Below are positions 1-64,000 of a DNA stretch of 64,000 nt, in pieces; positions within the stretch are counted from its first letter, which is position 1, and each line of letters begins with the position of its first letter. The DNA is taken from the NCBI RefSeq assembly GCF_041381155.1, contig NC_091142.1:29819528-29883527 (forward strand), written 5' to 3'. A program made the translations under genes and the position numbers. The DNA is from Argopecten irradians. Lineage: Eukaryota. The notes beneath the pieces are model-generated. The model had not been told where the DNA came from. It worked only from the letters and a program-made list of their open reading frames with translations, and did not search any database.

Positions 1-980
1 CTAGACGTCAAATTTCTGTTTTCAAACTCCTCAAGCTGGCGCTATCTAAACGACATTGATGAGGAAACAAATAAAACTGAGCTTTTGGTGGTCCACAATA
101 TTTTGACATTTCCTGATTGCTTTATACACAGATCTAGAAACAGTAGATCTGGCGACTGTTTTGTGAAGCCGCTGTGTTGTGTTGCATTACAAGGAAGAAA
201 TTGTCAGATATTGATTTTCCTTGTCTAAATGTTGGAAGAATTTTACTAAGTGTGGAATTGATCAGGATCTGCTGTGCTGGAGTGCCTCGATCCTTAGCTA
301 TCAAGTTGGTCTTTTATAAACCAGGGTGTTCAACAGATACCAGTACTCTTTTATTCCTCAGGGTGATTCTCTGTCAATTAAGAATAAGCCTGCTACGTAA
401 TGAAGTCTTTGGTACATTGCATTTCGTTCATTTCACATTGAACTTTCTTTTTACATCAATTCATTTTAATTTTGTACTGTTTTTGTGTTAATTTTCAATA
501 AAAATAGATATAGATTAATTGTCCTTATTGTGATAGTCTGCCACTGAAAGTAACATCTTCTCTTTGCTATTCTTTAATTGACGGATCGACTGTCAATCAA
601 ACCACAGGTGACCGCACGCATATTGTATATTCTACGATGTTTGCTCCGACATTGAATAGGTACACATGCATTTGCGGGCATGAGGCGTGGCTATATTACA
701 CCTAGCGATCAGTCAATTTTATCAAAACAATTACCGATAAACTGCTACTTTACCAGAACTACTGGAAGAATTTCAATTAAAATTTGTTGCAATAATTCTT
801 ATACTTTGAAGATGTGCCTAAATTACATCGTAACAAAATACCTCTATTTTTTCAGAGTTATGTCCCTTTGTTACAAAACAAATGACTACTCCTCCTTTAT
901 CATTTGAGGGATTTCAATGAAACTAAGTGGCAATAATCTGTCTTATTCTGTGAAGATGTTTGTAATTTATAATGGAACAT

Positions 981-1150
981 TAACCTCGTCCCAGAACAGT
1001 TTTAAAAAATAACAGCAAAACAATAGTTCAAAATTGGCAAATTTATTGACCTTGAGGTAAGGCACCCCAAAGTCGAACCCACAACAATAAACGCAGAACA
1101 CCCCTCCCCCAAATTTAAGTACAAATACAGGCCCCAACACAAAATCATAA
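981..1150. repeat. Dispersed or locally duplicated 170-bp repeat, copy 1. Copy 2 is at 1489-1655.
   Basis: acctcgtcccagaacagt…aaaattggcaaatttattgaccttgaggta…gtcgaacccacaacaataa is shared. ORFs 967..1170(-) and 1470..1802(-) share translated text because of this. Confidence 0.8.
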
Positions 1151-4100
1151 AGGAATACAGGTAATAGCATATAATGTAGGGTTTAGTACAATTTGACTAG
1201 AATGATAAAAAGAACAAGTGTTTTCACACATTGGAAAGTGAGGTAAAAATACCTAGAGGAATTTCCTCAGTAATACTACTGGGAGGTTGGGAGGATTTAA
1301 GAAAAATCCCCCAGCTCCAGCAAAGCTGCAATTTGCCTGCTAGCAAACTTGAAAAGAGAGCGCATGTGCGAGGCTCTGATCTAAGGCACCGAGACGCTTT
1401 AACAGAAAGTTAAAGATGCACGGTTATAAATTATGGCATAATCTTGACTTCGCTAAAACTTCATTTTATTTACACAAAAATATTATCAATTACCTCGTCC
1501 CAGAACAGTAGTAAAAAATAACAGCAAGACAATAGTTCAAAATTGGCAAATTTATTGACCTTGAGGTAGGACACCTCAAAGTCGAACCCACAACAATAAC
1601 TCAGAACCCCCTGAAATTTAAGCACAAATACAGACCCAAACCCAAAAGTTAAGAGGGGAATGAGATAAAAATTGGTCAGAGAAAGGGGGGTTGATATACA
1701 GGGTGTCCTAAAAAACACGTCCCGACTTTGACGGGTAATAAATTTTGGAATACTAAACTTTTTTTGAAAATTCAAAATAATTTGGAAAGCAGGAGTATCC
1801 AAATTTAACTTAATTGGGTAAAAATGTACAGATTACATTGTCATTATGTGTGATGACATCATAATAGAAATGATGACATCATCGATGATGTCACATTTTG
1901 ATGACTTTCTAGCACCATGAAGATTCAGGCTGAAGTTATTAAAATCTACAATGCGGTCGGAAAATCCCCTACTTTAGTAAATGAAATGTTATGAAAATGT
2001 CACCCAAGTATGTTGTTCATCTCCAGGAAGCAGATTTACAGAATTGTGAGATAGTGAGGAATTTCAGGGACAGAATTCCTCATGTCATCGAAAAGAAGGG
2101 CGGACACCTCGCGCCTTTTCTTTAACTGAAAGTTATTGATTTTCTGAACAAATCGCAAAATTAGCGAAATATGACTTTCTCTCGATTTTCAATGTAAGTA
2201 TTAACAAAAAGATATTTGTCCAGGTTGTTATATATCGTTGTACAGAGCAGATCACTACCTTTCTAATGGTATATAGATCAAATTCCTCCCTCTATCAAAA
2301 CCTTTTTTATAAAGCGTCAAACTAGGGACATGTGTTTTGGGAAGATACAAACGTGGTAAGGTAACGGTAAACAAACGTAAAGCTTCTAGACGCTTGGGAA
2401 GGTCCGAATCGAAATAACATAGAAAACAATCACTGGCCCAGTAACCCAGGAGTTTACATGTAATATCAGCCCCAGAGAGGCCAGCAATACTACCCCAAGT
2501 GGCAGCTCCCGGCGGAAAGAGTTACCGCCAAAAACTGAAGGGTCACAACCTACATCTCTCAAAACTTACCGGAGTCTCTCAAAACTTACCGGAGTGCCTT
2601 AATAGTTGAAAACAATGCTGTGATGTGACTTGTCATAAAAATATAACATGACAACTATGGTGATGACAAGTTTGGTTATATTACTACAATCGGCTTTTAT
2701 TTCTGCATCTGACATTACATACAATGTGTGGCTGGTGAAAAATAAAAATAATTCTCTACTGTCATCTAAATGAGACAGAAGATCTCAACCCTTGATAAGT
2801 TTTTAAGCTGTCATTCAGCAAGCCTCGTATTTGACAACTTTAGTTGAGAGTTTATCTGCTTCAACCCCAAGGGTATGACAGTTAAGTCCAAAACAATATT
2901 GATATTAATTTGGAAAATTGCTTACCTAATTGTGAAATTTAATATGATAACTTTATTGCTCACCTTAACTGTAAGATTGCCTCATTTAGATTTATCAAAT
3001 TATGATAAATTTATTGCTTATAGTACCTAGTTGACAAATTATGATAAATTGGAATTAGTGTAACTTTAATTATTTCCTGATATTGTTCAGTTATGATGAA
3101 TTTAATTGGTTACCTTAATTGAAAAATGGAAGCGTCATAATTGTCCAATGTTTTTTGGTTGATCCATGTAAATATATAGGTCAGCTTAGCTTGCTGGTAA
3201 TACAGATCTAATATCCACTTATAGAGGAGGGGTTTCAAATTTTTCCCAGGGTGCTTAAAAATTGTGTCAAATAATGGGGCACTTAATAGTAACAAATTTG
3301 GACTAGCCTTTCATGAAATTATTCTGCAAAGTAAGCCATAAGTCAATTTGCAAAAGATATCAGTAAGGACACCAACACTGTTTTCTTATTTTCAGTCTGC
3401 ATTTAATTTGAAGTAAGTGAAATGGAAGCTGAAAAAAGGGGGAGGGGCGCCTATAGGGATTAGGGTGCTTATTTGGTTTTATACGGTATATTAAAATATT
3501 ATTCCTTGTGGTTCTTTGACTTATCAGTTTACTAAGCACCAATGTTTGATCTAGGTAAAAGTACAAGAATATTTACATAGATTATGGAAAAAGTGGAAAC
3601 ATAATAGAAAAAAAGTTCGCCTTTGATAAGGATAAATTTTGTGTAGCCCTGCCTAATGCATAAGGTCATGTAATTTTGTTACATATCTAGATAAACTGAT
3701 TTGATGTTTAATATTTTACAGATGAAGATTGTTGCCGCTAATCCTCTGTGACTGACTTCCCAAAAAGCCTGAAGGCAATTGTAAGTAGAATTTAACATAA
3801 TTTCTAGTGTTTATCTTCTTAATTCATATTACAGAGTTATCTGCGCATGCCGGTAAGAATTCATTTCGATATCATGTTTTCAAGTTTGACATTATGTAAT
3901 TAAGAGAAAATGACTCCAGACTTTTGGCGAGTTGCATACCAAATAATGATGTCACAATCAATATCTACCGACAAGTGTAGACAGTAATGTGAAAAGATAG
4001 AATATCATGACACATAGCTAAAACAAATTAAAATTTTAATACTTAATGACTCTGCAGAAAAAAAAAATAACAATAACTCCAAAATTTGCATGTCATATTT

Positions 4101-7100
4101 ATAGAAATTAATTTGAAACTTTTCCTCTATTATAGCATTGTACATGCATACATATGATTCCTGTATATGAATTATGAAGAATATTGCATAATTAAAGTTA
4201 ATTATTGTAAAATTTGAAAGTTAAGGTTAAAAAGGTTAAAATGTTATACAATATTACAACAAGAAAGTTTGTTCTTATAAATAACTGATATTTTAAGGTG
4301 GTAAAGATGTTATAATTCAAATATCGACACAATTTCATATCTTAGTAGCCCAGAGACGTATAAGAGGATGACATTTGACCAAAAGTATGTTATAAAACGG
4401 TTAATTTGGACCTCCGCTAGGTGACATCCTGTAAAAATAATTAAACTATAAACTTACCATATTTGCCGTAATTAAGGCCCAGGAAGCTTAAAAAATTATA
4501 TAAAAGGGGCGCTTATTAGGTAACAAAAATGTAAGTTGTGTGCAAAATACAATACCAATGTTATAAGCATTGTTACTGTCAAAATACCACAGGTGTTGAG
4601 GATGTCACTGATGTAATCGATCACTCACTGGCTCAGTAGGTAACACAGCAGGTGTATGAAGCTGTGAGGTACCTAGCGCCATAAGTAACAGGGTATCTCA
4701 TTGGCTATCGATGCGAATGAAAGGCGGGGCATATGTTACCTTGCTCTGCAGTTTACCTTAGTCTGGTTAGTGCTGCAAGCCCCAATTCGCGCGATGTGAT
4801 CCACATTAAGGCTGATACAAATACATTTCTCGGATAATAACCGTTTGTAAATGTATTATACTAACAAATATAATCAATTTTCAAATAATAAATCTGCGGA
4901 TTATAATATTTCGTCAATTAGAGTAAGTGGCAAAATACAACACGCACATAATTCTGTTCAAATACACCGCCATGTTTGATTTACCAGAAACCGTGACGAA
5001 ATGAAATAGTCAACAGGTAAAATGTTTTGAAGTTTTAAAAAAGTCAACAAACTCGGAATAAACATTGTGAAACTTAATAAATACCAGTATCATTTGGATT
5101 TTACCCAAAATAATTTTTCAAGCTTGAGTAAAAAAAACTGTGAAATCATCTTTCGTAGTAAAAAATTGTTTGTTGGTTATTCCAAATATGGTAAGTAATG
5201 AGAAGCATCATGGCGGCCAAGTGAACCGTGTCGCAGATGCGAGTCGAAATGATCTTAGAAACATAATTTAGATATGAAGGTGGGTAAAAGCATAATCAGT
5301 TTATTTTATAAATGTTAGATATTGTTGAATTGAATTGGAAATTTACATGACACACATGAATTGTATCATTTTCAATGCTGGATGTTTTGCAACACTACTA
5401 GCTAAGCTCTGACGACGACTTAAAGATCTGTCAGAAATTCTCGACTGTCCGTCGTTCAGAGCTACGTTGTTGCAGTCAGGTGTTAGTTCGTTGTATAAAT
5501 ATCAGTCTCCGGATTTAATGAAGCGGAAGATATATTTCTACTCATGAGACACGGATTACAGAAAATTTTTCGTAATCTGTTGGAAAATTGTGGATATGTG
5601 TAAATTTATTTACTATGGAGAAGACTGTTGTGTTGAGACTTATATAGAGGTGATATATGTTTGATAATACCAATTAAAAAGATGTGGCAGTGGTTTATTT
5701 TGTTGCTATAGATTGTTCTACGTATTGTAGCCACGCCTACGGAGCTATCCCAACCAATCATAGCCGAGATTACAAACTTCAATTGTCTGATTGCTGTATC
5801 GGCTCTCTCACCTATCACAGTAGCTACTGAGCTGCGACATTAGGTGATAGGTCATAGCCGATACTAACACTTGTTGTAATTTGTCAGTACCTAAATCCAT
5901 AGGATGAAAGTGGGGCACTTATAGGGGGAGGGGCACTAATTACGGCGAATACGGTTTAGCAATCATGCTTGTTGGTCTGGGTTGATATGCCTTAGTCTTG
6001 ATGTATTTTAGTACTTAAGGACGTTCCGAACAGTGATCGAATGCGTCGTTCGGACCTCCTCGGGTCAATGAGTGCATTCGGAACTGCACATGAAAACTCT
6101 TTTGTGACTAAGATTATGAAAAATGGCAATCTATATGTTATCCGTCTACCGATATCTTACCTTTGAACGTTAAAATCAGGATAGTATAGTCGATAAACGG
6201 CGTATTTGTCGATATTGTACTTAGTTCGGTTTGCCGAAAGCTTGATACCGGATGAAAATCAAAGTTTGTACGGTAGATGTAGGACCTAGTTTCGACAAAC
6301 TTTCTAGAAAAAAAATCATGTTGTCAGATCTTTGAATTTTGCTAGGCAAATATAACATGAAGCTACATGTATCTTTTGAGAAGCACATAACATAACTCAT
6401 ACAAACGGACTGATATATATGCCGATACGGTCTCGATCTTGTATTGAATAAAATGAGATTTTATAAAAGTAAAGTGATTAAAACATTTTCTGTTCAACTC
6501 CGATATACATGTGTTTTAAGGGAGATGCATGATTAAATCAAGATATTCCACTTTTGCCAGGTAATCCTTTAGTATAATACAGAAATATTTTCATCTATCC
6601 ATCGCCCCACCCCTGCTTTTCGTTCAATTTGTACAAGCTAGTATATTTCATGAATATTGCGTATGTAGATGTCTACATGTATCATGTTTAGCTAATATGA
6701 TCTCAATAAGCACTAACACGTTCGGGAAACAAGATTTTATTTACTGTATACATGTATGATAAGACATAGGCCTAACTACTGTAATTAGATGATGCATGTA
6801 CATTGTATTTCCCGTTGCATGGAAGTACTCTGATTCAGTTGATCAAATACTATCTTACGAAAAAGCACATGTAAGCTAGTGTCAACATCAGTATTATATC
6901 TGTGATATAGAAACTAAACATGTACATGTAGCCATAGACTAATTATGTTCCTGTCTACAGTAATCAGCTGAACGTAGATCGAGGATTCAGAATAAGAGAT
7001 TTTTTTCTTGGGCTACTTGCCGTACAGGTTATATTGAGGATCCAAAAATCCGTTTTAGTTTACTTTGGATAATAAATATATATCTACATGTATTAGATAT

Positions 7101-8343
7101 ATGCAGATATCTCCTCAAAAAACATACAAAGACATACAGTTGTGTATGATGACATCGATTTTATCGACATTGTTGTGATCAAGTTGAAGTTATCAACTTC
7201 GATCGTTGTCACGTAGACGCTTTTCATCGTTACAATTTTGGCGCCAAATTCAAATTTATGCTTGAATATCTGCCTCAAACGACTATTGAAGCTAAGATAT
7301 CTTGACGATGGAAAGATAGATTTTGATAAATATTTTTCTGCTAAAACAATATAAAATCATGGATTGTCTAAAGGGTAATTGAAGTAGAATCTTTACACGG
7401 AATTTTCCATATTCATTTTTCAGATATGATATCCAGGCAAAATAATGGCTTATTTGTGCCATTTCTTAGCTTTGTATATCATCAAATCGGTGGCATCGTG
7501 ACATAAAATTAACAGGTATAACGATTTAGACTATTACACTTTATAATTTTCAATATATAAGATGTTCTTTATAAAAATATTACCGCTCGATTTCGGTCTA
7601 ATAATATAATTGTGAAAAAAGTCATTTTTTAGGGGGTAGGGGTATAGAAAGGCTAATTACTCAAAAATTCCGCGGTCAATTTTTTTTATATTCTTTCATC
7701 ATAACCAAAACAACTGTCTTATTATGTGGACAAAAAATAAAGAAAATTAAACGACACAATTTTTTGAAATTAGGTATTTAAGTTGAAATTCAAATGCAAA
7801 AATTGGCCCTTTTTAGGCCTCATTTACACGCATTCGCGTGAAAAATTCACAATTATTGAATTTTTAAGAGTGGGAACGATATTGAGGTCATTGATAGCCA
7901 TATAAACTTACGTATTAAAGATAAAAAATGTTGTTGTTTGTAATATTTCAGTCAATTACCAAGCTTTGAAAATATGTGTGTAAAATTGTATTTTGAGAAA
8001 AACAGACGGTAAAGTAGGGTTATTGAGAGTACAATATTTCCAAAACCGCACGGTCAAATTTCAAATAAAAGCCTTAATAAACAGTTTATCAACCAATCTT
8101 TCAGTGAAAAATTTTTAAAGAAAATTAAAAGAGGGGAAATTTTTGGGTCTAACTGTATCAAACCACCTTAAGCACTGAACTGCAAGTAGGTTTAATGAAG
8201 CTTTTATGTTGGATTTGCTGCTGTCCAGTTGGAATTTGTGCTTCCATAGGTGCCAACTAATTGCAGTTCAATGCTTATTGTTGTATTTGAATGATAACAA
8301 TAAAAGAGCCATTTGAACGGCCTTTTTCTTCTGTGTGCTCACT

Positions 8344-8546
8344 GGGGCCGTGGTGGCCGAGTGGTTAAGATGTACCGACATATTACCACATGCCCTCCTC
8401 CTCTGGGTCACGAGTTCGAATCCCATGTGGGGCAGTTGCCAGGTACTGGCCGCTGGTCGGTGGTTTTTCTCCGGGTACTCCGGCTTTCCTCCACCAACAA
8501 ACCTGGCACGTCCTTAAATGACCCTGGCTGTTAATAGGATGTTAAA
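8344..8546 (+). mobile_element. tRNA-derived SINE, copy 1. Its head resembles tRNA-Ser/Leu (GTGGCCGAGTGGTTAAG A-box, GGTCACGAGTTCGAATCC B-box).
   Basis: The Pol III box A/B motifs are present, but roughly 40 nt between them cannot fold as a tRNA. A reverse-complement copy of the 3' body lies at 51778-51976. Confidence 0.7.
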
Positions 8547-8689
8547 CTAATCAAACCAAACTGTGATCACTGGCATGACAATTGTGATGTCACCATGATT
8601 ATGACGAAGTCTCAAGAGACATGGGTGCAGTACAACTATAAACAATTTACATTTTTGTCGTCTTATCCAGAACCAATAAACCAAATTTA

Positions 8690-9850
8690 AAGAAATATTG
8701 CACAAACCTTCCATGGCCAAAGGTCAATCAAAATTGTAAATTATATGGTCTCTGCCCTCTAGGGGCCTGAGAGGTGGGGCCAAAAGGGGTCAAATAGACT
8801 ATAGATTAAAAAATCTTCTAAAATTCTCGAAATGGTAGAATCAAAAACCTTTCATAGATGTAACTGTTTTAAGGTCCTTTACAAAATTATATGACCCTAG
8901 GGTCTCCCGTTTCCTCCTTGGGAGAGGATCAAGTTTACTATAGCTTCATATACGGAAAACACATTTTTGAGCATTATTTGGGCATTTGTCATAGGAAATA
9001 AGTCAAATGTTGTCAGAATTATCAGTATGAGATGGCCATTGAATCTTATTATCAAATATTCCATGACTGACCCCCAGGGGCCAGAGGGGTGGGGCCAAAG
9101 GGGTCAAATAGGTGAAAACTTCAAAAAAATTCTTCTGAAATTCGCGAAATTGTAGAATCAAATACTCTTCATAGATGGAAAGGTCCAAATGGCTTTTACA
9201 GAAAATGTAAATTATATGACCCTGTGGTCTCACATTTTCCCCGGGGGATGCGGTCAATTTTACTATAGTTTATATATGGAAAACACATTTATGAACATTA
9301 TTTGCCCAATTCTCATAGGAAATAAGTCAAACTTGGTTAGAAATATTAGCCTGAGATAGCATTTTAACATCATAACCATATTGTCCTGGCCAACTTCCAG
9401 GGGCTAGAGGAACGAGGCCAAAAAGTGTCAAAATGGGCTAAAACTTCAATAGGCTTCTTCTAAAATTCTGAAAATGGTAGAATCAAATACTCTTTATAGA
9501 TGGAAGGGTTTTAAGATGTTTTATAAAAATTGTGAATTATATGACCCTGGGGTCTCTTGTTTCCTCTTAGGGAGGGGGTCAAGTTTACTTAAGTTAATAT
9601 AGGAAAAAAGATATTTATGAACATTATTTGCTCAATTTTCATAGGAAATGAGTCAAACTAGATTAGAATTATTTCATGGAAGCAACTACTCTTCATAGAT
9701 TAAAACGTCAAATTTATAAAATCACTGACTAACTTCAAGGCCCAGCATGTAGTGTTTCTATGTCTTTAAATTGTTTCATTATACATTCGAAATAAGGTGA
9801 CTGTAAGGCCCATGGACCTCTTGTTTCATGTTAGAGTCTCAGATGACTTG
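8690..9850. repeat. Satellite-like tandem array with a period of about 325 bp and about 3.5 copies. It lies directly 3' of SINE copy 1.
   Basis: The landmark atgaccct(a/g)gggtctc…gtttcc…tcaagtttact recurs at 8891, 9217 and 9541. The motif ggggccaaa(a)ggggtcaaata recurs at 8775, 9090 and 9415. Confidence 0.8.
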
Positions 9851-10741
9851 TTAAAATATGTCGATGAAAATCAGATGTATAGTATATAAAATACATTGCA
9901 GCTGATATGACAGTGTATTAATATGTAGTGGTTTAACAATACATCAGACTATCCATATATCGTAATTGTATGCCAATCAACTTAATCAATTGATGACAAT
10001 TTAAAAAAGTCGATAACAATCGATAGTAGTTTTCTCAGAGTACACATCCTGCTCTGTTAAGGCAGAGGCATACTTTCCTTTAATAAAGATTTTCTGCAGA
10101 AACTATGCTTTGGAATTTCATAAAGTAAAAGCTGATGCACTATAGATGTCCTATAGAGATTTTGAATTTTCCTGAGAAATACAAAATGGCTGCCATGGTC
10201 CCTTCAATGAAAATTAGTGTACTTGATCCTTGGAACACCGAACATCTTGTTATAGTTTTAAAGTGGTAATAATTGACATCATTGCTGTAAAGGATCATAT
10301 CAGTGGAATCTTCTCAGAGGGACAGAGGTTTTCTAGTCCGAGCTCACACGAATGTCATAACTGCCTTCTGTAGACACAATGATTGACTGACTACTGTAAG
10401 CTCTAAGCTCTCTTATTTGCTGGAGGTATTTCAACGAAACTTAGAAGCAATAATCCTTATTACAGTATATAGTATAATCTGTATTGGAAGATACAACCAC
10501 CATTTTCAGAGCTATGCCCCTTTGTTACAAAATCATTAAAGGCCCACTACATTTCTGAAACAAAAATGAAATCAATAACACATGTAATATTAACTTCTTC
10601 GATATAATGGCCTATGAGGAAGTTATGATGCCAAATAAATCCAAGATTGCCTGTGTAAATCTATGTTAACAATATGGTTCATTCACTGTTTAGCCATGTG
10701 GTGTAGTGATGATCAGCTATTGCGGGGCAATTACTTGTAAG

Positions 10742-11601
10742 CAGTATTGCCAAACTCTGATGAGGTCAAATCGGGTGATCACCCTTGAAAAAGCGGGTGA
10801 AAGGGTCAAAATGAGGGTCATATGCGAAACATTTTAGTGTAATTTTTAACACTTTTTAAAAAACCTTAATATGCATAAATTTATTATTTTCATATTGTTA
10901 TTCAATAATGTTTATGATGTTTTTATATAATAATATAATTAATATCTGATAATTAATAAGAATATTGTATTAAATCTTGAAAATAATATTTAATAAAATC
11001 CGGATTTTTTGTCCTATATGTGTCCGGTTTCATTATCATCTTTGACCGTAAACAAAATGGCGACCATTATGATTGGCTTGCCTACCTAGGATACCGTTCA
11101 CGTTGACTATGTTTTATTCTTGTGAGTAAATCTTTGTTTGAAATCACAAATGTTTGTGCTTTTGAAGGATTTTGAAGAGATTATTTCTGATTTTGAACTG
11201 TATTAATTGGCCATGTCTAATTTTGCCCATGGCTCTGGCTTAAAACGATCATAGACAGATAGAGATAGACATTGTGATGCATGACTGAACAGATTAATTG
11301 CTACAATTTCACACATTTATCAAAGTTTGTGTAAACAAAAACATAGCTACCTGCATTATACAAGGGCCTGATATGAGTCTTAAGCCCTGAGATGTAATTA
11401 AAATTGCACTAATGGCTTGATCTGATGTAATTTTTGTGAGCTTTTTGACACTTTGATCCAAGTGCTGAAAATCGGGTTATTTGATGACCCGCTGGGTCAA
11501 TCGGGTTATGCATTATAAAATGTCTAAAAAACGGGTCAACCCGGGGAAATCGGGTGAAAAAACGGGTCAACCCGGGGAAATCGGGTGAGTTGGCAATACT
11601 G
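10742..11601. mobile_element. Non-autonomous DNA transposon of 860 bp with roughly 15-bp TIRs (CAGTATTGCCAAACTC / GAGTTGGCAATACTG), subterminal GGGTCA/CGGGTGA repeats and a 6-bp target-site duplication TGTAAG.
   Basis: TGTAAG immediately flanks both TIRs. The interior is AT-rich with no ORF. The 29-bp unit aaaacgggtcaacccggggaaatcgggtga is tandemly duplicated at the right end. Confidence 0.6.
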
Positions 11602-12376
11602 TGTAAGATGACAGAAACATAAGATGACCTGCATTATGAAAATTGATATTTAATTCATCTATTTAAATTTGGAATCTAAAAAAATAGGAAGTTATGATAA
11701 GTGTAGTATTAGCAGTAAGCTAATCACTTTTAGAACTCTACAAAATTATCAATTTGTTCAAAAATTACATTTTAGTTTTAAATTGCTACACCTCTTAAAC
11801 TACTGGAGGGATTTCAATGGTGGCAACAATCCTTATACAGCTATTATGTGTTTACTTTATGAAGCCCTTGCAATGAAGTTTAATAATGGATACCATGGAG
11901 ACAACACTAAAGTCAAACTTTAGATATTATCCAATCAAAACTGAAAAATGCTCTATAGGGATTTGAAAGGAAGACAAATATAATGGTTATAGTCATCAGG
12001 AAATCATTTGGTTGCCATGATTATCATTGAAACTTCAGAATGAACAAACAAAAATTGTATTTGGATCATTGGTGAGCAGACGTAGTCCTATATTTCCCAG
12101 ATGAGGGGCAGTTGGAATGTTACTTAACAATTGGCTTACAGTTCTAGTTGGTTTTGTTGTCATTAGTCAAGATCATTATTGCAAAGATTTGTAAAATATT
12201 ATAATAGGTTGTACTGCAGCTATACTTAAGCATCTGAAATGTACAGTACTGAAAAGTAGTCTTGGATTTACTTTTATCCCAAAACTCCTGATAGTAAATG
12301 GCATGCAACATATTTATAATTTACAGTAAGCCAACTTCAATTTGATTCTTGTTTTATATTTTGCAGGGGCTGTGGA

Positions 12377-15300
12377 ATGGAAACGCATGATCCTCCTGGT
12401 TTAACTGATGAGTCTGCCAAGTCAGATGTGGATATGGATCTAAAGCTGGATGAAGTAGATGGGTCACCTGTATCACACATGACAGATGAGGTATTGCAAC
12501 ATGTAAGCACTGTGACAGACCAATCACAATTGATAACAGAGAAGGGTGATGCTCCACCTGAACAGTTGTCGGTAGCAACGATACATCATCCAGACGAAAG
12601 TAATGAAGAAAATAGTAATGCGTCAAAACTAAATGAAGGCATTTTGATATCTGAAACAAGAAGTTTAGTAGAGAGTGAGGATAGTGAGAGAGTCCTTGTC
12701 ATTGACATTAATGACACCAATCTGTCAGTAGATGATGCAGAGAAGATAGAAAACGATGATCAAGAAAAGAATGGAATTCAAGAAACTGAAAGTGAGGAAC
12801 AATTTGAAATGATGGATGCTGAAGAACGTATTGAAGAAGATATGGATACCTGTGAAAATGAACAAGTAAAAGATGAGTCGAAGTCCGAACCAATCGTTGA
12901 AGTTGCAAGTAAAGATATTGGTTTGGATTATTTTGAAAGACTTGAAAACAGTTTGCGTGAGTTAGAGAAGCAAATGTCTAATTCTGGCAATTCATCAGAA
13001 TCAACTGACCATTTATCAACGGACAACCAACCTAATACAACAAATGAAAGTCTCTCGGTGCAGAATGGATTACAGAATACTGAGGAACCACCCATTACAG
13101 CTCCGAATTCAGATGAAAACAACTTATCGTCGGAAGTAGTGGACAGTTTAAATTCCAAAGATCTGGGATCCAGAGAGGCCACAGAGACAGGAGAGAATAA
13201 CGTTGAAAATACAACTAGTGTTGTATCTCATGATCTGGAAACGCAGAGTAGTAACATAGATAAAGTGGATAAAAAGCCCAACAACAAACCTGAGAGGAAC
13301 GCTACTGAAATGTGGTCAAATATAGGGATGATGCGTTGTTCAAAATGTTCATTTACAACTGATCAGGAAGCTATGTTGAACTCCCACGAAGTCATTTGCA
13401 GTAAACGTAAAGTTGTGAAAGTTATGAAAGGAGAAATTAATTTCAAATACAAGTCAGATCGCTATGGATGTGAAGCATGTCTTTATACAACAAAGAGTGC
13501 ACGGAACTTCGAGGAGCATATTGCTTTCCACTTGCTAGCGCAACCTTATATATGTTTGAAATGTGTTGCAACTTTTGAAAGCAAGTCTTCAATAGAAGCT
13601 CATGTCAGTAGTCTACATAATGGTGATAAAAAAGTGAAATGTGGCTTACGGGGATCGAAAAAAATCAATCACATAATTGAAACGCTACACAAAGATTCCA
13701 AGTATTCCTTGACGGGAAGATTGCTTGATAAGAAGATTTGGAACATGTCGATGGCATCTTCAGCAAAAGATCAAAATTCAAAAGGAAACTCTGGAAACGG
13801 TCAAAGCACATCTCCTCAGAAGAAACTTGAAAGACCTTCAATTATTCAACAGAAAAACTTTATGAAATCCAGTCCGTCGAAGAAAGATCCACTTGTATTA
13901 GAACCAGTAGACAAGACGGAAAAACCTGCCCCGGAAAAAATCCAAATCCATGGTAGTCCTAAATTGAGCTGTACCGTTACTTCTTCACTTCAACTCTCCA
14001 ATGTTCCTAATTCTACAGTGAACGTTTCCTCATTCATCCTTGTTCCAGTGACGATGGCACCAAAGCCCCCTCCTCCTGCCATCCAACCTGCTAAACCATT
14101 AGTTTCAATTTTAGGAAACTACACCCCGCCTATTAATAGACCTCAACAACCAATGATTGTGATGAACCAACATAATGTTGTACCACAGAAAACCCCACAG
14201 CAACAGATTATTGTTCTTCCGGCGTCTACCAGTACACCATCATCTCCGGTAATTCATCCTCAGAGTATTTTGAAAAGTCTTATTCCAACACCTACGACAG
14301 TGCAACAAAGCCTGGCAGCTCAACAACAAGTTGTTGTTTCTAGTACAATTTGCTCCCAAACTCGGCCATTACCATTGAACTCTGCTGCTAACAGTAGTGC
14401 GACAATACAAAATGTTCAGGCAGGAAAGATGATCACCTCTACCCAAAGCGAAGAATCAAAACAATCGAACGCAAATGAGAAATTGGGCTCAGTCATTGAC
14501 TTGACAGAGGGAATTTCAAAAAAGAGCTGCCGTATTTCCTTTCGCAAGGAAGGATCGTCTTATGTTTGTAAATACTGCAAGGTGAAAAATGAGACGGAAG
14601 ATGGTTTTAGTAGACACATTTGGAGGCATTTTCATGGACTGCCTCCGATTTGTAAAAAGTGTCCAAACAGCTATTCGTCTGGAGACTTTGCAAAGTGTGC
14701 TTTGGTTACTGAAGTCATGAAAAAGTTAGCAATCAGTGAAGTTGAAGATAAAAAATCAACCAATGTCATTGAAGTTGATTCTGATGACGACCCTGCTGAA
14801 GCTCAACAACTTACCAAGGACACTGATGTTCAAATGAAAGAAAATCCAAACAGCGAGGAAGATAGCTGTATGCAAATAAAGATAGCATCGACATATAGTC
14901 TTAGTGAGTCACCAAAACCGACGACAGAGAAGGACACCGATCCAACTGTGTCAGCTGATGAAGCAAAGGAAGAAAGAAATTCACCTCCAACGATGAAAAT
15001 TAAAGACTCTGGAAACATTTTTGAGAAATTACAAGGATCCATTAATGATGTTGTTGACAAAACGTACGATGGTAATGAAATCAGTAAATATAACCCAACC
15101 GTAACACTGAAAAAAAATGAAGAACCTTCTTCCAGCATTTTAAATAGCTGCATATCACCCACAGCTGTGACTGGTTCTAGTAGATCGGCAAGTCCAAAGG
15201 CAGTGATGACTAGCTCTAGAAGATCGGCAAGTCCAAAGGAATTAATGACTAGTTCTAGAAGATCGGCAAGTCCAAAGGAATTAATGACTAGTTCTAGAAG

Positions 15301-18300
15301 ATCGGCAAGTCCAAAGGAATTAATGACTAGTTCTAGAAGATCGGCAAGTCCAATGGAAGTGATGACTGGTTCTAGAAGATCGGCAAGTCCAAAGGAAGTG
15401 ATAACAGCCACACAATTCAACAAAGAAAATACTTCTTCAGAAAATCCAACCAAGGCAACAGCTGTTCAAAATATAACGTCGAAATTTCCTTCCAATGGAA
15501 GTTTCTATGTATGTGGCTTTACTGACTGCCGATTCGCATGCATTACATCTGGGGAATATAGGGAGCACTTGATGTGTTGGCACTCTGATGCTGATGAATA
15601 TAAATGTGCACACTGTGGACATGGTAGTCTGACGGAGGATTGCCATTTGCGACATATGCTAACTCACTCAAAAGCATCTTCATTCATTCTGTACACGTGC
15701 AGTTACCCAGCATGCCTCTACGGAACTAACGTAGTAGATTTATTTCGGGAGCACTGGAACAAGTTTCACCCAAATACAAGCAAATTCAAATGTCGATCAT
15801 GTCAGATGTTGTTTCCCACCGCCGAGGATCTCATTACTCACATACAGGCAAATATTCTGAAATTTGTTGCATGTCCGCACTGTACAGCAAAAGATAGCAA
15901 CAGGAAGACGATTATTGCACACATTATTGAGGCACATCCAGGAAAACCACGACAAATTACTGTTGCGAGCCAGCTGGTATGTCAAGAGAGAGACCATAAC
16001 GAATTTGCTGTGCCAGCTCCCGGGATTCCGGAAAAACCCGCTGATGTTACGCCATGGCCATCTGTGTATATGGACGACGCAAATGATGAAGATGATGGAT
16101 ATGCAGATTCTGTTGGTCAAAATAACTCTTGTGACGACACAGAGGCAGATGAAGAAGAACCTGTTCATCTTGCTCGACTGTCAGAAATGGCAAAAGCAAA
16201 AGGTTCTCTCACGAAACTTGCTGCAGAAGGTGATATGCGTGATGCAGTTAAAGTCATGGCAATAAACAAATCAAAGCTGAAGTCCCTTAGTGCCGAAATA
16301 ATTCGCTGTTCTGAGTGTTCTTATCTTGCTTCAGGAAGGGGACTACTGCGTAAGCACCAGCTTCTTCACAAAAGGGGTCAATATGAACGGAAACGACGTT
16401 TCTCTTGTCCTTGTTGTCCAGCAGCTATGGACAAACTCAGCAAGTTATCATGTCATATGAATCTACATGAAGGACAGCACAAGGTGAAGGTTTTCTTCTG
16501 TACTTTATGTACATTCAAAACAAACGTGACAGAATTTCTCGGTCATCACATGAGCAAAACCCACAACAGTGAGACCAATAAAGGGATTAACTACATTACT
16601 AAAGTACTGAAAGTATCTGTCTCTGCTTACTTTTGTGACAAATGTCTGTTTGGAACACGTGACCAGGAATTATTCAAGCAACATCAACTTGGGCATAATG
16701 ATGATAATGATGATGCAGCTACAGTAAGAGATCAACCATTTCCTTCAAGTTCTGTTCCAAAACCCCATACAAAGAAACCACAGACAGTTAGAAGTACATT
16801 CGGTGAAAATCTAAATGAAAAAGACTTAGCTTCAGTTAACCCCGGCTCGAAAAAGAGGTTCTGCTGTAAGCTTTGTGGTAAATACTGCTCTCGTCTACCA
16901 GCACTGAAAGGGCACATGGCATCGCATGTAGTTGATAAAGACCTGGATATCCTGGTATATAAATGTCACTACTGTGCGTATTCATCAACATACAAAGCAT
17001 TCGTGAGTAGGCATAGTGAGGAAAAGCACCCCGGGAAAATCATTCGCGTTAAACGCAGGGTTGATATCATTTCTGCGTCTGGGGTTTATCTTCCACCCCA
17101 TGGACAGGAATGGCCAGAGTCTCCAGAGGATATGGAGGAGAATGAGGACATTGAAATTAATGACATGTCAATCTGTTCCCATCATTGTGATATCTGCTCA
17201 TACAGTTGTGATGATGCAGCAGAATTGCTTCGTCATAAGAACTCCCAACATTCTTACCAAGGACCAAAGAAACCATTCGTTGTTCCTTCTGGGAATGTAT
17301 TTAAACCGCCAGTAGATTGTACCGAGTGCGCATTTACCACAATAAGAAGAATAGACCTACTTAGACATATCAAAACACACCCTAATCTGTCTCCATGCTA
17401 TGAAGCGCAACCGAAGGAGCAACGACAGCTATTGAAAGTTGCGATAGGAAAGAAAACATCTTCATCACAGTCTAATGAGTCACATTCACATTCACCGTCC
17501 CCGGACGGGGAAAGTGATTGCACACCCAGTCCTCAGATGGAAGACAGGAAACCATTATTAGCAGAAGATGGTAGTTTGATACAAGAGGAAGTGCAAAAGC
17601 CAAAAGAGAAAACACCGTTATACTTTCTTGGAGGAGATCTGCTTCATTTGAAATTGAGACCTTGTTTTATTCAAGAGGAAACAAATTCTGAATTTACATG
17701 CAAGCTGTGTCAAGACACATTTTCTGGTCGATATGTCCTGCACAAGCACATACTTCAACACATGGATGTTTCTTTTTACAAATGCGCCTACTGCAGTCAT
17801 GGTACATTGGAGTCTCCGTCGATGGTTGTCCACATACAGAAGATACATCGGAAACCCATACAACACGTTCAGATGGACGTCACGGACCTAGAAAGTAAAA
17901 TCAACAAAGCTATTCATAGCATAAAGGAGGAAGAATATTTCACCAGGATGCAAGATAGCGATAGTTGTCATGCCAACACAGATGGTAGAGATTGTGATAG
18001 TGGAGATGATTTTCAGCCCTCTGAAACTAATTACCGCTCCCCATTTAAAGCCAAAGTACCTCCTTTGACCATCAAAACATCGCCATCATATGATATCGTG
18101 AAGAAGAAATCATCTTCAACTGCTAAAAAGTCGACAACAAGCAAACCTAAACCTAGTTTTGTGAGCAAGCATCTGCAAAAATCGCCGGTGTATAATAAAT
18201 CACCTGTAGAAGATAACCCAAACATTCAAAAGATGGGAGATATTTACAAGTGTAAAATCTGCAGTTACACAAGCACATCACGGGCTACAGTGCTGAACCA

Positions 18301-20607
18301 TTTAACGATTCATTCAGGATTCCGAAGGTTTGGATGTCCATTTTGTCCATATCGATCTCACTGGAGACACGACTGCCTAAAACATATCCGAACTCATCAC
18401 CCAGGAAAACATGGTCAGCCAACAACAGATGATCCTCCGGATAATATTGACCCTCAACTGACCCTAAAACCAGATAAACATTCTACGAGCCCGGTAGCAC
18501 TAAAGGTTCCGAAAGTTCCCAAGCCATCACCGCAGGCAAAACAACCTTCAGCGACAGTGAGCCAACCGTCAGCCGAAGACACAGCAAACGCAGATACTCC
18601 AGAATATAGACATGTCTTCAAATGTCTTGTCTGTGATACCAAATTCAAAAGCATTTGGTCGATACAGAAACACTTCTCCAAAGAATGTTCGCAGCCGATG
18701 CTGGGTTGCTCCACCTGCAAGTTTAAAGATTTGGAACCAGGAGCTGTTAAGCTACATATAGAAACAAAACACCCGGGAAGTGAAACATCTAGAATTGTGA
18801 CATTGAAAAGGGAAGCCAAAATGAGGAAGTATACTATCCCAACGTTTAAAAAGCAAGATTCTAAAGAAAGTGTCGGAAGCACTGGTGGGAAAAGTGTGAA
18901 ATCGGATGCAGCTGACCAAGATCATGACTTGCCTCCAAAGGCAAATCTTACGCCAAACAACGAAAGCCAAATTTCAAAATTAAAATCGCCCATGTCGACA
19001 AGTACCAGCCTTTCGATTTTGATAAAACGAATAGGAAACCGCTACATGTGTAGGGAATGCGGATTCAGTAATCCTATAAAGCGAGCTCTTTTGCGACACG
19101 TAAAGAAGCATAGTAATGCCCGTCCGTTCGGGTGTACGTACTGTGAATATCGCTCAAATAATGAATGCAATACGAAAAGACATATGAGAAGACGACATAT
19201 TGGAAAACCGGTGATTGTGCGAAGGTTAGAACCTGCTCAATGGCATTCCCCGATTCCGAGTGTTCGCAAGCCAGCAATAGCTTCACCGACTTCGACACTA
19301 GATTCACCGGCGGATTCTAAAGACGGAGAAGATAATGTTTCAGAAGGAGGAAGCAGTTTGAATTCGGAGAATTCCGCAAAGGGGAAATCTCGTGTAGAAA
19401 TAAGATACTTCTGGAAATGTCTGGAATGTGGCAATAAGAGTAATTCCGTTTCAAACGCCTACAGGCATTTGAAAAAAGGAACTTGTACAAAAACCTTATA
19501 TGGATGTTCCGGATGTAAATTAAAAAACACCGACAAAAAAGCTGTTGAGTTTCACCTGACAGAAAAACATCTCAATAAGAACGTTCAGATTACAATATGT
19601 CCCAACTCCGCCAAGATAAGGAAATACCACATCCCGATCAAAGTAGGAGGTTATGTCCAAATGTCAAAGGAGGAGTTGTCTCAGCTTGATGATGATACCA
19701 GCACCAGTACAACAAGTATTCCAAAGAGTACCACGAAGACCCCCCCTCAGGACACTGAAGACGTTCCTAAACAGAACGGTGAGAAATCCCAGGTTGTCTT
19801 TTGTTCAACTTGCAATTTGAAAGCGTCCAACGCAAAAATATTCCAAAATCACATGGAATCGGAACACGCGGGGATGCTTATGGTTTGCAAACATTGTACA
19901 ATCTTTCGAACAGCCTACGTGTCAAAAATACAGCAGCACACGTGGGATAGTCATCTAGATATGCCGTTGAAATTTTACTTAAGGACCAAAAAAGGCGTGC
20001 CAGATGGTGAGAAAAGACCATCTGAAAGGTACACGTGTGCCAAATGTGATTACATTGGAAAGCGATCATCTGTCCGACAACATCTGTACTGTCATTTTGA
20101 TTATAAGCCATATAAATGTGGATATTGTGGATATCAAACAAAGAAAAACGACGGCGTGAAGCGACATATTGAAAAGCAGCACATTGGTAAACCTATTAAG
20201 GTTTTGTTCAAGAGAAACGCTGCACAAGAACAGGAAATCGAAATGCTATTGGATTCTCATTCGCCTGTAAAACTTTCCATACAGAAGTCACAAGCAGCAA
20301 GACTGGCAAAAGACTTTCCATTTTCATCATCGCCCGTCAAATTAAGCCCAGCTTCAGCTGCAGCACCGTCTCAAACATTCAAGAAGAATTACCCAACAAT
20401 GGCGAACATGAAAAATTCTGCAATTGAAGATTTTATTCCTAGCAAGATGTACAAGGCTTTCTACAATAATAAGGCCGGAAAGTCTGGATTCACTTGTCTT
20501 CTCTGTCCATACAATACGCTCATGCAGAATACAATGATTTCCCATGTTTATCATCATATGAACTCGATCTACAGGTGCCCCTACTGTTCTACACATGGCT
20601 ACCCAAG
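12377..20607 (+). CDS. Giant C2H2 zinc-finger protein, first coding exon (2743 codons plus 2 nt). More than 25 dispersed C2H2 fingers, an acidic N-terminus and a Pro/Gln-rich linker. The ATG has a good Kozak context (tggaATGg) and sits 11 nt after an acceptor (ttttgcag at 12359-12366).
   Basis: The ORF track gives a 2749-aa open frame. It has repeated C-x2-C-x12-H-x3-5-H units, many followed by HPGKP-like linkers. A consensus donor CCAAG|GTATGT sits at 20607/20608. An upstream polypyrimidine-AG implies a 5'UTR intron. Confidence 0.85.
15175..15408 (+). repeat. Six in-frame tandem 39-bp repeats inside the zinc-finger exon, encoding SSRRSASPKELMT six times.
   Basis: Near-identical 39-mers are directly visible (tctagaagatcggcaagtccaaaggaattaatgactagt). 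The antisense ORF 14830..15453, with its LADLLELVINSFG repeats, is the shadow of this. Confidence 0.9.
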
Positions 20608-21034
20608 GTATGTTTTTATTCTATAGTGTCAATTTCTTGCGAATTGCCCGCTCTGTTTGTTTGTCCGCACTGTTCAAAGTGTTCGTAGAAATTACAATAT
20701 GAGAAAGTATAAGTTAGGATTATTAACGAGTACTTCTGATCCGTCGGATACTTTCATACTGAATGAATTGGTAGAGCTATACAATTTAAGTATTATAATT
20801 TCTGGTGGATGTCATTTATATGACCGATATTCACAAGAAATAGAAATAAGCTTTCATTTCTTAGTGAAAAAATGAAAATATATTTGACTTCACAAAAAGT
20901 GGAGTTCGCAATACTAGTGTTCGTGGGTCAGATAGCCTGCAAAAGACTATTTACATTGGGTTTTGTTTTATACAGATGAATATTATTTTGATATTTTAGA
21001 TGTAAAAGTAATCAAAACCTCAATATTACAGGAG

Positions 21035-21225
21035 CAAGGTGACGACCCATATCAGGAAGCAACACCCAGGCAGACCAGTGTATGTGATAGACGAGAGGCA
21101 AAGTAAAGGGTTACCTACATCCACAGCTACATCCGATTCATCCGAGCCTGCAGAAAAACGAAGGAAGATAGATCAGTCTAGTGACAACGAGTTTGAAGTT
21201 GAGTCAAATTCAGGAAGCATCACAG
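21035..21225 (+). CDS. Same zinc-finger gene, coding exon 2 (191 nt). It completes the C2H2 finger split by the intron (…CPYCSTHGYPR|SKVTTHIRKQHPGRP…).
   Basis: The acceptor is ttacagGAG|CAAGG; the distal AG is needed to keep the frame and rebuild the finger. The donor is ATCACAG|GTATGT at 21225/21226. Confidence 0.75.
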
Positions 21226-21778
21226 GTATGTTGTATAATGTTTTGGGGTAATTGTGTTTATGAATTATTCTGTCGATAGGAAGTCTTCTCTAGTTGCATA
21301 TTGCAAGAGTTATCTGCCCTTACGGGTAGGTATTCATTGTGGCGTCATGTGCTTGCGAGCGTAACATCATACATTTCAGGGAAAACAAAGTGATATTCGC
21401 TCTCAAAATAATTATTTCACAATGGCTTTTTATTCACAAGGGAGGTAACTCTGTAATATAGAAAAACAGAACAAGTTACGAAATGTTGTCTCTTTTGTCA
21501 CGCGATTTTGAGTTCAGTAGGCTGAGTGGTTTTCCATTTACCGCTATTGTTACTATCACTGATCTTCGTTTTGAAGTTTATGTTCTTAGTTTTGATTCTA
21601 TGATCATTTGTGCATGGAGAGAAGGTGGTATATGGTCTTTTTAATATTGCCGGAGATCATTTAAATATGTACCATGAAGTACTTAACCATATGCTTGAGA
21701 TTGTGAAATATTGATTCATGCAATATTTAAAAAACGGTAATACTCTTTGATTAAATTAGTATGATTTTAATCTTACAG

Positions 21779-23004
21779 GAAGCATAAAGGAAGAGACGGG
21801 AATCGTCCAATATTCTTGCCACATATGCAGCTACTCAAGCCAGAGTCTGTATCATTATCGTCAGCATCTGGCAGTCCATGGTGGCTTCAAATGGTTAAGC
21901 GCGGGAACCCAGCTTGAATCTCGTCTGAAGTGTGGCTATTGCTCATACCTAGCCGCTGGTGACAAGGACTTCAACGCTCACATGGAGAAACACCTTGCGA
22001 CAAGACCGTTTAGTTGTCCATACTGTGACTTCTCACAGTACACACAGGGGAAAGTGAAAACCCATGTTGCCTATGCTCATCCGGATAAGCCAGTGGAAGT
22101 GTCCAGGGAATCTGGCAGTAGTTGTTTGATCGATGACACTTTACAATTAGATTCTGTGACACTCGTACAGTTGGATCCCAGGGTGAAGCTCGTTGACTTC
22201 TTAACACTTGGTCCGGCAGATTATGAGAAATTGTTGATTGAATCTAACATATCGGTGGTAGACCTGGATAACATTCCTGACGATCGGTTTTCTGTTGTGG
22301 CAAGCAATCTTGGTATAGCCTTGGATGACCAGTATGAAGTGAAGGAAGAGAACAAGAATAATGAGTATGGCGACCAATATGATGATTATGTCGTAAAAAA
22401 AGAACAACTTGAAGAAGATAAGCAAACACAGGAAGAAACAACAGGTGAGGAAATGGATATAAGTACAATGGTAACCTCCACAGACACTGATAATAACGAT
22501 CAAAATATCTCGAGTAATGCTGAGGCCACTGTTGATGATAACCAGGATAATGTGCGAGAAGAATTGGAACAGAATTACCAGCAAGAAACTTCAGAATCCA
22601 ATAAAGTAGATCATGCAAATGATTTAAGTGATGTCAGTGATGTCCCCTTATCACAAGGCGATGAATCGGAAGAGGTAGAAACTGCCGATGAGAGTTTGAT
22701 AGACATGGACTTTGAAAGTGTGAGCCAGGAATCAGCAGACGCCAAGTCACTACCAGACTCGAATGCTAATGAGAACATCACGCTCGAATCGGCATTAGAC
22801 ACAGAGGAGGAAGCTACTGTACAATACGCTTCAGCGATGGAGGAAGACGATGACGAATCAGAGGTACCAGCGAGACAATCGTCAGAGAAAACAGAAGAGG
22901 AAATGGATACCGCGGAAGAAGGAGGTGACCTCGATACCTCGCGAGCTTCTTACAGTGAGCCAGCATGGGAATCCCAAGGCTTTGAAGTTATCGATGAAGT
23001 GTAG
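21779..23004 (+). CDS. Same zinc-finger gene, terminal coding exon. It carries two or three more C2H2 fingers and then a long acidic (D/E/S-rich) tail, with a TAG stop at 23002-23004.
   Basis: The acceptor is tcttacag|GA at 21778. The frame continues from the phase-1 G of exon 2 and matches ORF 21982..23004. The total CDS of 8231+191+1226 = 9648 nt is divisible by 3. Confidence 0.75.
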
Positions 23005-24850
23005 CATTTATATTAGGATGATTTAAAAGGATGTTCATTACGTCTCACGGTGTCTTCAGTATTGTAAATAGGGAGAACTTCGTTTAAAATTAGCAATATG
23101 GTAATGAAATACAAATGGCGGACTCAATATGATATTTACTATGTGTGGATATCGGAGTACAGATACGCGCAGTGCATTTGTATGCATCAGATAATCAACA
23201 GCAGACTGCTGCGAGGATATGGATGGATATGTGTGTAAATACGTCGCTTTTTAACATATCGTAGCAATAACTGCAGCATTATCAAGTCTATCAAGACAAA
23301 TTTAAATCTCGCGAACAATTTCCATTGTGTACGTTTATCGGTGTTTGACACGAAAGTTCATACACAAAGAAATAATTTGATTCCTCTATCGCCATAGCTT
23401 TCACAATAGAATGATTTTGAATAGAGATCATATTATTATTAGATTAATTATTAATGAACTGTGACATCAGTGACATTCTGTTTCAATAGTCAATCATTGA
23501 GAAAATCATTTACATTTCAAACATGTGTATACTCGAGCGTCAGTATGTAATAATTTATGTGAGATTACTTCATATCTATCCTGTTTACTCTAGGCCAGTT
23601 TAAGTCAAAATCAAATGAACAAGAGTTATTGGGCATCTATTTTTTTTGTGAATGATGTTTTCGTACGCGTTGTGCGAGTCCATAAGCAATGCATTACACC
23701 AATATACTGGCGGGATGTGTTATGTGGAACCGGCGAACAAAGGACTTCCGAGGATGGTGACGGAATCATACATTTAATACATGTAGGGTAAAGTATTGAA
23801 GTGTTCATAAGATATACTTGCGCTTGTATTACAATTGTTACATGTAAATAGTGCTGCATCGGGACGTGAAAACAAAACTGTTTAAAAATATCTAGAATGT
23901 CCAGATATTGACGAAATAGGATGTTGGATGTAACGAACAATAATCCTATCAGCTGCTGCCTTTTCGTTATATTCATGTGATCTATGTGATAAGAATGAAT
24001 TATAGGCATTTTATTCATAGCTAATTTTATGAAGGAGCTATTCAGCTTAGTACTTTTATTAAACTACCACTTCTGTAGCAGATCATGAGGTTGTGTCAGT
24101 TTCAAATGTGTTTTCTTTGGATTTTCTCTGGAGATTATTTTAGCCAACAAAAAGAATTATCATGACAGTATATATCTCACTAATTTCATATGAAATATTT
24201 TTCAGTCCATTGTTACGCATAGTGCTTTAGTTTGTCCAATTGCCTGTGTATCTGGTAAACAGAAGTAGTGCCCTTGTCTACTTCAGCAACGACCAAAACT
24301 TATCCAAATATTTGAAGTATCTGTACCAAAATCTTACACATTGTATACTAGTATGCTAATGTTAAATATTTTTACGTAGTAGCGCTGCGTTTGCGTAATG
24401 TCGTTAAAAACAAGGAATTATTTGTGTGATTTCTGGTAAAAATTGATATTTTATTTTGTTTTTCATTTACTCGAACAGTCAGCTCTGTTTTGCTTTTTTC
24501 GCAGTATAAGGGCGTATTTTTATGAATGGTGCTATTTTCCAATGCTAAATAATTTCTCTACAAATTGTTTAGATTTTCTCCAGAAAGCGAAAACCATGAT
24601 ATATTTTAATGAATTTTAAAGGAAGTCAAAACTCTTTTGTCTGTTGGGTGAGGTCTTTTTATTTTAGCAAGATGATTTGAAGGGGGTACGAATTAGCCAT
24701 CAGTCTATGAAGGTAATACGTTCTCAAGGGACTGGTTATAATTATGCGATTAGCATCCGGTTGTATTCCAGTCTCATGCAGAAACATAACCTTCCAAGAC
24801 AATGCAAATCTAACGGTATCTAAAATAACCAGGGGTCATTTCAACATTTT

Positions 24851-24997
24851 TAGCTCGCCTATTCGAAGAATAGGGGGAGCTAATGTTGGCACCCCGGCGT
24901 CGGCGTCAGCGTTGGCGTCCCATTTCACGTTAAAGTTTTTGAGCAAGTTTCTGTTTCGTCAATTGTTTAAGCTTAACTTCTTCTGAATAGGCGAGCT
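24851..24997. mobile_element. 147-bp MITE with 13-20 bp TIR TAGCTCGCCTATTCGAAGAA / TTCTTCTGAATAGGCGAGCT.
   Basis: The inverted repeat is read directly. The interior is GC-rich (ccccggcgtcggcgtcagcgttggcgtcc). Confidence 0.6.
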
Positions 24998-27900
24998 TTG
25001 CTGTTCTCCAACAGCTCTTGTAAATCAGACGATGACTACGTTGAATGCATTGGGAAATATTTATTCTGTAATCTGATAACAATTATCTACTTTATCTAAG
25101 CGTCCTTCTGGCTACGCAACACGGAAACTTTGCTTTAATCGGATTGGATGTTCTGAAATGCATTAAATCCTATGAATACTAGATTAGATAGCTTATAAAA
25201 GACATGAATGAAACCAGCATGCTATTATATTTGCTTTTACTTCTGAGGATAGGATGGATAAATTTAAAATGTTCTACTAGATTGAATCTCTTCAGATCAT
25301 GTTTCTCTTGCATGCATTTGTATAAACAATTCTCTATACTTTGAAAGCATATATGTACATGGCCAAAACTTACAGAACGACCGTTTGAAATCATGGACAC
25401 AATTAATTTGTTGTTGGAAAACTGAAGTCATTATTTTTCTTTTTTTTTTGTACAAATGTTATTAAATTGTTAATGTTGACGATGGCTTGTTGTTTGGTTT
25501 AACCGAGATTCTAGTGACGTAATGAATCGTCTTTTGTCCCTCGTCGTTCAAACAGAAAAATATGCTTACAACTTTTCTAACGCGAACTAATTTGAAATAT
25601 ATATCTTCTAAACGGCACAAATAACACAATCGTTTATTGGGAACCGCCTCCTCCCATCCCCCCTCCCAAAAAAAAACACACCAAAAAAAACCCCCAACAA
25701 CCCACAAACAATTGACCAATTAAAAAGCTGGTGTAGTTTCAAGAGATCTTAAGGATGCACCAAACTAGGCTAGATAATAGGCACTGTCCATACGTAGGGT
25801 TTATAAATGTGTAATGGCAATGTAAATATAATAATAATAAGGAAAACAGAAGAAACCTAACAAGTACTACCCTAAAATGAATCTGTAATACTATTACGTT
25901 CTGAATTTGACTACATTTACATTAATTGTAATGTAATCAATTTCATGGGTGTCCATTAGATAGGGGTTATCTATGGGTTGACGGGCAATATATATACTCG
26001 TATGATTGTTGTATGCTTGTCAACCGATAGTTCGCCTTATGTAGGAGAGCGATGTTTATAAGGTCGTCTTACTGTGAAAATCCGCCGCAAAATAGCCCGA
26101 GCCCATGTGTTACTGTATGTTTGGTACAGAACATGGCCAATACCATTGTTAGAAACCCTTCCTTATTGTAAGCATCACAAACACCTGACAGAATGTTTCT
26201 TTCTTTGGTAGGCAAAAATGCAATTTTTTGAGAAAAAAAGATGTTGATTAGAAATCAGTTCTCACATTGTATATACAGAAAATCTAACGAGGGAGCTAGT
26301 CGTCGATATTTTAAATTATTTATTACAATACGCCAAGTCTATTTTATTTCAGTATCAATGTACCGACACGGAGGTCGGTAAATATGCTGTAAATTTTTAA
26401 AGGGTCATTGACATACATGATCAGCCACAAAAATATATTTTGTAAAGAAATTGTTCCGCAACTCAATGTTTCAAAGGGCTTCATACTTACGTTGACTTAA
26501 CAGCAAGCGATTTGTTATCTTCTTTCATTATTAACACTTTTATCATATAAATTATACATACTACAACAACCGGATATTGGTATAACCAGACATTTTATCA
26601 GTTTTAGTTAACCTTGGCGAATTATGTAAGTTGACTTTGCAATCCTCCATGGTTACACTAAAAATGTCTTCCTGACTGATATGGTTCAATGTCGGCGTTA
26701 TGGATTTCACAGTACGTGATGTCCTAGGTCTCAAATTATCTTCAGACGTGACCATTTTGGTCATATCTTTTCATAAAATTGGCCATAAGAAATGCAAATC
26801 TTCTTTATTACTATTAAATTTCATTTTAATACGATACCAAATGTTTCTTTTTCACAATTTGTTGAGACCCAAGTTTCACAAATGTTGCTTAATTTTAGGA
26901 AATTTTCCATCGTAAAGTATCATTGAAATTCCGTATAATTCTTAAGTTAGTTAACATTTAAAAGTTACACACGTGAAGAAATAATAAGGAAACTGGTCCA
27001 GATCATGCAGTGTTTTCGAGCATAGGCAAAACAGGCCATGTCAATCGGGCGAAACGAAATTGTGAAGCACCGGAGACAGTCTGGTCTTTAACTGAACGCT
27101 AAAACATCCGGATAAGACGGTGAGAAGTTCTACTTCAGTCTGTAACATATGGCATGTGTGGTGCATGTATCGAGTAGTAGCTACACACATACATGTTTAG
27201 TAACGGCAGTGAAGTACAGCATGATGTGTCAGATTGTATGATAAACTAAACAATTCACTATGTCTCCGAAATGGAACACATGTGTGTAGGGGGTATAATA
27301 AAAACTGCTGGGAAATGATTTATAAGCAAAATTCTTTAGCTAGCAGAACGAGATGGACGAAGCAGGATTTTTTGTTCTGTTGTGATGCTAGTTTAAAAGA
27401 GCGGAGCTCTTTATCAGCATTCGATCTGCTCTAGACAGTCACAGTGACGAGTACTTGCAGCCATCGTTCGTCTTGTCAGGCCACAGTTAACTAGCGTAGA
27501 TTCGCGGTAATCTCCTGAGGCCAAACTGCTTAATCATGCCGGTAAGGATCCACAGATGTCGCGGAAATCAGCAGCACTACTGCCAGACGGCCGGGCCCGT
27601 GCTGTGTCAATGGTACATACACTGTAAATGCTTGGTGAAGATTTTAACGCAGATGGAAATGCATGGTTTAAATCAGTATTTAATAAGACCTTTTGACCAG
27701 CTAATCCGACGGAAAACAGAACTTGGAACTGGTTCAAAAATCCATATCCAGGGCATTATATATATGAATATGAAGTATCCTTTACCTACTGTAAAAGTGG
27801 ATAGTTGCGCGAGGGTTTAATTTCGCAATTTGCTCAAATAAACGTTTCGCGATATTATGTTTTGTGATAAATACACCTGCTAACTTTTTGTAACACAGAT

Positions 27901-28404
27901 TTATATACCCGGTTACGTGTGGGAGATTGTTTCACCCTGAAATTAACGCTCTTCGCGTAAGTAATTAGCGAAAATTCCTCTTCGCGTTAATTTCCACGTA
28001 TACAGTATATTACTGATATCTATCTTGGCCATTGTTTATAGTGTAAGAATTTGTCCATTAAAAACATTCACACAGAATCAGTGGATGAAAATCAAAGAAT
28101 TCCACAGGGTGCTCCGACAACATTTAAAACGAATGGTACACAAGACTAATTCATTATAATATATTTCCATATTCATCCATTTGACTGCTTCCTCTGCAGG
28201 GAATATAAAATGATGGTATACATAAGTCAAAATTTAAAACAAACTCATCTACATGTATTACCAATATATATTTCAATCAATCAAAAAATAATAATTAACA
28301 AACATATTAAACATAATTACCCGTTCCATTACGTGATTAGGTTATGGCACTATAGTTGTTAACAAATCGTGTAATTATATATGATGTAAACCAACTTGTT
28401 TTCG

Positions 28405-28860
28405 TAGCGACTTTTCGCGTCTCTCAATGCTAATAGTTTTCCAAGCCACTTTTCGCGTCTCCCAATGCTAATGGTTTTCCAAGCGACTTTTCGCGTCTCC
28501 CAATGCTAAAAGTTTTCCAAGCGACTTTTTCGCGTCTCTCATGCTTATGGCTTTTCCGAGCGATTTTTCGCGTCTTCCAATGCTGATGGTTTTCCAAGCG
28601 ACTTTTCGCTTCTTCCAATGCTAATGGTTTTCCAAGCGACTTTTCGCGTCTTCCAATGCTAATAGCTTCCCAAGCGAATTTCGCGTCTTCCAATGCAAAT
28701 GGCTTTCCAAGAAACTTTTGCGTCTTCCAATGCCGGTGGCTGTTCTAAGCAACTTTTTGCGTCTTCCAATGCTAATGGCTTTCCAAGCGACTTTTCGCGT
28801 CTTCCAATGCTAATGGATTTCCAGTCGACCTTTTTTGCGATTTCGAGTCATTTGGTTCTA
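28405..28860. repeat. Minisatellite of about 11 copies of a 38-39 bp unit (gttttccaagcgacttttcgcgtcttccaatgctaatg).
   Basis: The tandem copies are visible directly. ORF 28430..28693(-) is a repeat artefact. Confidence 0.85.
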
Positions 28861-30212
28861 CTCAATCTACGTTGAAAGAGTTTTGCGACATTGTGCTTTT
28901 CGCGATCTCTAATCGCCGGCGCATACACGAATTTCAATTGCGCTTGAAAATAAGTCAGTTTACAGTGATTGGTTGATAAGTAGGTCTGCTACATCATTTC
29001 AATAAAATATTCATAAATCTTTGTTCTGTTTAGTTATAAGTAAATATTATTTGACATGTGTATTACAAAATCATTGTTTCTGTTCTTGGCATCATCATCG
29101 TTAATTCAAATCTCGAATAAAAAAAAACCATGATTCTACATAATTTATACATTTTGCTTATAATGACCTTCGCAGAAGCATTCAAAAGCCGCAACCAATT
29201 AAAACAAAGAAAACGTTATGATTAAATCAATCGTCGTATCAACCTTAAAGCAACAAACGCCAAATTGGATGCACATTGTAGAGTGTAAAGATTGTTATAT
29301 TCATTGGATTGTATTTGCAAATACATGTATAAAGCATTATGATCGTTCATTTTCGTTTCAACAAATTATTTTGCGAAAGCCACAAGAATTTAGCCTTGAT
29401 CATGCATGGCCTATTTAAACCATCTCCGAACTATTATCGTCACTGAAATAAACAAGATTATACTGATTGATCAAAAATAAAGATGGGTTGTACAGTACAT
29501 CACTGAAAAATTCTATACCAGCACTTGAAAAGTCTTCATCTTCTCTCCATCACTTGAATTAATTTTGATATTTCACCGGCAAAATGATCAATAACCTACT
29601 AAAGCATAGTCAAATACAAATTCTATAAAATACCAGCAACACATGATATCTCTACAATCTGTAACATTTCCCTCAATTCAATACACGTAAAGATTTATAC
29701 GAAATAGAATCCCTGTAAAACCTAATATTCCCTTTTTAATAATCACGCGTAGATGTTATCAACAGCCTTACAATAGTTACTTTATTGAAGGTATTACATG
29801 TTTATTAAAGCTCAGATGAAGTAGTGATTACTTAAAGCATTCACAATTGAAATCAATCGCAAATGCATTTTGAAAATATGTATCTAAAAGAAATTAATTT
29901 CGGAGATACGAGTTCAGTAAACATTAACTAAACTTGTATTGATGAGAATATTATTTTAAGGAGTACTGGATTTAAAAAAATATCATTTTGTGTTCGTTGG
30001 TTACTTTGACTTATGTGAAATATATTTTGGACGTGACAATGAGAATCACAGAGCAGTATGATTTTGCTGGATTAGATGTGTTGAGGTGAGTTGTTAACCA
30101 TGCGAGTCGACATTCGGAAGTAAATCATTGTCTACTTCTCGATCTGATCCTCCTTTGATCTCTTCCCCCACTCTGTAAATCCTCCCTGTAATTAAAATAA
30201 CAGATTTTAGTT

Positions 30213-30552
30213 AAAGATGCTCCACCGCTGACAAATGTTATTTTTTCACTATCAAAAACAGGAGCAGAAGATTTAGTATTTTTCTTCAATTACAAAAGTT
30301 ACCTACTTTACACTATTACCACCATTAAAAAGTTTGAGCTTCAATTTTACTTTGATTGCATCCCGAAAAAAAATCCGTGACACTATATCCAATTATGAAG
30401 TACTTATTGCGCATGCACCAAAAGGAATATTAATTATTTTATATTTTATATCATTTTTGTGTCAATTAGACATACGTATACACGATTAAACACCAATTAT
30501 TGTTCGAATGATGAGTATCAATTATGCTCTGTTGTCGGTGGAGCATCTTTAA
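30213..30552 (-). mobile_element. TTAA-flanked MITE of about 340 bp with terminal inverted repeat (TIR) AGATGCTCCACCGCTGACAA, copy 1.
   Basis: It has perfect 20-bp TIRs and TTAA on both sides, and an AT-rich non-coding interior. Confidence 0.75.
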
Positions 30553-32640
30553 ATAACAGATTTTAGTTAAATAACATATTTGAATTGTATGACTAACGAT
30601 ATAAGCATGTATCAAAAATCGCAATGCTATTCAGAACATGTGAAGCCTAGCTAATTTGTTGATAAACTATAATATTAAAACAAGAAGAAATAATTCAAGG
30701 GAAGCACTAGGCATGAATGAGATAAATAATCCAACGAATTTCCAAGTTTATTTTAATAATCATCCACATGATAAGTCAACCTGTCTAGAAAGAACCCATG
30801 GGACAAAGAAATGAGTCTTGTAGTCCAGTAAATGTAGGTCAACTTGCATTATAATTGGAAATTTTGACTCCAACAAAGTTGTTCTGTTAAGCAGATGTTT
30901 TTTTACACCCATTTTCCCCCCCCCCCTTCTGTTAAGCAGATGGTTTTTTTACACAGAGATTGTCGCTAAGGTAGGCTTTATTGTATTTAATAAACAGAAT
31001 AATCAAGTATAATGACAGAGGTTATTGTAGAAGACTCTTTTCAACTGGTATTATTGGTACGGCGTATCAAAAGCAATAGACGCTTGTATAAGATTTCTCC
31101 CATTAGCTTTCTCCCCAACACTGTCTTCGGAAACAGAAAGCGGCTATTACCACATTTAACACTTCGTGTGCTGTAGGGGAGTGTGTAGATGTCTGTGTCT
31201 GTGTGTTGTAGTATAGAGAATATCTCGAGTTAACAGAGCAGTGCTACGTCTGTCTACCAGCTCACAATGAAACTCGACCGCGGTCAACCAATACCACAAC
31301 ATTCGTACAGCCGTACAGTCTAAATGACAAATGCGTCAATGGCGGATGAAGCAGACGTTGAAGCGCTCGTATTCTCTTTCTTCTCTGTAATCCAGGATTT
31401 CTTTCATTTTAAACCCCTTTGTAGAATCCAATTCTAACCCCTTACGCATTGAAAAATGTTCTATATGATCAGAATTAATGTAGCTTTCTTCAGTAAGCCC
31501 TATTGTTGCATCCATGTTTGAAATACATGCAGCAATTATTTGTATTCCTGTATTATTCCGAATGGTACTGTGAAGTAGATATTTTTGTGTAAATTCTTCA
31601 TCACATTATATGAATACGTACATTGAATATTGAACCAGGATTCGATAGTGATATTATAGGGAATAAGTGTTAAATCATAGGGAATGGGTGTTAAATCATT
31701 CATCCAACTCCATTCTCATTGATCATGCAAATTCAATAGTGAAATGGAGTTGGTTTAGTGAAATCTTAGAAACTCTACTCTTCTTTGTCTGTATAGAGTA
31801 CAACCGACACATAAGTGTTTTGAGCAGCTGACGGAAGCGGCACTGAATTCGTCTGTCAATGTTCATCCTGCAGAACTTCATTTGACTTAACTGAGTGATT
31901 TTCCGTCTGCACCAAGCCAATTCAAATCAGAAATCAATAACACGCGAATGGAAATCACAGTGAAATGATAGCCATGTTTTCTGCTTCTAATGACAACCTA
32001 TGTCACCAATTTATCAACCAAAATTCATTCATTCCAACTCAAAGCTACATTGTACGTAATATCTAATAGCTGATATTAGTGATGCTTGGTCCTGACGAGA
32101 TTCGGTAAAAAAGTTTCTGTTGTCGAGTTCAGTTACCAATAGACTCTTTTCATACAGCATAAAAAGAAAACTGCACCATATCCGAGGTGCTGCGATTGCA
32201 TAAATAGAATGTGGACATCTATCGGTTTTCTTACACAGAACAGTAAGATGTTTCACATTACCAACATAGTACTTTGACTTTAATTGGAGATTAGATAGAT
32301 GGATTACAAGTACATGTATATGAAAGGGAAAATGAACACCGACATCGAATTTGAGAAGCTGCCTATCCATCAAGAACACCATTATGAATCTGGACAATAT
32401 GACAGAATCTCTTATCTCGATAGTGTTATCGTTCGTGAAGACAAAAAAATATATGAAGCCTCTATTAGAACCAGAAACCATAAGTATACTTAATGGACAC
32501 AAAGAAAAATTAAAAATATACTGCAATTCATGTCAATAGTGTACATACATGTTAGTCACTAAATGTCTAGAGATTGTGAGGCGACATTGGCTAGTTCATA
32601 TTGCAGTACTTGAATGAATATCACGGTTATAGATACTGAA

Positions 32641-32905
32641 AAGGTAATGGATAAGGTCCAAGTACTCGATTAATACCAAATCACTGTCATTGTCAAAATG
32701 AGTCAGTCTGAAGGTCAAAGTACTCGATAAATAAAACATGTATAAATACTTGCATATATAGTAAACCGAAATATTGTTATTGCCACAAAGAGTCAGTCTG
32801 AATGTCAAAGCACTCGATAAATACCACATGTATAAATACTTACGTGGTAAACAGAAACATTGTCATTACCACAAAGAGCTGCTGTGAAGGCCAAAGTACA
32901 CGATG
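32641..32905 (-). repeat. Roughly 88-bp minisatellite made from the 3' half of sulfurtransferase exon 6 plus its donor site. There is one intact copy, two degenerate copies and one partial copy.
   Basis: The direct repeats are ATCG(T/A)GT(A/G)CTTTG(G/A)CCTTCA…TTTGTGG(T/C)AAT(G/A)ACAAT…GTTTAC…AAGTATTTATACATG. ORF 32596..32829(-) reads through the decayed copies (…ALTFRLTLCGNNNISVYY…). Confidence 0.8.
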
Positions 32906-32968
32906 ACATGCCACTGTTACAATAACAGGCTATGGGTTTAGACAGGTCTACGCCAGCCGTGCTAAATT
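32844..32968 (-). CDS. Sulfurtransferase exon 6, the catalytic-loop exon: EFSTAGVDLSKPIACYCNSGMSSCTLAFTAALCGNDNVSVYH. The catalytic Cys is followed by N-S-G, which is MPST-like (CGSGVTA) rather than TST-like (CRKGVTA).
   Basis: Compare human [36 protein letters not shown]. The acceptor is gtctgcag|AATT and the donor is CAC|GTAAGT. A final exon of roughly 35 aa was not located. Confidence 0.8.
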
Positions 32969-33479
32969 CTGCAGACAATTAAAACAAACATTCAAAGAGC
33001 ACCTTCAACACTTTACAAAAATGTCATGAATTTAGTGCTAATTCACATTGGCTATCAATGCAATGCTGATTCATTTATAATTAGTCAACATCTATGAGTT
33101 TGTATAATTTTTGTCTATGATAATAATCTATCTAGAAGAAATATAGCTAGTGTTTCATAGATCTCATGACAGTATGGTAGCCTATATAGCTAGCTACTCT
33201 ATGTACCTAAACCCATCGGAACCCGGAAACGAATACTGTGATGAAACAGAGCGTTGAAAACCGATAAAAAGACCTCGACGATAGGTTACAGGTAATATTA
33301 AGAACCAATTTAACGTGTACTGGATTAAGAACCAATTTAACGTTGACCTTAATTCCCCATTTTTCAAATCTTGTTTCCCAATAAGTAGCATATTACAAGT
33401 ATCCTTGATTCATCAACGCCTAAAGCATGGTATTAAAATGAAATTATAACTTGAAGTCGTCATAACACCACGTGAATAC

Positions 33480-33578
33480 CTTTTTTAAGACCGTCTAAAT
33501 CTTTCAGTGTCCCATTTTGAGTATTAAGTAAGGCAGACATCGGTAGATTCTTTGCTCCTTTTATGTGCCCAGCGCTTT
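33480..33578 (-). CDS. Sulfurtransferase exon 5: ESAGHIKGAKNLPMSALLNTQNGTLKDLDGLKK.
   Basis: Compare human [38 protein letters not shown]. The acceptor is tttgcag|AAAGC and the donor is AAAAAAG|GTATTC. Confidence 0.8.
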
Positions 33579-34811
33579 CTGCAAAAAATAAATTTCAAAT
33601 AAAATCATTTCTTACAAACATTGATTGCAATACTTTATGATCGTTAAGAATGTCTGAACAATAAAAATTGTTAAATAAGTAAATGTGATATAATACCTTA
33701 ATAATAATACCTTCGTCATACTCAGCGTTAAGAGATCAAACTACCGGGAGATAGCTTCATATAATGACTTCCATCCTAGTTAGCGGTTTCGTTGTTTCTT
33801 TTTTTGTTGTTTTTATATCTTTGTTACATATTGAAGGATCTGACCGAATAGATGGTTCTTAACACAAAACACGCGCGAAGCAGTTAATAATGAGAACTGA
33901 TTTTTGCTGAAGAACGAATTCTAAATATGATAGAGGTATTTCAAATGATTTTTCTGTAATATCCATTCTTATAGGTACATGTGTATATGTAGTAAATGAA
34001 AGCATAATTTTACTGAGACTTTTGTGAACATTATTAAGAGTCAGAACTGAATGTTATAACACAAGTAGATTTGTTCTGGTTCACATAGAATAAATAAACG
34101 AAAATTAAGAGCAATGATATTCCAATTTATTACTGAAATAAAGTTTAATTAATATCAAAAATAAACATAACATTCACACGATTTTGATGATGGCGAGTAC
34201 CCCTACGACAAACACTAGTCAACCATTCTACAATGTATTGTATTATGCTAGTTACAGCTAATAATGAACAGTATTACTTAAGACCATGGCCCAAGATCAT
34301 GAAATGGTCTGAATTCGAAAACAGCTAAGTTTATACCTATTAGCCAATCACAGATGATGTTACAAAATGTGATTTTTTTGATTGGCTAACTTAAGTCTAA
34401 CAGTGTTTCATGATCCTGGGGCCTGTTTAATCAATGATGCAGCAAAATCACTCTATTATGTGATAATTCTGCAACATGAAGCTGGTCATTAATGAAAAGT
34501 TGAAATTTTAAAATTGGAAAATAAGATTTAACGACTGAATTATTCAATGTTATCTTTAAATTGGAAAACAAGCTTTATGGGTATTAAATCAAGAAAGACT
34601 AATCAGACGCTAAGATGTGTCAGGTATATACACATATGATTACATAGTGGCCGTAGTTGTCGTCAGAAACCTCAAATGAATATCATTTGACAGGGCTTCC
34701 CTGACCTCTGGACAGCATAGTGGTCATGGAAGGTTATGGTAACACCGTACATAGGAAGCCACAGGGCACTGCAGATATGGTCACCTACATGTGGTTAACA
34801 GGAACACATAC

Positions 34812-34938
34812 CTGGCCCGGAGTATTTAGAGGACGGTCTACTGTCACACACTTGACGGTCTGATGATGTCAAATTATTGACCATCGTGTCAAAGGTCAGT
34901 CGTATATTATCATCAGATTTACAGGTGAAGTCTCCTTT
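34812..34938 (-). CDS. Sulfurtransferase exon 4: KGDFTCKSDDNIRLTFDTMVNNLTSSDRQVCDSRPSSKYSGP(G).
   Basis: The acceptor is ttttcag|AAAGG and the donor is CCAG|GTATGT. Confidence 0.7.
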
Positions 34939-35843
34939 CTGAAAATAAAGCAATGTGATAAACTCATGTTCTCAGTAATGCATTTCCTCACACACATTTT
35001 ATTTCCCCTTTTCACTCCATTACAAACATAGTCAACGGTTTTACACACAGATTAGTTAAAGTTGACATTGAAAACGTATAAAATATACATTACAGTTGTG
35101 CTTTTATTCTTTAGTTTTGTAAGCACTACTATCTATGGTATTTTGTCAACAAAGACTGAAACCTTACTTGCAATTCCACATCAGATTCATGGCTGCAGAC
35201 TTTTCTTTCGGGGAAGTAAGGTCACTGGGCAAAATGAAGTACATAGATTTCTGTTTCTATCAACCTACCCTATGTGTAATTACTTAAAGTGTACCCATAA
35301 CGATTATCAATATAAAGTATGAAAAGGCAATGTAATGTGAGACAATGAATGAAGAAAGTATTATTAACTGACTAACAGTTGAAGTACATGTAAAAACCGA
35401 GCGCTTCACAGGGCGATGCTTCGGTAATAAACCGACTGATTTTGATGTTCACTTCAATATTCTTGTCAGGCAGCCAAACAAAATAATAAACCCAAATATA
35501 ATCTCATATAGGGTTGTTTAAAAGGTTGTATCTCTAAGACACATGTTTTTACACTAGATGCAATGCCATATGGAGTCTTACATATCAACTAAGACAAGGT
35601 TGACTTACTTTTATTTCTGGTACAACCTTCATTGGTGTCACTGAATAAGACATGTATTTGACAAGAGAAATCCTTCTAACTAGACACAGCATGAGCTGCA
35701 GAATTCCATTTTTCAAAACCTACCTTTGCTTTACATATGTACTCACATTTATTAAATCAGAATGGCTGCAGACTTATTAATGAAATTATTTCACAACAGA
35801 GTGTTCTACGGTGGAATATTAACTTCCATTTCCGCTAACCTAC

Positions 35844-35939
35844 CTTCGGGGTAGGTATTTCAGTAGATACAGGGTAGCCTGAAGACTTCCATTTCTGCCA
35901 ACCACCGTTCAGGATGGACACGTCTTTATGGCCGAAAAG
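35844..35939 (-). CDS. Sulfurtransferase exon 3: LFGHKDVSILNGGWQKWKSSGYPVSTEIPTPK.
   Basis: The acceptor is ttttcag|CTT and the donor is CCGAAG|GTAGGT. Compare human [27 protein letters not shown]. Confidence 0.8.
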
Positions 35940-36197
35940 CTGAAAAATAAAACATATCGGCATAATGTCTAATTGTTCGATTGCTTCTTTGATCTTCAAT
36001 AATCAATAATTAAATGTACACAAGTTAACATTGAAACAATTACGACATCTTTCTATGCTCCAGTGCTTTGCAGATGTCATGCGCCACTCAAAAGTATAGC
36101 CCAAAGAAAAAGAACGACATCTCCTCTAGAAGACTAGATACAATAATCAAGAGTGGGACTATTCATAACAACAATAGACACGGACTGTGTATAGCAC

Positions 36198-36399
36198 CTT
36201 AAATGTCCACCAAGCACGACCCGAGAGGAAGAATCCACATGCGTCCGAGTCGCTGTATATGATGACGTGAGTGTCACTGTCCACTCCAGCAGCTCTGACG
36301 CTTTCCTGAAAGGCTTCCACATCCGGGATGTTACGGGGAAACATGTCCGTGTGTTTCCCTTCCATTACACTGAGGTATGACGCCCCGGGAACATGTTCC
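36198..36399 (-). CDS. Sulfurtransferase exon 2: TEHVPGASYLSVMEGKHTDMFPRNIPDVEAFQESVRAAGVDSDTHVIIYSDSDACGFFLSGRAWWTFK.
   Basis: This is the rhodanese domain-1 signature. Compare human ERHVPGASFFDIEE…[26 protein letters not shown]. It overlaps ORF 36159..36410(-). Confidence 0.85.
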
Positions 36400-36881
36400 C
36401 TGAAAAGCAAAAAGGGAGCGTCTGCTGTATGTTTAGGACGGGAGAAGAAAAGACTTAAAGAAGGTAAGGAACCTTTCTTACCTTATTTTTCCCCCTTAAC
36501 TTATGTAATGTCTTTCCATATGGACAATTTCAAGTTAATACAGGATTCTTTAGAGTTGTTGATGAAATTGGATAATGACATCGTGTAATAGACTTAATTG
36601 TAGCATCCATGCTTGAATTTTAATAAAGAAATGAGTGGGTATATTTTCTCCCATACTCCCGTGGTTACTAGGGAAAAGATCATATTAATCTTACACATGG
36701 AGACGTAATACAACTCGGATTGAGATATTTTTCAGTATCAACAGTTAGTGGCATACAAACTCCACGGATCGAAGCATTTAGTAAGGAAAACTAGCAAGAG
36801 ATGGAAGGATGGGTGATAGTCCACGTGATGGACTTGGTGGGCTGATGACAACTATACATGGAGTGAAGAAGAACTACTTAC

Positions 36882-37009
36882 GTGTTGTAGTGTTCTTTCA
36901 TGTCTTTACTGCTTGACCAGGAAACGTCCAAGATGACCACCTTGTCCAGGTCTCCCTTGGTGATTCTTTCATTCAACCAGTCCACGTTTACTAGGTAAGA
37001 TTGGCTCAT
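36882..37009 (-). CDS. Tandem-rhodanese sulfurtransferase (3-mercaptopyruvate / thiosulfate sulfurtransferase family), exon 1: MSQSYLVNVDWLNERITKGDLDKVVILDVSWSSSKDMKEHYN….
   Basis: The start ATG is the reverse complement of 37007-37009, and the donor is ACAC|GTAAGT. The peptide is collinear with the human TST N-terminus (…[20 protein letters not shown]). Confidence 0.75.
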
Positions 37010-40000
37010 TGTGACTACTATAAAATGCTGTGAAATATCGAAAATGGAAAATCAAATTTTTCATTTATATTTTCCAATTATCGTGACATGAATAGGTGAC
37101 AGATACTGTGTAAGACCTTTATTTTACGCTTCCCACTGCACATGCTCCATGTGCATGGAATGTGTTGCGTGGGTGAATGTCTATATGTCACGAGAGACTG
37201 TGACACATACACGTTTTGTTTCTTTGTAATAGTGGAACTCTCTTTTTTTATTTTAGAGTGCTTTCTCACCGAAGCACCATGCCATGCCGCCGACGACAAC
37301 GAAAAAGATCAAACCGTAATATAATAAAGTCTCGTATCGAAAAAAAGGAGTTCATCGGATCTTTAGATTTACTAATTTTAACAGGCTTGTCACAGTAGCA
37401 ATAAGAAAATAAAAGTACCTGACCCAACAGTTACACTCACGTCCTTTCTCGTACTAAATTCCTTATAAGTGACTCTCCTAAATAATCCTTTTATATCTGT
37501 AATATTCATGACTGAAAAGGGCGACTAAATTAGGGATATTAATTTTCTCTTCTTACTAACTTCTCTCCTGACTGGCCTCGTATCTGTGTAAGGAACGCTT
37601 AGCGTTCACATTTAAATCAAAGATGTGAAACGACTGTTTTGCATATTTTAAGATTAAATGACCAATGTCTTTGGCGCTTATCTAAGCCTCCCGCGCTCAG
37701 CATTCAGGGAGTGAGACGACTGGTTCACCAGTTGTTAGTATAATGTGACCGGGTGGATTATGTTGCATGGGTCTTCGGCAGCATGAGTGATACAGCACAA
37801 TGAAAGGGCAAGAAGGGCAAAGAGTTTCACTATACAAGAAGACACAACACGAATATACTGCAGTCTCCAATAGCACGCACGTCATACACGCGTCACAACG
37901 CATATATGAGAGGCCGTACTTACATAATCTTGACTGGTAATAAGATGGATTAATCAATAAAACAAACAAACACGGCGTACAGACATGCACAATTTTCGAC
38001 ATCATCTTCAATATCATAAGTAGATATATGCTGATTACTACAGTGACAGTGTGTAGCTGTTGATGCAGTGCAACCAAAAACAACCATTTAAAAAAGTTTT
38101 TTTGCACCAAAGAACATTGAAGGTCTGTGAGGCATTATTAACTAGGCATAATACCACCACATTTGAAAACAGTGATATCTTCAACACAAGCCGGGAGTGC
38201 TGTTTTATAGTGTATTAAAATTCATTTTCAACAAAAAAAAAAAAAAAAAACATAAGCACACACTGCTTCGAAAAGCTTGATGTGTCGAAGACTGAAAATA
38301 TTTATTTTTGATTAAAATTCTGGCTGCTAACTTAACGGTAAATGAATGTGTAATTGTGTTACTCGCATATGTAGTATAACCTGTCATTTTCTTTCATAGA
38401 AGTCGTCCCGATAACCAAATCTTGGCAGTATACCAATGAAAATGATTTTAGTGCAATGTCATATCTGATCTAGTGTCCTGAAGGCCAAGCTTTTTTGCGG
38501 TTATGCAAATTTTGTAATGAAATTGAGGATGAAACCCACTTCATTTTTAGTGTTCCGTTAACTCAACAGTGAGAACAATTTCTTTAATAGTCATAAAGAT
38601 GTAACATCTAAAAGATTTTGAAAATTTGATACCACTCTAGTGTTTTAACAGAAATATATACATATATATGTTGATTAAAACTTCTACAGGATTTAGGACT
38701 CTTTGTTAGAAAGTCATTTGAACTGAGGAAAGCTGGCTTGATAAATGTTTTTAAAGTTGTTGTTTTGATCTACTGTGTGTTATGTATATGTATGTTTTGC
38801 TATCGATTCCTTTCGTATGGATATAAGGAGCAATAAAGTTGAATTGAATTGAATTAATACAGGAAACTGAAATAAAGTATGCCTATTTTGTTCAATTTGT
38901 GTTCAAAGGGGAATAAATCGTTCAACGTTGCCTTGAGGAATGGTCTCTAGGGGACGTAACTCGGTGATAGACGATGCAACGAGTTACAGCGAAAATGCAA
39001 TGATTTTCGTGAGAAATATGACACCAGGGAAGCAGTAGGACCAAGATATATAATACGTTATAGACATGGTAATTACCAACACCCGATTGAAGTCGCTCAA
39101 GGTTGTCAATTTGCCTGCAACTGCAAGAATAAAATATAGGCCTAGTCTCTACCTGGCTTCGGTTTGTTAGACGATTTCGTCTCTGTCTCGTTGCTAGCTA
39201 TACTGTGGGTATTAGTCAAGGAGGCCATGTTAACGTTGCCATCTACCATTAAAGTTGCATTGAGGTTTATATACAGCCTTAATTCAGAAATTGTGATTTG
39301 GTTTAGTAATTAAGATCAAAGCAGAAAGAACATAAATAGCATACCTGTACTGTCAAGTTGGTGTCTCGTCAAAATAACGTTCCAAGGGAGGCAACCACGC
39401 GATAACTCGGGTAACAGCTGATAACAAACAATCGATGACACTATATAATGTATACATGTAAATCAGTTACTTTGTGTATGAAGACAAGATAAACATATAC
39501 GCGTACGTATACTTACATGATATAATTCACCGGAAACTATATAGTCACTGCCCAAATCAAGTTCCTTTGTGGGCGTTTTTATAACATAAATTACATCATG
39601 AATGTGTAAACAAATACCAGTATAGTAGTGATTTACATCCCTTTTGATAACCTTATTATCGTGATCGTCTGGGGTTTTACCCATTTAGCTCAGCTACCTA
39701 CAATACACTCTGTATGTTAACATATACATGATGTTGATGTGTTCTCTGACACTCTTTTATAATGGTTACAAAATTTAAAAAAAATGTATGAAAACCGATG
39801 CTGTCCATTGGTGAAACGCCTTTATAGGGTATCGCTTATAAATTCTTGCAAAAGAATAAACACTTGGTTTAATTGCTATTTTGTAAAAGGACCTGAAGTT
39901 TACTAAATAAATCCCCGCGTCCATACATCCTCGCAACTCGCTTGCCAAGGGTACAGTAGTAGAGTATGGGATTGAATACCCTTGGCTAGCGAAGCTGACA

Positions 40001-40704
40001 TCCTCGATACTCCAGAGGCTATTATATATATATGCATGAGATGGGGTGGATATAACGTCAGTTATATAGTAACCCATGCAGTATCAGGATGGAGTTCATG
40101 CTATTTCAAATCAGATGGAGTTCATGCTATTTCAACTAAAAGTTGCGTGACGGGTGTTTTTTCTTTTAACTGAATAAGTTTTCATTTTAGAAACTCTTGA
40201 AAAAACTTTTAAAACGTACCCCATCGGAACGTTTACAGATATCAAACCCTCATTAAGAACACCAAGGGAAAACAGAGGACCAAATCAACTTATTTAAAAT
40301 CCTGAAAAAATATCTACACAACATTTTGATAAGGCGACATTAAAAAAACCGATGTATCTGTGTATTAAATCGTATTTGATTCATAAAGAAATTATCTATT
40401 TTATAAAAATAGTATATAATCTAGATCTACAATCCTTAGCTTGTACTGAAATATTATAGCAATATTTTAATTAACCAATTAATCAAAATTTATTCATTAA
40501 TGAGCTTTTTTATTATATCATATAGCAAGGATTTATTTAGTGAAATTAAAATGTTGATAATAATTTGATACTAAATCCACTTCAAATCCGGACAAAATTT
40601 GACTTCTTTTTTAGGGCATCCTTCCTTCGGAACATCTCTTTTGTTCCGAAAACACTTTTCCGCGGGAATCTCAATGGTGGCTAGCTCGAACTTGAAAACA
40701 AGAG

Positions 40705-40746
40705 ATGTCAAGTCGTTCCAGTAAAGTTAACGAACGACATCAAGAG
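40705..40746 (+). CDS. HAUS1: HAUS1 (augmin complex subunit 1) exon 1: MSSRSSKVNERHQE.
   Basis: The sequence is ATG…CAAGAG|GTAAAT. Joined to exon 2 it gives NERHQEIQVWLENVFG, to compare with the human HAUS1 N-terminus EERETQVAAWLKKIFG. Confidence 0.6.
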
Positions 40747-42668
40747 GTAAATTATCTGGAATATCGATAGTGTTTGTTCAATTCTATGCTAGGTGCTCCT
40801 TTTGATATTATTATTGCTTAGGGTGAACGCACGCATTCCATTATTCAAACGTAAACAGCACAACTATCTAGGTGACGTCAGTTCGCCCTCATACAATACA
40901 AAAAATGCCAAGTGCTACAGTAGTATACCTGTTAGACCTAGGCCTACGGTAGACGTTCAGTCGCGCCCATATAGCTTAGCTTATGATCTTTGCTATAGAC
41001 AAAGCAGATACAAAATATTGACGTTGAAATCCTGTGGATTATTATAACCACATAACTTGTCATTATAACCCCCCTCCCGACTCAAAATTACTTTTAGGTC
41101 CAATCTAGATCGTATAAAGTTACAATCTGAATTACAACTCCACTATGTCTTCTAAGGGTTATCCAATCATGAGAAGGCCCAACAGAGTTGCACCTCAAAG
41201 TCCCTTTTAGCTATACAAAAAACCTTCAAACTGAAGCCATGAATTGGTTAGTAACTCATTCATCCCTGAAATTTCATAATGTACTACATTCAGTATAGCT
41301 AGACAGTCTTTGATTTCAAAGAGCCTTAAATAAGTCTTCAGGGCTGAATGAGTTCAGCAAATTAAACCAGTTAATGAGTTTTAGTTTAAAACTGATTTGT
41401 GTAACAAATGGAAAGTTTTCAAAATGGGTTTGAAACTATAAACTGTACATGTTTAAATGTAATTTTAATTAATGGATAATATATACTCCTTGTTTTAATT
41501 AATGGATAATTTAGAGAAAATGTTTAGGCCCACATGTAGTTTTAATTGATGGATAATTTAGAGAAACAAATTCGCCCTAAGGAACATGTAGCTTCTCTGG
41601 CTTGTACATATATTAATAATTTTGTTATAGTGTTAAGTATAAGTATAGGCACAGCCACTGTATATGTACATAACTCCTGATGGATGGAGCCTTGGCTTCT
41701 CCACAGAATCTAGGGTTTATGATAAACATGGTGTCAGCACCCACATTCGATTACTGGTGGGTGCAGTCGACTAGAAAGTATTTTCTCTGTTCTCAACATT
41801 TAAAACAGTAATTGGAATTGCATGGTTCTAGCAGAAACATATATACGTAGAGATTGGAAACTCCTTCTTTGTCTTTGTTGACAGGCAGAGGGACCTCCGG
41901 TTTATAGGCATGTTCCCTTGACTAACTACTGTTAAGTGTATTGATTCTTTTAAACATGATATTTGTGTATCAATACAAAGTTTAAACATTATATTAAGGT
42001 TTAATGAGATCAGTTTTATAAATTGATGTTATTTAATATGATTTTTGAAAGCATGAAAATAAGCAATTTTACCTGGTTTTTTGAAAATCAGACATTCAAA
42101 ACCGGAAGTGCATTTTGTTTTGTTAAGATATAAGTTAAAATATCATTTTTTCTTTCCAAAATCGTACTCAAACCATCTGAAAATTACTGAACTTTTATAA
42201 CAAATCAAAGTTATTCTGCTGTTTTAACTATTTAAGAGTTTATCTAAAAACCCCTAGGGACTTACAGAGGTACATCTGCCAATCATAAAAATGGCGGAGT
42301 TGCCAATCTCTATGTATATATGTTTCTGGTTCCAGATTACCATGTAGCTAGTTACTTTTGCATAATGGTATTTTTGCAGGACATTGCTATGATTGCAAAA
42401 TTCTGATCCCCTAAATATGACATGGTTGAAACGTATCTGTATATGGAAATATAGAAAATTTAAACCAGCTGAAATTTTCATGTCTTTAGTTAAAATTGTG
42501 AAAATTTTGACTCGTGACAAATAATACTAATATAATTAATCCTCGGAAGATGGTTTGAATGTCTTTGATTGGACAGGAATGTTTTCTAGTTTTAAATACT
42601 AGTTTTATTGATATGTGATTGACAATAGCATATAAATCATTGGTCTGTTTTTACACTTTTTTTTATAG

Positions 42669-42842
42669 ATTCAAGTTTGGCTGGAGAATGTTTTCGGAGG
42701 AGAACCAGTACCGTCATACGAACTGAACAAAACAACAATTAGTGTGCTGTATGACTTGATGAGGAAGAATCGGTCTATTGATGAGGATAAACAACTTATT
42801 ATAGCAGACTTACGTCAGAAAACACAGAGTACAATGCTGAAG
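42669..42842 (+). CDS. HAUS1: HAUS1 exon 2 (copy A): IQVWLENVFGGEPVPSYELNKTTISVLYDLMRKNRSIDEDKQLIIADLRQKT…. It is 174 nt and 1 nt shorter than copy B, so it is frameshifted.
   Basis: The acceptor is ttttatag|ATT and the donor is GAAG|GTTACC. It is identical to copy B (61172-61346) except that acacagag stands in place of acacaagag. Confidence 0.8.
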
Positions 42843-42923
42843 GTTACCTTGATAATTTCTTGAAAAATAGGGTTTAATTTCCTATATGTGGGTTTCAAGA
42901 TACCAAAACAATATCTGTGAACT

Positions 42924-43279
42924 TAAAGGTGCTCCACCGCCGACAGATATTCATCATTTGAACAATAATTGGTGTTTATTCGTGTGTATATATATGTCTA
43001 ATTAACACAAAAATAAAATAAAATTAAAAAAGATTATTTTGCCTTTGGTGCAGGCGCAATCTGTACTTCATTCCGTATAAGATATAGTGTCATGGAATTT
43101 TTTCGGGATGCAAATAGTTATTTTTCATATCTTTAACTTGAAGTAAAATTTGAAGCTGAATTTTTTCAATGTAATGGTGTAAAGTAAGTAACTTTTGTAA
43201 CTGAAGAAAAATACTAAATCATCTGCTCCTGTTTTTGATAGTAAAATAAAACTATTTGTCAGCGGGGGAGCATCTTTAA
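42924..43279 (+). mobile_element. Same TTAA-flanked MITE family, copy 2, in HAUS1 intron 2.
   Basis: It reads cTTAA|AGGTGCTCCACCGCCGACA…TGTCAGCGGGGGAGCATCT|TTAAg. Its interior is the reverse complement of copy 1. Confidence 0.75.
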
Positions 43280-44133
43280 GTATGATTTACCATGTACTAG
43301 TCTGTGATTGTACATGTGACATTCAGTGTTTCAGACTGACTTCAAAAACTTAAGGGCATTTTGGAAGAGTACTGGCAAAATGGCCTAAATATCACAAAAA
43401 TTATGTCTAAATAATAATATGTACAGGAATTAATAAAGTTAGCCCTGTTGAAGAAAAATCAAACATCACCTACATTTTTTTTGTATCTAGAAATTATTAC
43501 CAGTGGATAATTCAATAAAAGCACAAGTCACAAATATACGATCTTGACACCAGATTGGCAAATCTACACTTGGCAAGTTTGAAAAAAACAGTAGGCAATT
43601 CTGATCTATCAGAGTTACTTCCCTTTGTTTCTCTCTGTCAGTACTTATCCTAATTATAACTCGATTAACCTCTTCTACTTCTGTTCATTTGATTTGTAGC
43701 TCTTCTGCTTCTGGAAGCTCTTCTATCTATGAGGTGGAAGATCTTCTGAGAAGACTTCTGTTATTAGTAGAGCGCAAATCGTGTTGAGCTCTGGTGGAAG
43801 GTGTACGGCTAAACCATTGAATCTGAATTCTCTAATACTCTTAGATGATAAAACATATATGTCAGAAAGTTCTTGCTTGAGTTGAAATTATTCAGGCATG
43901 ACATACCACTGTCCATAATGAGATATTTAATCCAGAAGTAAAATATATTCCTGTACTTGGGGAAGTTGTGTTCAGTTACATATGTAGCTATTTACACTAC
44001 TTATAACTTTAATATTCAATTTTGAATTTTCTATACTATTAAATACTGGATTATTAAAATTTTAAAGCATTTCAGATTTGAGTAGTACATTAATAGTAAT
44101 ACAGGGTAGAGGTTTTGTTGTTTCTGTTTCCAG

Positions 44134-44266
44134 CTGGAAGGTTAGAGCAGGTGCTGAGAGGAGTCGGCCTGACATCGGCAGTGTTATCACAGTCGGGTGT
44201 AATGAGTCTGAGAAGTCTGGCTAACGTTGCCTTACTACTACAGATCAAGGATGTATCAGATACCAA
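44134..44266 (+). CDS. HAUS1: HAUS1 exon 3 (copy A): …AGRLEQVLRGVGLTSAVLSQSGVMSLRSLANVALLLQIKDVSDTK.
   Basis: The acceptor is tttccag|CT and the donor is CAA|GTAAGA. The peptide is collinear with human HAUS1. Confidence 0.8.
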
Positions 44267-45088
44267 GTAAGAGGATGGTCAATAAGGGAATAAAAGCATG
44301 AAATACTGAGGTATTCTGTACTGGGTCTGGATCAGGTTGATTGCTGATGATCATGACCAGGTAGACCAATGGGATTAATTCACGTACCATGCGATACCGG
44401 TAAGATTTTTGCGGGATTATTGTTTCTATTGGTGATGGAATGACATCAAAAGATGATATACACTGTTTCAAAAGGAAGATTACAAATACATGCGCTCAAT
44501 CACCACTTGAGATTCTAGTCCCACACAAACGTTTTCGGGTATCACATGGTACATAAATTAGTCCCATTAGTGCACATCTGGTTAATGTATGGCGCATACC
44601 CAGTAGTTCGCAGTGTACATGGATATGTGACTGATTTCTTCTTTTATTCTTTATATCTGTGGTCTTTTTAGGCTGAATATAGGCCCCATTCCTGTAAGTG
44701 CAACTTTTTCCCAATTTAATCCTATTATAAAAATACAGAAAAAAAGATAGAAAAAATTAGAGCATAATATTGAATTTTAGATATTGGAAATTACCATCTG
44801 CCATCTGCTTGTTTAACTAACTTATCTCTATTAAATTTGTTGAATATGAATTTTATGATTAAGTAATTACAATTGAAATATTTATGTTCTGTTTGTAGGA
44901 ATGTGGGCATTTAAAATTTGTTATTGGTTTTGTTGATACATGAGGTAAAAGATTTAGTTTCAAATTTTGTAAATGTTATATGAGGTGGTATCTTTTAAAG
45001 TATCTGGGACATAGATGAGAAACAGATTTTTTAAAACATGCTCTGACATCTGAAATACTGAAATGGATGTGTAATGTATTATTTCAGT

Positions 45089-45223
45089 TACATGTTAGCA
45101 TTACAAGCCCTGCAGGACGAACTGTACCAAGCAGAGGAGAGTTATCACCAAGAACAGACAACTCTGCAGAATCTCAGGGATAAATCTAAAAATGCTCTGT
45201 TGAAATATAACACCATTAAAAGG
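45089..45223 (+). CDS. HAUS1: HAUS1 exon 4 (copy A): NYMLALQALQDELYQAEESYHQEQTTLQNLRDKSKNALLKYNTIK.
   Basis: The acceptor is tatttcag|TT and the donor is AAAAG|GTACAT. Confidence 0.8.
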
Positions 45224-45589
45224 TACATTTCTTAAATATGATCTTAATTTTAATTGAACTATTTGATTGGATTTTGATAATTGAATTAGATAATCCTGTA
45301 GAATTCCATGCCACGAACTACTAAGGTTGGGTACTGTTAAGAACGAAACAGGAAGGCAATCCTACGTACCCCTAGGGATCTTGGTGCACAGAAAAAAGGT
45401 CAATTTGATGGGGAAAGAAAGTGCTCATTAGAATGAAACTGACCACATATAGTGCACTGAGAGCAAAAGAGTCTGGTAACAAGAGGCCCAACTTGGCTAT
45501 ATTCTGTTTTAATTTCATTGAGATGAATGCCACCTTGATTTGGTATGAAACTTAAGCTTCTAGATGACTCTTTTTCTTTCTCTGAGCAG

Positions 45590-45713
45590 AAGTCTAACGA
45601 TGCTACAACAGCAAGCCAAGACTCAGCATCCAGAGATGGAAGGCAAGGCCAAAGAAACAAAGTTCACACGAGAAAAAGCCAAGGAATACAAAGAAAAAAT
45701 TGCTCAACTTCAG
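45590..45713 (+). CDS. HAUS1: HAUS1 exon 5: RSLTMLQQQAKTQHPEMEGKAKETKFTREKAKEYKEKIAQLQ.
   Basis: The acceptor is ctgagcag|A and the donor is CTTCAG|GTAATT. It matches ORF 45564..45770. Confidence 0.8.
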
Positions 45714-46723
45714 GTAATTTCTGTGAACTATATTTTAGCTTTCTCAGTAATGTGCACGGCAAAATTGTAGAGCAAACCCATGCTTGGTCTGATGGAACTT
45801 GGGCCTCTATAAGAAAAAAATCTGAATTTTAGAAATCTCTTTTTGCATGAATGAATGCACCTTTTTAAAGATGTTTTTGTATCGCCTGTGATGATAGATC
45901 GCGAAGGCGATACTATGGTGATACTTTTCCAGTGGCGGCGTTGTCGTCAACATTTCACTTTACAGTTTTGTGTTAAGCTTTGTTTCTCAAAAAGTTTAAG
46001 TTGAATCCTAACCAAACTTTAAACATAGCTTATCACCTCAACACACCTAATTATTGCAGGATTCATTACGGAGGCCGTGGGATGTAGAGGCTCAGTCGCT
46101 GTGAAACTTAGGGATGCTAAACTATTCATAAGACTTGACTTTAAAGTTTTGCGTCTGTTTCTCAAAAACTGTAAATAAACTATAATTCCAATTCTAACCA
46201 AATTTTAAACATAGCTAAAGGCCATCATTATCACCTCAACACACCTAATTGTTGCAGGATGCAGTGATGCTAAACTATACTTAGCTCTTTTTCTCAAAAA
46301 GCGTAAGTCTTATCCTAACAAATCTTTGAATATAGCTGAAGGCCATCATTATCTCCTCAACTGACCTTATTGTTGCAGGATTCATTTCAGGGTGTGGGAT
46401 TCAGATGCTGGTTGTATGACACATTTATGCTGCATTTCTCTTTTTCTTGATTTTGTTTTACTTTCAGATGTTTTTAAATATTCCATTTATAAATCAACAA
46501 TGCGGTCAATACTTATAATTACGCGTAATTCTTGTTTGAGTATGTCTGTTAGTTATGACATCCTGAATACTTAAGGAGTTAAATCTATTGTTTAAATCTA
46601 ACAAATTACATTTTGAGGAGAATTATCATTCTTTTTTTTTTAATCTCATTTCTGTGTTTACTTTTAATTGTTTGAAATAAAAGTGATTTGTGTTTTGAAC
46701 ATATAAATTTCTTTTTTGTACAG

Positions 46724-46789
46724 AAAGTTTTATCCAGTACTGGAGTTGATTCGTCCATATATCATAGAGAACTTGTTCAAAAGTCAGAG
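46724..46789 (+). CDS. HAUS1: HAUS1 exon 6: KVLSSTGVDSSIYHRELVQKSE.
   Basis: The acceptor is ttttgtacag|AAA and the donor is CAGAG|GTAAAT. Confidence 0.75.
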
Positions 46790-46988
46790 GTAAATATCTC
46801 CACAAATTTCAGTTCCTTTTATAACAAAAATATTCCTAAACATAAAATTTCATGGCAAACTTATATTTCTTTCTTTCAAACTTTGCTGATAAAAAAAATA
46901 TATCAATTTGATATACAGTACCGGATATGTATATTTTGTATTTTCAAACTGCAGTATATATTACAGATTTCTACCTTGTGATTTCTAG

Positions 46989-47060
46989 GAACTACAGAAG
47001 CTGAAGGAGCAGATGGCCCCACTCAAGGGAAAGTTACAGACTTACCATAGCCTACCCCCA
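46989..47060 (+). CDS. HAUS1: HAUS1 exon 7: ELQKLKEQMAPLKGKLQTYHSLPP. Compare human LKQQTIPLKKKLESYLDLMP.
   Basis: The acceptor is atttctag|GAA and the donor is CCCCA|GTATGT. Confidence 0.8.
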
Positions 47061-47781
47061 GTATGTAAAGTATCATTAAAGTGAATAGTTTAGCAAAAAA
47101 AAACCAGTCAAAATGCGTTCATTGGCCTTCCAAAAGTCCTTACAAATCAAAACGATGAAATTTGCCTAACTCTTTGAAAGTGAGGCTGCGTGAAAATGTA
47201 AACATGGACATAGCTAGCCGGAATGGTTGTTTTAGGATTCATATAATTTATATTGATTTTTTCGCATGGAGAGTGATTTTGAAGGGAGATTTTATTTTTC
47301 TATTTTATAAGAAATTATACTGGATACCTTCACAGCATTTTTACCGACTTTAGCCTTCCTTTACCTGACTATTCACTTTAATATTGCTAAGAGGAACTAA
47401 TTACAAGTTAACAATAATATTAAATTACAAGTGACAAATTTTTGTTCAGTGTTCTCAAAGACAAAACTTAAGCTTATAATCGCTTCACAAATCTTGTTTT
47501 CCATTTAGTTTGAAGCTTGTCTGGAGGCATTAAGAAACAAATTTAGTTTTACAATTTCAAACATACCGGTACTTTCTTGACAAAAGACAATGGGATCAGA
47601 TAACAAGCATTACCTATATAGATCTTCTCCCTAGATTTAGTTTTACTTATCTTGTTTTCCATGAATTATTAAGTTTGAAGCTAGTTCAACTATTCTAATA
47701 ATTGTGTGGTCTACTTAGAGAATAAATTGTCTGGATCGAGGCATTAACAATAGACTTTAGCTTTACTGATCTTTCTTACAG

Positions 47782-47829
47782 GATATCTCATTGACAAAAG
47801 TAAAGCTGGAAGAACTGAAGAGAGAAGTG
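47782..47829 (+). CDS. HAUS1: HAUS1 exon 8: DISLTKVKLEELKREV.
   Basis: The acceptor is tcttacag|GAT and the donor is GTG|GTAGGT. Confidence 0.75.
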
Positions 47830-48678
47830 GTAGGTGTTGATATATTCTTAAGAAAAATCTTTAATATTAATTATAGAGTATTATTGAAGCATGATCATTA
47901 GATTACATATAAAAACCCTGTAGTCTTGTCCAATAACTATATTGCTTTTATCTGAGAAAATCACTCGCTTCCAATTATTTATTGTCCATCTCATGTTGGC
48001 TTAGATGGCACTGAAGTGTTCTTTTAGAAGTCTGAACATTCCTTTGCTCATTGTATTTAACAATAATATTATTAAGGGATTCCCTCCTATTGTTTTTAAC
48101 AGTCCTCTCCAAAGAACGATAATCTCGCAAATTTATTAACTTTGGTCATATACTTTTGGCCTGTTCTCCACTGAACCACATGTACAAAATTTGTTAACAA
48201 AGTCTATAACTGTAGACTGTATTTTTTATACATACCTATCTTTCTTCGTGAATATCCACTCCATAACATCCCTATGATAATATTTTTAACGCCCAACGAC
48301 AGTTCTGTCCCTTTTCGGCACATCATGCCAATACACATCCACGGGAAAAAACCAGAAAGCAGACGACAACAGCAATATTGTGTGACGTAACATCACGTCA
48401 TACGCAAACCTAAAAAACGTCGCACATCATCATCAGTGAAGCTTACAATGAATGCCTAGGCCATTTTTATCAAAATTATTGACGCGACATAAACACGCCT
48501 TCATTGTGACTGATACTTTTGGCATGGCACTGTACATATTGTTGATTGTAAGAGATTAATAGATTAGGCAAAAAAGTTTAAACACTTTGTTTTTAATATT
48601 TGAGAAATAAGGTGACCGTTAAGAACCATAGATCTATTGTTTTGATTTATTATTATTGAATGCAATTGATTTTTACAG

Positions 48679-48729
48679 GATCTGCTGGAATCAGAAGTAT
48701 GCAAAAATATTGACTTGATGCATATATGA
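48679..48729 (+). CDS. HAUS1: HAUS1 terminal exon: DLLESEVCKNIDLMHI, ending in a TGA stop at 48727-48729.
   Basis: The acceptor is ttttacag|GAT. The C-terminus is collinear with human …ELTRRVDMMEL*. Confidence 0.75.
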   Translation, partial: DLLESEVCKNIDLMHI

Positions 48730-50329
48730 AAGCAGAAAACATATTGATGGCCCACCCTTTACAACTGTCACTCAAAAAGAAGAGGCTCCTGCTCATCACA
48801 GAAAGTCTAATTATCAGACAGATCTATCGGCCTGATCTCCGGCAGTGTTCTTCTGATAATTGTAAGGTTTCTGGCTTTTGTTTATTGTTTTAAGCCAACA
48901 AACCTTACAAAAACCAGGATTTGAGTTTTCACAAGCACAGATCGGATAAAGATGATAGGCAGACGTTTTTGAAGCTTCAAAATAGACTAAATTTAAAGCA
49001 ATTCACATAAAAAGTTAAAGGGACAATTCATTCTAAGAGAACATTAAAATTTGTACATATATCGAAAAAAAAACCAGTTCTAATGGAATTTAGATCAGTC
49101 GGTTTTACTGTGATGTGCCTGAAAAGCCCATGGTGGTGACATGTGTGTGAAATTTTCAAACTTGTGGTCGAACTTCTTGTATGCCGAACCCTGTCCCTTG
49201 CTCGTAGAGTAATGAAACGTTTGTTTATAACTGCTCAAATCGCTCTGACAATAGTGTGTTAAGCAGGTAGAATATGGGCGCTGTACCTTTACCCGAGCCA
49301 AAGTCACGCACGTTAAACAAATGAACTACATAACCACTGCGAAGGTGATAAAATGATTTTGAGGCAAGATAATTCACATAATAAGGTTAATTGTATTGAT
49401 CAATGATTTGATATTTCAACGATATTAATTAAAATACTTAACAATGACGTGGAATTTGTCAATATTTAACGTTATTTTTTGTTTCATAAGAAATATAGAA
49501 CAATACATTTATGCCATATTTCACTTCTTGGTTATGTAAAAGAATTAGCCTGAGTGAAATTGTCCCTTTAATATTTACAGGTTACTGTTAACCAAATTTA
49601 TTTCACAGTTACTAAATTTCTTAATTTCAGGTTCAAAACATTTTCATAGAGATTAAGTTTTAGCGGATTAAAAATTGAATTGAGATATCTTTGAATTTAA
49701 TTGTGCAAGAATGATCAAAGATATTATTCAAGCGTTCTTGCTACGTGACTATCCTGCACAAAATTGCAAGATGGCGTGATTTGCTTATGAATCTAAATGC
49801 TACACCTCAGATGGCGTAGCAATGATGCATGTATTGTATATTGTATACACAATGTTAATTAAGTATTGACACTTTGGTCACATAGTAACACCCCAAAACT
49901 TGGTGTATTAATAAAAAAGTGGTATTCTTCAAAGCAAATTCTGATAGTAATTTTGGAAATGTTCTATATCCTGAGGGTGTACAAACCATGAAAAACATGG
50001 TCTTACATGTATAACTTGATGTATTGTTAAAAAAATTTCTAATGAATGGGTACATATACACTTTGTACAGATTGAACAAAAATATATTCTGCTCGTTTTA
50101 TCTTAACTGAAAACTGTATTTTCACTATCATAGTGCTATGGGTATATGATACATGTAATTTAATTCATCACATATTTATTGGTACATATATTTTTATGAG
50201 AGATTAAAATGAAAAAAATTATACTTTGTGTTGATTTTATGTACATGATGAGGTTATTATTTAGTATTCTTATTATATGTGTTGATTATGTGTACAGGAT
50301 AAGGTTATAATTATCAGACCAAAAAAAAA

Positions 50330-50560
50330 TTCTGTTAAGGGTTACCCCTAATTTTTTACCCTGACCCTATTTTTTTTAATTTTTCAATGAAAAAGAATTA
50401 AAAGTTGGGATTTCATTCTCAGACTTCGGTTTCGCCATTATTTTAGAGTAAAAGTCACTATAAAAAAAAAATCCTTCCGACCTACCGGCCCTATTTTTTT
50501 TTTGCCTATGTCGCCCTAAACAGACATCTTTTTTTTTTGGTCTCATTTTAGTTATCTTTA
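50330..50560. repeat. Dispersed repeat, copy 1. An inverted copy is at 56290-56540.
   Basis: cattattttagagtaaaagtcacta…ccgacctaccggccctattt…ccctaaacag matches the reverse complement of 56300-56440. Confidence 0.6.
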
Positions 50561-51777
50561 TTCTAGATCTGCAGTGTGTTAGTTTCTTCCATACAATAGT
50601 GTTGGTATGGAAGGCAAATCTCTTACATATTTTGAAACAAAGTTCGTGTAAATTTTTCACAAGTTTAAATTTCTGGCTGGCACTTTGAGTACAAGTAAAA
50701 TTTTGAGGCTTTTTAGGTAGCATAAGCATGCCTAATGGCATGTCGAATTACTATGTTTCCCGTTAAGTAAAGTTGGGCTATTTCTTTCTTTGTGGTAGCT
50801 TTTATATCATCATCTTACACCAGACTTGATTATTGACTAGTGTGGAGAAATTAATTTATAAAACTGTCGTCAGCAAATTATAAACCTACAAATAGATAAG
50901 TACTGTATGGACGTTCTTTTTTGCAGGTCAGAATTTCTATGATTTGGCCCTATACTGTAAACCAACGAAAATGAAAATATATTGAAATTTACGTTAAATA
51001 AATATATATATATAGTAATTACTTATTCAGAGCAACATTAAAGATATAATTTCAATTAGATTGGGTTTGATTACAACTGTCTGCCGGTTCCGTCTGTGTA
51101 TAGTCCTCTGAAGCTGTTGAGATAGTTGCCACCTTTTGATTTTCACCATTTTCCAATTGCCCTACATACTCTCGATCAGGTATGCAGTTGATTAGTGAAG
51201 ATCCCTACGAGTAACCTAGAAAAAAAAACCCGGCGTTGACTCTATCCATCTCTTCCTTCAAAATAGTAATGATAGTAATGATAGACAAAAAACATTTGTT
51301 TGTTTTGAATACAGTTTAATATGAACACAAATTATTAATAGGTGAAAGTTTTTTCTCCTTGATACAAACAAACGAGGACAATACTTCTGTGATAGACATA
51401 CAACATGAAAATGTACGAGCTGATGTACTTATGGTGTTGGCACAAGTAATGCGTTAATTGTCTTCTCCATCTGGGATAATGAATCACTTAGATGATGCAT
51501 GGCATTTTCATTCAAAATGACACTTTTTATACTTTTTACATTAAAACACAACTCAAGACCTATGGTCACTAAACAATGTTAACATTATATAAAAGGTTGA
51601 TAAATGTTTTTCATTACTGAAAATGATATTGTATGACTGAAAACATTTTTTGTGGCATTTCAGTAAATTAATATGTGTATTTTTACCTATTTTGAACCCA
51701 TTGCAAAGAACAGAAATATAATGGAATATCTGGACTGTTGTTTTGTGGAAATTTTCTGAACAAGGCTTTTTTATTAG

Positions 51778-51976
51778 TTTAACATCCTATTAACAGCAAG
51801 GGTCAGACAAGGACGTGCCAGGTTTGTTGGTGGTACCCAGAGAAAAACCATCAACCAGCGGTCAGTATATCGGGCAACTGCTTCACGTAGGATTCAAACA
51901 CACGGCCGGGAGCTCGAGGTGGAGGGCTTGTGGAAATGTATAAAGATATCTTTACCACTCGACCACCGCGACCCCT
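51778..51976 (-). mobile_element. tRNA-derived SINE, copy 2, in inverted orientation.
   Basis: tttaacatcctattaacagc…gtgccaggtttgttggtgg… is the reverse complement of 8430-8546. Confidence 0.7.
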
Positions 51977-54719
51977 TTATTTTTCTGAGCCAAGTCTCCA
52001 TATCATGTATTGGTCATTTGTAGGTCGATTACCTTAAAATAGAATGGCTATCCTATCCACTGCCTAACTGATTTGAAACTAAGACCAAGTTTCATCTGAC
52101 CCCAACACCTATAGGTCAAATTTCACAACAAAACTGTTTATGTCGTTAGTGTACAGATTTTTAGATTCCAATATCAGATGTAGAAGCTGGATAGAAAAAA
52201 AGAAAACCAGTTAAATACTACACCGGAAAAAAATAATAAATTAACGTGAGGTTTGAACGAAAAACAAAGAAATATGAATGAAAAAAAAAAAAAAATCCAA
52301 AATGATGAATATGACAATTTACATATGAGTAACATGGTTTTTCTAGCAAATCACACCCAGTTACATGGTGTTGAATGATAAAGACCTCAAAATATTCTAT
52401 TTGGTCATATCTACATTTGCCATTGGTAACAACACAAACTTTGCATAATTTTTTTATATGATTGATGATAACTTAAGTTATGCCAGATGTGTAATCAATT
52501 AAAGCTATAAAGTTAAGTCAACATGATCCTCTGACCTTTACACGTAACAATAATAAACACATTATGTAAATTTGATACTATTTTTAAGTGCCCTGGGCGC
52601 TAAATGACGGCATTATGGTAAGTGCACAAGTACTTGCGTAGTCATTATAAAACCAAATTGCATGATATAACTTGTGGTATGTATTACATACATGTAATTA
52701 AAAACATCATTAACACTACTTTCCAGGCTTTTGATTAAAATATCCCAAGCCTAATAAAAGAATCTGGTATAAATTTCAGAGTGACATTGTATGATGGTAG
52801 TACCTTTTAAAATGATCTTGAAATAAACGAAAAGCTAGCCAGCATATATATCAACGAGGTTTGCCTACTGATCTGGTCCTGCTCCAATAATCAGATGACT
52901 TCAATTAACAAATGCAGTTCAGCCTTACCAACTCTTAGTAAAATTAGTATATGAAGCTTTTATTAACTGTCAAAATCTAGAGATCTGTACATGTCTATAT
53001 ACCATGATGGCAAACGTATAAAAGATGAATTTTGATGGATGAAAGAACAAAGAAAAGAAAGTCTCACCACTATATGAAACTCTTTGGGCTCTTACTTGTA
53101 ACAGAGATATGCATTATATCAGATTGCCTGTAAACAGGGGTGGAGACTGGTGTAGGACTTTTATATTACGGTCGTATATTGATTTTATATTACGGTCGTA
53201 TATTGATTCTAGCACTTGTGCCAGAGAACTTTCTATATTTTTCAAGGCTGTATTTTTCAATAAATAATTCAGATACCATAGTACTTTTCACAGGAATTTG
53301 GCATGTATTTCCACCCAATGATTCAAAATCCTGTGTAAATATACTGGTAGATATTTGGTATTTGTACCAAATCCCTGTGACAATAGTAGAAGACATGTGT
53401 TTTTTCCAGATGAAAAATAAGAAAACATAATATTTAAAATTATTATGTCATACATCAAGAATGCTTAGTATGTGGCATACGTATTTAGCACACCGGCAAG
53501 TCAAAAAGACCCATTATACAGACTAATACTAATGGATAGTAGGTCTTTGATTTACCGGCTTGCTAAATACCTATATGGTATGGGGCACAATACAAAAAAC
53601 ATACTGTACGGTATAAATATATGGCAACAATGGTTTTATGTGCACTTGACAAGATAACACAAACAATGAATATATATATATATATATATAATAATGGGAT
53701 GAATATATACAGATTGCATGTATAATTACATGTAAATACTGTTTCATAAAAACAACACTTTAGTAGTAGCTACTATGCACGTACTTCTATGAAGCCAAAA
53801 AAACCAAAACAAATAATGAAGAAAGAAAAAATCAAAAACGTCAACAGCATAAATGGACAAAATATGGTCACAGTAAAACTAAAACAGATCAAGTAAATAT
53901 ACAAAGGTAATTTATATCAAATATAGCTGTTATTAACATGAATCAAATGTTTTCGAGACCGTAGCAATGTCCAGCGAAATCAGGAAATATTGTTTCCACC
54001 AAATAAAATGTACATTAAGTTTAAAGTCCTTCATATAGTTTCTTGAAAAACTACATTTTAAAACTACAGTAATTAAGTAATTCTGAAAAAAATGTTTTCA
54101 CAAAAAAAAAAAAAAAAAAATAAAAAAAAAAATAGAAGTACATTTGTATTTCAATGCTGAAATTGAAGGAAATGGACTGTTGCGTAGCTTTCAAATAATA
54201 GACAGTTCACCTAGAACATGTCCTAATTGGCAAGTGAATGGAACAGCTTTTAATGTAAAAATGTATTTTTATATGTTAGAAGGGCAGTCATGGGGCGAAA
54301 TTTTACCTAGTAGTCTTTTATCGATGAATTTTAAGTCATTGAATAAAAATGAAATAAATGGATGAAGAGTGTGTATCACAATTAAGGAAAAATGGCAAGC
54401 TTCATTAACTTAAAATTTCAGAGAACCCACTCTTTTAATACCTAAGAAATATTACTGTATCCAAGCATAAATATGAAAGTACCAGATAGAGGGGAGTACA
54501 TACAAATATGGAAAGTCCTCGATGAAAGTGGTCTTTATAAGAAACCAAGGAATATGAAAAATAAAATATTTTTGTGCAAGCCGGAATGCTTTGTTGTTTT
54601 ATCCCAGGCAATTTATTTGAAAGAGTAATCTCCCTTTCAAGGTAAAAATTTTTAGGACGGAAAAAAATGTGAGATTGAACAAGGACGTATATGAGAAGGA
54701 TAAGTCACACTGAGTTTTA

Positions 54720-55080
54720 GGCAAAGACAGCGCAGGCGCTTTTGTGTTTGTGCACTGACCATGACGTTGGGCGACGACTGATTTCCTTTGATATCCGCCG
54801 CCGCAGTCTTTGATGTAGCATGGGGGTGCGAGGGTTACCGTCTTACTTTCTGAAGCGTGCTGCCATTTCGTAAGCGGTCGTATTTTTTTAACGATAGTTT
54901 AAGACATTTTTTCTAAATCTTCCGTCTTTAAAGCAAGTTATAAACGTTGTGAAATTTAATTTACTTTACATTGGTGTTTCGTTTGAGCTCGATAAGACAA
55001 AGTATTTGTTGAGAAAAACGGTTTTTATTTACCGGTTCATAAGCGTCTCGCGTGGTGTTTAGTAATGTAAAGAGACAGAC
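54720..55080. promoter_or_regulatory. CpG-rich island-like patch in otherwise CpG-poor sequence; possible promoter or first exon of an unidentified gene.
   Basis: There is a local cluster of CG dinucleotides (gcgcaggcgc, ccgccgccgc, cgtctcgcgtgg) that is absent from the flanks. Confidence 0.25.
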
Positions 55081-56289
55081 ACGAATCCTTCTCACTTATA
55101 AATCCTTGGATTGAATGACAAAAAAATCTTAAACAAAATTGATGAATAGAAATCGAAGATCCTACTAAAGCAAGAAGATTTAGAATTGGTCTTCCCATGA
55201 GTATAGATTAATTAAAAGTTTTGACTTTTATTTTTTTTTACATATTTTTAATAACATTTAAATGAAACACACACAAATTTCAATACTGTATTACATGGAA
55301 ATGCTACTAAAGATGAATCCAGTACAGGGTACAGTATAAGTAATTAAAGACAAATTATATTTTTCTGGTGTTGAGAAACAGAAATATATAGTTAGTTAAA
55401 TCATATTTTTTTGCATTGTAGGAGACCCCATGGTAACGCTACCCTTCATCATGATAAGTGTAGCTGTGCATAGCAGTGCGATCAACAGTGGGTTTTTGAT
55501 GTTCACAAAAAATTTCTTGTACATTTATATAGAAATCTATGTTGAATATTTGTAACATTTTTTTCCTATTTGTTCCTTTGTCATCTTCAAAAAGGCTGAT
55601 AATGTCATGAAAATTCTATCAATCTGTTTAAAAACCAGATTTTGGAATAAAGCTCCGATACCCCTCACGCTCCAGTACAATAATGTAACAGAGAGGAGGT
55701 TTGCCGGAATGGCATGGAAATCAAGATATGATTTTGATCAGATTGAAATTATATCCATGTATCTGGGAAATACAGATCCGGATAAATTAATGAAATAAAA
55801 TTCCCTTACATTGGTGAATTTATTAAATCTGGGCAATATGTTCCTTCTCATTCAAGAAAATTCGACTCAAAAATACTGCCGAATCCGCTATATATATGGT
55901 AGTTGACATCTTTTATCACATATCACATGCTAAACTAATTCAGCTCAACTATTAACACATTGCCCCTTTCTCCTTTCCCCCCCCCCCCCCCCCTTCTCAA
56001 CGATAGTAAGTAAATTCAATGAAAGAAAAAAAATCAAGCACTTAAATTCCAACAGTAGAAATACATTTGCCAAAAAAAAAATAGAGAAAAAAGAACACTT
56101 GCAAATAAATATTCAAATAAATTGAACTACAGCAAAAAAACCTATATACATTGTACAGAGGACTGTGATAAATAACACTCCCTTGGGGCGGTGGCCCAAC
56201 ACTCATACAGTAGAAAACAGTAAACCCCTACGCTCAAGAGAGACAACCAGAGTATCAAGTATCAATCTTGTTGTGCATGTGATATTGTT

Positions 56290-56540
56290 GCCATATTAGG
56301 CAAAAAAAAAAAGCCTGTTTAGGGTTACATTGCAAAAGAAATAAGGTCGGTAGGTCGGGGGGAGTTTATTTTTAGTGTCTTTCACTCTAAAATAATGGCT
56401 GGAACTGGAGTCTGAGATCAAAATCCCAACTTTTCTTTTTTTTTTCGATAGAAAAAGTGGAGAGAAAAAGATTTGGGTCAATGATTAAAATTAGGTCGGT
56501 CGGGCAACTCTCAACAGACATATTATTTTTTGCTCTACTA
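56290..56540. repeat. Dispersed repeat, copy 2, inverted relative to 50330-50560.
   Basis: As above. Confidence 0.6.
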
Positions 56541-58713
56541 AAGTATTCAAACGGTATAAATTTCAATATGGGACAATTTTTGTTTTCTGATGTTGTATTA
56601 CATTATATTGGCGTTCAAAAAGGGTCAAGACTACAAGGTTTGGTAGCTAGATACGGTCTTCTGGTATAGCCGACACTATTTCACACATTTTTAAAACAGT
56701 ATATCGAGATGGCAATATATTAAGGATTTATAAATTTATGGCAGTCTCTGATTGGGTAATTTTGGTGGCAAGGGAAATGTAAGGGTTGGCAGTTCGTGGT
56801 GGATGAGTGGACTGATGGAAAGGAAAGATTTCATTGTCTCTATATTGGTAACTATGTCGCCATGAATAAATCCTTATAAAAATCAGAATTTTTTTTTCAG
56901 TGGACAGCATACTGATATACCAATGTGGCTAATTAAAGTAAATACAATCACCATGATCAGACCTTTATAAAACACATCAACACACACAAAAACATTGTTA
57001 AACTGTAACATAACAAAACTTTTTGATTTTCGCATTACATTTCAAAAAAAAAAAAAAAAATACAGAAAAAAAAATCGCATTTTGTTCACTAAATGTAGGT
57101 AACAGTACATGTAATTAACATATTTAATACTTTTTAAAGAATTAATGTACCATAGCTTTGCCTGCTTGTTGAACAATGAAACCTGCTAATAATATCAGAA
57201 TTTCTAGCCTTGCACTGAGGTATGGTGTATGTTTCTTCGTTTTCAATAAAAAATTTATTATCCAAAATGACATACAAAATATCAAAGTAGAGGTTGTGGA
57301 ATCTTTTTCATACCCATTCATTAACAATCTTAACTTTAATCTATAATTTTCGGTCCACAAACGAAAAGAGAATTGTTGACATGGAAATTGGCCTGATCAG
57401 CAAATGTTTTGCATCAAGTCTCATAGTTACACACCGGTCCCTATATCATATCCCATCCAGACATAATATTGTGAAAATCAATCTTACAGCCTTGGTTTTG
57501 ATCAAGCAATAATGAAATTAATACTTGTGAGACATGACAATAAACCTTGTTCTACAACCAAATGTTCACTGTATATACACATTTGAAACAATAACTTTTG
57601 TGAGGAGGAGATTCCTTACTCATTTCGAGTTTGCATCAAGCCACCTAGGGGACAGTCATCCTCGATACTTCAGGGGTTCTATCAATGACGTGGATATAAC
57701 GTCAAGTTGATAGTAACGCCTTTAGTCTTGAAGATGTATGACAGCAACGTCAACCAACCAATAATCTATTTACAATACTGTAAAACCAATCTTTTATGTG
57801 CTGCAAGTTAAATTACTAAGTTTCCCGTCATTCCAGTAGTCATTAAGAAAATAACCGAAAAAATTGCCAACGCACTAATAAAGTTTCTGAGCACTGGTTT
57901 AGTATGATACGAATTAACTCTAATATTGTGAAATCACAATTGGTCTGGAAAATGTCCCGTTAGGTACGAAAATCGCGAAATACCGTCGCCACAAAAAATA
58001 AGTAGGTTTACAGTACCTTGTTCATGATCATGACGTATTTCTTTACAAACATGACATGTCATAATATTCAAAGGATAATCCTGAGGCAACACATGAAAAT
58101 ATTTCAGTAGCAAACTTCACATTTTGTTGAAGACTATTGCCAAATCTGTGGATGAAATCCGGTGGTGAACTGTTTTCACTGGTTAGCATGTCCATGTTCA
58201 AGGTTCGGACACACCAAAGTTTGATAGACAGTTTGTCAAGTTCCTCCAGACTCGAGTGGAATGTGTCGTGAGCTTGACCTGGCTAGCCCCTAGACTGGCG
58301 CACAAGAGGGGTCAGAGGATTCAAGAAATGGCTTACTAGAAGCCGCCTTTGCTAGACTATCAATCTGTTTACTGGTAGGGGCAATCATTTTTATGTCGAC
58401 GCAGGTCTGAATTGTCAGACTTTGTTATGAATGAGACAGAATTTGTTTGTGAGGCTTCAAGGAAAGTACACCAAAATTTGGGTTAATCTTGCTCTCTTTT
58501 GAAGACTCCATGACCTGTTCTACATTTTGATTTCTAATATCAAGTGAATTATCTCCCCCTTCCATTATCTCCCTTTTTCACAAATCCTGTCCTTGGATAT
58601 CTAAAGCTTGGTCATTGTTCCCATTTTATTATTCTCTGAACACGTTCTTTGTCTGTAACAGTCTCCTTCTTGCATATGTCGGATTTTAACAGTTTTCTCC
58701 GCCACATTTACAC

Positions 58714-58923
58714 CTGAAGGTTCTCCTAGGTAGTCCATAAGGGTAGAATCCTTGGTAAATTTCATGAGACATGCCGGGTGATTCGTATGTTTATCATAAC
58801 AGTGACAGATGAAGCTGATGTCGAAGTGGAGCAGCGTAGTAGCAGTACACACAGCTGAATCCCAGGATTGAGGGACTCCATTTTCCATTGGGTGTAATGT
58901 GTAAGATGGTGAAGAATCCTCAC
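58714..58923 (-). CDS. Candidate orphan exon: …EDSSPSYTLHPMENGVPQSWDSAVCTATTLLHFDISFICHCYDKHTNHPACLMKFTKDSTLMDYLGEPSG.
   Basis: A strong acceptor (tttcttcccag|GTG) and donor (CCTTCAG|GTGTAA) bracket a 210-nt open frame. No family was recognised and neighbouring exons were not found. Confidence 0.3.
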
Positions 58924-61171
58924 CTGGGAAGAAAAAGAGTCAGTTATAATTACATGTAATTACCATAAGTTTCATAAATCATTTTTCAAAGGAGGATTAA
59001 AATAAAATTTGAAAATATCAGAGTAATAAAGGTTCTAAACTTTAAACATACAAGTGGTCTAGAGGGCCTGTATCACTGACGTGGTTTATTCAGTAATTAC
59101 CACAAAAACAATATTTTACAATTGGAAAAATAGCAAAAATTTACAATGCAGTTTGTGAATGTCTATTGTTGACAGACGACACGGTATTGCATAAGTATAG
59201 AGACTTATGAACATGAGACTCAGAAGAGATCTAGATAATTAACCAAGTAAACAGAATTCGACAGTTCAAAAATTTAGCAAATCTGGATGGTTTGGGCTGA
59301 GGTCGCAAGTGTTTCAGGTTGTCGGGAGTACACTATAAATGTACATCTGGTGAGTTGAGCATATCAAACATATAAATCACAAATCACATGTATGTGAAGG
59401 ATATTTGAATGAAAATGGGGCAGTTTGTTTCTCTACGTTTACAGAAAACCATACATAATAATGTAATATATTGGTGATTTGTGGTAATTTGTGGTAATAA
59501 GTAATAATAAATTTTAGTGTCTAGTGATCACTTACAGGTGTCTCAGCTGTCTTTAACTTTCCAATTTTGCCCCTTCGCTTGGCAATCAGCTGCTATGCAA
59601 GATTTTCTCTATCTTTGATGGATTTCTATTTCATTTGCCAATGTCTTGGGAAATTTCTTCAACTTTGGCATAGTTGGTGACAAATCAGAAAGTTGTCTGT
59701 ATTTCACTTCAGTGTTGTCCTTTAGGAGCCTTTGGTGTCGAGCAACCTTTTGTGTAGAAATTTTCAAGTTGAGCTCAGGATAGGTTCAACTGATATGGCC
59801 GTCCTGCATACTTTAGGCTGCATGCCTTTATGATTCTTTGATTTCAAAGAACCTTAAATAAGTCTTCAGGGCTGAATGAGTTCAGCAAATTAAACCAGTT
59901 AATGAGTTTTAGTTTAAAACTGATTTGTGTAACAAATCGAAAGTTTTCAAAATGGGTTTGAAACTATAAACTGTACATGTTTACATGTAGTTTTAATTAA
60001 TGGATAATTTAGAGAAAATGTTTAGGCCCACATGTAGTTTTAATTGATGGATAATTTAGAGAAACAAATTCGCCCTAAAGAACATGTAGCTTCTCTGGCT
60101 TGTACATATATTAATATTTTTGTTATATAGTGTTAAGTATATATATAGGCACAGCCACTGTATATGTACATAACTCCTGATGGATGGAGCCTTGGCTTCT
60201 CCACAGAATCTAGGGTTTATGATAAACATGGTGTCATGATCAGCACCCACATTCGATTACTTGTGGGTGCAGTCGACTAGAAAGTATTTTCTCTGTTCTC
60301 AACATTTAAAACAGTAATTGGAATTGCATGGTTCTAGCAGAAACATATATACGTAGAGATTGGAAACTCCTTCTTTGTCTTTGTTGACAGGCAGAGGGAC
60401 CTCCGGTTTATAGGCATGTTCCCTTGACTAACTACTGTTAAGTGTATTGATTCTTTTAAACATGATATTTGTGTATCAATACAAAGTTTAAACATTATAT
60501 TAAGGTTTAATGAGATCAGTTTTATAAATTGATGTTATTTAATATGATTTTTGAAAGCATGAAAATAAGCAATTTTACCTGGTTTTTTGAAAATCAGACA
60601 TTCAAAACCGGAAGTGCATTTTGTTTTGTTAAGATAGAAGTTAAAATATCATTTTTTCTTTCCAAAATCGTACTCAAACCATCTGAAAATTACTGAACTT
60701 TTATAACAAATCAAAGTTATTCTGCTGTTTTAACTATTTAAGAGTTTATATAAAAACCCCTAGGGAATTACAGAGGTACATCTGCCGATCGTAAAAATGG
60801 CGGAGTTGCCAATCTCTATGTATATATGTTTCTGGTTCCAGATTACCATTAGCTAGGTTTTTTTGCATAATGGTATTTTCGCAGGACATTGCTATGATTG
60901 CAAAATTCTGATCCCTAAATATACATGGTTGAAACGTATCTGTATATGGAAATATAGAAAATTTAAACCAGCTGAAATTTTCATGTCTTTAGTTAAAATT
61001 GTGAAAATTTTGACTCGTGACAAATAATACTAATATAATTAATCCTCGGAAGATGGTTTGAATGTCTTTGATTGGACAGGAATGTTTTCTAGTTTTAAAT
61101 ACTAGTTTTATTGATATGTTATTGACAATAGCATATAAATCATTGGTCTGTTTTTACACTTTTTTTTATAG

Positions 61172-61346
61172 ATTCAAGTTTGGCTGGAGAATGTTTTCGG
61201 AGGAGAACCAGTACCGTCATACGAACTGAACAAAACAACAATTAGTGTGCTGTATGACTTGATGAGGAAGAATCGGTCTATTGATGAGGATAAACAACTT
61301 ATTATAGCAGACTTACGTCAGAAAACACAAGAGTACAATGCTGAAG
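61172..61346 (+). CDS. HAUS1: HAUS1 exon 2, duplicate copy B. It is 175 nt and in frame.
   Basis: It is the same sequence as copy A with one extra A (acacaagag) and encodes …RQKTQEYNAE. Confidence 0.7.
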
Positions 61347-61434
61347 GTTACCTTGATAATTTCTTAAAAAATAGGGTTTAATTTCCTATATGTGGGTTTC
61401 AAGATACCAAAACAATATCCGTGAACTTAAAGGT

Positions 61435-61787
61435 GCTCCACCGCCGACAGATATTCATCATTTGAACAATAATTGGTGTTTATTCGTGTGTATATATATG
61501 TCTAATTAACACAAAAAAACAAAAACAAAATTAAAAAAGATTATTTTGCCTTTGGTGCAGGCGCAATCTGTACTTCATTCCGTATAAGATATAGTGCCAT
61601 GGAATTTTTTCGGGATGCAATTAGTTATTTTTCATATCTTTAACTTAAAGTAAAATTGTAAGCTGAAACTTCTCAATGTAATGGTGTAAAGTAAGTAACT
61701 TTTGTAACTGAAGAAAAATACTAAATCATCTGCCCCTGTTTTTGATAGTAAAATAATACTATTTGTCAGCGGTGGAGCATCTTTAAG
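61435..61787 (+). mobile_element. Same MITE family, copy 3, inside duplicate block B.
   Basis: It is the paralogous position of copy 2 in the segmental duplication. Confidence 0.75.
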
Positions 61788-62657
61788 TATGATTTACTAT
61801 GTGCTAGTCTGCTACCTGCCGGTGATTGTACATGTGGCATTCAGTGTTTCAGACTGACTTCAAAAACTTAAGGACATTTTGGAAGAGTACTGGCAAAATG
61901 GCCTAAATTTAGTCCTAATCTGAATCACTGGATATCACAAAAGTTATGTCTAAATAATAATATGTACAGGAATTAATAAAGTTAGCCCTGTTGAAGAAAA
62001 ATCAAACACCACCACTACATTTTTTTTTGTATCTAGAAATTATTACCAGTGGATAATATTCAATAAAAGCACAAGTCACAAATATACGATCTTGACACCA
62101 GATTGGCAATTTTGAAAAAAACAGTAGGCCATTCTGATCTATCAGAGTTACTTCCCTTTGTTTCTCTCTGTCAGTACTTATCCTAATTATAACTCGATTA
62201 ACCTCTTCTACTTCTGTTCACTTGATTTGTAGCTCTTCTGCTTCTGGAAGCTCTTCTATCTATGTGGTTGACGATCTTCTGAGAAGACTTCTGTTATTAG
62301 TAGAGCGCAAATCGTGTTGAGCTCTGGTGGAAACGGCTAAACCATTGAATCTGAATTCTCTAATACTCTTAGATGATAAAACATATATGTCAGAAAGTTC
62401 TTGCTTGAGTTGAAATTATTCAGGCATGACATACCACTGTCCATAATGAGATATTTAATCCAGAAGTAAAATATATTCCTGTACTTGGGGAAGTTGTGTT
62501 CAGTTACATATGTAGCTAATTACACTACTTATAACTTATTCAATTTTGAATTTTCTATACTATTAAATACTGGATTATTAAAATTTTAAAGCATTTCAGA
62601 TTTGAATAGTACATTAATAGTAATACATGATAGAGGTTTGGTTGTTTCTGTTTCCAG

Positions 62658-62790
62658 CTGGAAGGTTAGAGCAGGTGCTGAGAGGAGTCGGCCTGACATC
62701 GTCAGTGTTATCACAGTCGGGTGTAATGAGTCTGAGAAGTCTGGCTAACGTCGCCTTACTACTACAGATCAAGGATGTATCAGATACCAA
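62658..62790 (+). CDS. HAUS1: HAUS1 exon 3, duplicate copy B.
   Basis: There are 2 substitutions relative to copy A, one nonsynonymous (Ala to Ser). The splice sites are conserved. Confidence 0.7.
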
Positions 62791-63597
62791 GTAAGAGGAT
62801 GGTCAATAAGGGAATAAAAGCATGAAATACTGAGGTATTCTGTACTGGGTCTGGATCAGGTTGATTGCTGATGATCATGACCAGGTAGACCAATGGGATT
62901 AATTACGTACCATGTGATACCGGTAAGATTTTTGCGGGATTATTGTTTCTATTGGTGATGGAATGACATCAAAAGATGATATACACTGTTTCAAAAGGAA
63001 GATTACAAATACATGCGCTCAATCACCACTTGAGATTCTAGTCCCACACAAACGTTTTCGGGTATCACATGGTACATAAATTAGTCCCATTAGTGCACAT
63101 CTGGTTAATGTATGGCGCATACCCAGTAGTTCGCAGTGTACATGGATATGTGACTGATTTCTTCTTTTCTTCTTTATATTTGTGGTCTTTTTAGGCTGAA
63201 TATAGGCCCAATTCCTGTAAGTGCAACTTTTTCCCAATTAAATCCTATTATAAAAATACAGAAAAAAGATAGAAAAAATTAGAGCATAATATTGAATTTT
63301 AGATATTGGAAATTACCATCTGCCATCTGCTTGTTTAACTAACTTATCTCTTTTTTGTTGAATATGAATTTTATGATTAAGTAATTACAATTGAAATATT
63401 TTATGTTCTGTTTGTAGGAATGTGGGCATTTAAAATTTGTTATAGGTTTTGTTGATACATGAGGTAAAAGATTTAGTTTCAAATTTTGTAAATGTTATAT
63501 GAGGTGGTATCTTTTAAAGTATCTGGGACATATATGAAAAACAGATTTTTTAAACATGCTCTGACATCTGAAATGGATGTGTAATGTATTATTTCAG

Positions 63598-63732
63598 TTA
63601 CATGTTAGCATTACAAGCCCTGCAGGACGAACTGTACCAAGCAGAGGAGAGTTATCACCAAGAACAGACAACTCTGCAGAATCTCAGGGATAAATCTAAA
63701 AATGCTCTGTTGAAATATAACACCATTAAAAG
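63598..63732 (+). CDS. HAUS1: HAUS1 exon 4, duplicate copy B.
   Basis: The exon is identical to 45089-45223. Confidence 0.7.
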
Positions 63733-64000
63733 GTACATTTCTTTAATATGATCTTAATTTTAATTGAACTATTTGATTGGATTTTGATAATTGAATAAGA
63801 TAATCCTGTAGAATTCCATGCCACGAACTACTAAGGTTGGGTACTGTTAAGAACGAAACAGGAAGGCAATCCTAAGTACCCCTAGGGATCTTGGTGCACA
63901 GAAAAAAGGTCAATTTGATGGGGAAAGAAAGTGCTCATTAGAATGAAACTGACCACATATAGTGCACTGAGAGCAAAAGGGTCTGGTAAAAAGGCAACTT

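What the first reader, a model, noticed from the sequence alone, without database searches (positions are those of the whole stretch)
32641..32968. Catalytic exon of the sulfurtransferase gene seeds an intronic minisatellite
The 3' half of exon 6 (…CTLAFTAALCGNDNVSVYH) plus its GTAAGT donor is repeated head-to-tail about 3.5 times immediately downstream in the intron. Donor strength decays progressively across copies (CAC|GTAAGT, then TAT|ATATGC, then lost). The decayed copies still carry the exon text and could act as cryptic or alternative 3' exon ends or as decoy splice sites. I also could not find the expected last exon (…DGSWxEW…), so the gene's 3' structure may be unusual.
Basis: seen in the sequence. 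Interest (0 to 1): 0.6.

Follow-up and report, generated by a model that had tools for sequence, protein, structure and literature searches.

The report
Decayed exon-boundary minisatellite in scallop sulfurtransferase gene
The end of one exon of a bay-scallop sulfurtransferase gene, together with its splice signal, was copied head-to-tail into the next intron long ago; in this species the copies are now decayed, unused leftovers of a repeat type already known from human genes.

Summary
The window is Argopecten irradians DNA. The gene is a seven-coding-exon, two-domain rhodanese ("thiosulfate sulfurtransferase-like") on the minus strand. The repeat is real (z≈22 against shuffles). The last 60 nt of exon 6 plus 26 nt of intron form an 86-nt unit. 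It is followed by one full copy (90 nt), one truncated copy (58 nt) and a ~30-nt fragment (window 32640-32903). The copies have lost the GT donor, and read-through stops after 12 codons. Two independent transcript contigs join exon 6's own donor directly to a normal last exon (30132-30185, GGFTEWGKRSKEDQIEK*). The array is not a recent slip. Mizuhopecten yessoensis has 10 copies with the same breakpoints and intact CAC|GTAAGT donors, and Pecten and Ylistrum keep relics. This is the class known from human F7, IFI6, CBS, LMNB2 and PDGF: a minisatellite whose first unit spans an exon-intron boundary, with only the first donor used. The same gene has independent boundary-spanning arrays in an ark clam (same junction, ~23 copies), an abalone and a venerid clam. 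Verdict: a real, neutral, decaying member of a known kind. The recurrence across molluscs is the only mildly interesting part.

The parts
39345..39603 (-). Non-coding 5' exons of the TST-like gene (39517-39603 seen only in transcript L005; 39345-39417/39423 seen in both transcripts)
   Evidence: blastn of transcript contigs L001 and L005 against the window
36882..37009 (-). Coding exon 1 (ATG at 37009; the exon extends about 20 nt further 5' as UTR)
36198..36399 (-). Coding exon 2
35844..35939 (-). Coding exon 3
34812..34938 (-). Coding exon 4
33480..33578 (-). Coding exon 5
32844..32968 (-). Coding exon 6. It encodes the active-site loop C234-NSGMSS and ends ...NDNVSVYH with donor CAC|GTAAGT, the only donor used
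32818..32903 (-). Repeat unit c0 (master copy): the last 60 nt of exon 6 (from the Ser240 codon TCG) plus the first 26 nt of intron 6
   Evidence: E=1e-22
32728..32817 (-). Repeat copy c1, 90 nt, 82% identical to c0. The donor is degraded to TATATAT|GCAAGT, and the copy contains the in-frame TGA that ends any read-through
   Evidence: (E=5e-15)
32670..32727 (-). Repeat copy c2, 58 nt, truncated before the donor. It is 86% identical to c1 and 77% to c0
   Evidence: (E=1e-7)
32640..32669 (-). Repeat fragment c3 (TCGAGTACTTGGACCTTATCC...); only the first ~23 nt are recognisable
   Evidence: (family D2)
30186..32843 (-). Intron 6 (2658 nt). Outside the array and the first ~27 nt it cannot be aligned with other scallop genera
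29953..30185 (-). Terminal exon 7: CDS 30132-30185 (GGFTEWGKRSKEDQIEK, stop TAG at 30132-30134) plus 3' UTR reaching at least 29953

Best explanation
This is a degenerate minisatellite whose first unit spans the exon 6/intron 6 boundary of a bay-scallop two-domain rhodanese (TST-like) gene. An 86/87-bp segment (60 nt of exon plus 26-27 nt of intron, donor included) was tandemly duplicated before the living scallop subfamilies split. Because the spliceosome uses the first, authentic donor, every downstream copy is removed with the intron, so the mRNA is unchanged and the duplication is tolerated. The array has since evolved like any minisatellite, by unequal exchange and slippage plus point decay. 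It expanded and stayed homogeneous in Mizuhopecten (10 copies, donors intact). In Argopecten it shrank and decayed to about 2.1 extra copies with dead donors, and only relics remain in Pecten and Ylistrum. In A. irradians today it has no detectable role. Shown: the repeat, its boundaries, donor loss, canonical splicing in two transcripts, and presence in the other scallops. Inferred: single origin (from shared breakpoints), turnover, and neutrality.
For: The repeat is real and not dispersed. The gene model matches XP_069136054-type protein P0001 at 100%. Two transcript contigs use the first donor and a normal exon 7. The A. irradians copies lack usable GT donors and carry an early in-frame stop. 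The breakpoint (...TTTA(C)|TCG...) follows a ~27-nt alignable intron head in A. irradians, M. yessoensis and Y. balloti; in P. maximus the sequence after the intron head is not recognisable and the relics lie ~530-790 nt into the intron. M. yessoensis has 9.2 TRF copies at 91% identity, with 8 further CAC/AAC|GTAAGT donors. The Y. balloti relic sits at the homologous place (z=3.7; E=2e-9 against Mizuhopecten units). P. maximus has three weak hits spaced 83-91 nt apart. The rest of intron 6 is unalignable between genera, yet c1 and c2 remain 82% and 77% identical to their own exon. c1 and c2 share 7 derived states absent from every exon copy, which indicates a two-step history. Precedent: the human F7 IVS7 minisatellite and its analogues, where only the most upstream donor is used (PMC1557585). 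The same rule holds in the ark clam, where 8 transcript-derived proteins join exon 6 to exon 7 despite about 23 intact pseudo-donors.
Against: The transcript evidence is two assembled contigs, not quantitative junction counts, so rare use of c1's GC-type site (TAT|GCAAGT) or intron retention cannot be excluded. Persistence of the architecture since the scallop crown ancestor, and over-representation of boundary-spanning arrays in this gene across molluscs (crude model), could hint at something more than neutrality. Evidence that the A. irradians copies were renewed within the Argopecten lineage is thin (2 of 4 diagnostic sites). Copy-number polymorphism was not testable.
Confidence: 0.77

Rival explanations
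1. The intronic copies act as alternative or cryptic 3' ends of exon 6, or as decoy donors that regulate splicing of the catalytic exon.
For: The copies keep exon-like text. In M. yessoensis the first four downstream donors are perfect, in frame and open, and would insert 28-115 aa.
Against: In A. irradians there is no GT donor at 7/9 or better in the copies, and there is an in-frame stop after 12 codons. Two transcripts use the first donor only. No database protein contains array peptide. In Tegillarca, 8 of 8 transcript-derived proteins ignore about 23 intact pseudo-donors. Relics in Pecten and Ylistrum show no conservation.
Confidence: 0.05
2. The array is a recent replication-slippage expansion private to A. 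irradians.
For: It is a small array, and TRF-negative decay could be mistaken for an imperfect recent event.
Against: The copies are already 14-23% diverged. The same unit and breakpoints occur in M. yessoensis, with relics in Y. balloti and P. maximus.
Confidence: 0.03
3. The array is maintained by selection as a cluster of U1 snRNP binding sites or exon-like enhancers. It could, for example, strengthen definition of exon 6 or suppress premature cleavage and polyadenylation in the last intron.
For: The architecture has persisted since the scallop crown ancestor while the rest of the intron is saturated. An independent array sits at the same junction in Tegillarca. Boundary-spanning arrays occur in 4 of 6 mollusc lineages for this gene, against about 0.5-0.65 expected (plus hand arithmetic).
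Against: The donors are lost in A. irradians, and the arrays are reduced to relics in Pecten and Ylistrum. Mactra and Crassostrea have no array at all. Homogeneous arrays with intact donors are simply young, so their intact donors are not evidence of constraint.
Confidence: 0.07
4. The array is an assembly artefact, or a fragment of a dispersed or transposable repeat that captured exon sequence.
For: Tandem repeats are prone to mis-assembly. Copy number in any one assembly may be inexact.
Against: The copies differ by many substitutions and indels, which mis-assembly does not create. The structure recurs in four independent scallop assemblies. There is no other copy of the unit in 64 kb, and the unit boundaries are those of a simple tandem duplication.
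Confidence: 0.02

Closest known systems
Human F7 intron 7 37-bp VNTR minisatellite (Borensztajn et al. 2006, PLoS Genet, PMC1557585)
   Same: It is a tandem array whose first monomer spans the exon-intron boundary, so the donor is reiterated in the intron. Only the most upstream donor is used, and the pseudo-sites stay silent.
   Different: The F7 unit holds only 4 nt of exon and 33 nt of intron, and its 5-9 copies are identical and polymorphic. The scallop unit holds 60 nt of coding sequence. In A. irradians it is degenerate, with 2.1 extra copies and dead donors. Polymorphism is untested.
Other human boundary-spanning minisatellites listed in PMC1557585: IFI6 (6-16) intron 2, CBS intron 13, LMNB2 (100-bp unit), PDGF intron 4 (81-bp unit)
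   Same: The architecture is the same. The LMNB2 and PDGF units are of similar length (81-100 bp), and only the authentic donor is used there, as seen here for A. irradians and Tegillarca.
   Different: [quoted passage not shown] There is no evidence for that here. These human arrays were not reported there as shared across deeply diverged genera.
Intron gain or intron sliding by tandem genomic duplication (e.g. PMC3265369, PMC4974935, PMC2891723)
   Same: A tandem duplication involving splice-site sequence is rendered harmless by splicing.
   Different: Those events duplicate exonic AGGT to create a new intron. Here an existing donor is duplicated, and no new intron or shifted boundary results; the exon 6 end is identical in all four scallops.
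Orthologous arrays found here: M. yessoensis L002 13953-14749; Tegillarca granosa L006 13307-16126+; Haliotis cracherodii L008 10195-11141; Ruditapes philippinarum L009 3709-4472
   Same: They are in the same gene and are the same kind of boundary-spanning array. Mizuhopecten shares the breakpoints, so it is the same ancestral event.
   Different: Tegillarca: same junction but a 123/124-nt unit (87 nt exon + 36 nt intron), so an independent origin. Haliotis: exon 3 donor, 51-nt unit. Ruditapes: exon 3 acceptor, 40-nt unit.

Membership tests
Minisatellite whose first monomer spans an exon-intron boundary (F7 IVS7 type) | Head-to-tail tandem copies of a 10-100+ bp unit | tested here: met
   Start-to-start spacing of 86 and 90 nt, three profile hits in register, z=21.6
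Minisatellite whose first monomer spans an exon-intron boundary (F7 IVS7 type) | The first monomer contains the exon end and the start of the intron | tested here: met
   c0 is 60 nt of exon 6 plus 26 nt of intron 6, with the exon end fixed by two transcripts
Minisatellite whose first monomer spans an exon-intron boundary (F7 IVS7 type) | The donor sequence is reiterated in the intron as pseudo-sites | tested here: not met
   In A. irradians the donors have decayed (c1 TAT|GCAAGT; c2 and c3 have none). The feature is met in the orthologous M. yessoensis array, which has 8 further CAC/AAC|GTAAGT sites. The window therefore holds a degenerate descendant of such an array, not a currently typical one.
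Minisatellite whose first monomer spans an exon-intron boundary (F7 IVS7 type) | Only the most upstream (authentic) donor is used | tested here: met
   L001 and L005 junctions; also 8 of 8 Tegillarca transcript-derived proteins. This is qualitative only.
Minisatellite whose first monomer spans an exon-intron boundary (F7 IVS7 type) | Copy number is polymorphic within the species (VNTR) | not testable with these tools
   Only one A. irradians genomic sequence was available
Two-domain rhodanese / thiosulfate-3-mercaptopyruvate sulfurtransferase family | Two tandem rhodanese domains | tested here: met
   Pfam PF00581, 2 stretches, E=4.6e-26; full-length alignment to bovine and human TST and MPST structures
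Two-domain rhodanese / thiosulfate-3-mercaptopyruvate sulfurtransferase family | Catalytic cysteine in the C-terminal domain's active-site loop | tested here: met
   Cys234 (yCNSGMSS) aligns with the Cys of tCRKGVTA in 8agf and 1rhd and is invariant in five scallop sequences
Two-domain rhodanese / thiosulfate-3-mercaptopyruvate sulfurtransferase family | Loop motif that separates TST (CRKGVTA) from MST (CG[ST]GVTA); motifs recalled from general knowledge | tested here: inconclusive
   The loop is CNSGMSS (CFSGMSS in the ark clam), which matches neither motif. The name 'TST-like' is an annotation, and substrate preference is unknown

The most novel reading that the evidence does not exclude
Exon-anchored minisatellites may renew themselves. 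One unit is a selectively maintained exon end, so it could act as a permanent master copy that keeps re-seeding the array by unequal exchange or conversion. That would make boundary-spanning arrays far longer-lived than ordinary intronic minisatellites, and so over-represented. It would explain why the scallop array's architecture has outlasted saturation of the rest of the intron. It would also explain why the same gene carries independent boundary-spanning arrays in 4 of 6 mollusc lineages (about 0.5-0.65 expected from random placement; P about 0.004, or about 0.02 after dropping the scallop case that prompted the search). A weaker alternative is that the exon 6 donor of this gene is a mutational hotspot.
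Probability: 0.25. Interest if true: 0.5.

Novelty: new member of a known kind. Interest (0 to 1): 0.33.

Why it matters
For A. irradians itself it matters little. The array is a spliced-out relic, and the gene is ordinary.

There are three practical points:
- Such arrays mislead gene prediction. The GenBank model of the Tegillarca orthologue runs into the array instead of splicing to the last exon.
- Motif expectations taken from vertebrates (DGSWxEW) fail in molluscs (GGFxEW).
- M. yessoensis (10 units) and Tegillarca (~23 units) are natural test cases, outside mammals, for the rule that the most upstream of several identical donors is chosen.

If the over-representation and longevity hold up genome-wide, they would indicate that exon-anchored repeats follow different dynamics from ordinary intronic minisatellites.

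Tried and rejected
- **TRF on the region** did not report the array because it is too decayed. The repeat finder, shuffle-tested alignment and nhmmer were needed.
It was resolved by fetching the annotated protein.
- **Pecten maximus isoform X1** (19 aa longer) looked like a possible product of an alternative donor. It differs only at the N-terminus.
- **A protein search with the hypothetical Mizuhopecten read-through or alternative-donor peptide** found only the four canonical orthologues. This is weak evidence for Mizuhopecten, because the collection holds no transcript-derived copy of that species' protein.
- **Each species' own exon unit as probe** gave no significant relic in Ylistrum (z=0.4) and a borderline one in Pecten (z=3.5). 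Relics became detectable only with the Mizuhopecten intronic consensus.
- **Open reading frame through the Mizuhopecten array** was considered as evidence of coding potential and rejected. With an 87-nt unit, one open unit makes all units open, and only about 9 intron-derived codons need to lack stops.
- **Rfam** found nothing in 29.5-40 kb. There are no plus-strand ORFs above 64 aa over the array. The 165-aa ORF inside intron 6 has no Pfam hit. There is no paralogue in the window.
- **A dated crown-scallop divergence** was sought in PMC11439060, PMC11354973 and PMC13212745 and not found in the text, so only a relative age is given.
- **The automatic exon chaining** dropped some exons. I corrected the expectation by hand, and that correction is arithmetic, not a tool result.

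Full report
**Source and gene.** The window is 35% G+C eukaryotic DNA. Six open frames on the minus strand between 37.0 and 32.8 kb encode a two-domain rhodanese. A search of 5.8 billion proteins returned 'thiosulfate sulfurtransferase-like [Argopecten irradians]' (P0001, 276 aa) at 100% identity. Orthologues followed in Pecten maximus (82%), Mizuhopecten yessoensis (77%) and Ylistrum balloti (74%). The window is therefore bay-scallop genomic DNA. The coding exons are 36882-37009, 36198-36399, 35844-35939, 34812-34938, 33480-33578 and 32844-32968, all with AG acceptors and GT donors.

**The observation.** On the minus strand, exon 6 ends ...TCGTGTACTTTGGCCTTCACAGCAGCTCTTTGTGGTAATGACAATGTTTCTGTTTACCAC|GTAAGTATTTATACATGTGGTATTTA. 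That 86-nt stretch (c0, 32818-32903) is followed by c1 (90 nt, 32728-32817), c2 (58 nt, 32670-32727) and a fragment c3 (32640-32669). The similarity is far beyond chance, with a local score of 74 against 21.1±2.5 in 200 dinucleotide shuffles (z=21.6). A profile of the unit hits at E=1e-22, 5e-15 and 1e-7 and nowhere else in the window. Identities are 82% for c0-c1, 77% for c0-c2 and 86% for c1-c2. c1 and c2 share seven derived states absent from every exon copy. So an early intronic copy diverged first and was duplicated again later. The donor CAC|GTAAGT becomes TATATAT|GCAAGT in c1, through a 4-nt insertion plus GT>GC, and is deleted from c2 and c3. TRF misses the array because of its decay.

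**The 'missing' last exon.** The annotated protein has 17 residues beyond exon 6, GGFTEWGKRSKEDQIEK. They are encoded at 30185-30135, with the stop at 30132-30134, behind a ttaattacag acceptor. Intron 6 is 2658 nt. The 3' structure is conventional.

**Transcript evidence.** P0001 is encoded without interruption on a 1101-nt Logan contig from SRR19746223 (L001). A 276-aa allele is encoded on a 1171-nt contig from SRR19746228 (L005). Both can only be assembled transcripts. Both map to the window as the seven coding exons plus one or two 5' non-coding exons, and both read ...GTTTACCAC|GGAGGATTTACAGAG across the exon 6/7 junction. The authentic donor is therefore used. No GT site in the copies matches the U1-complementary 9-mer at 7/9 or better; the next such site is 295 nt into the intron. 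Read-through terminates after 12 codons. A search with array-derived peptide found no protein that contains it.

**Orthologous loci.** In M. yessoensis (L002), exon 6 is followed by 9.2 TRF copies of an 86/87-nt unit at 91% identity. Donors sit at +84, +171, +258, +345, +431, +517, +603 and +689 nt; all are CAC|GTAAGT except one AAC|GTAAGT. Two further decayed copies follow. In three of the four scallops (A. irradians, M. yessoensis, Y. balloti) the intron starts with an alignable ~27-nt head, and the sequence then re-enters the exon text at the same TCG. In P. maximus the sequence after the head is not recognisable. Shared breakpoints point to one ancestral duplication. Y. balloti keeps one decayed copy at exactly that place (z=3.7; 78% over 69 nt, E=2e-9 against Mizuhopecten units). 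P. maximus keeps three weak copies 83-91 nt apart, ~530-790 nt into the intron. According to PMC11354973, Mizuhopecten (Chlamydinae) is sister to Pectininae, where Ylistrum is basal and Argopecten is sister to Amusium+Pecten. The duplication therefore predates that split. Outside the array and the intron head, intron 6 is unalignable between genera. Copies that still resemble their own exon at 77-82% must therefore be much younger than the founding event, which means the array turns over. Direct evidence for renewal within the Argopecten lineage is only suggestive, at 2 of 4 diagnostic sites.

**What it is and how it works.** The literature search found the precedent. Borensztajn et al. [quoted passage not shown] They list IFI6, CBS, LMNB2 (100-bp unit) and PDGF (81-bp unit) as further cases. 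They show that the identical downstream pseudo-sites are functional but silent because the most upstream donor is selected. The scallop array belongs to this class. In A. irradians it is a degenerate descendant, while in M. yessoensis it is a typical member. The mechanism I commit to has three steps:
- a tandem duplication across the donor;
- tolerance of that duplication, because the first donor restores the normal mRNA;
- neutral minisatellite dynamics afterwards (unequal exchange, slippage, decay).

**Unexpected recurrence.** The ark clam Tegillarca granosa (L006) has an independent array at the same junction. Its unit is 123/124 nt (87 nt of exon including the CFSGMSS loop, plus 36 nt of intron), there are about 23 copies at 88-91% identity, and each has CTC|GTAAGT. 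Eight transcript-derived proteins all read ...ASLYL|GGFTEW.... Only the GenBank genome model runs into the array. Haliotis cracherodii (L008) has a 51-nt × 18 array that starts 16 nt inside exon 3 (CGG|GTGAGT in each unit). Ruditapes philippinarum (L009) has a 40-nt × ~19 array that copies the acceptor and first ~14 nt of exon 3. Mactra and Crassostrea have none.

A crude model takes each observed array, places its founding unit at random in the gene, and counts spans of a junction. It expects about 0.5, or about 0.65 after I correct by hand for dropped exons, against 4 observed. That gives P of about 0.002-0.004, or about 0.02 without the scallop case that prompted the search. This is suggestive only. 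It fits either a high generic rate in minisatellite-rich mollusc introns or longer persistence of arrays anchored on a conserved exon.

**Other checks.** There was no Rfam hit, no meaningful plus-strand ORF over the array, no paralogue in the window and no published description.

**Verdict.** The finding is real but ordinary in kind: a decayed boundary-spanning minisatellite with no detectable function in this species. The 'recent slippage' fallback is wrong on age.

Noticed in passing
L006 13268-16320 (Tegillarca granosa, GCA_029721355.1 CM056607.1): An independent ~23-copy, 123/124-nt minisatellite is seeded by the same exon 6/intron 6 junction of the orthologous gene. The GenBank model KAJ8312642.1 (P0026) reads through the donor into the array (...ASLYLVSKIIEDVR...). 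Eight transcript-derived proteins end ...ASLYLGGFTEWSKKADKSMIEN, so the model is probably mis-annotated.
   Followed up: yes
L008 10195-11141 (Haliotis cracherodii): A 51-nt × 18 minisatellite has a first unit made of the last 16 nt of exon 3 plus 35 nt of intron, with a CGG|GTGAGT donor in every unit. The same locus is packed with other intronic minisatellites (27 nt × 203, 34 nt × 71, 28 nt × 9 starting ~10 nt after the exon 6 donor).
   Followed up: partly
L009 3709-4472 (Ruditapes philippinarum): A 40/80-nt × ~19 minisatellite ends inside exon 3. Each unit copies the acceptor ttacag plus the first ~14 nt of the exon, so it is a boundary-spanning array on the acceptor side.
   Followed up: partly
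L002 14870-16190 (Mizuhopecten yessoensis intron 6): A second minisatellite (25 nt × 53, TAAAGGATTATAGGGAAGTAAGACC) directly follows the 86-nt array. A. irradians has a 21-nt × 2.1 repeat at window 31656-31699 with a similar ATAGGGAA(G)TAAG core, but on the opposite strand relative to the gene. There was no significant blastn match between the introns, so any relationship is unproven.
   Followed up: no
window 12377-20626 (+) and 21982-23004 (+): A giant uninterrupted 2749-aa ORF carries many C2H2 zinc fingers (Pfam zf-H2C2_5 and the ZNF462 seventh-finger model), followed by a 340-aa acidic ORF. It is convergent with the TST-like gene. The oyster locus L010 has the same convergent neighbour (a 3030-aa product with a faint zf-H2C2_5 hit), which suggests conserved synteny between scallop and oyster.
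   Followed up: partly
window 15168-15399: An in-frame coding minisatellite (39 nt × 5.9, 93% identity) lies inside the zinc-finger ORF and encodes repeats of SRRSASPKELMTS.
   Followed up: no
window 28398-28823: A 38-nt × 11.2 minisatellite lies about 1.1 kb beyond the 3' end of the TST-like transcript, between the two convergent genes.
   Followed up: no
window 8778-9673: A 325-nt × 2.8 tandem repeat at 75% identity, of unknown nature.
   Followed up: no
window 39345-39603: The two transcript contigs differ at the 5' end. L005 has an extra non-coding exon (39517-39603) upstream of the one shared with L001 (39345-39417/39423). This is either a more complete 5' UTR or alternative first exons.
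   Followed up: no
window 32922-32942 (exon 6, codons 234-240): The active-site loop is CNSGMSS in all scallops, Mactra, Ruditapes, Haliotis and oyster, and CFSGMSS in the ark clam. It matches neither the vertebrate TST nor the MST loop, so the substrate preference of this mollusc clade is not predictable from the name 'TST-like'.
   Followed up: no
L002 13978-14323 (M. yessoensis): The first four downstream pseudo-donors are at multiples of 3 (84, 171, 258 and 345 nt) with no stop codon. Using them would insert 28-115 aa into the catalytic domain rather than truncate it. Later units are 86 nt and shift the frame.
   Followed up: partly

Follow-up and report, generated by a model that had tools for sequence, protein, structure and literature searches.

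Results

The HAUS1 gene and its repeated body

The window considered here, i.e. the whole stretch of 64,000 nucleotides that was analysed, comes from the Argopecten irradians NY RefSeq assembly, and the gene discussed below is, by its similarity to known proteins, HAUS1 (HAUS augmin-like complex subunit 1). The HAUS1 profile (Pfam PF25762) matches residues 14-249 of the conceptual protein with 265 bits (cut-off 40, E = 8.9e-79), and this protein is 85% identical to HAUS1 of Ylistrum balloti and 88% identical to a partial protein of Pecten maximus. All exons named here lie on the forward strand. Exon 1 (40705-40746; MSSRSSKVNERHQE) is found with 100% identity at the start of all seven RNA-seq contigs (L001-L007, 7/7); the 5'UTR extends upstream to at least 40639. 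Exon 1 is followed by exons 2 (42669-42842, 174 nt), 3 (44134-44266), 4 (45088-45222), 5 (45590-45713), 6 (46724-46789), 7 (46989-47060), 8 (47782-47829) and 9 (48679-48729). AG/GT splice sites are present on all nine exons; exons 4-9 are intact and match the transcripts at 97-100%. The splice sites and a TGA at 48727-48729 agree with the original prediction, made from the DNA sequence alone, that exons 5-9 are intact and end in a stop at 48729. The 3'UTR (48730-50202, forward strand) is defined by transcript L001 and contains a MITE-like insertion of 549 bp (49019-49567) that is not found in L001. Ylistrum balloti (L008) also has a nine-exon HAUS1 with the same exon order as in the scallop window, spanning 6 kb, and no second HAUS1 copy was found within 10 kb on either side of it; one copy is therefore taken as the ancestral state.

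Self-BLAST and MAFFT show that 41307-45494 and 59835-64000 form a direct repeat. The duplicate blocks that had been predicted are thus real features of the sequence, even though their starts had to be corrected from 41311 and 59833 to 41307 and 59835, and the predicted offset of about 18.5 kb is now given exactly as 18,528 bp. The left edge of the repeat is sharp, i.e. there is no alignment upstream of 41307/59835. Over 4112 aligned bases the two copies differ by 70 substitutions (98.3% identity; BLAST gives 96.1% with gap columns counted), and they are separated by 22 indel events, none longer than 30 bp. Copy A, the presumed repeat unit (41307-59834, forward strand, presumably duplicated over its full 18,528 bp), contains a part of intron 1, exons 2-9, the 3'UTR and a non-coding tail of about 9.6 kb, in which neither ORFs nor six-frame translation gave a Pfam match; the part with a partner inside the window is 41307-45494 only. 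Copy B (59835-64000, forward strand) contains exons 2-4 together with a portion of intron 1, and runs past the window end. The two copies are arranged head-to-tail on continuous sequence, and there is no N run between them (at 59834/59835) or elsewhere in the 64-kb window. The sequence of exon 1 (MSSRSSKVNERHQE) occurs once in the window, at 40705-40746, so that, as had been predicted, the lone exon 1 is upstream of the duplication and copy B has none of its own within the window. The tandem structure is visible at one junction only, as the window does not reach the far end of the second unit.

Copy B and its RefSeq model

Exons 2 (61172-61346), 3 (62658-62790) and 4 (63598-63732) of copy B are in frame and have canonical splice sites, and copy B stops at exon 4 because the window ends at 64000. 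The first 158 residues of the RefSeq protein XP_069134331.1 (P0027; 278 aa) are the exact translation of 58906-58938 followed by copy B exons 2-4. The C-terminus of this model is complete, therefore copy B exons 5-9 lie beyond the window; judged from these translations, copy B holds exons 2-9 and its truncation is only apparent, caused by the window end. The substitute first exon of the model (58906-58938, forward strand) lies within the copy A tail, has a weak donor (GTCAGT) and encodes MVKNPHLGRKR, an N-terminus that is encoded by no RNA-seq contig in the collection searched. The expressed HAUS1 protein is the one of 281 aa that starts with MSSRSSKVNERHQE.

The frameshift in copy A

The sole difference between the copies within exon 2 is a single base, with ACACAGAGTAC in copy A against ACACAAGAGTAC in copy B; in copy A the base is absent between 42825 and 42826 (CACA-GAG). 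If exon 2 of copy A is read as assembled, with 174 nt, exon 3 continues as CTG GAA GGT TAG, the premature TAG being at 44143-44145. Both the exon 2 difference (cacagagtac versus cacaagagtac) and the immediate stop in exon 3 had been noted before and are confirmed here, and it had been proposed to check which version of exon 2 appears in transcripts. The answer is uniform: in all seven contigs exon 1 is present and exon 2 is in frame, and all encode the 281-aa protein; the deletion occurs in 0/7 of these independent mRNAs. At the position missing in copy A one transcript has A and six have G, a synonymous CAA/CAG polymorphism of a Gln codon. The coding sequence of L002 equals copy A at every position, plus the missing A. 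Only three sites are private to copy A in comparison to all seven transcripts, and two of these are 1-bp indels (42825 and 48909); 1-bp indels contradicted by transcripts are the signature of a long-read consensus error. Several of the 1-bp indels between copies A and B lie outside homopolymers. The truncated 75-aa product and the ORF variants that we tried were not found among 15 billion proteins. The assembly was made with raw noisy PacBio reads (SRP478220), Raven and HyPo, and since no mRNA has the deletion (7/7 without it), the 1-bp deletion of copy A is probably an uncorrected sequencing-consensus error.

It is also conceivable, if unlikely, that both the duplication and the frameshift are real and that nothing rescues the gene, i.e. 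that copy A of the reference animal truly has the 1-bp deletion and does not read CACAAGAG. The chromosome would then carry a null or strongly reduced-function HAUS1 allele, with copy A subject to nonsense-mediated decay and copy B lacking a promoter, tolerated because the other chromosome is intact. Bivalves have a high load of recessive lethal alleles, which counts for this explanation, and the case would exemplify that load. The deletion is outside any long homopolymer, and an ORF of 8.25 kb upstream of HAUS1 is intact with no frameshift; the indel error rate of the assembly is therefore not high everywhere, and the consensus is good in places. Against it we have the source in noisy reads, the deletion in none of the seven transcripts, the existence of the same coding haplotype in intact form in another animal (L002) and the fact that the other difference of this kind private to copy A, at 48909, is again a 1-bp indel.

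The transcripts also bear on the question of which gene body is in use. The codon at 44177-44179 encodes Ala in copy A but Ser in both copy B and the outgroups, and 44178G and 44228T are diagnostic of copy A in exon 3. Four transcripts carry the copy A exon-3 haplotype in frame, therefore A-type bodies are in use in the population. The other three, L005-L007, resemble copy B in having the Ser codon and 44228C but mismatch its exon-3 haplotype (CTAC) at two of the four variable sites, and this haplotype is in none of the seven transcripts. We therefore regard it as very improbable that a real duplication and a real frameshift have left copy B as the working body, reached either by splicing from exon 1 over copy A or by a start in the substitute exon at 58906-58938. 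Copy B is admittedly fully intact, with no neutral decay, the RefSeq protein model is placed on it, and L005-L007 have its Ser codon and 44228C. However, exon 1 would have to be joined to copy B exon 2 over an intron of 20.4 kb, with copy A's first acceptor and poly(A) sites left unused, whereas the alternative start has the weak donor and the N-terminus absent from the RNA-seq contigs. The splicing route, one of three original readings that had been put forward with no preference among them, thus finds no support in the transcripts. In its form as a gene-body swap, in which exon 1 and its promoter drive copy B across a dead copy A, the intron of about 20 kb would enclose the entire body of a pseudogene, poly(A) sites included, and we consider such a swap very improbable.

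Divergence of the two copies

The exons of the two copies diverge by 0.45% and the introns by 1.85% (Fisher p = 0.03), and the proteins show one amino-acid difference in 267 codons. In copy B there are 0 derived amino-acid changes and 0 indels in 267 codons, whereas neutrality would lead us to expect about 8 disabling or amino-acid changes; the undecayed state has P ~3e-4 if copy B was neutral since the split. The 3'UTRs of the transcripts differ from the window by 0.8-6%, and the intron divergence of 1.85%, with 21 indel events, falls inside this range between alleles of the species. In addition, every exonic difference between the copies is at a site that also segregates among transcripts. 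The differences between A and B are thus of allelic grade, and under a real duplication the undecayed copy B needs an extra assumption, either recency or ongoing exchange with alleles.

These features lend weight to another explanation, namely that HAUS1 is single-copy and that A and B are two haplotypes laid end to end by the assembler. The exon 1 of haplotype B would have been merged with that of haplotype A, and the frameshift would reflect a consensus error or else a loss-of-function allele in the heterozygous state. Allelic-grade divergence and exonic differences common to population polymorphisms are what one would expect, both copies look as if they were under purifying selection, and neither copy is complete as assembled, yet all mRNAs are complete. 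The pipeline is also prone to leftover haplotypes: noisy reads gave a draft of 1 Gb that was reduced to 846 Mb via Purge Haplotigs, which takes out whole contigs only, and the authors of instaGRAAL state that unresolved haplotypes become interlaced. The artefact type is documented, e.g. in an earlier zebra finch assembly most of ZBTB11 was falsely duplicated beside itself (PMC9516828). The hallmark of false duplication that is visible in sequence is a gap between the copies, further ones being half depth, discordant read pairs and 1-copy k-mers (Ko et al. 2022, PMC9516828). The copies have no intervening N run, although the assembly does contain N's (1.13 per 100 kb, about 9,500 in total according to the published statistics), which probably mark contig joins. 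If so, the junction of A and B would lie inside one contig. In an overlap-layout assembler, the end of one haplotype path is linked to the beginning of the other only if a repeat or a chimeric read provides an edge.

The breakpoint and the junction

A hairpin-forming inverted repeat (41253-41354), with arms at 41253-41270 and 41337-41354 (17/18 complementary) and a loop of 66 nt, surrounds the proximal breakpoint of the duplication (41306/41307), which is 3 nt off its centre. It is the sole inverted repeat of its strength in the 64 kb (18-nt arms, at most one mismatch, spacer of at most 100 nt), and as single-stranded DNA the hairpin has a folding z of -3.6. Only 0.01-0.08% of the window positions are equally near to an inverted-repeat centre, and 0.1-0.6% are inside such a loop. 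The repeat unit opens with a perfect palindrome, TCTTTGA-TT-TCAAAGA (41307-41322), and at the physical junction (59827-59858, with the join at 59834/59835) the tail sequence extends the native 7-nt palindrome stem to 13/15. No repeat or homology flanking the junction was found. Ten ORFs around the junction and the boundaries were looked up in a protein collection and none was present, which is uninformative either way on the junction in other individuals.

On the side of the two-haplotype explanation, a HinfI site (GATTC, 59832-59836) spans the junction, which thereby coincides with a HinfI fragment boundary (p ~0.016), and such fragments are the unit moved by the Hi-C scaffolder. This argument, however, needs a GATTC private to haplotype B against CAGTC in A, i.e. 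two changes within 3 bp. Moreover, there is no repeat at the junction that could supply the assembler with an edge, and there is no reason why a contig or a read should stop in the middle of the window's single strong hairpin (p 1e-4 to 6e-3). We rate a false duplication as a serious rival, if less likely than a real one. The original suggestion of a haplotig or assembly error is, in turn, the likeliest account of the 1-bp deletion but a less likely one of the duplication itself, given the absence of an N run and the hairpin breakpoint.

Discussion

Summed over its variants, we favour a real, young tandem duplication, if only by a modest degree of confidence. In the account that we prefer, a segment of 18.5 kb would recently have been duplicated head-to-tail on one or both chromosomes of the sequenced animal. 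The segment would reach from inside HAUS1 intron 1 to about 11 kb beyond the gene, so that the resulting order would be exon 1, exons 2-9 with the tail, and again exons 2-9 with the tail. The proximal break would have occurred in the loop of the inverted repeat, at the foot of the small palindrome. The position in a hairpin loop and the join without homology would together fit a break induced by the structure, or a template switch, with subsequent end joining. Copy A, having exon 1 and the promoter, would be the working HAUS1, while copy B would have arisen without either and be an inert passenger. Its quality of a live allele may be explained by a very recent duplication, or by continued recombination of each copy with ordinary single-copy alleles as long as the duplication segregates. 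The deletion in exon 2 would be an uncorrected PacBio/Raven/HyPo consensus error: A and B are identical over 42618-42861 (244 bp) apart from the deletion itself, which may have left short reads without a unique placement for polishing. The annotator's workaround for this error would be XP_069134331.1, placed on copy B with a substitute first exon. Taken jointly, the real duplication, the working copy A, the inert copy B and the erroneous frameshift fall a little short of an even chance. A recent tandem duplication with reciprocal decay, as first proposed, thus stands in its first half, the duplication being the likeliest structure, but not in its second, as copy B has no changes and the frameshift of copy A is in 0/7 mRNAs.

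Overall the finding is an ordinary one, a partial tandem duplication of HAUS1 together with a probable consensus error, and its main value is practical. The N-terminus of the RefSeq protein, MVKNPHLGRKR, is backed by 0/7 RNA-seq contigs, and users of the reference should be cautious with the frameshift of copy A, which is probably not biological. Copy counts, variant calls and knock-out design at this locus are affected as well, since exons 2-9 are in the reference twice and short reads map to both copies. Should the duplication be real, it would provide a neat case, on a small scale, of non-homologous tandem duplication associated with a hairpin and with a junction young enough to read, of modest interest for the formation of structural variants in highly polymorphic bivalve genomes. 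The gene-body swap, if it were true, would offer a snapshot of gene-body replacement via tandem duplication in an essential spindle gene.

In comparison to HAUS1 of relatives, the protein shows no difference; what sets the locus apart is solely how it is arranged in this assembly. The arrangement resembles hairpin-type, non-homologous tandem duplications of partial genes in several respects. Firstly, the copies are head-to-tail with a sharp junction that has no flanking homology. Secondly, one breakpoint falls within an inverted-repeat loop and at the base of a palindrome, and thirdly, the downstream copy is without promoter and first exon. Unlike in such systems, the copies differ at the allelic level instead of being near-identical, and the 5'-truncated copy is undecayed. 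The likeness to false heterotype duplications (PMC9516828) consists in a gene body placed beside itself with haplotype-like divergence, in a heterozygous species sequenced with noisy long reads, and in an annotation artefact, here the invented first exon of a gene model; the difference is that there is no gap between the copies. Finally, the frameshift is similar to the residual 1-bp indel errors of assemblies from PacBio continuous long reads: the coding sequence is perfect apart from one deleted base, all Illumina-derived transcripts contradict the deletion, and another contradicted 1-bp indel is found 6 kb away. It differs from such errors in that the site lies outside any long homopolymer and the large ORF nearby has no errors.

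Repeat structure and gene layout

The window is eukaryotic (GC 35%, zero N), and self-BLAST detects one large direct repeat in it, 41307-45494 versus 59835-64000. The two blocks, called copy A (upstream) and copy B (downstream), both carry HAUS1 exons, and their global alignment has 4112 aligned bases with 70 substitutions and 22 indel events, i.e. the direct repeat described in the original prediction was borne out by both methods. When the window was aligned with itself, no alignment between the copies was found to the left of 41307/59835, and on the right the repeat extends into the window end. Presumably, the repeat unit is the whole 18,528 bp between 41307 and 59834. Copy A (41463-41525) contains about two units of a 30-bp minisatellite (TTTTAATTAATGGATAATAT...) and copy B (59990-60020) one fewer, which is one among the 22 indel events.

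A nine-exon HAUS1 gene is readable on the + strand, all of its exons having canonical AG/GT splice sites, and its conceptual protein of 281 aa matches the Pfam HAUS1 domain with 265 bits. As had been predicted, copy A has intact exons 5-9 with an intact stop at 48729, and exon 1 occurs only once in the window. No recognisable coding content was found in the non-coding end of copy A, the tail (48.7-59.8 kb). A common translated motif (…FYSKIMA…NFSFF…), below the self-BLAST threshold, is found in the tail at around 50400-50700 (- strand) and 56300-56500, pointing to a short dispersed, SINE- or MITE-like repeat present in two copies. Neither copy A nor copy B is demonstrably a pseudogene.

Upstream of HAUS1 there is an uninterrupted ORF of 8.25 kb (12377-20626, + strand, 2749 aa) in which C2H2-type zinc-finger motifs are abundant by eye, and which includes a 39-bp coding tandem repeat, SRRSASPKELMTS, in about 5 copies (15162-15402). 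It is followed by an acidic ORF of 340 aa (21982-23004, + strand), and the two are probably parts of one very large zinc-finger gene. Two local direct repeats, at 28399-28814 (offset of about 150 bp, 86% identity) and at 979-1647 (offset of about 510 bp, 88.6% identity), are unrelated to HAUS1.

Transcripts and haplotypes

The full HAUS1 protein is encoded by seven RNA-seq contigs (L001-L007) from seven runs; a paper on A. i. irradians mentions one of these runs, SRR23580857. Each of the seven contigs opens with the 5'UTR and exon 1, matched to the window at 100% identity, and in each of them exon 2 is in frame. Four sites are variable in exon 3 (44165, 44178, 44186 and 44228) and form three haplotypes: CGAT (copy A and L001-L004), TTGC (L005-L007) and CTAC, found in copy B only. 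The idea that exon 1 is spliced across copy A into copy B is thus unsupported, since CTAC occurs in no transcript.

The transcripts are grouped differently by their exon-2, exon-3 and 3'UTR variants. This looks like the mark of a highly polymorphic, recombining HAUS1 locus, even though chimeric assembly of two alleles within one sample could also produce such discordant groupings. In the 3'UTR of copy A there is a 549-bp insertion (49019-49567) with inverted-repeat ends (TTAAAGGGACAATT ... AATTGTCCCTTTAA) adjoining TTAA; it is absent from L001, at least its first ~77 bp are present in L002, and it resembles a polymorphic MITE insertion.

The frameshift in copy A

Exon 2 of copy A lacks one base (CACA-GAG versus CACAAGAG), so that a TAG appears as the fourth codon of exon 3, in agreement with the original prediction. 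In the population this position is a synonymous CAA/CAG polymorphism: L002 and copy B have A, and the remaining six transcripts have G. Apart from its extra A, L002 matches copy A at all coding positions, the rare T at 47784 included, which means that the coding haplotype of copy A is intact in another animal.

Only three positions separate copy A from all seven transcripts, of which 42825 and 48909 are 1-bp indels. At 48909 an A5 run of copy A contains an additional A, and at 48734, five bases past the stop codon, copy A has A instead of C; these two differences are likely to reflect either errors in the consensus or variants that only the reference animal carries. Several 1-bp indels between copies A and B also lie outside homopolymers, and together with the 1-bp indels of copy A relative to the transcripts they are the typical trace of long-read errors left in a consensus. 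The assembly was made from raw PacBio reads (mean 14.2 kb) with Raven, the 1-Gb draft was reduced with Purge Haplotigs, and HyPo polishing was followed by hicstuff and instaGRAAL (PMC11439060). The deletion lies within 244 bp (42618-42861) where copies A and B otherwise match completely, so short reads would not be uniquely placeable there for polishing. On the other hand, the 8.25-kb ORF at 12377-20626 runs without a break, which indicates that the consensus is good in unique sequence. On balance we consider a consensus error more probable than a real private mutation, i.e. the assembly error offered in the original prediction is likely for the frameshift, given that all transcripts are in frame. 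Among 15 billion proteins, 0 exact matches were found for the truncated product (75 aa), for the genomic ORFs of exon 2 and for the downstream restart ORF; as the look-up requires an exact match, the negative evidence is weak. Should reads carry CACAAGAG or CACAGGAG at 42820-42830, the deletion is a consensus error.

Copy B and the RefSeq model

A protein search with the HAUS1 product found a 281-aa protein of 100% identity that derives from RNA-seq assemblies (P0001), whose cluster includes the 278-aa RefSeq protein XP_069134331.1 of Argopecten irradians. The RefSeq protein starts with the peptide MVKNPHLGRKR, which is encoded in the tail of copy A (58906-58938) and followed by a weak donor, GTCAGT. 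Joined to exons 2-4 of copy B, this stretch exactly matches the first 158 residues of the RefSeq protein, therefore the window is consistent with the NY reference assembly as annotated. As the C-terminus of the RefSeq protein is complete, copy B must hold exons 5-9 past 64000, and their amino acids are the same as those of copy A. The description of copy B as exons 2-4 is thus correct within the window, but as the extent of the gene it is a window-edge effect. The RefSeq model of copy B, whose first exon has no RNA-seq contig support, is best read as the annotator's workaround for the copy A frameshift. There are two practical points: the expressed protein starts with MSSRSSKVNERHQE, not with the RefSeq N-terminus, and reads from the HAUS1 locus will map to copy A and copy B alike.

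Breakpoint structure

The proximal breakpoint (41306|41307) is 3 nt away from the centre of the window's only inverted repeat with 18-nt arms, which are 17/18 complementary and enclose a 66-nt loop (z = -3.6 for the DNA fold). The repeat unit begins precisely at a perfect 7-2-7 palindrome, and the tail sequence at the junction (59834|59835) extends the palindrome stem to 13/15. Depending on the strictness of the repeat definition, 0.01-0.08% of window positions are this near an inverted-repeat centre and 0.1-0.6% are inside such a loop. A break induced by the structure, or a template switch at the hairpin, would account for the breakpoint position. NAHR between flanking repeats was rejected because neither breakpoint has a repeat. 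We also considered the inverted repeat as transposon ends, with the long form in haplotype B and the tail as interior. This is unsupported: the window contains no second left end and no other copy of the tail, and neither the ORFs nor a six-frame translation of 55000-59834 gave a transposase or Pfam signal. A non-coding transposable element may still be the source of the inverted repeat and the tail.

Real duplication or stitched haplotypes

Summed over its variants, a real duplication is the reading we favour with some confidence. It is less probable, though a possibility to be taken seriously, that copies A and B are two alleles laid end to end, an assembly error of the kind that the original prediction had also named. 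In favour of two alleles, the introns differ by 1.85%, a value inside the allelic range (0.8-6%, transcripts versus window in the 3'UTR), exon divergence is four times below intron divergence (Fisher p = 0.03), and every exonic difference between the copies falls where the transcripts also segregate. In addition, the assembly pipeline is prone to leaving haplotypes behind, and copy B shows no derived amino-acid change (Ser being ancestral) and no indel in 267 codons. A copy B that had been drifting since the split should have accumulated about 8.1 changes, amino-acid or indel, and 0 were observed (P = 3e-4). An old, dead-on-arrival copy B is rejected on these grounds, and of the tandem duplication with reciprocal decay proposed originally, the duplication is likely but the decay is unsupported. 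The allelic-grade evidence is also compatible with a young duplication, or with a segregating one that recombines with ordinary alleles.

The junction speaks against end-to-end alleles. The reported N content of the assembly is 1.13 per 100 kb, about 9,500 in total, and we read these N's as marks of contig-contig joins; if so, the zero N in the window places the junction inside one Raven contig. A layout path could lead from where one haplotype ends back to where the other begins only through a repeat, and none was found at the junction within the window. Furthermore, nothing would make reads or contigs end at a hairpin centre. Ten small ORFs at the junction were looked up for independent DNA contigs and none was found, which is uninformative either way.

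The junction coincides with a HinfI cut position (G^ATTC, 59832-59836), the sole cut site within 130 bp, and only 1.6% of random positions are equally good (p = 0.016). As instaGRAAL moves and permutes bins of restriction fragments (DpnII/HinfI), a Hi-C scaffolder artefact was considered, but it was downgraded because the reported N's, taken as contig joins, are absent at the junction. Such an artefact would also need a HinfI site private to haplotype B (GATTC), as copy A has CAGTC, and the unit comprises 91 fragments and not a bin-sized 81 or 243. The HinfI site is probably coincidental.

Comparison with other scallops and known arrangements

In Ylistrum balloti HAUS1 is a one-copy, nine-exon gene of 6 kb, and a second copy is absent within 10 kb on either side. 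Outside the exons no similarity to the window was detectable, tblastx included, in a comparison meant to test the tail as native downstream DNA. Public HAUS1 models are truncated too in Pecten maximus (215 aa, from a contig of 15,981 bp) and Mizuhopecten yessoensis (177 aa), one missing exon 1 and exons 7-9, the other exons 1-3; across scallop genomes, HAUS1 suffers from poor assembly or annotation. The gene in the window is itself an ordinary orthologue. Its arrangement is one of two kinds, both already well known: a tandem segmental duplication of part of a gene, whose non-homologous junction is associated with a hairpin, or a heterotype false duplication.
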